Shown: piece after piece, positions 1 through 64,000 of the stretch
Position numbering within the stretch: the first letter of the stretch is position 1
Layout: every line of letters starts with the position of its first letter
Source: Laetmonice hystrix
Taxonomy: Eukaryota
Direction of reading: 5' to 3'
DNA: 64,000 nucleotides
Assembly: GCA_965235115.1 (NCBI GenBank)
Contig: OZ249452.1
Coordinates: forward strand, 12,834,001-12,898,000
Translations under genes and position numbers: made by a program
Notes under the pieces: generated by a model
Database searches by the model: none
What the model was told of the DNA's origin: nothing
What the model saw: the letters and a program-made list of their open reading frames with translations, nothing else

Positions 1-1876
1 TTGGATTTGGGTTTCCCTGGTATGCTGACAATCACACTTTCAGTGTAACTTGATGGTTCCCAATGCCTCTCATGGCTTGTCGATGATTTTCGGACAACTG
101 TTTCCTCACTTACAAACTTTGATTCAATATCTGATTTCAAAACTGTTGAGTGATCATCACTTGTTCTTTGTTTACGGACTGATGCGGGGGAGTAAACAAT
201 CGGTATCACCTTGAGTTCAGTCTGCCTGACTGGCAGGGTATAAAGGACCTGCACTTTCTGAGGTTTCCTGCCTGGTACATGTACAACCATGGTCTCAGAG
301 TAAGAGTCATAGCTATCCTTGGCACCCTGGCCTGTTGTAACTTTCTTGTGCTCAGTCCTCTTCGTCTCAGTTCTTCTAGTTTCTGAGAACTGCGCTGGAA
401 TACGTTGAGTGGGTATTGGGTGGTGGACCGGAATGTTGGTCTGTGGAGGTAGTGCTGCCACCTCAGAGATTGGTTCTCTCATAATTATAGTGTCTGGCGT
501 ACTCACATCCATTGACTCAGCCCGGTCTATCCTGGGCTCTGTCCCAACGAGACGGGGTCTTAAACTCTGGGCCCCTACCGGTTCAACCGGTTGAACGTAC
601 TCAGAGGGGATGTAGTACATTTCAGGTCCAGAACTGGTGATTGTTACATTGACATCTCTTTTTTCGACATACTTCACCTCTTCCACTTTATCCTCAAAAG
701 AAACTGGGATTTCCTTTAGTGGAGGACTGACAGTCATCACAGCATGCTCCTCTGGGTTTTCAGAGACCTCCATGTTGATCGTGGCAAGCTGTTCAATTGG
801 TAGTTTTGTCTCTTTTTTTGCCGAAAGTATCGCTTTAATTTCATCTTCTTCTGCTTCAGCCTCATCTGGTTCCCACAGAACCACCTCTTCAGTCACTTCA
901 GAAACTTCGACATTCTTGGCCTCTGTGCATGGTTGAAGAACGATTTCAGATTCTTCTGAGGGGAAGCGGACCTCAAATGGAACGCCCTTATCGCCCTCAG
1001 TTTCTTCATACTCCGAGTCAGTTTGGACCTCGACATGGGACATCTTCTTGGGACGCTTTATAGAAATTCTTTCTGTGGGTTTGACTAAGACTGTCATCTG
1101 CTCCGTTCTTGGCTGGATTACCATGGTAACCCCATGGTCTACAGGAGGACCTTGAAGTGACCTTTGTTGAGTGGTTGTTACAGTTTCGTGTTTCTCCGTT
1201 TGCTTCTTCATTTCATAGCATTCATGGATTCGCATTGAGCCAGGGGCCCATGTTTCAAGTGTAGATGAAGTGTTGGTCAACTCAACCAGACGGGAGCCAC
1301 CTGGTCGTATGATCTGAATTTGTTTTGAGGACCTTTTCAAAGGCTCCTTTTTCATTACACCTTCCACGTCAGACTCTGGGTATTCCACCACCGGACCTTT
1401 TGTATCAGGGGCAAGTTTTGTCACCTTAATGTGCTCAACCGGGATTTTAGTCATTTTGCCTTCAACATCTGAATCAGGCTCTTCAACGATTGGATGGACT
1501 TTCAGATGCTGTTTTATCTGGCCTCTGACGTCTTCTGTTTGGGTTTCGCTGCTCGTGTAACCATCTTCTGATGGTTCGGTGACTCGTAGCACTGCCATGG
1601 TTGTCGCACGACCTGAATCATTTGTCGCGACACACTTAAACAATCCAGAGTCATCCACAAATGTCTCTGGTATACGAAGCTTGCACAGTCCTGTCCTCCG
1701 ATTATAACTTATACGATAGTATGGATTCTCCTCAACACAAGTGTCATCCTGGAACCAGGAAACCTCTGGAACTGGGTTTCCCTGTACGACACAGGTCAAG
1801 GAAATCTCTGTCCCATCTTTGGTCGTCACCGTCTCCATCTGCTCGATGAACGTCGGCAGGAACGTTCCGTCAGTCC
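1..1876 (-). CDS. sls: Giant exon, partial: Ig25 and PEVK-like linker running off the window
   Basis: ctccag acceptor in phase 1; Ig25 (DGTEISLTCVVQGNPVPEVSW...DDSGLFKCVATN); frame open to position 1, which explains its absence from the ORF track. Confidence 0.92.
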
Positions 1877-4800
1877 CTGGAGATTTTTGTTCGCATGGCA
1901 AGAAAGAATCAGATTATAAGGCTCTGTTCTGATTAGGTGTACATCTAGAAAGTAGGCCATGCATTAGTTGAGTGACCTACCTCTAGGGTGCTGCCTCTAT
2001 CGGCCCTCTAAAGGCATTACTGTACACAGGCATGTATGCATACTAAGAGTAGCAGTTATAAGTAGCCTAGTGTACTACATCAGCCTTGGGCCTGTTGAAC
2101 CAATATATCTACCATTGGTTGAATGACTATAGTTTCAGTACTGTCAGCGTCTTCCTATGTCATGATAAATGCACCAGCGACACAACACAACTCTTCAGTA
2201 TATTGGATCAGTCTAAAAGTACCACATGCACATGAGTGAAAAGTAATATTCTGGTGGCCAACGACACGCATCAACCACGACCTTATGTACTTTTCATACC
2301 TCTCCAAGAAGGCCTAAGAGCTACCTTAATTCATTCCTTTAAGCTGTACATTACTCAAGTTTCATTGACACTAGTCCTACCCGTTCTAATAACTAAAGCA
2401 TGCCTGAAGAACCAAAATATACAATAGAAAAGAACCGATGTGGAAGAGAATTATACACCACCTAAACATCAGACATTGAATTGGTCTATAAAAGGAAATA
2501 GAACCCACCATAGCGTCAACATACTTAAAGTTCAAAGCCTGAGGAGGAAATTCTTGCAACACTTGAACAGACATTTTGAGCAAAAAATGATTTCAGAATG
2601 TCAACCAACAAAAATGAAGATGACCTTGACCTTCTGACCCAATGTGACCCAGATAAAAGACCATGACCTGTCTGACCTTATGCTGCATCTGACCATGCTA
2701 TGACACAGAGAGTGACAAAGTTGACACAGACCCTACTTGAACTTTGACACGCTTTCATAATGGTTCGCACATCATGTTGTTATCAATGTTCCTTCAGAAT
2801 GGAATGCGCCACACATTATTCAATTATGGTAAAAAACACATTTGTTTCCAAGTTGACTATGGACAGTTGGTAGGGGCATGGAACAGATGGAATGCTAAGC
2901 TCCATGCATCAACAGAATATCTGGAACTTTTCAAGTTCTTCTGATGTTGCATTTGGCATCATGCCGGATGTATTAAGACCACAATTTTTAAAAAGCCGAT
3001 TTCGTAGGAAGCCAGAGTATGTAATTGTACTCTTGATGCTCCGTAGTCGTTACACTGTACGAATCTTAGCTTTTCCTTGTAACTGAAGACTGGATATAAC
3101 GTTGATTCGATAATATCAAAATACTTGGTTGAAATGATGGAATATGAAATGCCAGTATCGGTACTTGGGAGGGAACACTCAGGTATACAAATTTCAAAGT
3201 TACTTTAATATGTCAGGACTATTGGAATTCCGTTTTGTTTTGTTAAGATTTAGGGTCACTTAAGCTTTGGCAAGTGTGTGCGTGTATCACCTCAAATAAG
3301 TAAAACACCCATGCAGGAAAATTAAGTGTAAAAGGAAAATAATCATATTACATGTCCCAAAGTAAAATAAATTCGAAAGGCCGGCAATAGTTTTGTTTAG
3401 CAATTGAAAAAAGAAGCTGCGAGGCTATATCTACTCTCAAACAGAAATAAATAAAACAATTTAAACACTGATATATATCGTTTTGAGAAAACTATATAGC
3501 CGTAATTAAAACAAAAGTGCACAGAAATAAATATCAAGACTGGATCAACATAACATAAATTTCTTCCGAGATCAAAACGACAGCCATTGAAAACAAAAGA
3601 ATGGAATTTTAGAAATCAAGGTTTCTCCCTTTCTGTGTCTTGCATTATTTTCTGTTTACTTTTGTTTTTAAGTTTATGTTTAAGTCCGTTTAGGTGGTCG
3701 CAAACGCAGGGACTTAGGTCACATCTGATTATTGAGCAGCCATTCACTGAACATGGCTTCAGCATCACGTAATTAGCTGTGGTGTGATAGGAGGTTACTT
3801 GGACCTTTATACTTACGCACAACAACAAGATTTGAAGTACTGTTGGCCCGACTAATAGAATTGGTAGCCTGACATGTGTAATTGCCTTGATCACTGTCTT
3901 GGACATCATAAATATCCAATGTCGTTTCCTGAGTTTCTTTGTCAAAATGTATATGGACTCGGTCAGATTGCTTCATCTCCCGCCGGTCCAATAACCACTT
4001 CACCTTTGGGAGTGGCTTTCCGCTGACAATAGCGGAGAACTGAGCATGATCTCCATCACGCACCACTAGAGGGCGTGTGGGTTGCTCAAAATGGGCCGGA
4101 GCCAGGGTCGGGTCGTCAAGAACGCCCCAAGTACGAACCTGGACGGACTTTTCTTCCTCGATTTCCATAGTGGGTTCCGAGGTTTTTTCCCTCGTGGTTT
4201 CATCTGTGGTGGTCTGTTCAGCAGACATTTCATGGTCACTTTTGAATATGTGTTCGCGGATTTCCCGCTCTTTAGCCTCATCAAGTTTCCGTTGCTCGGC
4301 CTGCCTGCGGAGGACCTCCTCCACGGCGGCGTTAGAGTCAGTGCCAGTTTGGGACTGCGTTTTTGTCATTTCTGTTGTATGCGTCATACTCCGAGTCTGC
4401 GTGATCTCGGATCTATGCTCCATTTCTTCGACTGGCATCTGCTCCTGCGTTTGCTGCGTAACCATGGCAATCTCTATGGTGACAGGTTCGGGAGGCCTGT
4501 CGATTACCAAAGTTTCGGAATATCTCCTCTCCCCCTGGCTCTCGGGGAGCTCCAGGACCATTCTCCGTCCTGGTCTCGTGAGCTGTGACACCTGCGTTGG
4601 GGACTCGACAGGACGCCGGCGTCTCTTGGGTCGGTGTTCCCGCACCTTGGTGACGAGTTCAGTTTTGTGAGCTAGTGCGAGATCTGGCGTCGACATGGCT
4701 AAGGGTACAGGCTTCCTCACAAGCTCCTCTGCCTCGGCAGTGGTTTTAAGGGTAGGGCGGGTAAGGCTCGGGGGAACATCGACCATCACAACAACTTCTT

Positions 4801-7800
4801 CTCTCGGCCGTTCCTTGGCCGGAAGTTTAAGTGTCACAGAATGTCGTCTTTCTTCTGAATCTCCAGCGGGAGGTTGAAGCATGGACTTTGTGGTTTTTGT
4901 GGTTCGTTTGCTGCGCCGGTATAATTGGTCGTCACTCGTACTCGTTTCACTAGTGCAAGTATATCCATCAGAGGGAACAGTCACAATCAGCTGCGTCACT
5001 GTGCTGTTATCTCCTATGGTATTTGAAGCAACACACTTGTACACACCAGTATCCTCTGGGAAACATTCACCAATTAAGAGTTCACAAATTCCTGTTTGTG
5101 GCTCATATCGCCATTGCATGTCACCGTTTAGATCGATCACTTTGCCGTTGTGGTACCAGGTGATTTCAGGCGTGGGTCGGCCAGTGACCCGACATGTCAG
5201 GACTACCTTCTCTCCGTCAAGGGCACGCAAAGGTCGAAGCTGCTCAGTGAAAATTGGAGCCTCCATTCTCTCGATTGTATATCCCGTTATCTCCGCCGCA
5301 GCGGCTGCAGATAAAGCAAGTCAAACTTCTCTTTGAGTGGGAAGGCACACTCTGACTGGAGAACCCGGGATTAAAACATGCTTGCTGTCCACACACAGGT
5401 AACGGACAGACGGTGGGGGGAGTTTTATGCCATAATCTTAAAAACAGTTACACTCTTTATTCAAGATCTTTTATTTGTGGAGAAGAAATCCAAACAAAAT
5501 TATAACGATTTTTTGGGGGTTGTGCAAAAAGATTCCAAAACCAGTGTGTCATCTATGATTAAATTCAAAAGGGCCAATCTCATCAAGATTTTATAGTCAT
5601 AATATTCAATTCAAAAATTACTGAGACTTTATCTACATTTTTTATCCCTGATATATCAAGAAGTACATCCTGATGTGATTTACGTTGCCAAGGCAACCAC
5701 TGACATTAAAGTTCAGCATGTGGTTCCATGGCAACCATTGCATCAAATATTTGCAGTCAGTATCTGTGCTGGGAAAAGCTTTGCAGTCAAGCTCATGAAT
5801 AATTAATATTTAATTGAGAACATTTTTAAAATGGTTTAACAGGAGTTAAACTAATACAGGTCTTCTGGTTTTGGAGGTTTCTTTGCAGGGTTCAGGAATT
5901 GGGGATGAGGTGTTGTGCCATGCAATTCATCCAAAGTCCAGTCTTTGTATCTTTATCCACAGAAATGCTGGCATTTAGCAAACATATCTGTGCAATATCC
6001 ATGTGTTTGGAAGCACATGGATACTAAGTCTTATAAACATCCGTTGCTTTACTGATCGGTCTTAATTCACAAACACAAAGCATTGCAGCTATTCCTTAGT
6101 CCAGTGGGCAATACTTTATATTTGTAACAGTAGCGACAGTGTACATGACACACGGATACATAGCTCTGTCCTGAAGTTCACTTTGACAGAACTGAGCATC
6201 TGTGTGGGGAAGACGTAGTACACCTAGCATACGCTCCGTCTGGCTGGAGCTATGCGCACACCCTCGTCACGAAGGAAGCGACTGTAGCCTTTGTAAGTAT
6301 CGGGGCAGAGTGACAAACTAACCAGACACTCTTTCCATACTTGCAAATTCTCTCTCACGAATCATTTCATAGTTCCTCTCTCAGTTTCCAACGGTATCAC
6401 AGAGATAGAACTTAGAGGTCAACATCACCCAGATTGCTGTTTATTGCAAATACCAAGCTGTATCTACAACAAGGTAAGGCAAAGAAAAACAATGAAGACA
6501 AAATAACAATAACTAGGACAGAACACATGAAGGGGGATGGGTGACCAACATCTTGGTTTTGTTTTTTGACATCACAGGACATGGACATATTTCATGGAGG
6601 AAAAAGTAAATAAACGGACATGAAGTCACACTTTCTACTCGACGGTGAATGAAAGATGAGGGTTAGACAGAGGACACAGCATGGCCAGATCCAGAAACGT
6701 TCGACGCAGCTCTAGATGCTCCAACTTACCGCCACTATAGAATTCATGCCAATTCATGATATCCCAATACGACACGGACTACGCAATTTGAACCCTGTTA
6801 AAATTTGCTGCATGGCAAACGTTTTCTTTTGCCTACTCTACAGACTGTTAGACAGACACGAAACGCAAGTATTTCACGGTGAGTATAACTTGCTAGACGG
6901 AACAAGACAGAAACCAATTATCAATTAAGTACATACCTCCTTAGAAAGGTCAAAGGTCAAGGGTCACAACTTGATGTCAACTCCAGAGCACCCCTTCATC
7001 TGTTAGGTCATGTTCATATGGCAGTCAAGTGGAATGAACTGTAGTCTTACAGCTTGTAACGCGAAATCTGATTGGCTATTTGATTTTAAAATCAGCCAGT
7101 CAGATTACCTGTCGTGACAGTGCTGCTTGGTCAAAACAGGTGCTTGTATTCATAAACCACAACAAAATGTATGTGTTTGTGCAGAACAGAAAAGTCACTT
7201 TCACTCACAAAATTTCTCAAGATTTTCTGTGTAATAAATGACCATGGGAATACAAATTCTGTGACTGTTCTGTTTTCATGCATCCCAGTCTACAACAGGA
7301 ACTTTCCGTGCTCTGGAGCCACATCCTTGAGACAACGACTAGTGCCACCTAGTGGTCATCTCTGGTTGGTCTCTCGACTTTGAGGAACGAATAAACAAAG
7401 ACGTGAACATACACTCAACCCAACATTGCATGCCACATGCGACAAAGCTAGACTGACTGTACTATATTGATAGACAGGAAACAACTACTGCCACCTACTG
7501 GCCAACAACAGACACGGGCAACATGGAAAATTCACGTTTCTTCCTTACAAAAGGGGGTCTACAGATAGACAAAACTTACAGTGTCTTACAAATGAGCAAT
7601 TAGAAACATCGAAAAACTACAATGAAATAAAGTTGTAATACGTCACAATAGTGAGTCAGAATAAATGTTTCGAAAACGTAAATTGTAAAATTTCTAGAGA
7701 GATAAATATCTCACAGAAAAGCTGTCCGTGAATCATAGTAGTAAAGTTCTGTGTGGATTTGAAAAAGGATTGGTAAAGGTTTTCTTGGCAAAGGTTACAG

Positions 7801-10800
7801 TATGTGCCTGTCTCTAACTGAGTCTTCAGCCTAACTGTTGATTGGAAGTAAGTCAAGCAAGTACTCACGGACGACAACGGTGTTTGCGGTACAGGTGGCC
7901 CGACCCGCCGTGTTGGATGCCCGACATGAGTAGACACCAACGTCCTCCTGTGTAGTCTGACGGATGGTCAGCGAACAGGTCATCGTCTGAGGGTTGAACA
8001 CCATCGTCATACGATCATCTGGAACCATTTCCTTCTTGTCCTTCAACCAGTCGATGGTCGGTGTCGGGGCGCCGGTGACGGTCGCCTCAAAGACGCAGTC
8101 CTGGCCCTCCTTGACGACCTGTGGTTGGATGGGTTTGGAGAACCGCGGTGGCTCACCACTCTCTTTCTTCACGATCTTCTTGATGACCTTGACCTCTTTG
8201 TGAGTCACGGTTTCTCCATGGAGGATGTTCTGACCTGTGATGTCCAGCTCCTGTTTACGGATGATCTTCGTCTCTCTCTGCGCATCGACCTCGTCCTTCG
8301 GTCTGGGGACAATCATGTCCTCCTCGACTGGTCTACCGGCCATGGCAGGAGCTACCTGGACCTCAGTGACCATTGGTTCAAAGTCACGGATACCAGCACC
8401 TCTTGGTTTGGGGATGGAATCCCTCTTGACCTCGACAGGGATCACTTGGGGCTCCCCGGGTTTCCGGACGGTCAGGTTCCCTGACGTAACTGCAGTTCCC
8501 GATGAATTCCTTGCGACACACTTGAATGTTCCCTTATCGTCTGGCAGACACTCGACAATGAGACAATCGGTTTTGCCAGTTTTGCGATCGTAGTTGAGGA
8601 CAAAATCTTCACTCCTGTCTATACACTTGTTGTTGTGGAACCAGGAAACGTTTGGCTGGGGTTTACCTGTCACTGTACACGACAGAACCACCTCATCCCC
8701 ATCCACAGCGGAGCGATCAGCCAGGTCAACTAGGAACTTTGGCGGCTCGGGAGCCTCTGTTAACACAAATAAGAAACAAATAAATTGGTTTATTTTTTAC
8801 CTTTTTTCAAAATTGAATTTTTATCCAAACTGGCTAAACTTATAACTCAATTTCCTTAATATTCTACGTCAATTTTCCGATCTATATTCCCTTACAAAGT
8901 TTTTCGCATCCAACAGTTGGTAGTTCCTCCATGGTAAAATTTCCACGAAAAAAACCCAATACCATTCCTAACCTTAACCTATACCCCTCATTCTGTGGGT
9001 ACGTTACCTGTTACGTTCTGTGGGGAATATCTCTACACTTACCAAGCACATAGAGTGTTGTACTGCTGACAGCCTCGCCGACATCAGAAACAGCTCGGCA
9101 TGTGTAGACTCCTGTATCAGAGCCGGTGCACTCATTGACCTGAAGCACAGACTTGGTTCCCTCCAGAGAGACGACGTATTTTGGTGACGGTTTGATGAGC
9201 ATGCCGTTCACATGCCACGTGATCCGGGGTGGTGGGTAGGCCTGGATCTCGCATTCCAACCTGTATTACAATGGTATATGCAAATATCAGTAAGGGACGG
9301 GAGAAAGTATTGAATAATACTTCTACCCCTTATATGACCATCTGGTTGCTGGCTAATATATTAGAGATAAGATATTCATCTGATAAATTAGGTACAAATA
9401 TCATCATTTTCCAAGGAAACTGGGTAAAAGGCAATCGTCTTTTTCAATTCAATGGAAAATATCAGATTTTTCCCAAATATTTCGCAAGGAAATATACCCA
9501 AAATGATAAAATTAGTGGCTCTGACTGACCTTGCGATACCCCTGTCGGTGACCCTGATTTCGGGGTCAAGAGGTCGGAGGAAGGTCGGGCATATTTCAGT
9601 TGTTGTAGTTGTCGTCCTCTTCTCTGTAGTCACTGTACGCTTCGTCATGGCGATCGACACTTCCTGTGTCCCTGTTGGCAACTCCACGACCTTTTCTGAA
9701 GCTGCAGATCCCAAAGTACGTTATGTTATTTTGTAATTTTCAAAAATTCAGTGAAATATGAAAAAGTGTCAAAATATGCCGATTACTCCTTTCATCCACT
9801 GGCCTTACTTTACTCATTCCCGATGGTCAAAACCTTGATCCCTTTGGTCAAACATTTACGGTAGTAAGAACCTAACCTAATCATAACCCCTACTCCCACT
9901 CCAAAGACTTCCCAACGAAATGTTCCCTGTCGCTAGCCCCGCCTCTAACCCTAAACCGTTCCTCCAATTTCGAGAAATAACCCATTTTGTAAGGAGAATC
10001 CAGAGAACCATACGTGTGATGTTGAGCGTGGTTTTCCAGTTGATCTCGCCGAGATCATTGCTTGCCCGGAGGATGTAATCGCCGGAGTCAGACGGCTGAA
10101 CGTTAAAGATGATCAGCGTGATGACTCCGTTGTCATAGGCAACCTTAAATCTCTGTGACGGCTGGACTTGTCTGCCGTTGGCAAACCACGTGAAGCGGGG
10201 TGGCGGGTATGCTGCCACGTGTACGATCAGCCTGAAAATACAACCAGTTTCTTTGTGCAAGCTGTCTATCTCATCAAAATATCATGATCGAATCCGAAAC
10301 AAAGTAAGAGATTTCCTATGCATTTTCCAATGTTTCCAGAGCATTTGTTTGCAAACTCATCTGCTTACAAAAAAAGATTTTACCATACAAGTGCATGTTT
10401 AGTTTCAGGGGTTCATAAAGCGCTTAAATTCAAGACGCGGGGCTGGTAATGGTTGTTACACAGGGATAAAAATATAAAGAAATCTCCAAAAGTTCATGTA
10501 CGTGTCAGAGTTGTGGGTTGACTCACTTGGTGGTGTTTCCAGCTTTGACTTCCCTGACTGGTGATGGTGCTTTGACAAGTTGAGGAGGCTGAGCCTTTGG
10601 ACCAACCTTCAACTGTGCAGAGGAAATCTTCTTCACATCTGAAAAAATCATATTTCCCAGTAAAAAATAGGGTCTTCCACTTTTTTCTGAAGCCATAAAG
10701 TTTTTTCGTACGGATATTTAAGGTAATATTCGTAAATACTGTTCAGATCTCTTAGTAAGTGAGTATTTACGTGCTCATTTCAAATGAACTCAAGGAATAT

Positions 10801-13800
10801 ACTACATACTAAGAACAGGGTTAGTGGATAAAACAGAGGGAATAACTTACCATACGTGTCAGAGTTCTTCATCCTTGTTTAGATGCATGCGGCGGGAAGG
10901 GTCACACCAAGGTCATCAAAAAACAGCCGGCGAAAAAACACATTCCATGCTTTTTGTACTACATGCTTCTTGGAGTAATTCAAGGCACCTTATGTAGAAA
11001 CTAAGTGACTTAAGCATCGCTTAAGTGACTTAAGCATCACAATCTTGTCATAAAATCTCAGGCCGGAATAAATACTTTTTACAAACTACTTATCAAGTGT
11101 AGAAGATATAGCTTTTGAAAGGCATACAGAAACTGTCTCTTGGCAAAATATGTTTCACAGATTTTATGATAATCATTTTTTCACTCCTTCCATTTGACTG
11201 ACCTATCAAAGATTACCCGACATACACTACCACACAACTAACATTCTATCACACATGCCAATCACAACTCAACCTTCCACCCCTGGCCCAATCTTAATGA
11301 ACTGATCCTACTGAATGAGTGGATCGTTCAAAGATGGCCAGGAGGGGAGGACAAGGTGATTCAGATATCACAGCACACTCATGGGTTCTTGTCATGCAGT
11401 GTTGTCATATGTAATTACTGTGGTGTGTTTAACAAACAAAGTCAGATGTGTGTCAATGCAAGGGAACAACTCAAACTGAAGAGAAAAATAACGGATCCTA
11501 TATCCAGACATCATAACTTTCCACTTCATGCCCTCTGGACTTTTCAAATATTTTTCAAATACAAAAAAACAACCAAAGTAGTCATGCCTTCCAAGTCTTA
11601 CTGAGAAAACTCCATGCTCTCTCTCTGTGGGAAGGCACATGCCAGTGTCGTGTGGTATAAAAGTAACCTTCAACTGACCTTCAACGACAAGTTCTGCCGA
11701 TGACTCTGCGACGCCTGCTGGATTGAAAGCGCGGCAAGTGTAGATACCCGAGTTAGTGGTGGTCGTCTTCCTTACAGTGAGCACGTGGCGATTGAATTCC
11801 TGAGTGAGCTGTAACAGAAACATTTACCTCTCTGACAGAGTCTCTCCGTTTATCAGTACTATGACGTCATCAATACGTCATACTCGGAATATTGACCAAT
11901 GAATGCTTCAAGAAACCTTTACTTCCCAGCAGAGATGTTGAGATGTTGAGTCTGGGGGTTCGCTGAGGTTTGGGACTAAGTTTAAAGTTCACACTTCCAA
12001 ATTTGGTGATATATTACCATGGGGGGTTTACCCTGTACACCCATACCTGGAACTCTGGAGACTGGTGGATCTGGCGTCCCTCACGGAACCACATGACTTC
12101 TGGTGGTGGCTGGCCAGCAACGACTGCTTCAAACCGAGCCGTCTGACCATCACGGCTGTCAACACCTGTGATTGGTTTCACAAAGCGGGCAGCTTCCATT
12201 CTGTGGTCGATCTCTGGCTCACTGAACATGGCTGAAACATAACACAACATCTCTATGTACAACAAAACTGATATGTAAAAATCATAGAACACTATAACAA
12301 CTACAGTGTGAGAAATGGAGACTTTGTATTTAAAACATACAAGTGCGTTAATTACCTTTGACCTTGAGGTGAGCGATACATGTCACCTCACCAGCCTGGT
12401 TCCGGGCTGTACACTTGTATATTCCCTCGTCCTCAGGGAATGCTCCAGCAATGTTGAGTGTGTGTGTACCGTTCTGTGACTTCATCTGGAAGTACTTGGA
12501 TGGCTTGATGACCGTGTTGTTATAGTACCACTGGACCACGGGGTCTGGAGAACCAAATCATTCAAAACCAAAATAAAAACATACATCCTCGGACTGTTAT
12601 TAATCACAATACTTTTTAATGTTTCATATTCATATAGAAAGTTCATTCATGCATCAGTTCACTGTTCATAATTATAATTCACAAAGCTGTTTTCCTGCTT
12701 TTATATACGTCATTTCACAGTTAAATGGTTTTAAATCACAAAATTCCTGATTATATTTAACAGCTCCTTTAGTACTCTGATTTGGCCTTACCCGGTGTTG
12801 CGACAATCTTGCAGACAAACGTAGCAGGGTTTCCTTCATCCACGTTTTGATCCCTGAGTGGATCGATCAGCTGTGGTGCCGTGTGCATCATTGGAACCTC
12901 AATGACCTTGGGAATAATGACCTCGACCTTTTGAACCACCAGCCGTGCCGAGCACGTGGCCTTGCCCATTTTGTTAGCCACCACACACTCGTATTTTCCG
13001 GCGTCGTTTTCCTTCACCTCGTAGATAAGCAGTGTGTAGTGATCCTCCTCCGTAATAAACTTCCAGCGACTTGATTCCGTCATGCGAACGTTGTCCTTGG
13101 CCCAGAAGATGTCTGGACGCGGATAGCCGCTTACCTGGCAGTCAAACGTGGCAGGTTCACCGACTTTCATTGTGACATCGTGCATCTGGACTCGGAACTC
13201 AGGCGGCGTCTCCTTCTCCTTGGCTGTGACGTCAGCTGTAAAGGTGAGGTCAAGGTCACTCCAAGGTCAAAATTACCATTTTTTCAAAAGATTTAACATG
13301 AAAACTAATTTTAATGTCATTTACTATAAAAGTACCACAATAAGAAACATCCATATCAATAATGAGACTGCAGCCACTGTTGCAGATACACTATTTATCA
13401 TATGAACAATCTGTGTATAAAATAGTATTTCTCTCTTTAGTTTGTTATTCCATGCGGTATCAAACTCAAAACAGTTAAACTAACAAAACACACATACCGG
13501 CGTCTCTGGTCGCTTTAGGCCGCCCGTATTTGACTACCGAGGGTGTGGGAACAAGACAGAGCATGCATTACCATTTCAACAAACCACTCAATGACAAACT
13601 TCACACAAGGTCAACCTGAGGAGGTCAGTCGGGGTCAGGGGAAAAATTTAAAAAACACAATGACCATCCTTGGAAACAAAATCAACTTTTCATCAGGTTT
13701 CAAGTCTTCACGCCCCTACATCATAACAATTAGCTCATCAAACTCTAAGTGTACATCAAAACCATTAAACCACTTGTCATGCTTTGACATTTTTTCACAT

Positions 13801-16800
13801 GCTCCAAAAATAACTGACTAATTACTATTTTAACCATAGCAACGAAATTGGGAATTCATTCCTTAGAGAAACCAATTAGGTCAGACATTTTTCACACCAT
13901 TCCACCAACATGAGCAATATTTTTTTCTGACATGGTAAAATCACATGCTTTCCATGCAGTAAGGAACTTCAGTGTACGAGTTTAACCTCGACAAAACCGG
14001 TCGACCCTCTTGGTAACATATCCACGAAATATGAGTGTAAGAACTAAACCTCCATAATTTTTTGAAGCCCCAAACTAAATCCTAAACCGGTACCCCCACA
14101 TCAAAACAAAAAAAATAATTCCTAAATAGCCAAGCAAATTTGAGCCCAGATCAGAAGAGACGGAAGATGGGACGGTACCTCATACTGCCTTCATACTGGT
14201 ACAAAGTTATGATAATGAAAAAAAATGAAAAAAAAAAAAATCAATTCCGTGGGAATAGTACCATGAGGGGACAACCGTCAAACCCCGTTCTACCTCCCCA
14301 ACATCAGACCCGACTGGTTTGAGTGTAGGCTACATACCTTGGACCTGTAGGAGAGCCCTACACTGTGCCATGCCATACTGGTTGTAAGCTTTGGCAGTGT
14401 ACATTCCTGTATCCTCCGGGAATACCTCCGGTATGAAGAGGTAACTCTTGGTCGGCAGGTTAGTGATTTGGAAATCCCGTGAGGAGTGGATCTCAAAGCC
14501 TTCTCTGTACCACGTGATGTGGGGTGCTGGGAAACCGGTGAACTCTACCTCCAGCCTGTCAACAGGAAAATTTAATTTCATTATTATAAAATGATACAAA
14601 ACAAAAAACGACATATTTAAAACTATGGTGGGTTGTTCTATGTTGCATCTTTTAGTATATTTCATTTTTACAAGCACTTTCACATATAAATATTCCAAAT
14701 AACAGGTTTATTTTTAAATTAAACCCCTCCAGTCACTGGAGATGCAAACAGAACTATATTTTCTCCGATCTGAAATCCTTACCCTATGTCACACCATACT
14801 TACTTGATTCCCTCGCCTTCCTTGACCTTGATTGGAGTCAGTGGTTTGACAAAGGTCGGTGGTTCCTTCCGTTCGACGACTGTCCCCTGTATGACAGGTG
14901 GTGGGGCGCTGACCTCTGCGGTCCGTCGGGCCTCTACCTCAGCCTCCACCTTCCTGCTGTGTTCCAGAAGTCGGAGGTGGGCAGGGTCTGGTTGCTCGGT
15001 GGGAGTCTGCTGGAGACTGATTGAGGCTGTCGCCTGCTTCAGTTCCGTATCCTCAGGCGCTTTCTCCTGAGTTACTGTGGAAACCAGAATAAATTTCTCC
15101 ATTAACAAATGTGAGCATTTAGCATTTTAAAAATCAGTATTCATTATTTGCACTGCTCAAATCCATCAAAGTTTCTATTTTTTCCACAACTGCTAGCCAG
15201 CCTAACAATAACAGACAGAAGAGAGAAATGTAAATGTAATGATCAGATCTGTTTCTTGATTGGTTAAGTTTTCTCTCTAAAGTTATCTGACCTACGTCTC
15301 TCAAACTTCCTGAATTCAAAGACGGTGGTCTTGGGCCTCCTGAAGGCCTTCTGGAGCTCAGCACTAGTCAGGTCTTCAGGTTTCTGTTTGTCAAACTCTA
15401 CAGTAGAAACGGCTGCAAACCAAGCAAGGTCAGATCTAACAGCATGCCAGGGGTCACACAGGGGACAGTGTGGGTCAAATAAAGGTCGATCTAGGGTCAA
15501 AAATAAGAAGTGTTATGGGGTCAAACGGGTTAGTGAGGGTCAAAAACAGATTTTAGTCTGGGGTTAAACACAAGTCAGGATCACTCAGAAAATTAGTTTC
15601 TGGTGGAACTTTAAGATGTTAGTCATTGTATCCGTTATATTAAATTTATAAATAGATAGTGATAATTGGCATTCCATCTATATACTTTCTCAAGCAGGAA
15701 CATTTTCTGCATTCTTGAATGTTGTACCGCAAATATTTCACACAAAAATTAGTTGAAATCATGGAAACACATTCATGCATTTTTGGGTCAATCAATGCAA
15801 GAGAAACGTTAACATCGCCAACTTACACGTTGGACCTTGCTTCAACCTTGTCCTCCAGTCTTCCCGTGGGATGACCTTGAGTGTGGTTGAACACTCAGCC
15901 TCACCGAACGGATTCTTGGCGACAACTCGAATCATGCCGTTGTCATATTCACGTGCCTTCGGAATCTCCAGGATGTGAATCATTCCGTCATAGCGAAGTT
16001 TGAATCGCTGACCCTGAAATAAATACAACTTTCTTCTATCAGCATTGTATTAATTGATCAATCCTCTCTAAATGCTGACAAATTGACCAATATATCTTCT
16101 CCAACCAAACTAGATCGTTAATAATTTAGATCTGTGGGTATTTGGGGTTTTACGCCTTGCAACAGCCAGGGTCATATCACAGCGGTGAAGATGATGATGA
16201 AAGTCAGTTTTTCTTGGTGGAGGAAATCGGAGGACCCGGAGGAAACCACCGACCAATTTAAATCTGTCATGAAAATCAGAATAAAACTTTTTTGGTGAAA
16301 ATTTATCAGACTAGATTTCTAATGAAAAGACAGCTTACCGTGATGATCATGGAGCCGTTGACCCACCAGGTGAGGCGAGGTCGTGGATGACCTCCGACCT
16401 TTACCATGAACTTGGCTGTGTCTCCCTCCTCGACCTGCAGAGGTTCTGGCTTGAGGTCAAACATTGGCGGCAGGTCGTCCGGAGTCTCAAACATCGGTCC
16501 CTTCCTGGCTTGTTCCCTGCTCACAGAGGTCAGAGGTCAAAGTTCAGAAAGGTCACATATCAGAACCAAGTTCCACCTCTGTAACTCCTCGTCCGTTAGA
16601 TAGAGTTATTGCTGCTGTGTCTCTTGATTCTGCACTTGACAATGTTTTGACATTTTTAAAAGAGTCTTACATGATCTTATATCTGAAACTTATCACTGTT
16701 ATCTCTCTGCCGACATCAGCGTTCATTACAGGTATATGTCACGATATCTGAGGTGTTAACTTGTGTCGACCTGCGAGTTTCTACAGAAAGACCTTAAACC

Positions 16801-19800
16801 ACATCAAAAACTTTAAAGTCAGCGGGAAATATTTGTCTCACCTTGGTCTGAAGTCCATTGTATCCATAGGACGTGGTCTGTTAAAAACATTAAGAACATC
16901 TCAGTCTCAACCAGTTTAAACAATTCAATATGAACTAAACTGATGAAATCGCATCTATTTGTTTCAGAAAGCGTTCATGTTATAAACACATCCAGACGTA
17001 TGCAGCAGAAGCAGTTAGAACCAGAAGATGCCCCTCTACCAGGCAGGGTCAGCTCATTTTTGTTCACTTTCCCTAACATGCGACAAGAGAGTCAGTGCCA
17101 TAAATTTCTCCCCATGCATGTCGTAGTATCTGCGAAACCCTGTAGTAGACATCTGTTAACTGTAATTAGTGGAGTTAGAACGAAAACAATACGTTAATCT
17201 GATGAGGACTAGTTGATTAATCCTGCAATAAGATTTCTATATGAGTGAATCGTTTCATGAAGAGGCTGAGAGATGAGTGATAGCGCCTAGTGTAGCATAC
17301 TGTTAAAGATATCTATAAATATTATATGTCAGACTGTAATATGTTGTCCGACAGCGTGCTTCTTTAGAGAGATTATCTGAGGATAAAATCAAATACAGCA
17401 GAACAGTGCCTGAACCGCAGTATCCTTTGCCATTAGTGACTGAAAAAAGCATGATTTCAATATAAATGCCATAAGCTAGACGTCATGCGGAGACAAGGAT
17501 TACGAGCGTACGGTAATTCAAAGTCCTGGATGTACTGCCGTAGTGGTGCTGGCGGTGGTGGTGGTGGTGCCTCCACCCGACGCTCTCTCTGAGGTTCAAT
17601 CGGGATGGGACGCTCCATCGGTCTGTTCAAACAACACCCGCCAGGGGGCGACACTTAGTCTCAGGTCATGTTGCGACATAGTATTTGATCACGTCAACGC
17701 TCATGCAAACATAGGGAAAGCATCTTAATCTTTACCTCCAGAGTTCTTTTACACTGACATTTATTTTATTCCTAAAATCAAACAATACATGCAATTACAA
17801 ACACATTGTTTTATATCACAGACAACAATTCTTTCTTTCTCAATTTGCTCATCTTTTCGCGGAAATCTGCAGCAGTTTTTTGTAAATCAGCAGGGAAGGA
17901 ACTCCATGTAAGAACACACAAGTCATGCCAACACTGATTTTATTAACCTTTCTGGAGCCCTACGCAACTCTCTTGTTCTGCAATGGAACAAAAATCAAAA
18001 TAATCTAACTCTTCTGAGAAATGACACTAGAATTTTGAGAATTACGTTAAAGTTGAAACAACATAAATACCAGATTTTATCCTTGGTACAACAATATTCG
18101 CATCTTGACATGATTATGTTAATCATGCTAGCACACAATGAAAGGAAACTGAAGCCATGTGACTCAGAGAACTGCCAAAAGACCTGAAACAGGTTTGATC
18201 TGTAATGAAAAGACTGTCAAAGGAACAAGAAGTATTCAAGAGAAATTATCTGAGAGATGAGTAAGCTGAAGCTGGGGACCGACCGCAGCATACCAAGAGA
18301 CCTGAAAGGGTAACATTGGAAATGCCAAGTGTTAGTGGCAAGTAAGAAGAGTTTTAACATGTTCCATAGTTTGGTAGCACTGACAAGCTGATGAAGCATC
18401 AAGAATAAATAATAGTTTCTTTTGTACACTAGACCCAACCAAAACGTACCTCCTTTAGGTAAAGCGGTTTCAAGCGGTCATTAAGGGTACGACTCAGAAT
18501 ATCCCTTAGGGAGCTCAGAATGAGTTAATTAAAGTCAAGAGCAATCTCTGCTCAGATTCAGAAAATCCGGAAAGAAATTATCGCAGCCACTGGGACATAA
18601 GCAGGGTATTGGCCAATAAGACGTAATTAAAAATAATTCAAAATGTTGCAGGAGTTTGAAAATCATTCAAGTTAAACATAAATGTTGTATAATTTTTTAC
18701 ATATTGCACAAATTAAACTAAATGGGGAAGTGGACACATGTGCAGTCAAAAATAATGGGGAATATTCTCCGGATGACGTAAAAGAAAGGGGGGAAAGATG
18801 CTTTAATTGGATGCAACCATTTCCAAGCATCACACCTTTCTTCCTCATCCACTTCCCACGGCCTCCTGTGGCGTATAGCCGTCAGCCTGGGAATCTTGAA
18901 CATGTGTGGTTCTGTCTTCTGCAGCTGCCCGGGCCCGCTAGGAACCGTTTCCGTATCCACACTACCAGGCGGTTTCTCGGCCTGGTAATGTTTACGGTCA
19001 GTTCTGCAAGATGTTACACAACATTTGTAGGCTTCATCTGGGCGGAGACCCTGCACCGATATGGTACCAACTGATAATCTATGGTTAGTAACATCTAATA
19101 TGAGTAGGACAACCACTAAAGCCGAAGAAATACCACATTTGACTCGTAACCACTAGCCACACTAAGATCTAGAAGTTTCCATCTAACTCTACCTCTAAAA
19201 CTCTCTCTAGACCTTGTTTCAGGCACGGTCATGGGTCCTAATCCGAACCTTTGTAACATCTTCTATGATTGGTTGTTTGAAGATAATCTAACCAGAAACC
19301 AGGTCCTGAATAACTCGGACATGTTGTTAGTAATGATTGTTAGCGTTAGGCGTGACCTTGATCCGATGACCCCTGCAAGTTTTGGCAAGCACTAAACATG
19401 TAAACATATATGGAGCACCTGATAACTTCTTGGTTTAACGTCACAGGTGGGGATGAGGGTGAGTGCGAGTCACTGGAAACAAAAATAAACATATCATAAC
19501 ACAAGGGGAGCACACCTACTTCTACAGGGTTTAATTTTGAATGTTTGATTCTGGCCAAATATTGGTTTCATAAAGTCCATATATAATTCATCAAATGTGA
19601 ACGATTTTCAATTTTGAGATAACATCATCAAAATAATCACCTTAACCCCTTATTTAAAGACCAATTCTGTTTTTATGGAATTTTATAAAATCACCTCTTC
19701 TGTTCGTCTTTCACAGACCCAAGTTCCACATCGTCACCAGTAACAGTTGACGACTCCGCAGTTGCTCCTTTCGGAACTTTAGCCACTGAGCCAATGACCA

Positions 19801-22800
19801 TTTCATACTCGGTCAGGCTGGTTCGCGTCTCTGCCCGTTTTTGTTTTTGTGGAACTTTTGGTACGGGTTTAACCAGAGTGGGAGAGACTGGGGGAAGGTT
19901 AGTGTCAGGAAGTTCGGGGGGAGGAGAGACAGAGTCCATCTCCGTGGGTGAAGAGATACGATCGAGATTTTCCATTGATGTTGCTGAAGAACTTGTGCTA
20001 TAAATGGAAAGACACATTATAGGAATGAGTTTAAGGGAAAAAGTGGGTTCGTTAAGCCGCCGTCACACAACATAAAGGATCAAACACTTGGTGAGATATG
20101 AGGAAAACATGGCAACATAAAACTGGTCATATGACATTTCAACATGGTCTTAACATTAACAACACGTGGAATACACCAAACGAAATCAATGCAGGTTGTA
20201 TTTAACACGTTTTAAAGTTCTTACAAAGCGTGAATCTCAAGCACATTATCTTTCACAAATAAATATTCAGAATATTTAGCCCAACTTTCTTGTTTTCTTA
20301 CTTGAAATCATGTGTTTGAAGGTTACCACAATTTAACTTCGCTTTGCTTCCCACTCCAGAAAACAGCTGATATCAAGATAATGATAATTCGTGCCTTTTA
20401 GCTATTCTTACTAACTATACAAAAATACTACTATCTAATGGCCAAGTACATGCTAAACCAAACGTGTATCTTTGAATCTTTGCCAAATTCTAAAAATATT
20501 TTATGCGAAATCATCAAATGATTTATAAGTAGGCATAAATCTAACTGGAACCGAAGTGAATCTATGTAGCAACATTTTTATATGACTCCTCGAGTACAAA
20601 TGATGGTTAATTCCTCCCATAGCTTTCTTTCTATCGGTACTACTCAACACTCTTATCGAAGTCTAATATCTACAACAAAAATCTCTCAAAATCAATTTAT
20701 TCTGGAATTTCTGCAGTTCTACTTCTGACATGCCATGCAGCGTTTGCTGCGAACCTGATTTGTTCTGGACCCATCATAACTGGCCAACTGCTTTGATCAG
20801 AAATGGCGTTTCCATACTGGTCGTATTCTTCGTAATCAGTCGGTGGAACATAGGTTGGGAAAACGTTGAACGTGTCTACTGGGGGACTGGATTGGGAAAG
20901 GTTGTAGAGAGAAACATTGTCAGATATTCTCACCTAAAATATACTTGTAACTTACAGGTATATTTAATTATCCCACGACAAGTTTCCACTTCATTTCACA
21001 AACTATTACAAGACAAAGTGAACCACAAAACCTACACAACAATACAACTTTGAATGAAGTTTACAATAACGGTACAGATTTTACTCATTAATAAAACAAA
21101 GAGTTCCACCTAACAAAGACTTACGGAGTAGGAGTGGTCCTCCTCGGAATGACCAATTTACGTTCTGGTGTCGGTTTACGTGGTGCAGCTACAAACAAAT
21201 AAAAGCAAAAATTTTTTCATTCAAAATAGTCGTTTAGAATTTTCTTAGCTTCTAGAGGAGGGGAAACCGACTGCATTCAGATGTATAACTTCAATCATCA
21301 ACAGGTTTAGAAATAAAACAAACTACATTTTGAATACTTCTCCTCAGCAACTGAATCAATTTCCCTCAAACTGTATATCAAAAATACGTCGCAGTAGGTC
21401 ACACCAAGAGCCTGACCAGTAGTTTTATAGAAGGATCACTCACGTTGCACCATAAGCCTGGCCCTGTTTGACCCTGTGCCGGCCACACTGACAGCTGAAC
21501 ACTGATACCAGGAGCTGTCAGCCGGTTCAGCCGAGTCGATGTAGAGCGATGATTTCCCTTGGTTGGTCTCGATACGATAGTGTGGATGATCCAAGGGTAG
21601 CATCTTCCCATCCTTGTGCCATGACATCATGGGTACAGGCACCCCGACGGCCTCGGCGTGGAACGATACGGGTTCTCCCTCACGGACTGAGGTGTTGGTG
21701 AGGCGTGCAATGAAACGTGGTGGCTGGGCAGCCTCACGTGCTGTAACATCAATTGTTCACATCAGAAAAATATCCCAACACACAAACAAACACACAAACG
21801 TGGTGGCTGGGCAGCCTCACGTGCTGTAACATCAATTGTTCACATCAGAAAAATATCCCAACACACAAACAAACACACAAACGTGGTGGCTGGGCAGCCT
21901 CACGTGCTGGCAACATTAATTGTTCAGATCAGAAAAATATCGCATCACACAAATAAACAAACACACAAACACACATACAAACACACACACGTGGTGGCTG
22001 GGCAGCCTCACGTGCTGGTAACATTAATTGTTCAGATCAGAAAAATATCCCAACACACAAACAAACACACACACGTGGTGGCTGGGCAGCCTCACGTGCT
22101 GGCAACATCAATTGTTCAGATCAGAAAACTACATCGAAACACAAAAACAAACAGCAAGCCAGGGCCGGACCTAGTAGAAGATAGGTGTTTCTACCCCGGA
22201 AATTCGGAGAAAAGTGACCCTTTGACAGGCAGGTGCCCTTTCAAGTTGACATAAATAGGCTTGTAAGCTGAGTGCGGCGCTGAAAGCCTATATCTATATA
22301 TTCTTGTACATGTACTATACACAAAAGGGTTAACTTTGACATTGAGACTTGGTGAGTGAGTTTACATGTGGCATACCTTTAACATTGAGATGAACAGTGA
22401 ACCTGTCCTCTCCGCCTCTGTTCTTGGCGATACACACGTACTGTCCGGCGTCATAGAGTGACACGCGGTCAATGATCAGTGAGTGGATGCCATCCTCATT
22501 CACAACGATCTTGTGAAGGTCATCGTCATGGACCTACCGTTACCAAGGTTACACGGTTATATTTAGCACAAAACAGCATTTGACCTTATATTAACTATCT
22601 TCTTAATCATACCTTTCAATGCAAGCAGACTGAATTCGTTTTGATGCCAAAAGAAGATGAATAGAAATCAAGAGGACAAAATGTTTATTTTTTTCAGAAT
22701 TGTTCCTCACACTTACCCTGACACCATCCCGGAACCAGAAGAATTCTGGAATTGGTCGCCCAGAGACGACTGAGTCAAACCTGACCATCTGTCCCTCTGG

Positions 22801-25800
22801 AGCCTGCTGGTCTGGTGGAACCTGACGGAACACTGGCTTGTAGTACTTCTCTGCTACTCCACCTTTCTCATGTGGTCCTCTCGGCCCTTGTGGGCTGTGA
22901 AATAAACAAACATTTCACAGTCAGGCGCTTGTACAAGTCAAACTGAGCACTAAAAAACTAACTTGGGATCTAGCTCAGCTGCCCAATACATAAAGACAGC
23001 AACTCCAAATTTTGGGCAGAATTGCTTTAATAATTTGGGGGAAAATAAGTGCTAAACAAAAAACATAAAACTCCATTTTCTCAAAAACATATAAAAACGA
23101 CCGATGACCTTGCTGTATTGGTCGCCTGAGTTCTACAACTCCAGGTGCTGCCACCTAGTGTTTGGGATGAGAAGCTTACCTTCTTGTCATCCTTCTGAGT
23201 GTCTCAGGAGCAACATACGACGTGTCATCTATTTTACTAAGTCCCTCTACGTAGAGCTCTCCCGAGGAGATTGCCCGGCCGACTATGTTGGTAGCGCAGC
23301 ACGTATAGTGACCGGCATCCTCGGGGAAGGCGACCCGGATACGGAGTGTGGCGTACCCGTCCTTGGTAAGTTTCATCTCGTAACGGCTAGTGGGTCGGAG
23401 TTGACGACCATTATGGTACCATGCAATCTGTCACAAGTAATGATGATAAACTCTCATTAAAATCAATGCTAACATAGGTTGACTGTTCGCATCCATGGGA
23501 TAGATGTAATTGTGCACTGTAAATGGCTGGTCTAAATTTGTAATTCTGATTCTGATTGGCTGGTCTAAGCAGACCAACCAATCAGAAGCGTTCAGCCTCA
23601 GTTTAACCAAGATTTTAAGGTTTTACGAACTGGGCCAGGGCCCGGCAGACGGCCGTTGAGCTTGAGCTTCAGCTGGGACATGACTGTGAAACCCAAATTT
23701 GAGTTTGAGCCGAGAATCCTGGGCTCAAGCTCCAAATCCTTGAGCTTGAGCCAAGAATTTCAGCTCAAGCTCCACCAAGAAACCGGGCCCAGGACCTTCC
23801 AAAAACGTTCCCCAACCCCTAATTTCATGGAACCCATGACGAAATAACCTAACTTGGATTGGCTGACTTACATTAGGGAAGGGGTTAGCGGCGACTTTAC
23901 AAACAAAAGTCGCGTCTGATCCCTCCATGAGCTGAAAGTTTTGAAGCGGTTGTTCGATCGAGGGAGTTTTGGCGTCTGACAACGGTACGCTATCATCGAA
24001 GGCGCTGCGATCAGCGGCGGCGGCAGGCGGAGGTTGGACTCGGCCTTCACGGTATTGGATTTCTTTCATCAACCGCCGCTCAAACTGTGACACTGTGAAA
24101 TCCTGAAATACACGGCAATAACAGAGGATTTTTTATAGAACTTCGTCATTTTATCTCTTCACTTTACGTGTAGCTTGTAAACAGTTATGCATATCTACCA
24201 ACTACTTCGTCGCCATCTTTCTTTGAATCAGACTTCAAGCGATTGCAAGAGGCAATAATGTTAACGCCAGGACATACATTAAAATGGATTGTCAAGAATT
24301 CTATGCAAATTTCGAAGATTTCCAGACCTGGATTTTATCGCTCTAAAATTCGATAACTTTCCAGCATTTCCATGAACAATTCCCTCCCTATAGGCTGCGA
24401 GAAATCGCTCATTTCTACAAAACTTTCAAACAATCTGTTTCTTTCCATCTATCATCATTCTCAATTGGCCTTCTACTTAGTTATTCATCATATTGATATA
24501 TGTGGACTCTCGGCAATAAAGAGAACTTGCTGAAACCCCCTACCTCGTCATGAGGTGTGTCCTCCACGTCTGACATACGAGCACCAATGGTAACATCGAG
24601 CATACGTTCAGACAGTGGTCTGTAGAACGAGGAAGGCGACTGGCCACGTTTGGGTGTTGGTGGCCGGTCGAGCTTGGCCTCAAGCTCTGAGACGACGGCC
24701 CGTCCACGGTCCTTCTGCTGGGCACGGCCCTTCGACTCTTGTTCTTCACGCAGCCATGCAGCATATCGTTCTGATATAAAAGTTAACACATGAGGCTTCA
24801 AGTTCTTATAACAAAAAACAAAAACAACCAGGACATAACAGCATAGTTGGTTTACATAATTTTACAAACTCTCCTTGGAAAGAGGTGCTTCTTTCGTAAA
24901 TCATTTATTGTAATGTCTTTACGATTTTATTGTGAATTTCTACTTTCAGATATGGGCCTGCTCTGCTATAGGTATTCAATAACGAAAATAATAGAATGAA
25001 ATTATTTTCTAAAGATGAGAATAAGTATTATCAAGCACCCCCTTGGACATGCCCATGGGTATTTGAGTAGATTTTCCTCACCTGGTCCTAGCAGCAGTGC
25101 AGACGTTGAGCACTCTCCCAGACTGTTGATGGCTGTACATGTGTACTCTCCCTCGTCCTCGTCACAAAGGTTGAGAATGGTTAAAGTTGTCGTCCCGCTG
25201 TACTGGTCATACGTCGACTTGTACCTGGGCATACAACAATACTAACCATGTATCCTTGGACTATGGGTGATCATAGCTAGTTATTAAAACCATCGACTCT
25301 TGGTCTCCCTCTTAACACAAAGGTTCAACACTGAAATTTCTTAACCTTTTTCTTACTTATCTCGTTTCCCCCCTGATTTCTTAGCACCGTGATTTGTTTT
25401 GTTGGTCTCCTCACACTTCGAACGGTCAACTACTCCCTAACTTTGCCAAACCCTCACAAAAAAACAGTTTCTCCAATAAGAATTTTTTCCTACATGACAG
25501 GAAGGCTGCTATCCTAAGGTTTACATCCTCGTTTGTGATGGCACTGTTGTATCCTGACTAAACATACCGGGTTTTGTCCACTAGAGGATGCCCTCTCCGC
25601 GTCCACAGGATCTCGGGCGGGGGGAATCCCTGCACCTGGCACTCAAAGTACGCGTTCCTACCGTACGTTAACGGCAGGTTCGGCATTTTCCGGACAAACT
25701 CGGGCGCCACCTCCTGCGGTCGGGGCGGCGGTGGTGCCGGTACCTGTGTGGGCAGAGGTGGGGCCGGCGGCGGCGCAGGCTGGGCTGGCGGCAACGGTCC

Positions 25801-28800
25801 TGCAACATCAGCAGTGGTCAGCAATTCATTCTAACAGTCGTTTCAAAAATACTCGAAAATCTCACAACTTCAAAACAAAGACATGAAATATAGTCTCGTT
25901 ATCTTGACATCAGGGCCAGTTTTTCACCAGTTTATCAAAAATTCTTAACTTGAGTAAAGCTTACTTAAAGGTGCTATTCGTCTCGCACAGAATGGCATTT
26001 CTCCTATCATACATTGTGCACATAGTACTAGAAAAAATTCCTACCGATACCATTGGCCTGATAAACCTTCTATTAGTTTGTGTGCAGCATTTGAAACCTA
26101 TCTCGGTGCGCACCGAGATAGAGCCATTTCCTATGGTGGGGCGTGTCAGGGTCTCCACAGGCCTTCTGAGAGAGCCCCATTTGTGCCGTTATCCATGAAA
26201 AATTTTGATTTCCTTTGTTGTGAATCTATTTCCATGATAGGTGGGATCACATAAACGTCAACAAAATTAAAAATAAAAAAATCGAATTTTTTTTCACGAA
26301 TAGCACCTTTAAGTAAACTAACAGGGTTCTGATTGGCTGGGCCCAGAACACAAGTAAATGAGAAACGCTTACCCTCAACCTTAAGAATCATATATGTGGA
26401 GTTACTGATTCCACTGATTGTGACTGTACACGTAAATCTCCCAGCGTCCTCTGGGAAGACCTCCGATATAACGAGCGTACAGACGCCATTATTATAAGAT
26501 ATCTGGTAGTCGGGCGAGCTTTGAATCTCGGTCTCGTTCCTGTACCATTGGACCCTCTCCGGAACAGGATACGGGGAGATTGTACACTCGAGCACGACTC
26601 TGTCTCCCTCTCGAACAACTATGTCTGCCAGAGGCTGGAAAATCAACAATATTTAATCAATTACAATGGGTTACCAAAACATGGAAAAGTTTGGTTGGTT
26701 TGTTAATCTGTTGTTTTGTGATCCCGGGAACCAATTTGTTTGGATAACTGAGGTCCGACCGTATTCTTCAGAGTATTCGTTTTCAATATGAACTTTGACA
26801 AAAATAGTTTCCCCACCAAAGAAATAGTTTCACAATTCTCTCGCAATGAATTGAAACGAGCCTCCTGTCAAGGTAAGTTACATTTTAGTCCTAAAAATCC
26901 CAGACCTTCTACTATAGAGCAAAAAGGTTAAAAAATGCCCTCATTCTATTCCATGAAATATTTGTCAAACACTCCCATAAAATCCACCCAAAATTCACGG
27001 CGGGGGATACACCTCGTTTTGAACCTTTGCCGGAGGGGTACGGGGTGGCAGTACTTACCCTTGTGAACTGCGGGGGAGGTGGTGGCGGCCTCTGGGGGGT
27101 AGGAGCTTTAGGCGGAGTTGCCTCGCGGCTTGAACCGCTGGTGAATGGAGCAGCGTGTTGTCGGAACGGTAACCGGTCTGGTGAAGCTCCGATAGACGGG
27201 CTCCGTGACACGGGAGGAGTGGGTGAGGCTGACTCGTCAATGGCTGATGGTGCTGGAGGAAGGACAACGACATGACAAAAATTAATTCTGATTTGGGGAG
27301 AGATTTGTGACAGATTCGTATGGGAAGAGGGTGCAGGGAGAGTTGTCTGCAGACACTGGTGATTTCATGACATGGGTTTGTCCAAAAACACCACCAAATT
27401 ATTTTGTCATCAGAAAATGGTGACTGTTAGCATCCAGTCATGAGACCAAATATACTTTCAAATTTCCACCCAATCCAAATTTCTAAGAAACAGGGGGGTG
27501 TTCCTTATCCTTATCTCCAATGTATTTTCAATGGGGATTTTAACGCACGACATGATAACGACAGATGAGGAACGCACCCCAGAGTCGGTAATCAAATCTA
27601 GAGGTCACACAGAACGCTTCATTTTGACCTTCAGTCCCAACCAATGTTGACAACAAGAGTTTATGGGACTAAAAACGGCCAGAAACTGTTAGTGATGTCC
27701 GCCTAGTGATAACCCGGTGCTGCCCTCTCGCGTTGACTATGTGGCGGACGTCAGCAGAATTCCTCCATGTCTGATTAGATAGCCCAGACAGACAGATAGG
27801 CAGACAGACAGACAGTCCCACACCAAGGAGACATCTTGGTCCATGAGCAGGTTCCTAACCCATATATCCTATCACCATCCCCCTAATGATCAGGTTGTTA
27901 TGTCTCTATGGCAGGTAAAAATACTATTAACCTCCATTTCTCCCCCTATTTTTATGTTTCTCCTAATGGTACTAAAGTTACCTTTTTTGGATTCCATAAA
28001 GGTTTACCATTTGGCCACCTCTCCAATTTTCTCAGGTTCATGCTACCATAATTCTCACAGAACCCATAACTGAGGTTTTTACCTCGAATTACGATCACCC
28101 TTGAACACCCTCACCACACAAGGTGGGAACGGGGTCAGATATCTGAGCAGGGCTCAACCCTTTTATCAATCACTCACAAATATCTCAATTTACCCCCTTG
28201 CCATCGCCCCCTTGTAATCTCCAGGGGGGTGAGCCATCTCTCACCGATGAGTGGCCTACTGGAGGTATGCTGGAGACCGCCCGGTGTGACTCACTGGAGA
28301 ACTCACTGGAGAAGTTATGTCTGATATGGGACCAGGTCACACCCAGCTTGGAGTCAGACAGAAAGTTCAAACATTGTTCGACCTGTACTCCGTTATCTAC
28401 TTGTGTTGAACTCTTATATTCCTGCTCCAAATTCCTAGATTCGACCTCATCTAAAGATAGTGTTGATTGCCAAGTAAAGTAAGAATACATGACTGATAAG
28501 TATGGGGCCTGCACCCTTCAAATCCCCCGATGTCTGGCCTTCAATATGGACTCTCCGAGTGTCTGCGTGCCCACACATCCTGATTTGCTGACATTGTATT
28601 GACCCATCTTGGCTCAAAGATCTAAGCATCTTTCAATTTAAAAGTTATTACCCCCTCTCTGCAGGTTTGACAGTTGAATAAGAAACCCTGATTTATAGGT
28701 CAGAATCTTCTGTTTGTCTGGGCCTGCTGGCGCCCTCTGGTATAGACGCAGGTAACTACCGTAACTCGAACCCCGAGCAGGTCCGAGGAGGCCCGGATAG

Positions 28801-31800
28801 ATCTGCCTGAGGATTGAGCCGGGAGGCGGTAAGGAAGTGTGTTAGTGTAGTTCTATGTACGCGTTACTCCGGCCGTCATCTCTGGAGTATTTATAGCAAC
28901 TCCTGGCTCCGCGTCCACAGGGCTTGGCGGACGGCCCAACCACCCCATTCCTCTCCCCTCCACACCTACAGCCCCCTCCCGTACCCCCAGGTAACTCGGA
29001 ATCCATGCCAGCATAATATTTATCTGTTGTATGTGACATCTTGTAACTCAGCCGCCTTACGTAACCGACATGCACTCTGCTGTTATACAGCTCTTTTCAT
29101 CTTAGGATCAAGCAATCTCTCGAGCCTAATGGCTGTGGTGAACGACATAGACTTATTTTTAGGCTTACCTAGTTTCTTTCCTATATAATTATTTTTGCAT
29201 TTACAATTTTTTATAAAGCAAGAAAATAAGTTAAGCATACATCGATATCAAAAGCCAATAATGCAATAACTGGCATAATCGTGGAAAATCTAACTTCTTA
29301 TATATTTCTTGGAAATTTTCAAAACTTTGCCATAAAAAAAAGAAAGGTCGGTAAACATGTGACCCTTTGACATTCTCCTAGTTACTACAGCTGTTGGCGC
29401 CCCCCTCCCCCACTCCCCGACCAGAACAACCCCCACATTCAGGCGAGGAAACACTTATATAGAGTCTACATGAGCCGGGGTATATATACAGGCTACAGAC
29501 ATACATCTACCCTCCTCCAGTCCCTGCCATACGCCACCCCTCAGACTGCATGGAGCCCTACTACTGGGTAGGCATATATAACCCACCCTCTTTCTGCTCC
29601 TTGTTCTGAAATAACTTTCCCGGCTGCTGTTTTTATCATACTGCGCCTACCGAGAAAGAAATGCCAAGAAATAGCCAGTCTGATACTAACACAGATATTG
29701 AAGACGAGACTGTTCTCTGTCTGTGGATCCTAGTACTCAGCCCAGTTCATGTATAATCACCGACAGCGACACTGGAGCTGACCTTGGCGACCTCACTATT
29801 CTTGACACCAGGGGGCGTGCTTGCCTGCAGCGTCTCAACCTAGATTTCTAGGATTCATTACATCACCATGGCGACAAGTACTGTTTAACCTCCTGACACG
29901 AATTAACCGACAGAAATCACTTTTCCTGGAGGCTGTCCATATTGTTACGTGCCCCTAGAATCTAGCACAGCGTAGTTTTTTTTTTTTTTTTTGGGGGGGG
30001 GGGCCCAGTGCTGCCATCCTCCGAGGGGCCCTGAAAACCGTTGTTTTATCAGGAGAAGGGGGTACGTTTGATTTACAATAGCCGGTGTAGGGTTTCACAT
30101 TACCCCCATCCAACCCCACCCACACACCTGGGGCTCATGTTCCCAAGACCGCGCTGTAATGCCCTACTCCCAAGGGTCTGCGGTCAACATACCTCACCAC
30201 CACCCCACCGGGCTAACTCCACCACCCCACCGGGCTAACTCCCTGAGCTGCCACCCTCACAGGTCCTCAAGTGGTCTATATACACCTACAACATACGGCT
30301 TCCCAGTGGAGGGCCAGGTTGGGGTATACCTAGACACAGCTCAAACAGGTTCTTAACATTTTCAGCTCAAATATTCGATAGTTCATTAACAACAGTCTGG
30401 AATGCTTGTCTGACACTATTTCAGTCCCAGGTATCTAAAGACTTCTACCCCATGGAATGATTTTAAGTTGTCCCTGAACAAATCAAGTCCCCAGAAATGT
30501 TTTCAACAGGGGCTGAAAGTCCCTCTTCCACATCAGGGGCCCAGGTTCAACCCCTGACCTTGTAATCATTTCCGGTATACCACGTGTGATCTCAGGCCTA
30601 CTACAGGATGGGACCGAGTCAAACATCTCTATTTGTTTTAAAAAGTGTGCTGTCCACAATTAGTCCTCACACGGCTGGAACACACGGGATCCAGATCAAC
30701 TGGTCGTCCCCAACAACAGGGCTGTTGCTCTTGGCAACCACCCTAGCAACCACCAACACCACTGACATCTGGCTATTCTGGGCGTGGCTTGTGACATAGT
30801 TACCAGAATCTCACATCTGGATATGTGGGATTTCCAAACCATCGTAACACCCATGACTTCATGACTTATAACAGCATACAATGAGTGCTTCTCACTGTTA
30901 CTGTGTGCTCCTAAAGACTTGCTAAGCGATATTTATATCTTCACTACATCTAATGTCTACCGCCTCAACCAGGTAAATTCTGAGCCTAGGTCGAGTGCTA
31001 GGTGAACTAACCTAAAACTTCCCCGGTGCGCCAACTCCTACTTTTTATGATGTTTCGACGGTAAACATCAAAGCTGAGAGACTTGAAATATTTCCCCCGA
31101 GCAGCTGGCTACAAGGCCGCCCACAGCCTCCGGTAAATATCCCGCAGCTGGCCCTGAGCGAGTTTTTTCCTACTTTTTAAAGACTAGATCTTGTTATCCG
31201 TGTAAATATAAAATGGCTGCACTCTGCATCTGATACCATCCTGCCATCCCAAGTACACCCGTACTGTACTTTTTACCCTACAACTTAACGGTGTGAAAGG
31301 AAGGCTGTATTTTTTAATCCTAATCTTTCAATGAGTCAGTGCTAGGTTCAGAGCCCCCCCCCTTTCATTTTCTACAATATCAAACAGATCATATCTATTC
31401 AGAAATGCAGATGTTAATCTATATCCCTCTACGAACGCGTCGTTTCCAGGAATCTATTTCAGTATGAAAGAGGACTGACTCATTCTGATTTTATTGCAGG
31501 TCGCTACAGTTTCAAAAATAGAAAAAAAACTCATCGCCACATAAGATTCCGTTTTCTGCAGAATCATTGTTTTGTCAGCGTTCCCTGCTGTTATCGTTCA
31601 GGGTGTGACGTCACTCATTGCGCGTGACGTGTCACAGCTGGTGATGAGTCAGGTACTGCAGACGGAGAGGTCTAAACCCGGTAAATCCTAACCTCAGTCC
31701 TACTACCCCGGTCTCTCCCACTACGCTCCTGGCTGATTGCCCACTTATGTATCAGTCAAGGTAATAAACTCCTAATGAGTTAATGTGAAACTTCCAGGGC

Positions 31801-34800
31801 TAGGAGTCACCAGGTAATGGTGTGATTATGCCGTCAGACATGACCTGGGAATCATCACCGCCTGCTTACCCCGGCGTCCCCGCCCCCTCTCATCCCTGGC
31901 AGGAAGTCAGGGTGACCCCCCCCCCCCCCAGCAGCTGACCAGTCACCCCGTGAACCCTGACCTGGTCATGAATCAGTCTGGGCAATTTTTAGAAATGTAT
32001 CCATTCCAGCCAGATATATCATACCAGAACTCCCCCTCCCGAGTTGGACGTTGGGTTTCACAATTTATATGTACCAATTTCCATCCTCAATTTATTTGGA
32101 TTACTTTGGAGCGGGTGGTTTCACCCCTGGTTTTCCAGGCAGATTTCCATTTAGGTTAAGTTTTGCTTGGTGCCGTAAATCCATTGTGTTGATCAGAAAG
32201 TGTCTGCAGAAATTCAGCCCTGGAAGAGAACGCTGCATCCAATTCCAAAGCAAAGACGGTAACCACACAACACACAACTGCGAATAACTCCAAGCAATGA
32301 TCCTAGGCAGCAAGAGAAAGTGAAGCGTCAGAAGAAACGAAGATTTCCGGCAACACCAGCAGGCATCTACCATGAAACTAAATCTCTTGAAGACGCAGAT
32401 ATTTTAATAGTACTCCACTGAAGAAGGCGAGAAGAAAGTAGTCCGGCCAAAGGATATTTACCCTCAACAATGAGTTCAGCGGTACATTCTGTGGTCCCTG
32501 CTGGATTGGTCGCTTTGACTGAGAATTTCCCGGAATCCTCATAGAACACCTCTGGGATATACAACGTGTGTACATCTCCTTCCTGTATGATCTCAAAGTC
32601 AGGTGAGCTGACGATTTGTGACCCTTCACGGAACCATGTGACCTCCGGAGTGGGTTTACCGGCGACCCGGACTGTGAATCGGACCGACTCGCCCTCTTTG
32701 ACCTCATGAGATCGGAGTCTCTCTGTGAAGTGTGCTGGAACCAACGACGCTGAAACAACAAAAAACAACAATACTCATTAACATCCACTCAGTAAACATA
32801 CTCCTTTTTTATTTTGTATTATTTAACAGTCTATGTTTCAGAATCAATTATGTTTTACAATAGTACTTTTTTTCATGGTTCAGTTCAATTGTTCTAATAC
32901 AAAGCAGTCACAGTCAATATCAGCCTTGTCACTCAATAACTCATCTTTTGATGGAACAAAGAAAAGTTTTATTTAATGTTTAACATTAATCACTGTTGGT
33001 TTTCTAAGGCGGTCATCCTCCCTGAATATAACCAATGAGTAAGCCTATAGCAAACAACCAATAGGTAACCCTGTAGCAAATCTGTCATTATTTTAATCCA
33101 TCAATTTATCGCTATGCCCTACTGGCAGTGGCAGCTGACGGGTGGATACATATGAATATTCCATTAATCCTCCTCACCCCCACCCCCACCCCCACACATC
33201 TCTCAGGTTCTATTTGGGGTGTTATGAGCCCGGTGATAGAAAGGGAACGTCAATGACGAGTTGCACAGCTGAGCTCAACATATCATCGCCATCCCCTCCT
33301 TCCGATGAGGATGAGAGACGCAGAATCCCACTCCCCGCCTCCCCAGACGCCAAACGTTTTTTCCCCGACTGATAACCTTTTCAAAGACCTGGCGTCAGCG
33401 AGTTACGATATAACACCAGGCGTATCCTGTGTCCGATCCAAATATTATAAAAGGCGCTTTTCCTTGCGACGCCCACGCGATTTTGATATCACCTTTTTAT
33501 TTTACTGTAATTTTGAGATTAAAGGATGGAACCCACTTCCTGAAATGGGGAAGGCCACCCAGGAAAGATTTCAGAGTGAAATTCCACCATTAAATTAAAA
33601 ATCGGCTTAGTAGATCAGGCTTTTTTTGATAAAGGCGTTTCTAAATATTGTTTCCCTAAGGAATGCATTATCAACGAGTTAATAGCAACATTTTCGTTTT
33701 ACCCCCCGGATCATAAACTCCTCAGTTTGCCGACATATTGGCGACGCGACATCACCGCCGGTGGCGCGTGCATGGACACGTGCACCCACCGCGTCCCGTT
33801 GTGGAGGACGCTGCCCGGCGCACGTGGCCACATTCCTGACAGCCGGTAGAATCCACAACTCTTACCGCTGTCCCCTCCCTCTCCCTGCAGGCATCCACTG
33901 ATACAGACACTCTCCTCCTAGTTCCCAGAAGTTGGCACAGCCCTGCTGCCATCAATGCGAAAAAAGGGAGAAAACGGAAAAAACAGGAATGTAGATTCCC
34001 AGACTTCTTGTGGTCTGTGCTGCCTGTCGCGTATCTCCGTAGTTACTGCTAGATCAGCAGAAGTCCTATAAATAGAGTTTTTTTTACTGATTTACTTCCG
34101 GTCCCTTCATCAGTGACACATGAGGAAATGTTACTCATTCTCAAATCAAAACTCCTTGCCACTTGCATCCTCCCATAATCTTTCCAAAAAAAAACTACAT
34201 CAAATTTCGGCAAAATACGTCAAATTTCGGACCGATTCTTCCCTTTTTAAACTTTAAAGAAAACATATGGCAAGGACTCCCCTCCCCATATCGAAACTAG
34301 GAGAGTATCTACAAATATTACCCGTTTATTTATTGCCATAGCCCTTCAAGACATTTGGCCATGATGATGTTTTGATACATCTCTACAATTTTCACACTCT
34401 TCTGCTCCCCACGTACGCCATAGTTTTCGCTGTGAATCGTCTCCTTCCCTTCCCCTTACCCCGCCGCTGTGCCCGTATAATTTGTTGGATGGCGTTTGAA
34501 GTTGAGACAAGAAAATCTCATGTTACCAAAACCCGCGCCTAAAATACTAGAGCTCAGTGAACGGTACCGGCTGCATATACCAACAGGCCATTGACGCATC
34601 TAGATCTAAATACAGAACTCATCTCTCTAAAGTAATATATAACCGCTAAACTTGTGAATTATAACTTACCCTAAGATCACTAATAACCAAAGAGTATTAA
34701 GTGTATTGTTTTCCGGAATAACCACTTCTAGGAAGAATTCATGCTGGATGAACTTTGCCTTTCCCTCAGCTTGGTTGGGGGTAACATGGCGGGTAACATG

Positions 34801-37800
34801 GACAAAATGCCGTTCAGTCGTTGAGATTCGGACAAACATCTAAATTGTCTCACCTGATTCAAACCTCTCCTCTGTTTTCACGCGCTTGTGATACCTGAAG
34901 AATCCCAATGAATCGCTATCCATTTTGAATTTTGGCTACTCCGCAACAACGAAACGAAAATTGGGGAAGCGTTTCTCAAAGATGGCCCATGTCGACTGGC
35001 AGAATCTGACTAGCTTCTGACGAGAATCACAGCATGCCGGGGGTCCATACCCCTCGGGTTATTTTTAGCCCGCCCCTATCTCCCTACCGAGTGAATACAG
35101 TGGCTATGGAAAGGACTTGCTATCCATGTTCCCGGGCCACGTTCCGATGCGCCGCGGCCCGGGATGCGGCATCAAGTGGGATCAGGTTAGCTATTGGTGG
35201 GTTGAGTTGCCATGGCAACAGAAGACCACTGCGGAGGTACTTCTAGGATGATTCGTGGAGTCTGAGACAGTTGGGGGTGTTTATGCTTGCGTTGGTAGGG
35301 CGGACAAGAGGGTCAGCGTGTTGGATGGGTGAGGGTATACACCTGATAGACAGGCCCGGGGGGCAGCCCCCCATGCCCCCCGGGGTAATTGTCTTGTGGG
35401 CCAGCCTCCAGATTTACCGTGCCAACCTTGGGCTGTGTTTATATTGACACCAGACTCGAGGCAGGTGTGGCCACGATCCCTGTGCCACACGTATAGGGGG
35501 GGGGGATTGGGGGAGGGGGTAGGGACCTTCTTGAGGCCAACCACGACATCAGCCTCCTGTGATCCATCCACAGTGTCATGGTGATTCAGATTAGGTAACC
35601 TTAGCAACGGATCAGCAACCAGACCGATCCGCCCTCGGCCATTTCACAAACTTTACGGTAATCACAAAATACTGCTGACGTCTTCAAGTCCCTACCAGAC
35701 AGATTACTCACCGATATATTATTCGTAGAAAAGTTGAAGATTTTGTTCCAGTGTGTCAGCATTACTTCAACTAATATCACGGTTCACCAGAAAAATAATC
35801 AAAATATAAATTTAAATCTGACTACTCAAATCCACTACGCTTTTTAAAAGGATATACATGTACTTGATTTCAGAAAAAAAAAAAAGACCCATCCCTTATA
35901 TTTATGCATTCAGCGTAACACAGACATAAAACCGAATTAAAAGAAAACAGTACAGTGGTACCACATCGGCAAATAATCCCTCATAGAACCCAAAAACATT
36001 GGCAGGAACTTGCCAGATTCCTTCCATCTCAACCTCCGTTAATATTGAGTGAGTGATTGGTGCTTTCACGCCTTGTCGGCAACCAAGGCCATCCTCAGCC
36101 CAGGGTATGATAGGACCTCCCCCGTCCTGTACATACACCCAGGTGAGTGTCTCATAAACACCCCAGGGTTACTCCCGGAATGCTGGAACCAGGTGATGGT
36201 GCGGTGGTGGAGATCCTTTCTCTGGGCTGACTCAGAACAATGGGGACACGTTCCTCCAAGCAAAGGGCCACACCTTGCCTCAGTTCTATGTCCGTCATTG
36301 ACATTGATTGACACATTCGGCGGGCCTTTGGCTTGCAATCGTCCAGCCTGCCGGCCTTTGTCCGCCTTCTGAAAGTTCTGGAGTAGGTTTTGCGTCTCTC
36401 AGAACCTACTCCAGACCCTACCATCACATTCTTCCACGACCCCACCACGGGATTCTTCCAAGACATCAGAATCTTCCAAGACCCTACCATCAGAATCTTC
36501 CAAGACCCCACCATCAGATTCTTCCAAGACCCTACCCTCAGATTCTTTAGCTGGGAATGAGAGAATTCCAAAGATATGAAAGCAGCCTCCACCCTCCCCA
36601 TCCCTCCAGAACGCACGCATACGATGCCCCAGGTACACTAACGGAATCCCCACAGATTCCTTCGCGAGTTTTATACCTATTGAATTAAAAGTAACGCTGG
36701 AAACCATTTGACGATGAAAACACTTTTCTTTATCATCCCATCTAACTTTAGGATTTTGCGCAGTGGCTGTGGGAGTTATGTAGAGGGACATTATCATGGT
36801 ATACAGACCAGCTCTGGCAGCTCTCCCCCCGCCCCCCTCCCTCCGTACACCTGCGAACTATCCGTCGGTGCTGGCTGCTTGCTAACATAGCTATAACGTC
36901 AACCGTACCCTTGGTTCACCGTTAACTGGGTTAGCTCAACGTTTGCCGGCCTCCCGTCCCATCCACAGTGGGTACAGTCAAAGGGATGACGCCACACGCT
37001 TGGAGTACTTTTTACTCAATGGTACTTAGAGCCAGAATGAGAAAGTTTAATCTTTTTGTGTGATCAAATGAAAATATATACAGTCAGATAAATATCCTCT
37101 CTCAGCATTCCAAACACTTTACCGATAAATGACAAACTCCTGGAACTTAGAGCTATTTACTTGAGATTTATTTTTACGATGATGAGGAAGAATCTGAAGA
37201 TGTATAAACTAAGATCAAATGAAACCAACCCAGTTTAATCAAGGATGTCTAAACCAAGTTGTTGCAGGTATCACAACATCAAAATAAAGAGTCTAACCAG
37301 AGGTTCTGTTATCCGGAAACAATCAACACCCCCTGTCCTCCAGTGTGACGTAAGTCCCTGGAGGGACAGACCACTGTCAGATGCAATATTCCTCCAGTAA
37401 GGGACCCCCTCCTCCAGTCTCTCAGTCTACCTGCGCAGTACGCCCACCCGTCAACGCCAACAAATCTTTACACACACATCTACCCTCTGGTCCCTCTCAA
37501 TATCATAAACATTTTCTTTCACCGTATCTCGGAGTTCTATAAACATCATAACATAAAAATAGAGACTATGGAGTCTATTTTGTAGCCTTACACGTTTTTT
37601 GTCAGTGTTTCCTGTCTCAACTTTTCTGGTGAAGAGGTTTCCAAATTTATAGTGTACAGTATAAAGCTGTTGGTGTACTGGAAATCTGGCATGATCCATT
37701 ACATATACCTTGGTGTCGGAACATCTGGCGAGTCGAAATGTGAGGTAGCTTCATGGGGAACTTAAACTTTTTGTTTTTGTCAAGTTTCACACCCACTGAT

Positions 37801-40800
37801 TGATGGGCCCCAGGTAAAAACAAGGAATCATAATTTTGTCTAGAAGTTGAGACCGCCCAAAGAGGCTGAGATCGGTTCAGAAATGCTCTACAGTTTCATA
37901 TTTTACTGACGCAAACCGTTTTTAGCATTTACTAAAGTACACAAGACTATATATCACATTTGAGTTACATGCCGAGTCATATACTGACAATTTACCTATG
38001 GGGTCACAGGGCGAACTTATACTGAATCTATAGGTCTCTGTACAACAGACCCCTTGGAAACGCACCTGTGGCATTGCATGGGGAAAGGTTAATAAAATAA
38101 CTATTCCGGTCTACCAGATGCCACCCCCACTGCCACCTGTACAACTGCCTCCATCCCAGACAGATCAGTCACAGGCTTTAGATAAGTCTATTTGAGTTCG
38201 CTGACATCAAGACGTTTTACTGTCCACAATAACAGTCGGGAGTCTGGGCATCCACCAACAAGGCCCGTAGCCAAGGGGGGGAGCATACAGCCCCTCCTCA
38301 AATTTGAGAGAAAAACCATTTTTCATCAATTTATATCTTTGTTTTCTCCATGGAAACATCTAGAATTCTGAAAGTATTTTTAGTTTTCCTCCTCCCCAGG
38401 GGGTGTGAAGCTCAGGCTGATGTTTCAAGGCCTGCCATCAGTTTGAATCATCCTAAAGGGCATTAGACGTATTACAGAGGCGAAGCAAACCGGGGAAAAA
38501 GGCTAGCCAATTCATACTCAGAGCAGTCGCCAAACACTACCTGGCTCGAAAGTGTACAACGGTTTCCAACCCCGGCAATTTATAACTAATACACATGTCA
38601 TATTTTACCAATTCCTTGAAATATTGTGTTGGAAAACACCCACACTCTTTTTCTGCTTTCCTACTAAACCATTAAATTCGATTTAATTCCTTAACCTACC
38701 CACCCCCCGAGGTGAATCAAACAATATCTCAAATACAACAGTGAGTAATTAGACTGACTGTTTAAGATTGCGTACAGGTGGCTTTATTCATCCAAACTTC
38801 TTTCTTGACTCTACATAACTCAATCATCTTATCTTCCTCTGCCCCTACATATTTTTTGGCCGCCGCAGATAAAATGTCATCAGTCGGTGGGGCCTGTTGG
38901 CCACCTCGCCAAAACTGAATGAAACTTCTTTCTGGGTCATATAACTAATGGTTTCTGGGTCATATAACTAATGGCGTGTTACTATTTTGTCAGAATATGT
39001 TAGTAAATGGTTATTACTAAATGGGCCTGTTGTTATTAAAAATTGGACACATCTGAGGGAGTTAAAAAATAGGCCTGTTGTTGTTTCAAATTGGGTACAT
39101 CCGGATCATTTTTTATTTCTGTGATTACAAAATGGACACATATTACAAAAGGGGTCGATTATTTCAGAATTAGCCCGAAAATAGCCTTCTCTTCCGGCTG
39201 ACTTGGGACCAAGAAACCTCATTCTGTTTTCATGTAGGACTGACTAAGCAAATGTGATTAATTTAACCCTTTCATCTGATAATGATAATGATAATATTTC
39301 AGTTGGGTGATATTTCCTCTGATTTCCATTAACTTTGATAACCAGCAGGCCCCATATTTCACCCCCTCCCACTCCGTTCACTGCTGACTCTGCACGTATT
39401 CCTCCTGTAGGCTCTCAGTATCACCTTACAAATCTCAAAAACCGGCTCCTACTCTCCCCGACATGCCAACAGAAATAAGTTCCATGTTTACTACTACGTC
39501 TCAGAAACCGACCCAGGCACACACAAACATTCATCTATTGTGCCAGCTGACATCGGCGACAGAACTTATTCCCCACCAAATGATTTTATGTTTTCCTTTT
39601 TTCTGTTTTCAATTTTACCAGGCCTAAGGAATTTTCTTTTCGTGCGTGAGGTCTTCAGATATTCACTATATATTTTGTGACATATTAAGGATCCATTTTT
39701 TAGTGCATTTATTGCGCCATTCCCCCTAATAATCAACACTTCTGCGTTTTCCTTTTTGTGCACCAAATTGGAAAATAACTTAACCTTCAGTGCTGAGTTC
39801 CTCTATCGATGACGCTCAGGCCTGAGAAATTTGATTCTAATACAGCACGGAATCAAATTATCAAAGGTCCAAAGACCCGATGAAGGGAAATCGACTCCCT
39901 TTGTTTCTGCTAGGATACACGGGTTCGTGTAAAGGGCCGTATCCACTAAGCCCGCCGGCGCCCTTATTTTGACACTATATGTAGGAGTTTGTGTAGGCCA
40001 TAGTAAACAAAAATCGGAAAATTATATATGTGCTCATAAATTAGGTTGCGTGTACTCATTGTAATGGGCCCAGCTACACCCATTCATTTTCGGAATGGGC
40101 TGACCGGCCGACCGGATAAGGCCCTTTAATCAAAGACTATCCTTGTCAGAGACAAATGTTCATGTTAGGAACAAATGTTGGTGTTAGATACAACTTATCC
40201 TGCCAAGTACCAATTTCACGTCCATGACCAGCTCTAACATATTCCATGAAATACACCAGCACCTGACACATACAGCGATATCTTATCAATCTGTCGACAT
40301 CACTCCCACCCACGCAGCCTCCCTACACCCCCTACCACCCCACACCTCTCAGGGCAGACCAGAGGGGTGCATACTCTCACCCTGAGCTCACGCCCCTGAC
40401 CCCATCACGTGTGGGGTACCTGTATTACCCCGTTAATCTCCGTGACAGACCGGCACACCCCGAGGAGGTGTTTTACACAGATTATCCCTTAGTTAGCGAT
40501 CATGTGTCCACGGCCGACACCCCTGAGGTCAAAGGGTCCCTGACCCCGAGTTTCGACCCCTGATCATTCCACCTCCAGTCACCACCTTATCTACACATAT
40601 TACCGATAATTCCCTGATATAATGAACAGAACACCAGGTCTAATACTGAGGATGATAAAGGGACGATAACTGAGTATTCCTACGGGAAATACGCAGCTAT
40701 ATCACAGTGAGGTCCATGAAGTTTTAGTTTTTCAAAATAAACTGGTCGCTTCTAAGAACGTTTTCCCGTTATTTTTACGGTTGAACTTTTTGGGGGTCCA

Positions 40801-43800
40801 TCTAAACCATGACACACACGAAAAGGCATATTTGTCAAATAAATATCATAACAGTTTTAATACCAAAGCAAACTTCTGACAGCACGCCTTCTCCAGAAAT
40901 GCTGACTCTGCTCCTTTCATGTTGATAACACTGTTTCGAGTTTTTGACGTCTTTGTACCTGTGGGCCACCGTACCTTCTCCCACAACCAGGCTCGGATTT
41001 GGTCCCGGGGGACTAATCACGGAGCATTGGGCAGAGGGCCCAGAATAGCGCGTACCTCTCCTGAACACGTGTAGGTCCATGCCGGGTTAACACCACCCAC
41101 CTGTTCACGGGACTTTCATGTCACAGTCATCACTCTAGGGAAGTCAACATCCTGAACACCCTGAACAGTTTATAAAATCACATGAGTCCATGCCACCGCA
41201 TTCTGCTGGATGCCAAGGTAACGCAGAGGATGGTGTCACATGTAGTAACTACGGTACCTCATAGGATACATTACAGGTTTTAGTGTGGCTGAGGCTTGGT
41301 GCAGGTTTGGAAACTGCACATCAAATTTTATATCATGATGTTTCCAGCCGACCGGGTGGTACACTACAAGAGGATACTCGGACCTTCAAGTGAGAAGCGT
41401 TATCAGTCTAAAACGACTTGCTTTGACCTTGAGGATCTTTGGGTCATGCCTCACTCAAGTTAATCACTGAAGTTCATCCTTTAAATATATTACCTTTCCA
41501 CTTTACTATCAGAAACTCCTGAGTTTGTTTTTTAAGCCAAACGAGGACATATTTCATATCCCGTGGCTCCAACAACTCTGCTGAAAACAAGCCATTAAAA
41601 CTGTCCTGGTGGTACACCATAAACACAAAGTGCGTTCTTTTATCACCATGGCAATGTCCATCGGAGCCAGTTGGCAAGGATTCATGTTAGGTGTCTGGCA
41701 AAACACAGAAAAAAATATAGAAAAAGTAGGAAGGTTAAGAAAACGTCGTATTGTTTGGAGATCATGCTTTGACTTGGTGAAGGTCCAACTCTGGGCCCTG
41801 CGCCATGGTCGTCGTATAGGTGGGTTTTATACGAGGGGGAGGACAAAACTCCTGTCTACATGACATGTTGCTATGACAACAGCGTCCCTCATCGTCTGGA
41901 AGACATAAAGAGCCACCAGCTTGCCAACGCCTTTTTTCTAATGTCTGCTTCTTTTGTTTTGTTTTGTTTTGTTTTGATCCAGGTAGTGTAGGAGGTATGG
42001 ATAATTTTTGTTTTGTTTTTATCTAGGAGGGTTGGATAGTTTTTGTTGTAATATTTTTATTTCAGGTTATCGCTAGATGTAATAGCACAGTCCAGTAGAG
42101 AAATGGCCGTTATAACACACAGCCATCCAGTACCACCGCCTGGTACAAGTACAGCACTACAAGAACAACACACAGTGCTCTATTTGTGCGTTGTTCTCTC
42201 TCACAGCCAGGCATGGAGGAATCGGCCTCAACCCTCCAGCTCTTACACAGGAGGAACTAATCCCTCTCGCAAAGTGGCAGAATCCTCCAGTATGTCCGGA
42301 TGATACCGCAGAGTGCTGCTAACAACGTCACCACTATGTCCGAGGTGGCCCGGCCGGTGCGTGTCGGTCACCCCGGGCCGCCGGGCCGGTTCCCCCCGGT
42401 CTGCCGGTCGGCGGGGCAGACTGCCTCCTACTACCGCTGCCATATAAGGGACACCCTCCTGGGACCGCCATTACTATCTATCCCCCCGGGTTTTTCACGC
42501 TGCTGTCGGGAGGGCGACTCTCCCGGCCGGGGTAGACACCCTCCGCCGGCCCGACCCGGCCTGGCTGCCCGGTCCGTGCGGCATCCCCTCCCCGTGCTCT
42601 ATTTCTAGAAGGGATCAAGTTAACCGACGGGCCTGGTGGTGCAGGGGGAGGCGTGCCATGATCCTCAGGTCGAGATAGACCATAGCTTCTCTCTCTCCCA
42701 ACCACCCACCACAAACACGAGCCAACAACACGGCACCGAACACTAAAATAACATACTGAGCCGACTCCAGCGCCACCTCGTGAGCCGTTTAGTCTTGGGT
42801 GGTTCCAATAAATTTATCATAATGCCAAGGGACTTGTTGATTCTACCTCCATTTGATTGAAGATCGGAGTCACCTGTCCCTCTGTGTTGCCATTAGGAAG
42901 CCAGGGATAACATTTCACTCTTGTACTTTGTACATAAACTTTGAAACTAGAGATACTTGGAACCAGTAAATGTTCCTCTCTGAAAGATATGAGTGTCGGA
43001 GGAACTTCATCTATATTTTTCTGAACAGATTAAGAATGTTCATCAGAAAAATTATTCACGGGATCATTCTGAGAAAAAGTCCTTTCTGTATAAATATATT
43101 TGTAATTGATTTATTCATTTGTCATCAGAAGACAGAAATACCAATTATTATCAACCTTCATGAAGTGATTTCTACAATTCCTTTTACCTAGATCTACCTG
43201 CCCAAATCACCATCTTCTTATCTTTTATAACTAGTCGTTGATCTGCAATGTGTGGATGGTCATGGAATGCTAGAATTCCTGTTATCACAGTTTATGTATA
43301 GCTCAGTATGTTCACACCACGGCTTCATCCGTCACTCAGTCGGAGAGGCCAAGAAAGGATCTCGTGCTGCCACCTAGTGGGTATGAAGATCATTACTCTT
43401 CATAACGCTCTGCTGGTATTTTTATCTGACCCGATAATCTGAACTACTTCTATTCACAGATTTTGTATCCAGAAATTATTTAGGGATGGGATTGAGAGCG
43501 TAACTCATCACCGGAGGTTTTACAGTCTAGTTCTCCCTCAATAACACCATCGGAATATAATATTATTTGGGGGGGGGAGCTCTCAAGGGTCTCCGATGCC
43601 CTTGCTGGAGATTCACCAACTTTTTTGCTGGAGATTGGGGTTCAATGCTGGAGATATAAGGACACTTAAAACACTCCCGCGAAATGCGCGAGACTTGGTG
43701 GGTGGGGGGGGGGGGGGGGGTTAGCCCCACTTGATTTGTTTCTGCTAACCACATGGCATCAGTAACTGATGACTAAGGACCTTTGAAGAAATTGGTGTCT

Positions 43801-46800
43801 CACGCCTTTAAATCTTCGACACGTCTCATCTTCAACCCTCGGCAATGTCCGTGGATTTCCGGCCTTCGGAAGGCATTCATTTGATTCATTTAATCGCCGC
43901 TTGGGGGCCAGTGTACTCAAGGCCTATAAACAGCAGAGGTTCTCGTGGCTACGTTTGTCTGAGGCTACAGAGCTGCCACCTGGTGTTTACAGACATAATC
44001 GGTTATTGGTTGTTTGAGGGACTGTCGGTATTATATCCTCTGACACAAACAGTCACTTCACTTCTGGTGCATGGGACTTTGCAATTGCATGCGCCTGTAA
44101 CCGGGTATAGGCGCATGCTCACCTATAGGCGCATACGCCTAAAAGTGCATCAATACTACTTGGCAAATATCTCAGTATTTCACAGCAAACACGGAACACA
44201 ATATCCACGAGATGAAAAAAAGTAGAATGGTGTCAGACAGTATGACTGAGACAAATTGTCCAAATGAGAAAACTGACAAACATTTTGACCACTGACCTGA
44301 TATTATCTGATATTTGGATAATTGGAAATATTGGCCAATTAAATTAGCAATAACAAGTCCTTCCTGCTTTAGTACCACTTTTACTATACTACTTACTTAA
44401 CAGGAATTTTATCCTATAAAAGCGTTCAAAACCCCACTTAAATACCCTGGACTTTTACTTACGTTTTGGTGATTTCCAATTACATTTTTATGAGAAACGT
44501 TGCCACAAAATGTCCCAAGAACTTCCTTCTATTAACCCTACGATTTAATTTAGAATATATCTCAGACTTTTACTTCAGACGTTTTTGTCCAGTTTCTCCA
44601 TTAGACCATTTATTACCGAACCATTCCGTCAGAGCACCATGACCCACACAATGTTGCTTACCTTTGACGACAAGTTCAGCCGAGCTGCTGACTGTCCCCG
44701 CGATGTTCTTCGCTTGACACTCATATTTCCCACCGTCCTCCTCGAATACTTCCGGTATCGTCAGTGTGACTCGCCCGTCCCGGAACGTAATCTCAAAGTC
44801 GGCACTTCCTGTGATCTCGTGTCCCGACTTGAACCACTTGATGGTTGGCTGTGGTTTTCCTGAGGGATAGGAATGAGATCCATAATGGCCTAATGAATCC
44901 AAATATAATATTAAAAACAGAAATTGCTACAGATGCAGTGATCACGAAACGAACCACTTCGAAAGGTTATAATTAAACCATCAGAGAAATGGTAACACTA
45001 ACAAAATATCATAAAATGATTGTAAATTTTTCCTTCAACTTACCGTCGTCCAGACCGCCTTGGAAGATCACCTTGGTGCCCTCCTGGGCTGTGATGTCTT
45101 TGATCGGCGCCACAAACTTAGGTGGAACAGGTAGTTCCACGTGGAGGTCCATCTGAGGGAACTTTGGCATCTGTAGTGGTTGTGGCGGCCCCGGTGGCTT
45201 CGGCGCTGGTGGTGGGGGCGGTGGTGGGGCCACGTATGGCTTCGGTTGTGGTGGCGGTTCTGGCTTCGGTGCCGGTGGTATATATGGCTTCGGTTGTGGT
45301 GGCGGTTCTGGCTTCATCACCGGTGCCGGTGGTGGTGGTGGTGGCACGTATGGCTTCGGTTGTGGTGGTGGTTCTGGCTTCATCACCGGTGGTGGTGGTG
45401 GTGGCACGTATGGCTTCGGTTGTGGTGGTGGTTGTGGCCTCATCACAGGTTGTGGTGGCGGTGGAGGTGGTGCCGCAGCGGCAACAGGTGCAACCATCAC
45501 CGGTGCGATAGGTTGCATCGGTGGTGGTGGTGGTGGTACGTAGACCGGTTGTGGCTTTGGTACAGGTACCACCATTGGTACAGGTTTCTGCACTGGACGC
45601 CCTCCCTGATACACCAAAGAACAAAGATGGTAAAGAATTAGCCTGTTTTTTTCTCTATCGGCTCCGTTCTCTTTACTTGCAAAGGCCTACCGCAACAGGA
45701 AGTTCAGCTGAAATATGTTATCTAAAGGCTAAAGGGCCTTATCCAGACATAAATAAGGTACCTAATATATGAGCACATACAAGAATATGTTTTTCTATTT
45801 TTGTTTACTATGGCTTACACAAACTCCTACATAGTGTCAAAATTATGGGGCCAGCCTGCTGGCCAGCTTAATGGATACGGCCCTTTAATACACATGTGTA
45901 TCAGAGGTCGAATGGACAATTTAAAATGTGCAAATTCATAAATATTATTATTTAGTTTACATGAAATTTTCATATCACCGTATCTATCATAAACATGAAA
46001 TATGCAATCACTAAAACAGTTTAGTTTTCCATACTCACACTAGGTGGCGACGGCGGCTTGGGTGGCGCTGCCGACTCGTCGACAACAACCAGAAGAGCTG
46101 CACAGGTCGCTTTGCCCGATTCGTTCTCAGCCGAGACAGAGAACCGTCCAGCGTCCTCATCAAACACCTCTGGGATGTAGAGACTGTAGTTGTCTCCAAA
46201 CTGTTGGATCTGGTAGTCTGGAGACACTACCGGCTCACCACCAAAGAACCAGCGTACCTGACAACAGGAGACAACATTCTTGCTTCAGTTATTTTCATCA
46301 GACGTTTACACCGCCTTACAGCTGATGTGTAACTTTGGCTGGTTCGAAATCTCGGCCATTGAGATTATCAAATAAAATTTCAAACTTCAAAAATCTAAGG
46401 GGGCGCCCCCCCCCCGATCTCCACTTGCAATGGTACCATTTCATAGAGCTACAGCCCTGGGATTTCCAGTTTTTTGTTGTTTTTTGTTTAAATCGAATCC
46501 CCAACATTACACTGTTATTGACACCTAGTACTTGCCCAGGAGGCACTGCCCCCCCCCCGATCAGTAATGTCCACCAGCCTGAACTCACCCTGGGTTTGGG
46601 GTTACCCGTGATGACAACCTCAAACTTGCACGAATCTCCAGCCTTCACTCTCATGTCACCAAACAACTTCTGGAACTCTGGGGGTCTGTGCCCCACGCCC
46701 ACAGTCGTCGTGGTTACTGTCTTCTGTAACATGTGAGAGGACTCCACGAGTCTGGTCTTCACGAAGTGGGACTCCATGGAAGGCTTGACAATCAGGGTCG

Positions 46801-49800
46801 CATAGCACTTAGCCTCGCCCACCGAGTTGACCGCCTTGCACATGTAGTTCCCCATGTCTTCCTTGAACACTTCAGGGATGGTGAGCGAGTGGAGCTCACG
46901 GTGTGAGACAATCTGATCAACAAACACAACAACATTCAAATTACTTCAATCTACAAGAAATCAAAAGGTCGCCCCATTTATGTACCTTATCGAGAGAATG
47001 TTGTTTTGGGGGGAAATTTGTGAGGCGCCGGGCTCCAACACAGTTGAATTTAAGTCAATAATAATTTGCCAGATGCAGAATAAAAAAGATTTGTTTAAGT
47101 TTTGTTATAAATTACGAACTAGGTAACTTTAGCTGTTGCACTAAATTAATCTGAAATATGTGAGGCATTTTGCTTTAACCTTCAAATCTGAATGTCAGAC
47201 GTCAAATTTGCCAAATAAAACTGAAATCAAGACGGGCCTACACCTTTCCTGTCCTGAAACAGAACTGAGAACTTCAGAAACCACAGATATTTTACCTGGA
47301 AGTCTGGCGAACTGATGATCTCCTGGTTCTCACGGAACCATTTGATCTCAGGTGTAGGGTGACCAATGACACGGCAGTCGAACCGAACCTTTTGACCCTC
47401 GGTCCCTTCCAGGTCTTTCAGTAGTTGTGTGAATTTGGGCGGTACGACCTCCGAGCTTGACCGATCCACCGACGCGTCACTCATTTCACTCAGCGCTACC
47501 AAAGAAAAGATAAAACCATTAGGATCTTCATACCTTACATCAAAACACCTTTTTCAGCATAAAATTGCTTTTTCCAAAACTAAAGTTCTAATATTTGTTT
47601 CTTTTTCCCCTTTTAAGTGCACGGTTATGCATACAGGACTTTGTACTCCATTACACATTTTTATAAAGCATTTTATTATTTTTCCAGGACTTCTCCAGTA
47701 GTCTGACTGATTTTCTAGGACTTTCCAGGACTGGAAAATGGATTTGTGATTTCCCAGGACTTTCCCGGAGTTTTCAGGAGTCTGCGAACCCTGACTAAAA
47801 TAAATCACTATTCCTAGTCACAGACCTAACACTAACCCCTTTATCAGTCAATATGGGACATGATTCATTGAGCACAATCTGATCCTGTCAGACCTGGGAA
47901 TGGTTGAGTGAGGTTTTTCATTAGAAGCCTTTGATAACATCTATAACTGGACGGATTTTTATTCCCCTAAGATCTGGTAATGGTTGACTCAGTTTTTTTT
48001 GCTGTTGAGAAATATAGATCCCAGTTGGTCAGTGAGATTTCACTCTTCAGGTCTTAGCCAAAGTTAACTTGACCTCGGACTCTCTGAATGAGAACTTTTC
48101 CCCCACAAAAATTGTCTGCAGATATTTTGAGAAACTATTAGAAATCAGAAATAAACGTTCCATTATGCAGGATTTAACGAAACAACAAAAGTTGACAAAT
48201 ATTTTTTTCAGAAACAAGGAACAAGAACTAATCTGAATTAAAGTCAAACTGAACTAGCCTTGAAATATAGTTACAACTAAAATCCATTCCTTGCGGTATG
48301 TAACTGGGAAGAGGCACAGAAGATGAACATTCCGAAACTTATTCAGAAATTAGTCATAAAAATAAATATTTGTTTAATTCCACAACATTAATGTCTACCT
48401 TATGTGACCCATAGAATTCATAGATTTAGGCTAAGGAAATTTAAATTTCGACACCCTCACCCTTTCACTGCAGGACACGAGATTGTAAAGCATTTGAATA
48501 CGGTATCTAACTCTTATTTATCTAGGATAAGTAGCCAAGACAGTGCTGCCCAACTTCGCCATTACTACAAGTTACCCCGGTAATCGACGTATATTAGGGT
48601 AAACCGTTGTAAGAATACATATTTCAATATCCATATACCCACTATTATCGCCTAATGTTCTGGCTATTGTCAAATTTAAAGAATGCTAGACTTTGGGAAG
48701 TAGAACATAATGGATGATCTTCACCATTAGTTTTCCTCTCTAATCTTCGATAACTGAGAAGGTAATTAAGTAACTGAAAGAGTGGAAACGTCAAAGGAAA
48801 CCTCACGACTTGATCAAAATATGATGGTCATTGCATCAAACAGAGCCAAACAGGGACCAGTAGGTAAAACTTAGGATTCTTGCTTAAGCTTAACGCTTCT
48901 GATTGGCTGGCCTGCTTAGACCAGCCAATCAGAAACCTTAAGCTTAAGCTTAAGCAAGATCTTAATTACGAAGTGGGCCCTGGTCACATAACAATCAAAA
49001 GCATCAGGTGAAGTCACATGACCGAAATCTAGTAATGACGTGACCTCATTCCCCTGGTCAGAGGTCAAATTGTCAACTTCCGGTTAGAGATTGGGGAGTA
49101 CAGGGAGAAGGTCACTCAATGACCTTAGGTCTTACCCCGCCAAAATTTACTGGCTATCACCTTGGCCCTGGACAACAAGCTGGTGATGAGTTGTTGTCCA
49201 TCAGAGCTCTCCGAGTCAGACTCAGACTCAGTGGCAACTATAATGGTCAGATAAAAATCAGCACCATGTCTGTTTCAGCAAATCTAATTCTCATCAGAAA
49301 TAAACCCAGACGCCGAAGGTATAACTGAACGGACATGTGTTCTGATATTCGCATCCCCTTCTTGTCCTTTACGTCAAATTGAAAAAAGGATTTTTGCATC
49401 AGTCCTGGGAATGAAATTCAGTCTCTTTCTTTGTTTTTTGTTCAAGAGATTTTGTGAACTGTCAATGCTGAAGACTTTTCAAAGCTTCTAAAATCTTACG
49501 TGGACATATTGGTCCCAGGGTTGTTTTTTTCAGTCTAGGGGCCATGCTGGCAGTTGCTCAGTCCACAAACCATTCCAGACCCAGGTCTGATAATTAATTA
49601 AAGTTAATACATAGTTACACAAAGTCTAACTTACGTTCTACCATGAGGCGACAGGTGCTCTCCGCCTGGCCGTACGGGTTACGGGCCATACATCTGTACT
49701 CTCCGCTATCCTCAAGGTAAACTTCACGGATAATTAACGAACATCGGTCTCCTTCAAATAGTAACTGGAAGTCTTTGGATTCTTTTACTGGTTTATCGTT

Positions 49801-52800
49801 ATGGTACCAGATCACCTGTAACAAATTCAACACATAAACTTAGAAATCAGTTACCATGGAAATCAAGTAGGCACGATAGGTTATGTATCGTGATGTATCG
49901 TGATGTGTATCGTATCGTGGCACGAGTGTATCGTTTCAGCCCTACTCACTCCTGTACAAGGATCCATCTGGATGATCTTGTAACGGTACATCATCTGTGA
50001 TAACTTAAACCCCACGAAATTTGGTCGAAAGTAAAGATCCATAGCACTGACCCCTAACACCGGTCCCTACACCTCCCAAAAACATATCACTATGCTATCT
50101 CTATCCCTGACCTTAACCCGAACCACTGCCCAAAAGTTTTGTGAGGAAACCCTTTTAACAGACCCGCCAGTCACACTCCTTACACCCAGCTTCAGTAAAG
50201 ACCTGGGCCCGGTTTCTTGGTGGAGCTTGAGCTAAAATTCTTGGCTCAAGCTCAAGGATTTGGAGCTTGAGCCAAGGATTCTCGGCTCAAGCTCAAATTT
50301 GGGTTTCACAGTCATGTCCCAGCTCAAGCTCAAGCTCAACGGCCGTCTGACTGTGAAACCCAAATTTGAGCTTGAACCGAGAATCCTTGGCTCAAGCTCC
50401 AAATCCTTGAGCTTGAGCCAAGAATTTCAGCACAAGCTCCACCAAGAAACCGGGCCCAGACCCTCTGACCAAAGATATTGTTACGTGTAAATATCTTTGC
50501 TCCGACCCCCAGACTGACTCACCTCTGGCTCAGGGTGACAAACAATGATACAGTCCAGCCGAGCGCGGCTTCCCTCCAGAACCTCCTTGTTCTGAAGTTT
50601 CTGTGTGAACTTTGGTTTGGACGGTTCGTGATCTGTGACGTCAGCCTCACTGGCTGAGAACATTCCGTCGACTGTCAGCAGACACGAGGTACGCGATTCA
50701 CCTCCCATGTTCTTGGCGACAACCGTGTACGATCCCGAATCCTCAGGGTACACTTCATTGATCTCAAGGGCTGTCATGTTAGGCTCAACAATGATCTGAA
50801 AATCACGGAGAAACCATGCTATGTATCTTTTTTTTTAAATGCTATTTTTTCCTCTCATACACCGAACAATCCATGACTAGATGGCACCTATCACTATTTT
50901 TCTAAATTCTCAATATTTCAAGTTATCTTCCCAACAAATCTACATAAGACTATATCTTTTCATCACAGAAATTTCAATTTAATTCAGAGCGAGTTGGGCT
51001 TATTTCCCGTCCTGCTACACGAAGTTGGATCTTTGCCCTTGAACTGACCTTGAAGACAGACGAGGGTAGGATGGGAGCGTCACCCTTCATCCATTGTATC
51101 TGAGGTGGTGGTTCTCCTGTATAGTGAGCCTCCATCCTCACGCACTTCCCTTCAGGAGCCGCCACGTTACACAGCGGCGACTCAAACTGAGGCTTCTTCA
51201 CGGCTGTAACCATGACAACATGGACTCTCAGTGTCAGGTCAATACAGACTGGACTGGGTAAACTCTTACATCATGCCGGTTAGTGAGACAAAGTCATAGC
51301 GATAAACCAACATGGGGGCGAAGATTAAGTTGTACTTTGGGGGGGGGGGGGGGCGCGTAAACGTTTATAAAACGTTTAGAACTGTGCGAAAGGAAAAGAT
51401 CACGTCAGGACAAAGGTGAGATAACACTGGAACCATATAACTCAGTCATTTTTTTTACAATGTGGAACTAAAAGTGATAATATTTGTATTTTGCTAGATA
51501 CATATTATACTTTAATGGTTATTTGCAGAGATTTAAAGATCTGATACAGGAGATATACATGTATGCATGTATGATAAATCCTCCAGAAAGTACTTTATGT
51601 TAGCAGCTCCTCTATGGATAAATTACGTTTATATTACGTTTATAAAGTGCATGTCCCACAGCATAAGCCACCTCCAGCGGAGCCCAATGTATACGTATAC
51701 AACAATCACCGGTACTATATGAGGCACCCATATGGCAATGGAGGAAAGTGTACAGGACACTCACTATCAACAAGCATGGCCCATGCATCGGTCAACATGC
51801 ATACACAAAATAAAGGAAACACTGAACGGATTTGTTTAAAAAAAGTGAATTCCCTTATGTTACTCATCTCAATGACCAGCCATATCTAGATATCAAAACT
51901 GGAAATACGAGAAAAGTACCAAATCAAAAAGAAACATTCTTATGCATGAGTGAACTAAGAGTGATATTTTCCGAAATGTCGTCTGCTCAGTGTTTCCTCT
52001 AAGTAACACTAGAGGGCTCTGCTTACTGATGACATTGAGGCGGGCCTGAGTGAGCGCCTCCCCGCCATTGTTCGTAGCCTTGCACATGTACCGTCCACCA
52101 TGGTCCTTGGTACACTTCCTAATTTTCAGTCCACACGTACTGTTGATTTTGGTGATTATGTAATCTGACGAGTTATCTAAGTTCTGATCGTCCTTGAACC
52201 AGGAGATGTCAGGTGACGGCATACCGATCACGTGACACTCAAACATGAACTGTGTGCCCTCCGGGACGTCCTGTGACTTGAGGTGTTTCGAGAAGTCAGG
52301 CGGGATTATTTTCTGGTGTGTTTCTGTTGTATGGTGCAGGAAGATATTAAACCAGTGTGTCAGATAAGACAGGACCAGTGCTTCCGTGGCGAGAAATGGT
52401 GAGGTCTACCCTTGCAGCTGCTGTCTTACGTTTCTTTCTCAATTATTTTACCATTTCTTTCCAGCCAACTTCCGTTTGGTCACAGTAAAACTATTCTACT
52501 TTATAAGTCATTCAGGAGTTTAACATATGTAAATTTACATACTCTCTACTTATTAGGCCCTATAAACGTATATACAGTCTGAAAGAGCAGCTACAACTGT
52601 AGACAAAGCTTAATAAAATTGATATAAAAAGTAAAGAATTTATCTTGTAAATAAGATTATGTACAAGCCTACCTCCACCTCCCCAATCAGTAATGGGCAA
52701 TAAATACTGTCACTCTCCATTCTCACCACAATATCAGTGAATAGTGATTAAAGTACCGTGCTGCATCTTCCACCTGGTGTCTATATCCTGAACTAATATT

Positions 52801-55800
52801 TACAAGCAAGGCGGTGAACTGTACAATATGTTACACAGTTACAGCAACCATTTTGGGCGTTCCCCTTGGTAACATTCCCGCGAAATTGGGGTTAGAGGTC
52901 AAGGTTAGGGTATGGAAGTAAGGAAAAGTGTTTTGGTGAGATCTGGGAACCGGGACTAGGGGGTTGGGTCGGGTTTTAGGGCTTGGAATAGTGAGAGATT
53001 TTTTTACTTCTTGTCTCAGATTTTGTGGATGAGTTACCATGGGGATTTCCCTCCCGTGATTTTGCTAACACCAACCACCAAAAGAAACAAATCGACTTTT
53101 CCCGTACCTCTCACTCTGAGTGTGGCTGAGGTTTCCGCTGAGCCCGCTTCAGTCGTGGCGCGGCACGTGTATTTGGCCGTGTCCTCGCTGAATGTCTCCT
53201 CGATGGTCATCTTAGCGAAACCGTCCTTGAACTCTGTCTGGTAGTCAGCTGAGGTCAACGGAAGGTCATCCTTGAACCACTCTATCTTGGGTGTCGTCGA
53301 ACACTCTAACTTACACTCAAACGTGAATCTGTCAGAAAACAAAGCAGGGATTTAGCGACGTAAAGTTACAGGAAATGCAAAACACTGATTTCGTCTTTGA
53401 TAATAAACAAATTTATTAATTGTAATCTATCTCATGGAGTCATAAAGTAATTGATCTCTGACTTTTACCGCTTTTCAGCAGTAAATGAAAAAAAAATCAA
53501 ATAAATAAAATAATTTCTCTTATAATGCTTCCGGATTTTTGTAACTAGACCTATGTTCTGCAAGAGACATGCATTATCAAAGACATCATTTACTCCGTCT
53601 CTCACCGGCGACCGTTGTCTACATTATTTTGTTAACCTATTAGTTTTTAGTTCAAGGAGACAACAGAGGATGCGGTCCTCTGTAAGTGAGGACTTACTTC
53701 TGTCCCTCAGTGATCTCCGCGTTACTGAGTGGCTCGACGAACCGTGTGATGAGTGGCGCCTTGGGCTGCTCCACAACATTTGTCATCTCAGCCAAGATTT
53801 GCTACAAGATCAAACCAAAAATCTTCATGACAATACATTCAAACAAGTACGGGTTTCCTAATTTGCAATAAATAAGAAAGCAGCGAATGCAGAAACTCGT
53901 AAGGTTCCCAATTTGTTCATGTCCTTGCATTCATTGAAGAACGATGTATAAAAAATAACGTAAAGAACAGATGGCGCCAGTGTTTAACTGTTAACTATGC
54001 TGTTCCAAAAACCACAAATAAATGACTCCCCTGAATTTGTACTTCAGAGCAATTAACATCTCGGGAAGACTTGCCTGAATTTGGCGCTAGCATTCCAAGG
54101 TCCTATATCTACTCTCTACCTTATTGTTCAGAACTCGACAAACCCTGGTGTTACGGGACGAGAGCGCCCTCTGGTGAATAATATGGAAATCATGAGTAAC
54201 TGACGCCTCCTTACCTCTTTCTTCAGCAGGTTGTCTCTGAGGATTGCGAGCTCTTCAATGGCTTTGATGAAGGAGTCCAGAATCGACTGGTTCTTATCGA
54301 CCATGTGCTGCATCTTAGCGGGTCCTTGCACAGGGCCTGCAAGGTCAAAGGTTAAAGGTCAGCAGAATGACCCGCATACTTTTTTTTACCGGTACGCATT
54401 ACTAATACCCATCCAACCGCATTTTATTAGCAAAACGTTCATTATAAAATTCATTAACACCCCTTTCCCACACAGAAACACACAAAATAAAAGATGCATT
54501 TTTTAAAATTTTAACAATCTGTATTTGCTCCTACCATAGAGTACGGAAGCAATCTTCTCCATGAATGCCAGCCGACCATCCTGACTATTGGCGCCGTCCA
54601 CACGGAATGCATCCAACTGTTTGATCAGGTCGGTGGCGTCCTGGGACGTCTTACACTCTGTGGCCTTACGACCCGTTTGTAACAAGAAGGTACTCGCATC
54701 CTTGATCCAATCTTCACACTATGAAAAATAGAGAAAGTTATGAATGTAAAATTAACCTGAAAACGGCCAATATTCACAAGATTCGTCCAAAAAAAATATT
54801 AGGCTAAAGACTTTATCTTTGGAATATCTGTTATTCCAAAATAATCAAGACAGATATTTGACTACAAGTTTCTCGATTATCCGACCCCCCCCCCCCCCAA
54901 ATAAAATGGAAATCATCCTCTTAAAATATTTGAAAAGAGCACTTTGAGGCATCCTCTTAAAATATTTGAAAGAGGGCAGATTAATAGTCCCAGTGCATGT
55001 CCTATGTTTTGTTAGGCCAACCATCGACCTGACTTACATTGTCCATGACCTCGAAGAACTTTGTAGACCGGTTGAGAGCCTCTCTGTACTCTCCGATCAG
55101 TTGGTAGAACGCCTGCCATTTTTTCTGAGCTGTGTCTACCTCGTGTCGGATACGGCGCGAGTCGTAGTGGTTCACTCGGATCATCGCCTCCGCCGTCGAT
55201 ACAAAGTTGTTTACCTGGACAAGTTACAACAAACATAATATCTCAATCAGATCGTATTCAATCACATTGGCAGATATATCAAGGTCTGCTCAGTAAAGAG
55301 CTAGGAGTTATTTTTCAGAGGTATCTCTCATTGCAATGACTCCAAAATGAAGACATGGACTGTTAGGTTAGATAAGGCCTTAGATGATATAAAAAACATC
55401 AAATGTCTACCCACAGAAATGGAGAAATCTAATGAAATTCAATATTTCAGTTGCCTGTTGTCGCCATGAAGTGAAAGTCTCATGGCTGGTTGTTGACCTG
55501 GCATTGACTTGGACAGCCAAAGATATGATTGTTTTTCTTACCTTCTTCTCTATAGCGCTAGCGTTGCTCTCAAACTGAGCAAAGGCCTGTGACGTCATCT
55601 TGACAGAAGACAATGAGCTTCCGTAGTTTCCATGCCGATTCTGCAGCTGTAGGTGTAGTTCATCTAACTCGTTGTGGAGCTGGAACCGGGACAAATAATA
55701 CCGGGTCAGATATTGTTGGCTTCTATCTATAACTATCTAGAATAACTCCACTAAATTCCTACAGTGGACTTCTGTGGGTTAGGAGTTGGGTCAATCATGG

Positions 55801-58800
55801 TGAGAGGCACAAATATGAGCCATCCTTTAACCACTTTAACTGCTTCCAAGAGTCCTCCTTTAAACAACTGAACTGTTTTCGAGTCCTTCTTTAAATAATT
55901 GAACTGTTTCCGAGAGTCCTCCTTTAAATAAATTAACTGTTTCTGAGAGTCCGCCTTTAAATACCATAACTGTTTCCGAGTAGGGCAATTGTAACGTTAC
56001 GAATATCCTGCCCTACTTTAGCTCATAAAGTGGTTACATAAAATAAAATAAAATAAAGTTCTATGAAATCAATTTTTAGTTAATGATGTTAACAGGCACC
56101 TTGGCCACAAGATGTCTTCATTGTCTTACCTGTCTCAAGTCAAAGTAGAACTGGCAGACTTGTAGGTTCTGCTCGAGCCTGGCCCGTTGTTCGTCCCACG
56201 CCTGGTCCCACTGTCGTCTCCGTTCTTCTGTCATCTGAAGCACCTTCTGTACTTCATCTTTGGCGATCGCCTCCGAGTCCTGAAACACAAAGTATAAATT
56301 ATGTTTACTTCAATATATTGTCATCTACTGGCTATAGGAAAGCATATACCTATCAAGTACGTGTAAATGGGGCATTTTTATTCAACTAAAATGAAATGTT
56401 CACTGTCTACGAACTCAGTTAAAATCAGGAAGCCAGATATTGATAGGGAGAAACGCCCTATACTATAACTTTTTTTTACTGACTTCCAAAAAAACCCAGA
56501 AAATCTCAAAGGTTGAAAAGGATCCCATATCCCCCGCCAGAGGGCAGGACCTGCCCGCGTCCCCCCCCCCCCCCCCCCCACCTTCGCGTTCCTCACCTGT
56601 TGTCGGACCCGCACCACGATCTGTTCACCTTCCTCCGAGCTGAAGTTAATGAGTTCCTTCACTTTGTCTCGGTTTGACTCGTGTTCTCGGAGCATTACCT
56701 CTGCTTTCGTTAGTTCTTTAGGCAGCTCGGTGGCTGCGAAGTCTTGTTCTGTATTCTCAATCAGCTTGTCCAGCTAACAGATAAATATGTGAGGAAATGT
56801 TTAGAAAACATCCATGTTAAGTTTGATTGAGGTATTGGTAAGCGTGTCTTCCCTGATAAAAAGTTTTCAAAATGGCTATTTTAAATAATGATTTCCTACC
56901 AATAAATAGTTGAATATTTTTCTACATATTGTTACACTGATTTCTGGTAGCCACGTATGTTTGCTTTACCTGGTTGAGGTTTTTGAAGAACTTGATTGTC
57001 ATATTAAGTAGTACTGAGTATTCTGTTATCCTTGCTTGGAAGCGAGTGTGAACTTTAAGTAGCTCATTTACGATCTGTTCCTTCTGCCCTCTGGTGTCAC
57101 CTTTCAGAGACAGCATCTCCGCTGTCTTTAGGTGAGTCTCGATCTCCTCTTGCGCTTTCTGAAAACGGAAATGTTTTAAAACTAAGTTCATAATCAGTTC
57201 AAACGGTCATTGATGTTTTCTTACCTTTTTTTCTCTTCTTTCATTTCTTTTAATCACTAATGGTAATGATAATGTCATTACTCTGACTGGACGAAGAAAC
57301 ATTCAGGTTTTGACAAACGGGAATTCGTTGAACAGGAAACATTCACAACATGAGATCATTCCAGATTCACGGTGCAGTCATACCAACACAGATAGAAGTA
57401 AGGGCGGAGAGTTTTTATACTGATATCTTCTTTTCCAAGTCCCTGGGGGCGAAATTCTGTTTCAGATTTTAATCCCTAAAGAAACTTAAATCTGTTCTGG
57501 TAAAATAAATGGATGATAAGATCTTCAAACCTGGTTCTTTTACTTTCCCAAACTGGTACTTTCGCTGAAGTCATACTTTTCCAATCTGGTACTTTTACTG
57601 AAGTCATTCTTTCCAAACTGGTACTTTTCTCTTTTTCCCCTCAATTTCCATTCATATTTTTTTCTATCATTAATGTATCTAACTCTAAGACTGAAACAGA
57701 ATTTTGAATCTACAAGAGCTCCAACTACAAGCCTAACATACACGCTACTACTGGACAATACCACCACCAAGTGCTCCATCCTCAACTAAGACAGATAGTC
57801 ACACACAGACAAAGCTCAGATATCATATATCAACGGATCTTCTAGCCTCTATCACATGCTGACTTCAAGATGACTCCCTGATTGACAGTTGATCATGCTA
57901 GGTGATCTCCCCACCCTACCCACCTAAAGATATTTGCATTTTCTTGAGGTCATGAGTTTCAACAGGACCCATCTAACAGTAACTGCGCTACGCTACAACG
58001 AAAGACAGTCTTAGTTCTCAAATACGACACTAGGTGGCTAGGAGATTTCCGTTTCAGAGATTTCGGAACCGAATTCACCTAACTTTACACTGACCCACTG
58101 GGGAGTCCAATACAGGATATAAGATTTTTCGAGAACCCCGATTTTTTTGGAGGGGGGGGGGGATTTTTTAATTATTCGGAGAAGGGACTTGTTACTGAAA
58201 GATAATGAGATCCGCGTATGAAAAAATCGTTCACTTTGCACACAAACATATACGTATATAACACTTTTCAAAGGCACTTTTCCTTCATAATTTTATCTGA
58301 CGATGGATTCAATGAAAGTTTTTCCACCCAACTCAACCTTTACTCTACTGACAGAGATGTATTTAATATTAAGTTTTTTAGTTCGTGACAGCATGCAAAC
58401 ACCAACCAACATGTTATGACCCTTACTGTAACACCACTGAGTTAATTATAACCAATGCGTAAGTAAAAAATTAGTACAGGCGGATCCAGGGGTATCAGGG
58501 GGCTCAGCCCCCCCCCCCCCCAATCAATCTATCTTCGTTCCTCATTGATCTTTCTGACTTGACCAAGTTGAGCCCCCCCCCCCTCCCCCGTCCTCCACAA
58601 TCCTGGATCCACCAGTGACAAGCACAAATTTTACCATGCAGTAAAGCATTAGATCCCTTGCTAATCCCTCGGAGCTGACCATGCTAAATTCCTTGATTTA
58701 AATCTTTATATTTTACCTTTGAGGTGGGACCGAATTCGTCCAGTTTTTTCTGCAATGATTTCGTCTCCTCTACGGTCTTACCGAGGTGGCCAGATATGTA

Positions 58801-61800
58801 CGGTACAAAGAGATCTTTCTCTACCAATCTGACCCAGTCGATGGTCTACAAACAATCACACAGTAACCCAGCCTTCTATTATAGTCAGTTACAGCAATCA
58901 AACACAACATCGCCATTAGTGCTGAGGGAAGGAAAGATATGTGCAGACACCCTTATCACCTAGCTCAGTTTAAAAATAAAAAAAAGTTAAAAATGATCTC
59001 CATGGTTGTTTGTCTTGGGGAAACACTCGTAATTTCATCCACTTATTCCAAATGTTTAAAAAGAAAAATGTTTATTTGATATTTTTAGATAATTAGTCCA
59101 CGAAAAGAAAATTGGGTATCTTCACAAGAACTTTCCTTCCGTCCAAGCATGTTGAGCGTGAACATAAACCATAGATCCAGCAAGCACCAAGGTGTACCTT
59201 GACGGTCGGTCTAAAGTCGTCAAGCCGTTTCTGATAGTGTTTAACAGATTCCATTGACGACCCCAACTCGCCCGCAATCATGGGGAAAAACTTGTCCTCA
59301 ACACTCATCACCCAATCAATGGTCTGCGGATATAAAACAGCACTTCTGATTGGCTTACGGACTCTGGACGTCGGAAAGCATTCCAATAGGAGAAAAAGAG
59401 GATTATGGATATATTATAAACGTCTCTTGTTCTTTGAGTAATGCAAGACCTCAGAACAGAACACTTCTATTTTTATTTTTTTGGGATAATTTCCGCTATT
59501 CTGATCTACTGGAACTCATGCATTTTTTCCACCAAATATATTTCGCCAAACTGGGTGAGATGAGGAAAGGGTTGCCCACAGACATGCGAGCAGATGGTGC
59601 CTGTCTGGAAATTATTCAAAGAACAAGATTTTGAAGTGCTCTATCTTCTCGAGTTTACCACAAATACTTTTTGTACAAATAAATATTTAATAAAATAATT
59701 TCATAATGACATTAAAATTCACACCATTACAGTCCATTTTTACAGCTATGGTCTGCAACAAATTCAACTGCAACTGAAATTAGACATTCTTATAAAAATA
59801 CATTAGACAGATTATTAATACCACAAATCAAACTTTTGTTCCCTACATTCAGATGGAAAAAGAATCCACCAAAGCTCTCGGCTTGCTTAAGTAGAAAGAC
59901 AGAACATAGTGTAGCCAACTCCACTTGATGACAAAGCTATTACCGGTACTTATCTTACATACCAATTAAGACACGCTAAAAGTAAACATTTTTATTTTCG
60001 GATACTGATTTAAAGACCAAAGAAATCTCAAAGCATGTTATAACAATAAAAAAAATCATTTTACTAAAATTATGTATTTTTCTTGGCAGTTGTAATCTTG
60101 AACGTTGACATCAGATGGCAGGTAAATCATGTTTAGTGTGTGGTCCTACCTTACGAGCGTCCTGGACGAACTGGTGCCACTGGACTTTGAACTCCTTGCC
60201 GGTGTTAATGTGAACCTTCCAGTGGGTGTAGTACTCAGTCACCAAGAACTTACGTTCTGTGAACTGACTGATGATCATTTCTACCACCGTCACAGCGCGA
60301 CGTGTGTCTAACTTCTCATCATTTTTAACCTAACAATAAAAGATGGTAAATGTTGGGTAAAGATCTGGTCAGTTATTAAATTATATCATATCCTATTATG
60401 TATGTGATATACAGAGTAATTCACAAGTAGATTAACAGTTGAATTCTTTTTTTCTGAAGGGCAAAAAATGGTAAATTTAGATTTACTCAATTAAAATGAA
60501 AATCATATAAATTAAATTTAGCTTATGTTAACTGTAAAATCTCTAATATAAATACTGCAGTCCCCGATGAGACATTAAAATTTAACTGTGGAGTTTAGGT
60601 TTAGCCAGTTTATAATTCCGATCCTCGCCACCAGTTGAGCGTACGATCACTTCCCCTGACAGACTGCCCCCTAGTGGCGACGTCACTAAACTACTCACGT
60701 CCTTTGCTTCCTTTATAAACGTTTTTCCATGACCTTCGACCTCTGAGTACATCTGGTTCATTGTGTTATATTTCTCCTCCTTGTGAGCGACGGACGCGTC
60801 TGTTACCTCAGCTGGATCGAGTTTCTCGATCTTCAGATATTGCTCCAGAGCGTCCATCTTTATGGCAAGCTGAATGGGCAGAAAATCACAATCAGTACTT
60901 TCACTGTATATCATCATTTCTGTAATAACAAAGATGCCAAATATAAATCTTGCTGATCACTTTTTCAGTTAAATTTGTATGAGGCACACCACACCTGAAT
61001 CGACTTAGACGTTTAGGCAATATTTATTTGAGAAGATTCTACCGTAGGTTCTGAAAGTCTAAGCGACCTTTGCTACCTTCAACTGACTCTGTATTTTTTT
61101 CTGGTTTCACTTGTTACAGCACTACTGATCCACCATCCAAACAAAGGATCAAATGACCAGAATCAGAATCAGAGAATGTCAAACTTACTTGTTGCGCTTT
61201 TTTATGAAAAGAGACATAGGAGAGTGCTAGTTTGATACGCATCTCTACGACAGCTAGCAGTGCGTCCCATTGCTGCTGTAGAGACTTGACCTTGTCCAAG
61301 GCCGCCGCCCCTTCCTGGTCCCCTGACTTCACCAGGGTGACGGCTGCCTGTTTCAAGGACTGCATATCTCCACTCTTTGCCTGAAACCATGACGACAAGG
61401 TTACTATGGTAACACACTAACGACATGGAGATAACTTGAGGGAAACAAGTTGACTATTTATTACTTCATTACTCGTGAATATCCCATAGCAGGGGCTGAT
61501 CCATTTATTTCATAAATAGGGCGTTCAGCCATTGTAAAAACAGATTCGATCTTGTATGCATCATTGTCTAACCACATTTATTATTCAAAGTACCCCAGTA
61601 GATTTTGGAACAGAATCAAAAACAAAATCAGGCAAATTGTGCAGAACAAATAATGACTAATCATTTCTGACTCTCTCTCCCCCTAAAAAAAACCCCAAGG
61701 GTTAAAACCCTTGACCCTCTGCCCACTGAACTTGCTACAACCACCCCTATCCGTATCCGTGATTCCGTATATTGCCGTAAGGTGGCAGCAGGGGTACTAA

Positions 61801-64000
61801 CCTTTATATCCTTACTAAGCCGCTCGTGAATCTCGAGGAAGTCACGGGCGGCGTAGAGGTCGGCCCCCATATCTCGGTGTTGGCTGAGGGTGGCCTGGCC
61901 TATTCTACCCAGCCATGTGTTTACCTAAACCAACACAAACAGCAACAATCAGTATTAACTGAACAAAGGGGTTACTGGCTACTGGTAATTCTATTAGACA
62001 AGTGGGATAATTCCCTTTCTTTATTTCGAATTCTTCCTGTGTTTTAACATTACAAATACGACCACTCAACTGGTGGCGCCACCTTTCGTATGTTTCGTAA
62101 TTTCATCACTACTTGTCTTAGAGATTACAAGCTTGGATTTGGACCATCTAAAAGATATACATACACTTGAGTATTTTTCTTGGAACTGGTTATAGGCCTG
62201 GCTCCGTTCCCCAGCCTCATATCGAGCTTTACACATGTTTTCCAGCTTGGTCACTCGCTCTTGCAATTCCGACACCTGCAAGAAAAAGTTTTTCTCTTGA
62301 ATAATTCTACAAAGATGGCTTCACCTCCCTACCCTGTAGTACACTGTAATCAGGGTTGATAAGGTTAAGAAAACTTTCAATATTTTACGTTGATTGACTC
62401 ATTAGCATCGAATCGTTGCGTTGATTGGCTAATTTCGCCTAATATCTACCAGGTTGAGCCTCATCCAATCAGATCTTACCTTATTGTTAACCCCTTGCAT
62501 GCCAGGGTCGTCCCTGCTGACCCTCTCTAGCAGGATACGACCCTCACGTAGCGCGGGTGTCGTGGATTCCACGATGCTGTTTGACAAGTAGGCGTGGCGC
62601 TCGGCAAGAGCTGCGCTGTTTCGAGGTAAATCGGTGCTGTTCAAGTGTACCTCGATTTCATCAAGTTTACTTAGAGCCTGTAGAAAACGGAACAAAACAT
62701 CTTTGGTTTACCTCAAGGAAATAATACCAACAACATCCTCAAAATGACTTATCAAGACAATATTTAGCCTTAATTGACTTATAGTTAATTGAAATTCCTT
62801 ACAATCTAGGATCACTATTTGCATGAACATAAAGAGCATAGACCAATTTAACCGCATGTATTGTACCCACTACAGATAACATCAAGGTCCTGTCAAATGA
62901 CGATTCAAGACAAAACTTGGAATTGCAAGACAAGTAAAGATTGATGTCAAGTACTTACCGTTTGTGCTTGTGAATAAAAGGAAATGGCTAGTGCCAGGTT
63001 TTTGCGTCGGTTATCGAGACGAACCATGAAGTCCTCCGTCTTGTCATCGATGACTTTGAGGCGCTGTTTTACGCCTTCCGCGTCATAGACGGCGCTGTGC
63101 ACCAGCTGGTCGGCCGTACGCACCAGGCGCAGGACTGTCTCTTGGATCTCCTGAATACAAATCAATCAATGAGAATACCTGGCTAAAAAATAACTAAACA
63201 ATGAGTACAGAAGGTAGACCCGCCTTGTACAATCTCCATGCCCCCGTGCCCCCTTTTACCATTCTATATACTGATTCAGTAATCCGGACGTTTCACACTC
63301 CGAACAAGTTGCTCCAATAAACAAGATCTGACTTTGACTTTGACTTTGAGACGGAGTAGGTGAGGATGGGACTGACCCTTGCTTGCATCTCGAAGCGGAG
63401 ATGCTGCTCCTGTCGGCCCTGAGCCGCCGGGAGGGAGTCTCCAAGGTCCGTCTCGGCCAGGTAGGCGTCGCCCACCTGACTGTACCAATCAGACACCTGC
63501 AAAACAACACATACTCAACTCTCAAAGAAACATTGAATAACAGAAACGCATTTAGAAAATAGTAGTTTTGTTAGATTCTGCCGTATGGGTCTATGGGTCG
63601 GACAGCAAAACTAAAGGTAATTCAAGTAGTTTATAACAATCAGTCATTTTAATTTTACATCTGTCAAATCCTTCAAGTAAAACATCCCTAAAATTCTAGC
63701 CAATTAAAGGCCTTCTTACAATTTCTTCTGAAATCGATCCAATGAGACTTCAATATATACCTTCTTGACCTCGTTGTCAAGGAGCAGGAGTTGCAAGCAT
63801 TGTTCAAGTTTGATCTTGCGTTGGAACCAGAGCTCTTCAAGATAGCGTCGCCGGTCTTGAAGCAGTTCCAACAAATGTTCGATGCCATAGCAGGCGGCGG
63901 TCGTCGCATGGCGGTTCTGGACGTCCGCATGCATGCCCATCTCTCGAATCCTCTCAAGGAGGGACTGACCCTCCTGTAGAGTTGACATTGATGCTTCCAG
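1..64000 (-). CDS. sls: Partial giant muscle protein gene, sallimus/kettin/titin-like: spectrin repeats followed by 25 I-set Ig domains and Pro/PEVK-like linkers; 5' and 3' ends outside window
   Basis: About 55 GT-AG exons join in consistent phase into one ORF. Ig motifs (P.F..L...V.EG..A.F.C.V.G.P.P.V.W...D.G.Y.C.A.N..G) recur 25 times. Segments such as FERRLMKEIQYRE, HKIVVNEDGIHSLII, WYQCSAVSVAGTGSNRARL and YDGMIHILEIPKAREYDNG match remembered Drosophila kettin/sls sequence. The symbol names the closest recognised ortholog. Confidence 0.93.
3817..5304 (-). CDS. sls: Exon, Ig23 - long E/T/R-rich linker - Ig24
   Basis: ctgcag / GTAAGT; 1488 nt; phase 1-1. Confidence 0.93.
7869..8756 (-). CDS. 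sls: Exon, Ig21 - linker - Ig22
   Basis: taacag / GTGAGT; 888 nt; phase 1-1. Confidence 0.93.
9043..9260 (-). CDS. sls: Exon, Ig20 (LECEIQAYP...TLYVL)
   Basis: atacag / GTAAGT; phase 2-1. Confidence 0.92.
9530..9701 (-). CDS. sls: Exon, Thr-rich linker and Ig20 start
   Basis: ctgcag / GTCAGT; phase 1-2. Confidence 0.87.
10014..10231 (-). CDS. sls: Exon, Ig19 (LIVHVAAYP...TLNIT)
   Basis: tttcag / GTATGG; phase 2-1. Confidence 0.92.
10527..10638 (-). CDS. sls: Exon, linker and Ig19 start (VKKISSAQL...AGNTTK)
   Basis: ttttcag / GTGAGT; phase 1-2; not in the ORF track. Confidence 0.87.
11679..11808 (-). CDS. sls: Exon, Ig18 C-half (LTQEFNRHVL...AELVVE)
   Basis: ttacag / GTCAGT; phase 0-1. 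Confidence 0.9.
12047..12231 (-). CDS. sls: Exon, Ig18 N-half (MFSEPEID...QSPEFQ)
   Basis: tttcag / GTATGG; phase 1-0. Confidence 0.92.
12356..12544 (-). CDS. sls: Exon, Ig17 C-part (PVVQWYYNN...HLKVK)
   Basis: ctccag / GTAATT; 189 nt; phase 1-1. Confidence 0.92.
12792..13235 (-). CDS. sls: Exon, Ig16 and Ig17 N-part
   Basis: ttacag / GTAAGG; 444 nt; phase 1-1. Confidence 0.93.
14338..14555 (-). CDS. sls: Exon, Ig15 (LEVEFTGFP...ALLQVQ)
   Basis: tgacag / GTATGT; phase 2-1. Confidence 0.92.
14804..15074 (-). CDS. sls: Exon, linker and Ig15 start (TQEKAPED...KEGEGIK)
   Basis: ccacag / GTAAGT; phase 1-2. Confidence 0.9.
15296..15412 (-). CDS. sls: Symmetric exon, likely cassette (VSTVEFDKQKPEDL...FRKFER)
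   Basis: ggtttgcag / GTAGGT; 117 nt; phase 1-1. Confidence 0.7.
15827..16013 (-). CDS. sls: Exon, Ig14 C-half (GQRFKLRYDG...WRTRLKQGPT)
   Basis: tttcag / GTAAGT; phase 0-1. Confidence 0.92.
16140..16258 (+). mobile_element. SINE-like repeat fragment
   Basis: TTGGTGGAGGAAATCGGAGGACCCGGAGGAAACCACCGACC resembles the conserved GGAGGAAACCGGAG-ACCCGGAGGAAACC core of V/Meta-type SINEs (from memory). Confidence 0.55.
16339..16516 (-). CDS. sls: Exon, Ig14 N-half (EQARKGPMF...GSMIIT)
   Basis: gagcag / GTAAGC; phase 2-0. Confidence 0.9.
16842..16877 (-). CDS. sls: Candidate microexon (PRPMDTMDFRP)
   Basis: tttttaacag / GTGAGA; 36 nt; phase 2-2. Confidence 0.7.
17512..17622 (-). CDS. sls: Candidate cassette exon (PMERPIPIEPQRERRVEAPPPPPPAPLRQYIQDFEL)
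   Basis: tgtttgaacag / GTACGC; 111 nt; phase 2-2; the donor is weak. Confidence 0.6.
17948..17977 (-). CDS. sls: Candidate microexon (TRELRRAPE)
   Basis: ttttgatttttgttccattgcag / GTTAAT; 30 nt; phase 2-2. Confidence 0.6.
18718..19078 (-). CDS. sls: Candidate alternative exon, possibly terminal (LSVGTISVQG...DAWKWLHPIK...); boundaries uncertain
   Basis: Phase-2 acceptor taaccatag; long open frame; no convincing phase-2 donor found. Confidence 0.4.
19695..19997 (-). CDS. sls: Candidate cassette exon, Ser/Pro/Lys-rich (TSSSATSMENLD...KDEQK)
   Basis: tttccatttatag / GTGATT; 303 nt; symmetric phase 2-2. Confidence 0.7.
20697..20886 (-). CDS. sls: Candidate alternative terminal exon (PPVDTFNVFPTY...RTAEIPE*)
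   Basis: ttcccaatccag acceptor in phase 2 as required; open frame to TAA; AATAAA overlaps the stop codon (20696-20701). Confidence 0.6.
21125..21188 (-). CDS. sls: Exon, short linker (APRKPTPERKLVIPRRTTPTP)
   Basis: ttgtag / GTAAGT; 64 nt; phase 1-2; resembles the kettin RRLNLPRPT linker. Confidence 0.85.
21444..21740 (-). CDS. sls: Exon, Ig13 (REAAQPPRF...ARLMVQ)
   Basis: ttacag / GTGAGT; 297 nt; phase 1-1. Confidence 0.92.
21716..22130. repeat. Tandem array of 5 units (83, 83, 108, 84 bp spacing, last unit partial) spanning the intron/exon boundary of the Ig13 exon
   Basis: CGTGGTGGCTGGGCAGCCTCACGTGCTG recurs at 21716, 21799, 21882, 21990 and 22074. Confidence 0.95.
22377..22533 (-). CDS. 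sls: Exon, Ig12 C-half (VHDDDLHKIVVNEDG...HLNVK)
   Basis: cggtag / GTATGC; phase 0-1; not in the ORF track. Confidence 0.9.
22717..22894 (-). CDS. sls: Exon, Ig12 N-half (PQGPRG...EKYYKPVFRQVPPD...RDGVR)
   Basis: tcacag / GTAAGT; phase 2-0. Confidence 0.9.
23180..23427 (-). CDS. sls: Exon, Ig11 C-part (IAWYHNGRQ...LRRMTR)
   Basis: tgacag / GTAAGC; phase 0-2. Confidence 0.92.
23650..23791. mobile_element. Partial copy of the 50.2 kb foldback MITE (one arm and centre)
   Basis: Near-identical to the 50.2-50.46 kb sequence (GACTGTGAAACCCAAATTTGAG...CCAAGAAACCGGGCCCAG). Confidence 0.85.
23872..24102 (-). CDS. sls: Exon, FERRLMKEIQYR motif and Ig11 N-part
   Basis: tttcag / GTAAGT; 231 nt; phase 0-0. 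Confidence 0.92.
24544..24770 (-). CDS. sls: Exon, linker (ERYAAWLREEQ...DTPHDE)
   Basis: tatcag / GTAGGG; phase 1-0. Confidence 0.85.
25082..25224 (-). CDS. sls: Exon, Ig10 C-half (YKSTYDQYSG...ALLLGP)
   Basis: gcccag / GTGAGG; phase 2-1. Confidence 0.92.
25568..25799 (-). CDS. sls: Exon, Pro-rich linker and Ig10 N-half (equivalent of kettin Ig1)
   Basis: ttgcag / GTATGT; phase 1-2. Confidence 0.9.
25969..26308. mobile_element. Non-autonomous DNA transposon (MITE), Kolobok-like
   Basis: 13-bp perfect TIRs AGGTGCTATTCGT...ACGAATAGCACCT flanked by TTAA on both sides (25965-68, 26309-12); TTAA TSD with purine-purine termini is typical of Kolobok. Confidence 0.8.
26373..26634 (-). CDS. sls: Exon, Ig9 (PLADIVVREG...ILKVE)
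   Basis: ttccag / GTAAGC; phase 0-1. Confidence 0.92.
27059..27252 (-). CDS. sls: Exon, Ser/Pro-rich linker and start of Ig9 (PSAIDESASP...PPPPQFTR)
   Basis: ttcctccag / GTAAGT; phase 1-0. Confidence 0.88.
28307..28450 (-). CDS. sls: Candidate cassette exon (DEVESRNLEQEYKSS...HIRHNFS) with a second GTGAGT donor 12 nt further on (start 28295)
   Basis: Pyrimidine-rich ctatctttag acceptor; two in-frame GTGAGT donors; 144 or 156 nt; phase 1-1; open frame. Confidence 0.4.
32462..32749 (-). CDS. sls: Exon, Ig8 (SLVPAHFTERLRSHEVKEG...AELIVE)
   Basis: tttcag / GTAAAT; 288 nt; phase 1-1; follows the 11.9 kb intron. Confidence 0.93.
34066..34075. promoter_or_regulatory. Perfect MEF2 consensus site
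   Basis: CTATAAATAG matches YTA(A/T)4TAR; 1.3 kb upstream (minus strand) of the Ig8 exon; motif match only. Confidence 0.5.
36412..36545. repeat. 24-bp minisatellite (one 15-bp unit)
   Basis: CCATCAGA(A/T)TCTTCCAAGACCC(T/C)A repeated about 6 times. Confidence 0.85.
42440..42449. promoter_or_regulatory. Perfect CArG box (SRF site) in a CpG-rich island, with a MEF2-like CTATTTCTAG at 42599-42608
   Basis: CCATATAAGG matches CC(A/T)6GG and lies in a GC/CpG-rich segment at about 42300-42700; motif match only. Confidence 0.5.
44662..44859 (-). CDS. sls: Exon, Ig7 C-part (KPQPTIKWFK...AELVVK)
   Basis: cctcag / GTAAGC; 198 nt; phase 1-1. Confidence 0.92.
45044..45605 (-). CDS. sls: Exon, tandem proline-rich repeats (KPEPPPQPKPYVPPPPP) and Ig7 N-part
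   Basis: tatcag / GTAAGT; 562 nt; phase 0-1. Confidence 0.9.
46039..46257 (-). CDS. sls: Exon, Ig6 C-part (VRWFFGGEP...PKPPSPPS)
   Basis: tgtcag / GTGAGT; 219 nt; phase 0-0. Confidence 0.9.
46589..46912 (-). CDS. sls: Exon, Ig5 C-half and Ig6 N-part (IVSHRELHSL...GNPKPR)
   Basis: gatcag / GTGAGT; 324 nt; phase 0-0. Confidence 0.92.
47296..47495 (-). CDS. sls: Exon, Ig5 N-half (LSEMSDASV...SSPDFQ)
   Basis: tggtag / GTAAAA; phase 1-0. Confidence 0.9.
48851..48982. mobile_element. Short palindromic MITE (CTGATTGGCTGG/CCAATCAG core, TTAAGC subrepeats); related fragments near 23545-23639 and 25911-26345
   Basis: Imperfect TIRs CAGGGACCAGT...AGTGGGCCCTG; internal dyad symmetry. Confidence 0.7.
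49136..49237 (-). CDS. sls: Candidate cassette exon (ATESESDSESSDGQQLITSLLSRAKVIASKFWR)
   Basis: ctgaccattatag / GTAAGA; 102 nt; symmetric phase 1-1 matching both flanking exons; open frame. Confidence 0.55.
49635..49815 (-). CDS. sls: Exon, Ig4 C-part (VIWYHNDKP...CRLMVE)
   Basis: ttacag / GTAAGT; phase 0-1. Confidence 0.92.
50203..50459. mobile_element. Palindromic foldback MITE with GAGCTT/AAGCTC subrepeats
   Basis: Long near-perfect inverted arms CTGGGCCCGGTTTCTTGGTGGAGCTTG...CAAGCTCCACCAAGAAACCGGGCCCAG. Confidence 0.85.
50523..50795 (-). CDS. sls: Exon, Ig3 C-half and Ig4 N-part (IIVEPNMTAL...CHPEPE)
   Basis: tttcag / GTGAGT; 273 nt; phase 0-0. Confidence 0.92.
51049..51203 (-). CDS. 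sls: Exon, Ig3 N-half (VKKPQFESPL...SSVFK)
   Basis: ttacag / GTCAGT; phase 1-0. Confidence 0.9.
52027..52323 (-). CDS. sls: Exon, Ig2 (ETHQKIIPPDF...ARLNVI)
   Basis: caacag / GTAAGC; 297 nt; phase 1-1. Confidence 0.92.
53108..53328 (-). CDS. sls: Exon, Ig1 remainder (FTFECKLEC...ATLRVR)
   Basis: tgacag / GTACGG; phase 2-1; Ig motif EDTAKYTCRAT. Confidence 0.92.
53698..53801 (-). CDS. sls: Exon, linker and start of Ig1 (QILAEMTNV...EITEGQK)
   Basis: ttgtag / GTAAGT; 104 nt; phase 0-2; not in the ORF track. Confidence 0.88.
54215..54336 (-). CDS. sls: Exon, end of spectrin region (GPVQGPAKM...NLLKKE)
   Basis: ttgcag / GTAAGG; 122 nt; phase 1-0. Confidence 0.88.
54535..54718 (-). CDS. sls: Exon, spectrin repeat (CEDWIKDAS...IASVLY)
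   Basis: tcatag / GTAGGA; 184 nt; phase 0-1. Confidence 0.88.
55038..55214 (-). CDS. sls: Exon, spectrin repeat (VNNFVSTAE...FEVMDN)
   Basis: gtccag / GTAAGT; 177 nt; phase 0-0. Confidence 0.9.
55542..55679 (-). CDS. sls: Exon, spectrin repeat (LHNELDEL...SAIEKK)
   Basis: ttccag / GTAAGA; 138 nt; phase 0-0. Confidence 0.9.
55837..55981. repeat. About 33-bp degenerate tandem repeat, about 5 units
   Basis: AACTGTTTCCGAGAGTCCTCCTTTAAA recurring. Confidence 0.8.
56130..56279 (-). CDS. sls: Exon, spectrin repeat (DSEAIAKDE...YFDLRQ)
   Basis: tttcag / GTAAGA; 150 nt; phase 0-0; WDQAWDEQRARLEQNLQ spectrin helix C motif. Confidence 0.9.
56597..56773 (-). CDS. sls: Exon, spectrin repeat (LDKLIENTE...VRVRQQ)
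   Basis: tgttag / GTGAGG; 177 nt; phase 0-0. Confidence 0.88.
56970..57158 (-). CDS. sls: Exon, spectrin repeat (KAQEEIETH...FKNLNQ)
   Basis: tttcag / GTAAAG; 189 nt; phase 0-0. Confidence 0.9.
58477..58617. mobile_element. Small MITE with GGATCCAGG TIRs and poly-C tracts
   Basis: CAGGCGGATCCAGG...CCTGGATCCACCAGTG imperfect inverted ends. Confidence 0.6.
58717..58845 (-). CDS. sls: Mutually exclusive exon candidate B (TIDWVRLVEKDLFVPYISGHLGKTVEETKSLQKKLDEFGPTSK)
   Basis: ttgtag / GTAAAA; 129 nt; phase 0-0; open frame; not in the ORF track; aligns end to end with exon A. Confidence 0.88.
59198..59323 (-). CDS. sls: Mutually exclusive exon candidate A (TIDWVMSVEDKFFPMIAGELGSSMESVKHYQKRLDDFRPTVK)
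   Basis: ccgcag / GTACAC; 126 nt; phase 0-0; paralogous to 58717-58845. Confidence 0.88.
60150..60329 (-). CDS. sls: Exon, spectrin repeat (VKNDEKLDT...VQDARK)
   Basis: tgttag / GTAGGA; 180 nt; phase 0-0. Confidence 0.88.
60699..60869 (-). CDS. sls: Exon, spectrin repeat (LAIKMDALE...IKEAKD)
   Basis: attcag / GTGAGT; 171 nt; phase 0-0. Confidence 0.9.
61189..61380 (-). CDS. sls: Exon, spectrin repeat (AKSGDMQSL...HKKAQQ)
   Basis: tttcag / GTAAGT; 192 nt; phase 0-0. Confidence 0.9.
61802..61924 (-). CDS. sls: Exon, spectrin repeat (VNTWLGRIG...LSKDIK)
   Basis: gtttag / GTTAGT; 123 nt; phase 0-0. Confidence 0.88.
62165..62275 (-). CDS. sls: Exon, spectrin repeat (VSELQERV...QEKYSS)
   Basis: ttgcag / GTATGT; 111 nt; phase 0-0. 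Confidence 0.85.
62480..62677 (-). CDS. sls: Exon, spectrin repeat (ALSKLDEIE...GVNNK)
   Basis: ctacag / GTAAGA; 198 nt; phase 0-0. Confidence 0.9.
62959..63150 (-). CDS. sls: Exon, spectrin repeat (EIQETVLRL...FYSQAQT)
   Basis: attcag / GTAAGT; 192 nt; phase 0-0. Confidence 0.9.
63377..63496 (-). CDS. sls: Exon, spectrin repeat (VSDWYSQVG...FEMQAR)
   Basis: ttttgcag / GTCAGT; 120 nt; phase 0-0; W..........LG.S....Q.L...H..F spectrin pattern. Confidence 0.9.
63761..64000 (-). CDS. sls: Exon, partial at window edge; spectrin repeat (LEASMSTLQEG...DNEVKK)
   Basis: Open frame to window edge; donor GTATAT; phase 0; helical spectrin-like sequence LEELWFQRKIKLEQCLQL. Confidence 0.9.

What the first reader, a model, noticed from the sequence alone, without database searches (positions are those of the whole stretch)
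20697..44661. A palladin/myopalladin-like protein may be nested in this titin locus (internal promoter plus internal last exon)
Seen: Ig8 (FTERLRSHEVKEG...SSPDFEIIQEGDVHTLYIPEVFYEDSG), Ig9, polyproline linkers, the SQFERRLMKEIQYR motif and Ig11-13 (EKYYKPVFRQVPPD...EG; HKIVVNEDGIHSLII; WYQCSA...ARL) form a contiguous block. The block is preceded by the longest intron of the window (32750-44661), which holds CArG and MEF2 motifs. It is followed almost immediately by a stop-containing exon (20697-20886). Established (from memory): vertebrate myopalladin/palladin are 2 Ig, a Pro-rich region, then 3 Ig, with SFEQRLMNEIEFR and ERFFRPHFLQAPGD...EG, and they end just after the last Ig. Inference: internal start plus internal stop would yield a free palladin-like actin/Z-disc scaffold from within the titin gene, hinting at how the palladin family arose. 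I could not identify an in-frame ATG-bearing first exon.
Basis: partly seen in the sequence, partly recalled or inferred. Interest (0 to 1): 0.8.

Follow-up and report, generated by a model that had tools for sequence, protein, structure and literature searches.

The report
Ordinary titin Z-disc region, palladin-like by ancestry
The "palladin-like" block is the normal front (Z-disc) part of an invertebrate titin gene, matching vertebrate titin domains Z2 to Z7 one for one; it looks like palladin because palladin is an old relative of this titin segment, and nothing shows a separate nested gene.

Summary

The block is not specifically palladin-like. Ig7 to Ig13 match vertebrate titin Z1 to Z7 one for one. 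This holds by best-hit scores for Ig8-Ig13, by a domain tree (Z7 clade 98/94, Z6 100/99), and by three linker motifs. The two "palladin" motifs (SQFERRLMKEIQYR, EKYYKPVF) are also present in bat and lamprey titin, before Z5 and Z6.

Palladin Ig2, Ig3 and Ig4 fall in or next to the titin Z3, Z5 and Z6 groups. The resemblance therefore reflects ancient paralogy, and the genome has no separate palladin gene.

The first 69 nt of the "stop exon" (20886-20818) are a conserved internal cassette exon that splices in frame to 19997. Only read-through of its donor would reach the TAA/AATAAA. That tail has no detectable homologue and is the kind of open stretch chance gives about 14% of the time.

CArG and MEF2 sites in the long intron are no more frequent than chance, and there is no CpG island. 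No RNA data exist for this species, so a short isoform ending at 20.7 kb is neither shown nor excluded.

Verdict: ordinary titin/sallimus-type Z-disc region; the nested palladin-like gene is unsupported.

The parts
45056..45686 (-). Open stretch holding a Pro-rich PEVK-like repeat, followed in frame by the first half of Ig7 (titin Z1). Donor after 45056.
   Evidence: The junction 45056|44859 scores best against homologues.
44662..44859 (-). Second half of Ig7 (Z1). The exon ends in phase 1.
   Evidence: PDB best single stretch is titin Z1, 1ya5 residues 27-100. Groups with the Macrostomum and Saccoglossus domains that occupy the Z1 position.
32750..44661 (-). Intron of 11.9 kb between Z1 and Z2. 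It holds an interspersed 154-nt repeat at 33451-33604, one CArG box and two MEF2-like sites.
   Evidence: Motif counts are not above chance. Z1 and Z2 abut in every homologue.
32462..32749 (-). Ig8, orthologue of titin Z2. Single exon, phase 1-1.
   Evidence: Residues 97-196 of 1ya5 at 147 bits. 50-51% identical to residues 103-194 of the bird and bat titin proteins P0036 and P0035. Best score against Z2.
27059..27211 (-). Ser/Pro-rich linker exon between Z2 and Z3. The 5' boundary is uncertain. No Z-repeats.
   Evidence: tblastn with bat titin residues 195-940 finds nothing in the window.
26373..26634 (-). Ig9, orthologue of titin Z3.
   Evidence: Best score against Z3. The Z3 clade has support 89/89 and also holds palladin Ig2.
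25568..25799 (-). Poly-proline linker plus the first half of Ig10 (Z4).
25082..25224 (-). Second half of Ig10 (Z4).
   Evidence: Z4/Z8 clade 96/92.
24544..24770 (-). Charged linker exon between Z4 and Z5. The donor is uncertain (24606, 24579 or 24544).
   Evidence: Weak match to Macrostomum P0015 residues 2746-2795.
23872..24092 (-). Alpha-actinin-type motif SQFERRLMKEIQYR plus the first half of Ig11 (Z5).
   Evidence: The motif aligns with bat and lamprey titin and with tuna palladin. This exon is the best genome-wide hit of the palladin motif plus Ig3 start.
23219..23427 (-). Second half of Ig11 (Z5). The donor is uncertain.
   Evidence: Z5 clade 80/78.
22717..22894 (-). EKYYKPVF motif plus the first half of Ig12 (Z6).
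   Evidence: Bat titin has ERLYKPVF and palladin has ERHFRPHF at the same position. Junction.
22377..22533 (-). Second half of Ig12 (Z6).
   Evidence: PDB best single-domain hits are myotilin Ig1 and palladin. The Z6 clade including palladin Ig4 has support 100/99.
21444..21740 (-). Ig13, orthologue of titin Z7. Single exon, phase 1-1, donor GTGAGT.
   Evidence: Z7 clade 98/94, with no palladin domain inside.
21125..21188 (-). Microexon of 64 nt (…PTPERKLVIPRR…), phase 1 to 2, donor GTAAGT. Conserved post-Z7 linker.
   Evidence: It matches PEPERRLIIPR after Z7 in bat titin and the same motif in the flatworm, crinoid and hemichordate homologues.
20818..20886 (-). Cassette exon of 69 nt, phase 2-2 (…FPTYVPPTDYEEYD), donor CCA|GTATGG. 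Conserved internal linker exon.
   Evidence: It matches TVPSYVQPETYSDDE in Saccoglossus P0011 and in the transcript P0179. It splices in frame to 19997.
20696..20817 (-). Read-through of that donor: 39 more codons, TAA at 20699-20697 inside AATAAA at 20701-20696, with a U/GU-rich stretch after it. A possible but unproven intronic polyadenylation site.
   Evidence: No homologue was found. An open run of at least 39 codons occurs 14% of the time in this gene's introns.

Best explanation
The interval is the constitutive Z-disc-anchoring N-terminal segment of an invertebrate titin/connectin (sallimus-type) gene, transcribed from the minus strand. Ig7 to Ig13 are the orthologues of vertebrate titin Z1 to Z7.

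By homology (inferred, not tested):
- The Z1Z2 pair anchors the filament end.
- The SQFERRLMKEIQYR helix before Z5 is an alpha-actinin EF-hand-binding motif.
- The Z5-Z6-Z7 group is an actin / Z-disc scaffold module.

The animal has no vertebrate-type Z-repeats and no separate palladin gene. This titin segment is therefore the only detectable counterpart of palladin.

Palladin, myopalladin and myotilin look like it because they descend from a partial copy of this same segment (about Z2-Z7, including the motif). The exon at 20886-20818 is an internal cassette exon of the Z7-Z8 linker. The stop and AATAAA behind it lie in the following intron and are reached only if that donor is skipped.
For: Shown:
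- One-to-one best scores of Ig8-Ig13 against bat titin Z2-Z7 (238, 194, 165, 234, 219, 161).
- Domain tree with UFBoot/SH-aLRT support: Z7 98/94, Z6 100/99, Z5 80/78, Z3 89/89, Z4/Z8 96/92.
- PDB best hits are titin Z1 and Z2.
- Three linker motifs are conserved in position with vertebrate titin: SSFEERLIKEIEYR before Z5, ERLYKPVF before Z6 and PEPERRLIIPR after Z7.
- Homologues are collinear in flatworm, hemichordate and crinoid proteins and in two transcript contigs.
- Good GT/AG sites keep one frame from Z1 to 19997.
- The echinoderm-like transcript P0179 and the hemichordate model P0011 continue past the TVPSYVQPETYSDDE motif into further Ig domains, and transcript P0118 also continues past Ig13.
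- Palladin queries find no other locus in the genome.
- The literature finds no palladin-family gene outside vertebrates, with titin-like proteins as the best hits there (PMC5479843).

Inferred: the binding functions, from homology with titin and palladin motifs (PMC8163081, PMC5479843).
Against: - No RNA data for this species, so constitutive inclusion and the donor at 20818 (GTATGG, weaker than its neighbours) are predictions.
- Z2 placement in the tree is weak (37/0), and Ig7 scores higher against Z3 than against Z1.
- The stop codon overlapping an AATAAA, followed by a U/GU-rich stretch, is what a real poly(A) site would look like.
- Only one vertebrate palladin and no myopalladin or myotilin were in the tree.
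Confidence: 0.8

Rival explanations
1. Composite terminal exon. In some tissues the donor at 20818 is skipped and the transcript is cleaved after the AATAAA at 20701-20696. This would give a short titin isoform that starts at the usual gene start and ends about 40 residues after the Z7 linker. It is compatible with the main explanation.
For: - The frame stays open for 39 codons after the donor and ends in a TAA embedded in AATAAA, with a U/GU-rich stretch behind it.
- The donor GTATGG is weaker than the neighbouring GTGAGT and GTAAGT.
- Short N-terminal titin isoforms made by reading past an Ig exon donor exist elsewhere: transcript P0179 has 1516 aa, its own ATG at Z1 and about 850 nt of 3' UTR. 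Drosophila zormin and kettin are further examples (PMC2963174, PMC12198301).
Against: - No homologue of the tail.
- The open length is expected 14% of the time, and AATAAA occurs 0.61 times per kb on this strand.
- Another follow-up reports a conserved early-stop exon about 12 kb beyond the window, which would already provide the short isoform (not tested here).
- No RNA evidence.
Confidence: 0.15
2. An internal promoter in the 27-44.6 kb introns, together with the 20.7-kb stop, yields a free palladin-like protein (Ig8 or Ig9 to Ig13) nested in titin.
For: - Domain order and motifs mirror palladin.
- The genome lacks a separate palladin gene.
- Titin-type genes are known to use internal starts and stops.
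Against: - CArG and MEF2 sites in the long intron are at or below chance, and there is no CpG island.
- No ATG-bearing first exon has been identified.
- The apparent internal start of P0118 is a gene-calling artefact: its frame continues upstream through another Ig domain.
- The tail lacks the palladin-family C-terminal motif.
- The model needs two unproven events at once.
Confidence: 0.05

Closest known systems
Vertebrate titin/connectin Z-disc region (Z1-Z7)
   Same: Same order of seven Ig domains. Same three linker motifs at the same positions. Z6 and Z7 abut directly. A CCDC141/zormin-like spectrin-repeat part lies upstream on the same strand.
   Different: No 45-residue Z-repeat array between Z2 and Z3. 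Z1 is preceded in frame by a Pro-rich repeat and six further Ig domains, rather than being the N-terminus. Identity is only about 40-50%.
Invertebrate titin-like genes (Drosophila sallimus with zormin and kettin isoforms; Saccoglossus and Macrostomum titin-like models)
   Same: Collinear from the spectrin repeats through Ig1-6, Z1, Z2 and onwards. The layout was published as 'connectitin' (PMC12198301). Nested short isoforms are a known feature of this kind of gene.
   Different: Arthropod zormin-type proteins diverge after Z2 into unique sequence plus one Ig domain. This gene keeps the full Z3-Z7 block, as deuterostomes do.
Palladin / myopalladin / myotilin family
   Same: Palladin Ig2, Ig3 and Ig4 group with the Z3, Z5 and Z6 clades (Ig4 inside Z6, Ig2 in the Z3 clade, Ig3 next to Z5). 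Both have an SSFEQRL…EIEFR-type alpha-actinin motif before Ig3/Z5 and an ER.F/Y.P.F motif before Ig4/Z6, and the last two Ig domains abut.
   Different: - Palladin-family proteins are separate genes in vertebrates.
- They end about 50 residues after the last Ig domain with an acidic …DDL tail.
- There is no Z4 equivalent, and Ig5 does not join the Z7 clade.
- Here the block is internal to a giant gene and is as close or closer to titin than to palladin.

Membership tests
Titin/connectin (sallimus-type) Z-disc segment | N-terminal tandem Z1-Z2 Ig pair | tested here: met
   PDB best stretches are titin Z1 and Z2. Ig8 is 50-51% identical to residues 103-194 of the bird and bat titin proteins P0036 and P0035. 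Tree support for the Z2 grouping is weak.
Titin/connectin (sallimus-type) Z-disc segment | Collinear one-to-one orthology of the following Ig domains with Z3-Z7 | tested here: met
   Diagonal best scores. Clade supports: Z3 89/89, Z4/Z8 96/92, Z5 80/78, Z6 100/99, Z7 98/94.
Titin/connectin (sallimus-type) Z-disc segment | Conserved linker motifs before Z5, before Z6 and after Z7 | tested here: met
Titin/connectin (sallimus-type) Z-disc segment | Z-repeat array between Z2 and Z3 (vertebrate titin) | tested here: not met
   tblastn with bat titin residues 195-940 gives no hit below E = 1. Only a Ser/Pro-rich linker of about 50 residues is seen. The invertebrate homologues also have only short Z2-Z3 linkers, so this affects 'vertebrate-type' status only.
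Titin/connectin (sallimus-type) Z-disc segment | Part of a giant multi-Ig gene on one strand | tested here: met
   Ig exons lie on the minus strand from C29:12.43 to 12.89 Mb. Further Ig exons and long open exons lie downstream in the window.
Palladin/myopalladin/myotilin family | Ig domains nest within the palladin-family clades to the exclusion of titin domains | tested here: not met
   The window's domains sit in clades that hold the titin Z domains. Palladin Ig5 is outside the Ig13/Z7 clade. Only one vertebrate palladin was sampled.
Palladin/myopalladin/myotilin family | Protein ends shortly after the last Ig domain with the acidic C-terminal PDZ-binding motif (E-S/T-D/E-D/E-L type; PMC5479843 gives ESEEL for myotilin) | tested here: not met
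   The hypothetical read-through tail ends …AEIPE. Tuna palladin ends …ESDDL.
Palladin/myopalladin/myotilin family | Alpha-actinin-binding motif before Ig3 | tested here: met
   Present, but equally present in vertebrate titin, so it does not discriminate.
Palladin/myopalladin/myotilin family | Independent transcription unit (own promoter and own 3' end) | not testable with these tools
   No RNA run holds this locus. Motif and CpG scans give no promoter signal.

The most novel reading that the evidence does not exclude
In an animal without a palladin gene, skipping of the weak donor at 20818 and cleavage at the AATAAA at 20701-20696, possibly combined with an internal start, produces a short Z-disc scaffold that ends just after Z7. 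This would be a living analogue of the precursor from which the vertebrate palladin/myopalladin/myotilin family was copied out of titin.
Probability: 0.12. Interest if true: 0.55.

Novelty: new member of a known kind. Interest (0 to 1): 0.28.

Why it matters
As a gene feature this is ordinary: another invertebrate titin with a conserved Z-disc end.

The useful by-product is evolutionary. The five-Ig architecture of palladin, with its alpha-actinin motif and its pre-Ig4 motif, lines up with titin Z2/Z3, Z5, Z6 and Z7. That block predates the split of protostomes and deuterostomes. This supports the idea that the palladin family is a partial copy of the titin Z-disc segment. It also explains why no palladin homologue is found outside vertebrates.

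I found no paper stating this module-level collinearity. The connectitin paper does not mention palladin. The general kinship of palladin-family and titin Ig domains is long known (PMC2169455, PMC5479843).

Tried and rejected
- **RNA evidence:** two searches for sequencing runs found only three runs of one study that also hold the introns, so presumably DNA.
- **Conservation of the stop-exon tail:** a homologue search with the 78-aa open frame found nothing. The 81%-identical relative (P0001, ENA ERZ26222911) has no retrievable DNA.
- **phmmer with Ig13 against 1.84 billion representatives:** the ranking was dominated by summed scores of giant Ig proteins and was not directly informative. The returned proteins were reused for local BLAST and trees.
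- **P0118 as an internal-start transcript:** rejected. Its frame continues upstream through a Z2-like Ig domain.
- **P0180 as an internal-start transcript:** set aside. It is an intronless 5.3-kb genome-assembly contig with flanking Ig-bearing open frames.
- **The crinoid 'myopalladin-like, partial' model ending after Ig13:** rejected as evidence of a stop. It breaks off inside the conserved post-Z7 microexon.
- **My early guess of about 70% identity to human Z2, implying a vertebrate:** wrong. Identity is about 50%, and the nearest domains in the tree are from a flatworm and an unidentified transcript.
Full report
**Anatomy**

Junctions were chosen by frame, GT/AG sites and similarity to homologues. 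The resulting exons are:
- Ig7: 45686-45056 plus 44859-44662.
- Intron: 44661-32750.
- Ig8: 32749-32462.
- Ser/Pro-rich linker ending at 27059.
- Ig9: 26634-26373.
- Poly-Pro linker plus Ig10: 25799-25568 plus 25224-25082.
- Charged linker starting at 24770.
- Motif plus Ig11: 24092-23872 plus 23427-about 23219.
- Ig12: 22894-22717 plus 22533-22377.
- Ig13: 21740-21444, donor GTGAGT.
- Microexon of 64 nt: 21188-21125, donor GTAAGT.
- Exon starting at 20886.

One reading frame can be carried through all of these.

**What the block is**

- Sequence searches against solved structures give titin Z2 as the best match of Ig8 (1ya5 residues 97-196, 147 bits) and titin Z1 for Ig7.
- A phmmer search with Ig13 returned giant Ig proteins. 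Local BLAST against them and their names show collinear homologues:
  - a Macrostomum giant Ig protein (57-64% identity in Ig12);
  - Saccoglossus titin-like;
  - a crinoid 'myopalladin-like, partial' model;
  - lamprey titin-like;
  - bat and bird titin, where Ig8 falls exactly at residues 103-194.
- A score matrix gives a clean diagonal: Ig8-Ig13 match best to bat titin Z2-Z7 (238, 194, 165, 234, 219, 161).
- An IQ-TREE analysis of 75 domains recovers these groups:
  - a Z7 clade containing Ig13 (98/94);
  - a Z6 clade containing Ig12 and palladin Ig4 (100/99);
  - a Z5 clade containing Ig11 (80/78), with palladin Ig3 next to it (83/74);
  - a Z3 clade containing Ig9 and palladin Ig2 (89/89);
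  - a Z4/Z8 clade containing Ig10 (96/92).

**The motifs are not palladin-specific**

- The motif before Ig11 aligns with bat titin (SSFEERLIKEIEYR), lamprey titin and tuna palladin (SSFEQRLISEIEFR). By my count on that alignment, the window shares 10 of 14 positions with titin and 8 of 14 with palladin.
- The pre-Ig12 motif EKYYKPVF is ERLYKPVF in bat titin and ERHFRPHF in palladin.
- After Ig13 the microexon carries PTPERKLVIPRR. This matches PEPERRLIIPR after bat Z7 and the same motif in the flatworm, crinoid and hemichordate homologues.

The block is therefore the bilaterian-conserved Z1-Z7 region of titin. It lacks vertebrate Z-repeats.

**Relation to palladin**

- They hit vertebrate titin in the same way for Ig1-Ig4. 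Palladin Ig5 scores highest on Z3.
- The window's domains score as high or higher against titin than against palladin.
- Genome-wide searches with palladin Ig3-5 and with the palladin motif plus Ig3 start find only this gene and other generic Ig arrays. The best hit of the motif is the window's own exon.
- This agrees with PMC5479843, which found no myotilin homologue outside vertebrates and titin-like proteins as the best hits there.
- The simplest reading is that the palladin family is a partial copy of the titin Z2-Z7 segment. Seeing this does not require a nested gene here.

**The 'stop exon'**

- Its first 69 nt (20886-20818) encode …FPTYVPPTDYEEYD. This is the counterpart of TVPSYVQPETYSDDE in the Saccoglossus protein and in the transcript contig P0179, both of which continue into further Ig domains.
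- The donor CCA|GTATGG at 20818 leaves phase 2. The acceptor at 19997 takes phase 2 and continues an open Pro-rich linker.
- Only read-through of that donor gives 39 more codons, then TAA at 20699-20697 inside AATAAA at 20701-20696, followed by a U/GU-rich stretch.
- Base rates: an open run of at least 39 codons occurs at 14% of positions in this gene's introns, and AATAAA occurs 0.61 times per kb.
- No homologue of the open frame was found.
- The tail ends …AEIPE, unlike the …ESDDL end of palladin.
- A real intronic poly(A) site remains possible but is unproven.

**Internal promoter**

- CArG boxes: 3 in the window against 5.6 expected, with one in the long intron.
- MEF2-like sites: 15 in the window against 6.2 expected. 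Only 2 lie in the long intron, about its share by length.
- There is no CpG island.
- The intron contains a 154-nt high-copy repeat.
- No RNA run exists for this species.
- In other animals:
  - P0179 (SRR27871380) starts with its own ATG just before Z1 and has in-frame stops upstream. It ends after the eleventh Ig domain by reading past a donor. Short N-terminal isoforms therefore exist, but with other boundaries.
  - P0118 looked like an internal start, but its frame continues upstream through another Ig domain.
- An earlier follow-up on this genome reports a conserved early-stop exon about 12 kb beyond the window's start. I did not test it.

**Upstream context**

- The region 64-54.5 kb encodes spectrin-type repeats (DUF7799, Spectrin_7, Spectrin).
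- It is followed by six Ig domains and a Pro-rich repeat that runs in frame into Z1.
- The layout is collinear with the N-termini of the Saccoglossus and Macrostomum models and with arthropod 'titin homolog / unc-89-like' isoforms.
- This is the zormin/CCDC141-like part of the 'connectitin' arrangement published in PMC12198301.

**Verdict**

The nested palladin-like gene is unsupported. The evolutionary hint is reasonable, but it applies to titin in general rather than to this locus.

Noticed in passing
window 54500-64000 (minus strand) and 46000-53400: Spectrin-type repeats (DUF7799, Spectrin_7, Spectrin) followed by six Ig domains lie upstream of Z1 on the same strand. They are collinear with the N-termini of the Saccoglossus and Macrostomum titin-like models and with arthropod zormin-type isoforms. 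This is the CCDC141/zormin part of the published 'connectitin' arrangement (PMC12198301).
   Followed up: partly
window 45100-45686 (minus strand): A Pro-rich PEVK-like repeat (units like PPPQPKPYVPPPPPP, about five copies) is open in frame with the first half of Z1. All three frames are open here, so coding status is unproven. An ATG (MDLHVELPVPPKF) sits just before Z1, at the position where transcript P0179 starts its protein.
   Followed up: partly
window 33451-33604: An interspersed repeat of 154 nt inside the long intron. At least 45 scored copies are 82-95% identical on many contigs, with 1799 first-look candidates.
   Followed up: no
whole window: MEF2-like consensus YTAWWWWTAR occurs 15 times against 6.2 expected, and none of 100 shuffles reached 15. 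The sites are spread over the gene, not concentrated in the long intron.
   Followed up: no
L004 (Logan SRR27871380 contig, 5592 nt), 195-4745: A transcript from an echinoderm-like animal encodes a 1516-aa short titin isoform. It has its own ATG just before Z1 with stops upstream. It runs through Z1-Z7 plus four more Ig domains, then ends by reading past an Ig exon end (…KVQG ALSETESL stop) with about 850 nt of 3' UTR.
   Followed up: partly
G000:C29:21078000-21089400 (minus strand): An uninterrupted open frame of 4153 aa made of Ig repeats gave the top hits to palladin Ig3-5, at about 30% identity. It may be a kettin-like or other giant Ig gene.
   Followed up: no
L005 (GCA_014845345.1 contig JACSEG010001098.1, 5270 nt): An intronless open frame of 1253 aa covers the equivalents of Ig9-Ig13 plus four more Ig domains. 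It sits in a genome-assembly contig with Ig-bearing open frames on either side. It could be a processed copy or cDNA carried into the assembly.
   Followed up: no

Follow-up and report, generated by a model that had tools for sequence, protein, structure and literature searches.

A tandem-duplicated exon pair, probably spliced one at a time, within a spectrin repeat of a titin-family gene in Laetmonice hystrix

Two adjacent homologous exons, here called A and B, lie on the minus strand of the window (the whole 64,000-nt stretch of Laetmonice hystrix DNA that we analysed), and RNA evidence supports their use as alternatives: transcripts carry A or B, both in-frame forms are made, and a form joining A to B was unseen. 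We conclude, with a probability of roughly 0.86, that tandem duplication produced A and B and that the two are mutually exclusive exons of a giant titin-family gene, in which a SESTD1/CCDC141(zormin)-like spectrin rod is followed by Ig and PEVK-like regions. The data support the occurrence of one spectrin repeat of this titin-type protein in two versions, and our literature search found no published description of the pair. The exons and introns concerned are listed below in the direction of transcription, where X4 denotes the RNA data set.

60699..60869, minus strand: 3' part of upstream exon E8, a Spectrin_7-type repeat with a Pfam Spectrin_7 match on its ORF; the exon ends at 60699
60150..60329, minus strand: exon E9, 180 nt, phase 0-0; an X4 contig covers 60150-60327
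59324..60149, minus strand: intron 1 (E9 to A), 826 nt; removed in X4, with the joint at 59323/60150 and CT..AC on the plus strand, equivalent to GT..AG
59198-59323, minus strand: exon A, 126 nt / 42 aa, phase 0-0, ...ccgcag/ACC ... AAG/gtacac
58846..59197, minus strand: intron 2 (A to B), 352 nt; never seen spliced out alone
58717-58845, minus strand: exon B, 129 nt / 43 aa, phase 0-0, ...ttgtag/ACC ... AAG/gtaaaa
57159..58716, minus strand: intron 3 (B to E11), 1558 nt; removed in X4, with the joint at 57158/58717
56970..57158, minus strand: exon E11, 189 nt, phase 0-0; X4 contigs cover 57038-57160

Long runs of G and of C lie inside intron 3.

Coordinates and translations agreed with an earlier note on this DNA, which had described two adjacent, homologous phase 0-0 exons of 126 and 129 nt, and AG..GT borders could be read at both A and B, as expected from its claim that both have intact splice sites and open frames. 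The same note had reported exon B as absent from the ORF track, which fits our finding that the ATG/GTG/TTG-started ORF over exon B measures just 47 aa. A and B share 24 of 43 residues (56% identity, BLASTP E 3e-15 over the full length), and a six-frame search of the whole 627-Mb assembly returned A and B as the only copies of the exon. Identity between the two was 62/74/29% at codon positions 1/2/3, synonymous sites were saturated (pS 0.82, with pN 0.35), and the intron sequence flanking the exons was approximately 28% identical, as for random sequence. This combination places the likeness of A and B far above chance and gives it a protein-coding signature, and the two appear to be old, diverged copies of one small exon. 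Duplication during assembly was ruled out, as both exons and the intervening intron are covered by DNA contigs of three runs.

We then assessed the use of the two exons in run X4, from the same sample, a single data set kept as contigs, which lose rare forms. X4 was retrieved by a run search with exon E11 alone (a 3.5-kb query listed DNA-like runs only), and we took it as RNA from its exon-only, spliced contigs, its record carrying no RNA label. Four joints involving the pair were found: 60150->59323 (E9 to A), 59198->57158 (A to E11), 60150->58845 (E9 to B) and 58717->57158 (B to E11). All X4 joints were GT..AG at predicted exon borders, including a GT..AG intron by which a contig spanning 60697-60869 is joined to E9 (joint 60327/60697, cut +2). 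A 178-nt contig consists of 25 nt of E9, exon A and 27 nt of E11, unbranched and at a depth of 70.7, and a 181-nt contig consists of 25 nt of E9, exon B and 27 nt of E11, likewise unbranched and at a depth of 32.7, giving a rough A:B ratio by contig depth of ~70:33. In the A form, intron 3 is removed along with B and intron 2 (joint 57158/59198). The suggestion in the earlier note that the exons are probably swapped, giving two versions of one spectrin repeat, is thus supported: the four either/or junctions that it predicted are present, E9-A-E11 and E9-B-E11 contigs both occur, and the contrary junction, 59198->58845 (A to B), is absent from the X4 contigs, from which rare forms could be lost.

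Joining of E9 to A or B and then to E11 yields two in-frame isoforms differing only in 42/43 residues, a stretch of one repeat that takes in the closing turns of helix A, the A-B loop and helix B as far as its middle. This placement comes from AF2 models of orthologues, as distinct from the window's own spliced protein; in these models the exon spans the helix A end, the loop after it and the start of helix B. E9 encodes helix C of the preceding repeat and the beginning of helix A of the switched repeat, and E11 encodes the remainder of helix B and helix C; E9 is kept in every relative, and E11 is 68-89% identical to its counterparts in relatives. Because the exon spans these elements, A and B together would duplicate part of one three-helix bundle, as the earlier note had anticipated. 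Models of the orthologous two-repeat segment (pLDDT 80 and 85) showed three long helices and a continuous C/A helix between repeats, with tandem spectrin repeats as the best PDB matches (probability 1.00, but E 0.015 and TM 0.4-0.6). Pfam Spectrin and Spectrin_7 matches on the window exons are weak for single exons; the Saccoglossus orthologue matches Spectrin at 1.9e-50 and Spectrin_7 at 569-670, directly before the switched repeat.

Each type of exon carries its own set of residues. A-type exons have Asp/Asn at position 10, Phe at 12, an aliphatic residue at 16, Glu/Asp at 20 and Tyr at 31, with the motifs FF-P and G-E/D-LG, and the A type is ancestral-like. B-type exons have Lys/Arg at 10, an extra residue at 14 (before Pro), Tyr/His/Phe at 16, a non-acidic residue at 20 and Leu at 31, together with Pro-Tyr. 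Read from these residues, an aromatic would shift from helix B to the loop and charge would flip, suggesting two co-adapted local packings or surfaces of one repeat. AF2 segments of the A type (Saccoglossus) and the B type (Lingula) agree in topology and have loop lengths of 10 and 8 residues, from which a structural difference between A and B is not claimable because the loop is modelled at low confidence and the models come from different species. We infer that the most likely effect of the switch would be a changed partner-binding surface, or a changed stability or hinge of the rod, across muscle or cell types.

Both exons recur in relatives. Seven other genomes (L004, L005, L006, L007, L011, L014 and L016) have both a 126-nt A-type and a 129-nt B-type exon, arranged as they are here and with intact AG..GT borders, and the L012/L013 lineage keeps B only. 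The annotated titins of Lingula and Octopus carry the B type, each showing one exon only, and since B is also the sole version in L012/L013, it is functional as an exon independently of A. Among deuterostomes, the two genomes examined (amphioxus and a crinoid) hold a single copy each. Values of dN/dS between species of 0.14-0.36 for both exons point to maintenance of A and B by purifying selection in relatives; exon B, for which disruption in related species had been named beforehand as the contrary outcome, is intact there and under purifying selection. A profile of 15 A/B exons run against 5.8 billion proteins returned many further ORFs of both types, all of them genomic, with no spliced transcripts from relatives. 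The pair is also present in distant worm-like relatives and probably in mollusc-like ones, where the term mollusc-like, as applied to L004, L011 and L014, rests on a 123-column tree and identities, with a wider tblastn comparison weakly in favour.

How far back the switch extends is a more tentative matter. We give somewhat less than an even chance to a switch that was in place before annelids, molluscs and brachiopods diverged, more than half a billion years ago, and that is spiralian-wide and as yet unannotated, each version having a co-adapted packing of its loop and a sarcomeric or membrane partner, or a mechanical setting, of its own, with use differing by muscle type. If such an origin is true, the public gene models of Octopus and Lingula would display just the B form. 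That the pair instead arose independently in annelid-like and mollusc-like lineages seems improbable, even though the tree of A and B exons has only 42 columns, the taxa of the relatives' contigs are inferred, and the annotated Octopus and Lingula proteins show a single exon. With the insertion column left out of that tree, the A types of both lineages form one clade (support 95/83, including orthologues from 7 other genomes) and the B types form another (support 96/85, including 8 other genomes and the annotated Lingula and Octopus proteins). Moreover, both lineages show the same 1-residue insertion, Pro-Tyr, Lys10 and Leu31, and A precedes B wherever the two occur.

Slighter still is the chance that B (or A) is an ordinary cassette exon, with some in-frame mRNAs carrying both exons or neither. 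Such products could be made and persist: exon lengths that are multiples of 3 and phase-0 flanks would keep both the A+B and the skipped product in frame and let them escape NMD, the 352-nt intron 2 is long enough for splicing, and rare forms are dropped from contigs. However, B follows immediately on E9 in its contig, E11 follows immediately on A in the other, and neither contig is branched; as with the A-B joint, an E9-E11 skip joint is absent from the X4 contigs, within the same limit on rare forms. A product with both exons would also carry the partly duplicated helix bundle described above, and in L007 the gap between the exons, at 32 nt, is unspliceable and out of frame. Finally, we regard it as highly improbable that exon B is a duplicate in decay or without function, spliced in as noise, for although it is short, missed in ORF lists at default length and lower than A in contig depth, its third codon positions are randomised with positions 1 and 2 kept, its length, frame and splice sites are kept in 8 other genomes (dN/dS ~0.14-0.28 where estimable), it is the version retained in L012/L013 and annotated in Lingula and Octopus, and it accounts for about a third of total contig depth.

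With A and B taken as a mutually exclusive pair, we considered how exclusion might be enforced. Reading frame and NMD do not enforce it: at 126 and 129 nt, each exon is divisible by 3 in length, and inclusion of both exons or neither keeps the frame. Incompatibility of U2 and U12 introns was rejected as the cause. In all species compared, introns 1 and 3 are both longer than intron 2 (32-455 nt). In L007, where only 32 nt separate the 5' splice site of A from the 3' splice site of B, exclusion would be steric, the two sites being too close for A-B splicing. Steric exclusion was rejected for the present genome, in which the spacer measures 352 nt and, on a reading of its sequence, holds a plausible branch site near exon B. 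Here the most likely arrangement is regulated competition between the exons by putative trans-acting factors or RNA structure. When ungapped intron stems were scored against shuffled sequence, none exceeded the shuffles in this genome, and one candidate was obtained, a 28-nt pairing flanking exon A in L005. Comparison of the close pair L011/L014 by blastn found the exons conserved and no conserved intronic blocks, an intron repeat search returned AT-rich or G-run/C-run pairs only, and whole-intron RNA duplex prediction gave global, uninformative duplexes (absolute z below 1.7).

On the minus strand, Pfam matches follow one another in the order DUF7799, Spectrin_7, Spectrin and then I-set, and both spectrin and Ig parts occur together in orthologues 4184-7334 aa long, which, like the closest named proteins, carry the name titin or titin-like. 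The gene had been described beforehand as zormin-like and sls-type. The zormin-like spectrin rod stands, and the gene is better described by the fused SESTD1-CCDC141(zormin)-titin "connectitin" architecture (PMC12198301) than by a simple sls-type label. As to the N-terminal Sec14/CRAL-TRIO domain of that architecture, the 10 kb upstream (L003) shows a further two spectrin-like exons but no evident Sec14 exon, and the crinoid orthologue has CRAL_TRIO_2. Insect orthologues, among the matches listed, have one 42-aa segment.

Few alternative-splicing events come with clear functional evidence, and either/or pairs that have lasted for hundreds of millions of years belong to them. This pair sits in a little-studied SESTD1/CCDC141(zormin)-like rod at the head of a titin-family gene, whose part in anchoring the sarcomere is only beginning to be understood (PMC12657953), and it points to one helix-loop-helix surface of one repeat as functionally important. 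A and B also provide two natural variants for comparison of binding and stability. Gene annotation for these animals at present includes one member of the pair at most.

Among known systems, Drosophila zormin/sls and human SESTD1-CCDC141-TTN resemble the present gene in having a SESTD1-like repeat (DUF7799/Spectrin_SESTD1), CCDC141/zormin-like spectrin repeats and Ig arrays. Their isoforms arise from alternative promoters and read-through transcripts, and, unlike here, the papers describing them report no either/or exon within a spectrin repeat (PMC12198301, PMC12657953). Docking-site/selector RNA structures of the Dscam type offer a model for duplicated exons (PMC6071210). As here, such systems involve tandem duplicates whose exclusion is imposed neither by frame nor by spliceosome type, and competing RNA structures are usually proposed; they differ in that we see no conserved intronic block in L011/L014 and no stem above shuffles in this genome, with only the L005 pairing as a candidate. 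Exons 2 and 3 of alpha-tropomyosin are mutually exclusive through steric hindrance, a situation like that of L007 and unlike that of this window with its longer spacer. Human tandem duplicated exon substitution events (PMC9741552, PMC8373072; human survey of mutually exclusive exons, PMC5740500) belong to the same class, being ancient, selected exon duplicates whose isoforms are identical save for one homologous stretch. CCDC141, SESTD1, TRIO, KALRN, TTN and spectrin are not mentioned in PMC9741552, and the A/B pair is absent from the two deuterostome genomes examined. In metazoan muscle myosin heavy chain genes, clusters of mutually exclusive exons have been long conserved and are reported from non-arthropod animals as well (PMC3912159, PMC2257972). 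Although those clusters alter a motor domain rather than a spectrin repeat, and there are only two variants here, in both cases a sarcomeric gene has tandem, mutually homologous exons that share the same phase and are used one per transcript to swap a structural segment.

Translation of two intervals on the minus strand of the titin-family gene yielded two open, AG/GT-bounded exons with the peptides the earlier note had assigned to them. The four exons listed here are all in phase 0-0.

The exon pair and its neighbours
59198-59323, minus: exon A, 126 nt, open frame, AG and GT at borders
58717-58845, minus: exon B, 129 nt, open frame, AG and GT at borders
60150-60329, minus: exon E9, neighbour of the A/B pair
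56970-57158, minus: exon E11, neighbour of the A/B pair

As the earlier note had also held, the two peptides align end to end (24/43 identities, one gap, BLASTP E 3e-15). When all 627 Mb of the assembly were searched in six frames, these two copies and no others were found. Identity between A and B was 62%, 74% and 29% at codon positions 1, 2 and 3, with a pS of 0.82 (synonymous sites saturated) and a pN of 0.35, and similarity between their intron flanks was at random level. This pattern is that of an old duplication with both copies kept under protein-level selection rather than that of a decaying copy. An assembly artefact as the source of the pair is ruled out, because three DNA-like sequencing runs (X1-X3) span exon A, exon B and the intervening intron.

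A run search with a 3.5-kb stretch returned only these DNA-like runs, and a search with exon E11 alone also returned X4, a small run from the same sample that we took as RNA and mapped on 56300-61000. Depth in X4 was confined to exons and every joint was GT..AG at the predicted borders, the joint between exons E8 and E9 included. A 178-nt contig reads E9 (25 nt), A and E11 (27 nt) at a depth of 70.7, and a 181-nt contig reads E9 (25 nt), B and E11 (27 nt) at a depth of 32.7. With five bases at the start and three at the end common to A and B, these flank lengths fit a clean 31-mer bubble, and no branch occurs where the A contig enters E11 (27 nt) or where the B contig begins inside E9 (25 nt). 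Neither an A-B joint (59198->58845) nor a skip joint (60150->57158) was present among X4 joints, in one sample whose contigs drop rare variants. Joints to A and to B, without the A-B or skip joint, therefore indicate that both forms are made, while A+B was not seen. In this sample, the data support the proposal that the exons are swapped, and give direct RNA backing in this species to A and B as a mutually exclusive pair from tandem duplication.

Two differences from the reference probably reflect the sample's second haplotype: 58810 G>C in exon B, synonymous (ctc to ctg; X4, X2 and X3), and 60768 A>G in exon E8, common to X4 and DNA runs X2/X3. The introns contain long stretches of G and of C, at 56560-56586 (read in frame by an ORF extending past exon E12), 58140-58162 and 58505-58600. 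DNA-run contigs break at these stretches, and the many chimeric "joints" between them in X1-X3 were rejected as splicing, being repeat artefacts.

Searching other assemblies with the E11 ORF returned 35 short genomic ORFs, and DNA was obtained for nine loci. In three cases (L007/L008, L012/L013 and L014/L015) one gene is represented twice, by copies from two different runs or samples. A 126-nt A type followed by a 129-nt B type lies between E9 and E11 in seven loci (L004, L005, L006, L007, L011, L014 and L016), with AG..GT on all A/B exons. Between species, pN is well below pS for both exons, and the dN/dS comparison suggested earlier gave 0.14-0.36 where estimable, with the exons intact in all seven. 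L012/L013 (L012:4075-4661 and L013) carry the 43-aa B type alone with no recognisable A-type relic; this relative, whose sequence type occurs widely among metagenome contigs of JGI and ENA, has lost the A-type exon altogether. A 15-exon profile search returned many further genomic ORFs of both types, with no spliced transcripts of relatives among its matches. Between-species pS was 0.47-0.67 for exon A versus mostly 0.75-0.9 for exon B or E11 (window, L005, L006, L011, L014, L016), a low exon B value (0.29) occurring only in L011-L014 among compared pairs; with about 27 synonymous sites per exon, the lower exon A values may reflect splicing-signal or RNA-structure constraint. A LINE-type ORF (endonuclease and reverse transcriptase) occupies L006:1-2297, some 5 kb upstream of that locus's E9.

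A tree was built from 31 exon peptides after removal of the insertion column. In it, every A-type exon fell in one clade (95/83) and every 43-aa exon in another (96/85), the long amphioxus branch being unresolved within the latter and Saccoglossus and crinoid lying outside both. A 43-aa segment of B type is present in the annotated proteins of Lingula and Octopus, and 5/5 full-length Octopus isoforms of the cluster share the same one. In a flanking-exon tree, L004, L011 and L014 group with Octopus (90/92), and their distance from the group that includes the window matches that of Lingula; a broader comparison favoured this only weakly. From the two clades and the Octopus grouping, the pair probably predates the split of the annelid-like and mollusc-like lineages. 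In the corresponding genomic interval of amphioxus and of the crinoid there is one copy only. The Branchiostoma lanceolatum locus (L009:28896-28940, 29386-29421 and 29755-30365) also holds short duplicates of the E9-like and A/B-like exon 3' ends just downstream of each exon, and the first half of its E11-like exon is repeated in tandem as five 122-nt copies, two of them read into the annotated protein (CAH1249860); these look like splice-junction-seeded repeats ("mirages").

Neither reading frame nor NMD can enforce the exclusion, the exon lengths of 126 and 129 nt each being divisible by 3. Every splice site is ordinary GT-AG. The A-to-B intron is the shortest of the three in every case, at 352 nt in the window and 178, 181, 418, 455, 256 and 308 nt in other relatives. 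Steric hindrance is the enforcer in L007 only, a compact-genome relative whose 32-nt spacer (L007:9767-9798, also L008:2607-2638; gtaaatatat...aaacag) is out of frame and below spliceable length; its neighbouring introns are 139 and 94 nt. Nature thus offers an example of sterically imposed exclusion in L007/L008. A single 28-nt complementary pairing flanks exon A in L005 (score 41 versus a shuffle maximum of 29; introns 1 and 2, between 8371-9016 and 9143-9320) and could loop out that exon, with no counterpart found in other species. No conserved intron block was found between the close pair L011/L014, no stems above shuffles in this genome's introns, and a whole-intron duplex calculation was uninformative. 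Exclusion in this genome would most likely operate through regulated competition between A and B.

Placement of the pair inside a spectrin repeat, as originally proposed, was borne out by orthologues. In Saccoglossus, the switched exon covers residues 692-733, after a Spectrin_7 repeat whose last residue is 670. AF2 models of the two-repeat segment reached pLDDT 80 for Saccoglossus (A-like) and pLDDT 85 for Lingula (B type); in both, the exon spans the final 12 residues of helix A, the A-B loop and roughly the first 20 residues of helix B. Tandem spectrin repeats were the top PDB matches. Confidence in the loop is low and the models differ in species, so no A/B structural contrast is drawn from them. 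Several columns distinguish the types across all lineages.

Type-specific residues
Position 10: A type Asp/Asn; B type Lys/Arg
Position 12: A type Phe; B type mostly Leu
Position 14: A type absent; B type extra residue
Position 16: A type aliphatic; B type Tyr/His/Phe
Position 20: A type Glu/Asp; B type non-acidic
Position 31: A type Tyr; B type Leu
Position 42: A type Val/Phe/Tyr; B type Ala/Ser

Between types, an aromatic residue shifts from helix B to the loop and charge flips, which suggests two co-adapted local packings or surfaces of the repeat; such co-adaptation would account for the exchange of the exon in its entirety.

The entire 64-kb window is a single minus-strand gene, with exons from 64000 to about 54000 matching DUF7799, Spectrin_7 and Spectrin. 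Beyond them come many I-set Ig exons in a long run, and one PEVK-like exon rich in proline. This 225-aa open exon (45012-45686, minus), with repeated PPPQPKPY(V/I)PPPPP units, is a PEVK-like spring segment between Ig exons. A spectrin-then-Ig layout is common to the closest named proteins (Saccoglossus "titin-like", Lingula "titin", Octopus "titin-like", an amphioxus model and a crinoid model), and the gene layout matches the fused SESTD1-CCDC141(zormin)-titin architecture termed "connectitin" (PMC12198301); Drosophila zormin is treated as the CCDC141 orthologue (PMC12657953).

The pair was not described in any paper found by full-text searches on zormin/spectrin, sallimus, spectrin-repeat mutually exclusive exons and annelid tandem exon duplication. 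CCDC141, SESTD1, TRIO, KALRN, TTN and spectrin all go unmentioned in a survey of tandem duplicated exon substitutions in humans (PMC9741552). The pair is a useful handle by virtue of its age, the clear residue differences between its two types and its location at the head of a titin-family gene, a part that is still poorly understood. Mutually exclusive tandem exon pairs are a well-known class; this one combines RNA support with deep conservation, in a gene region without an earlier described example.
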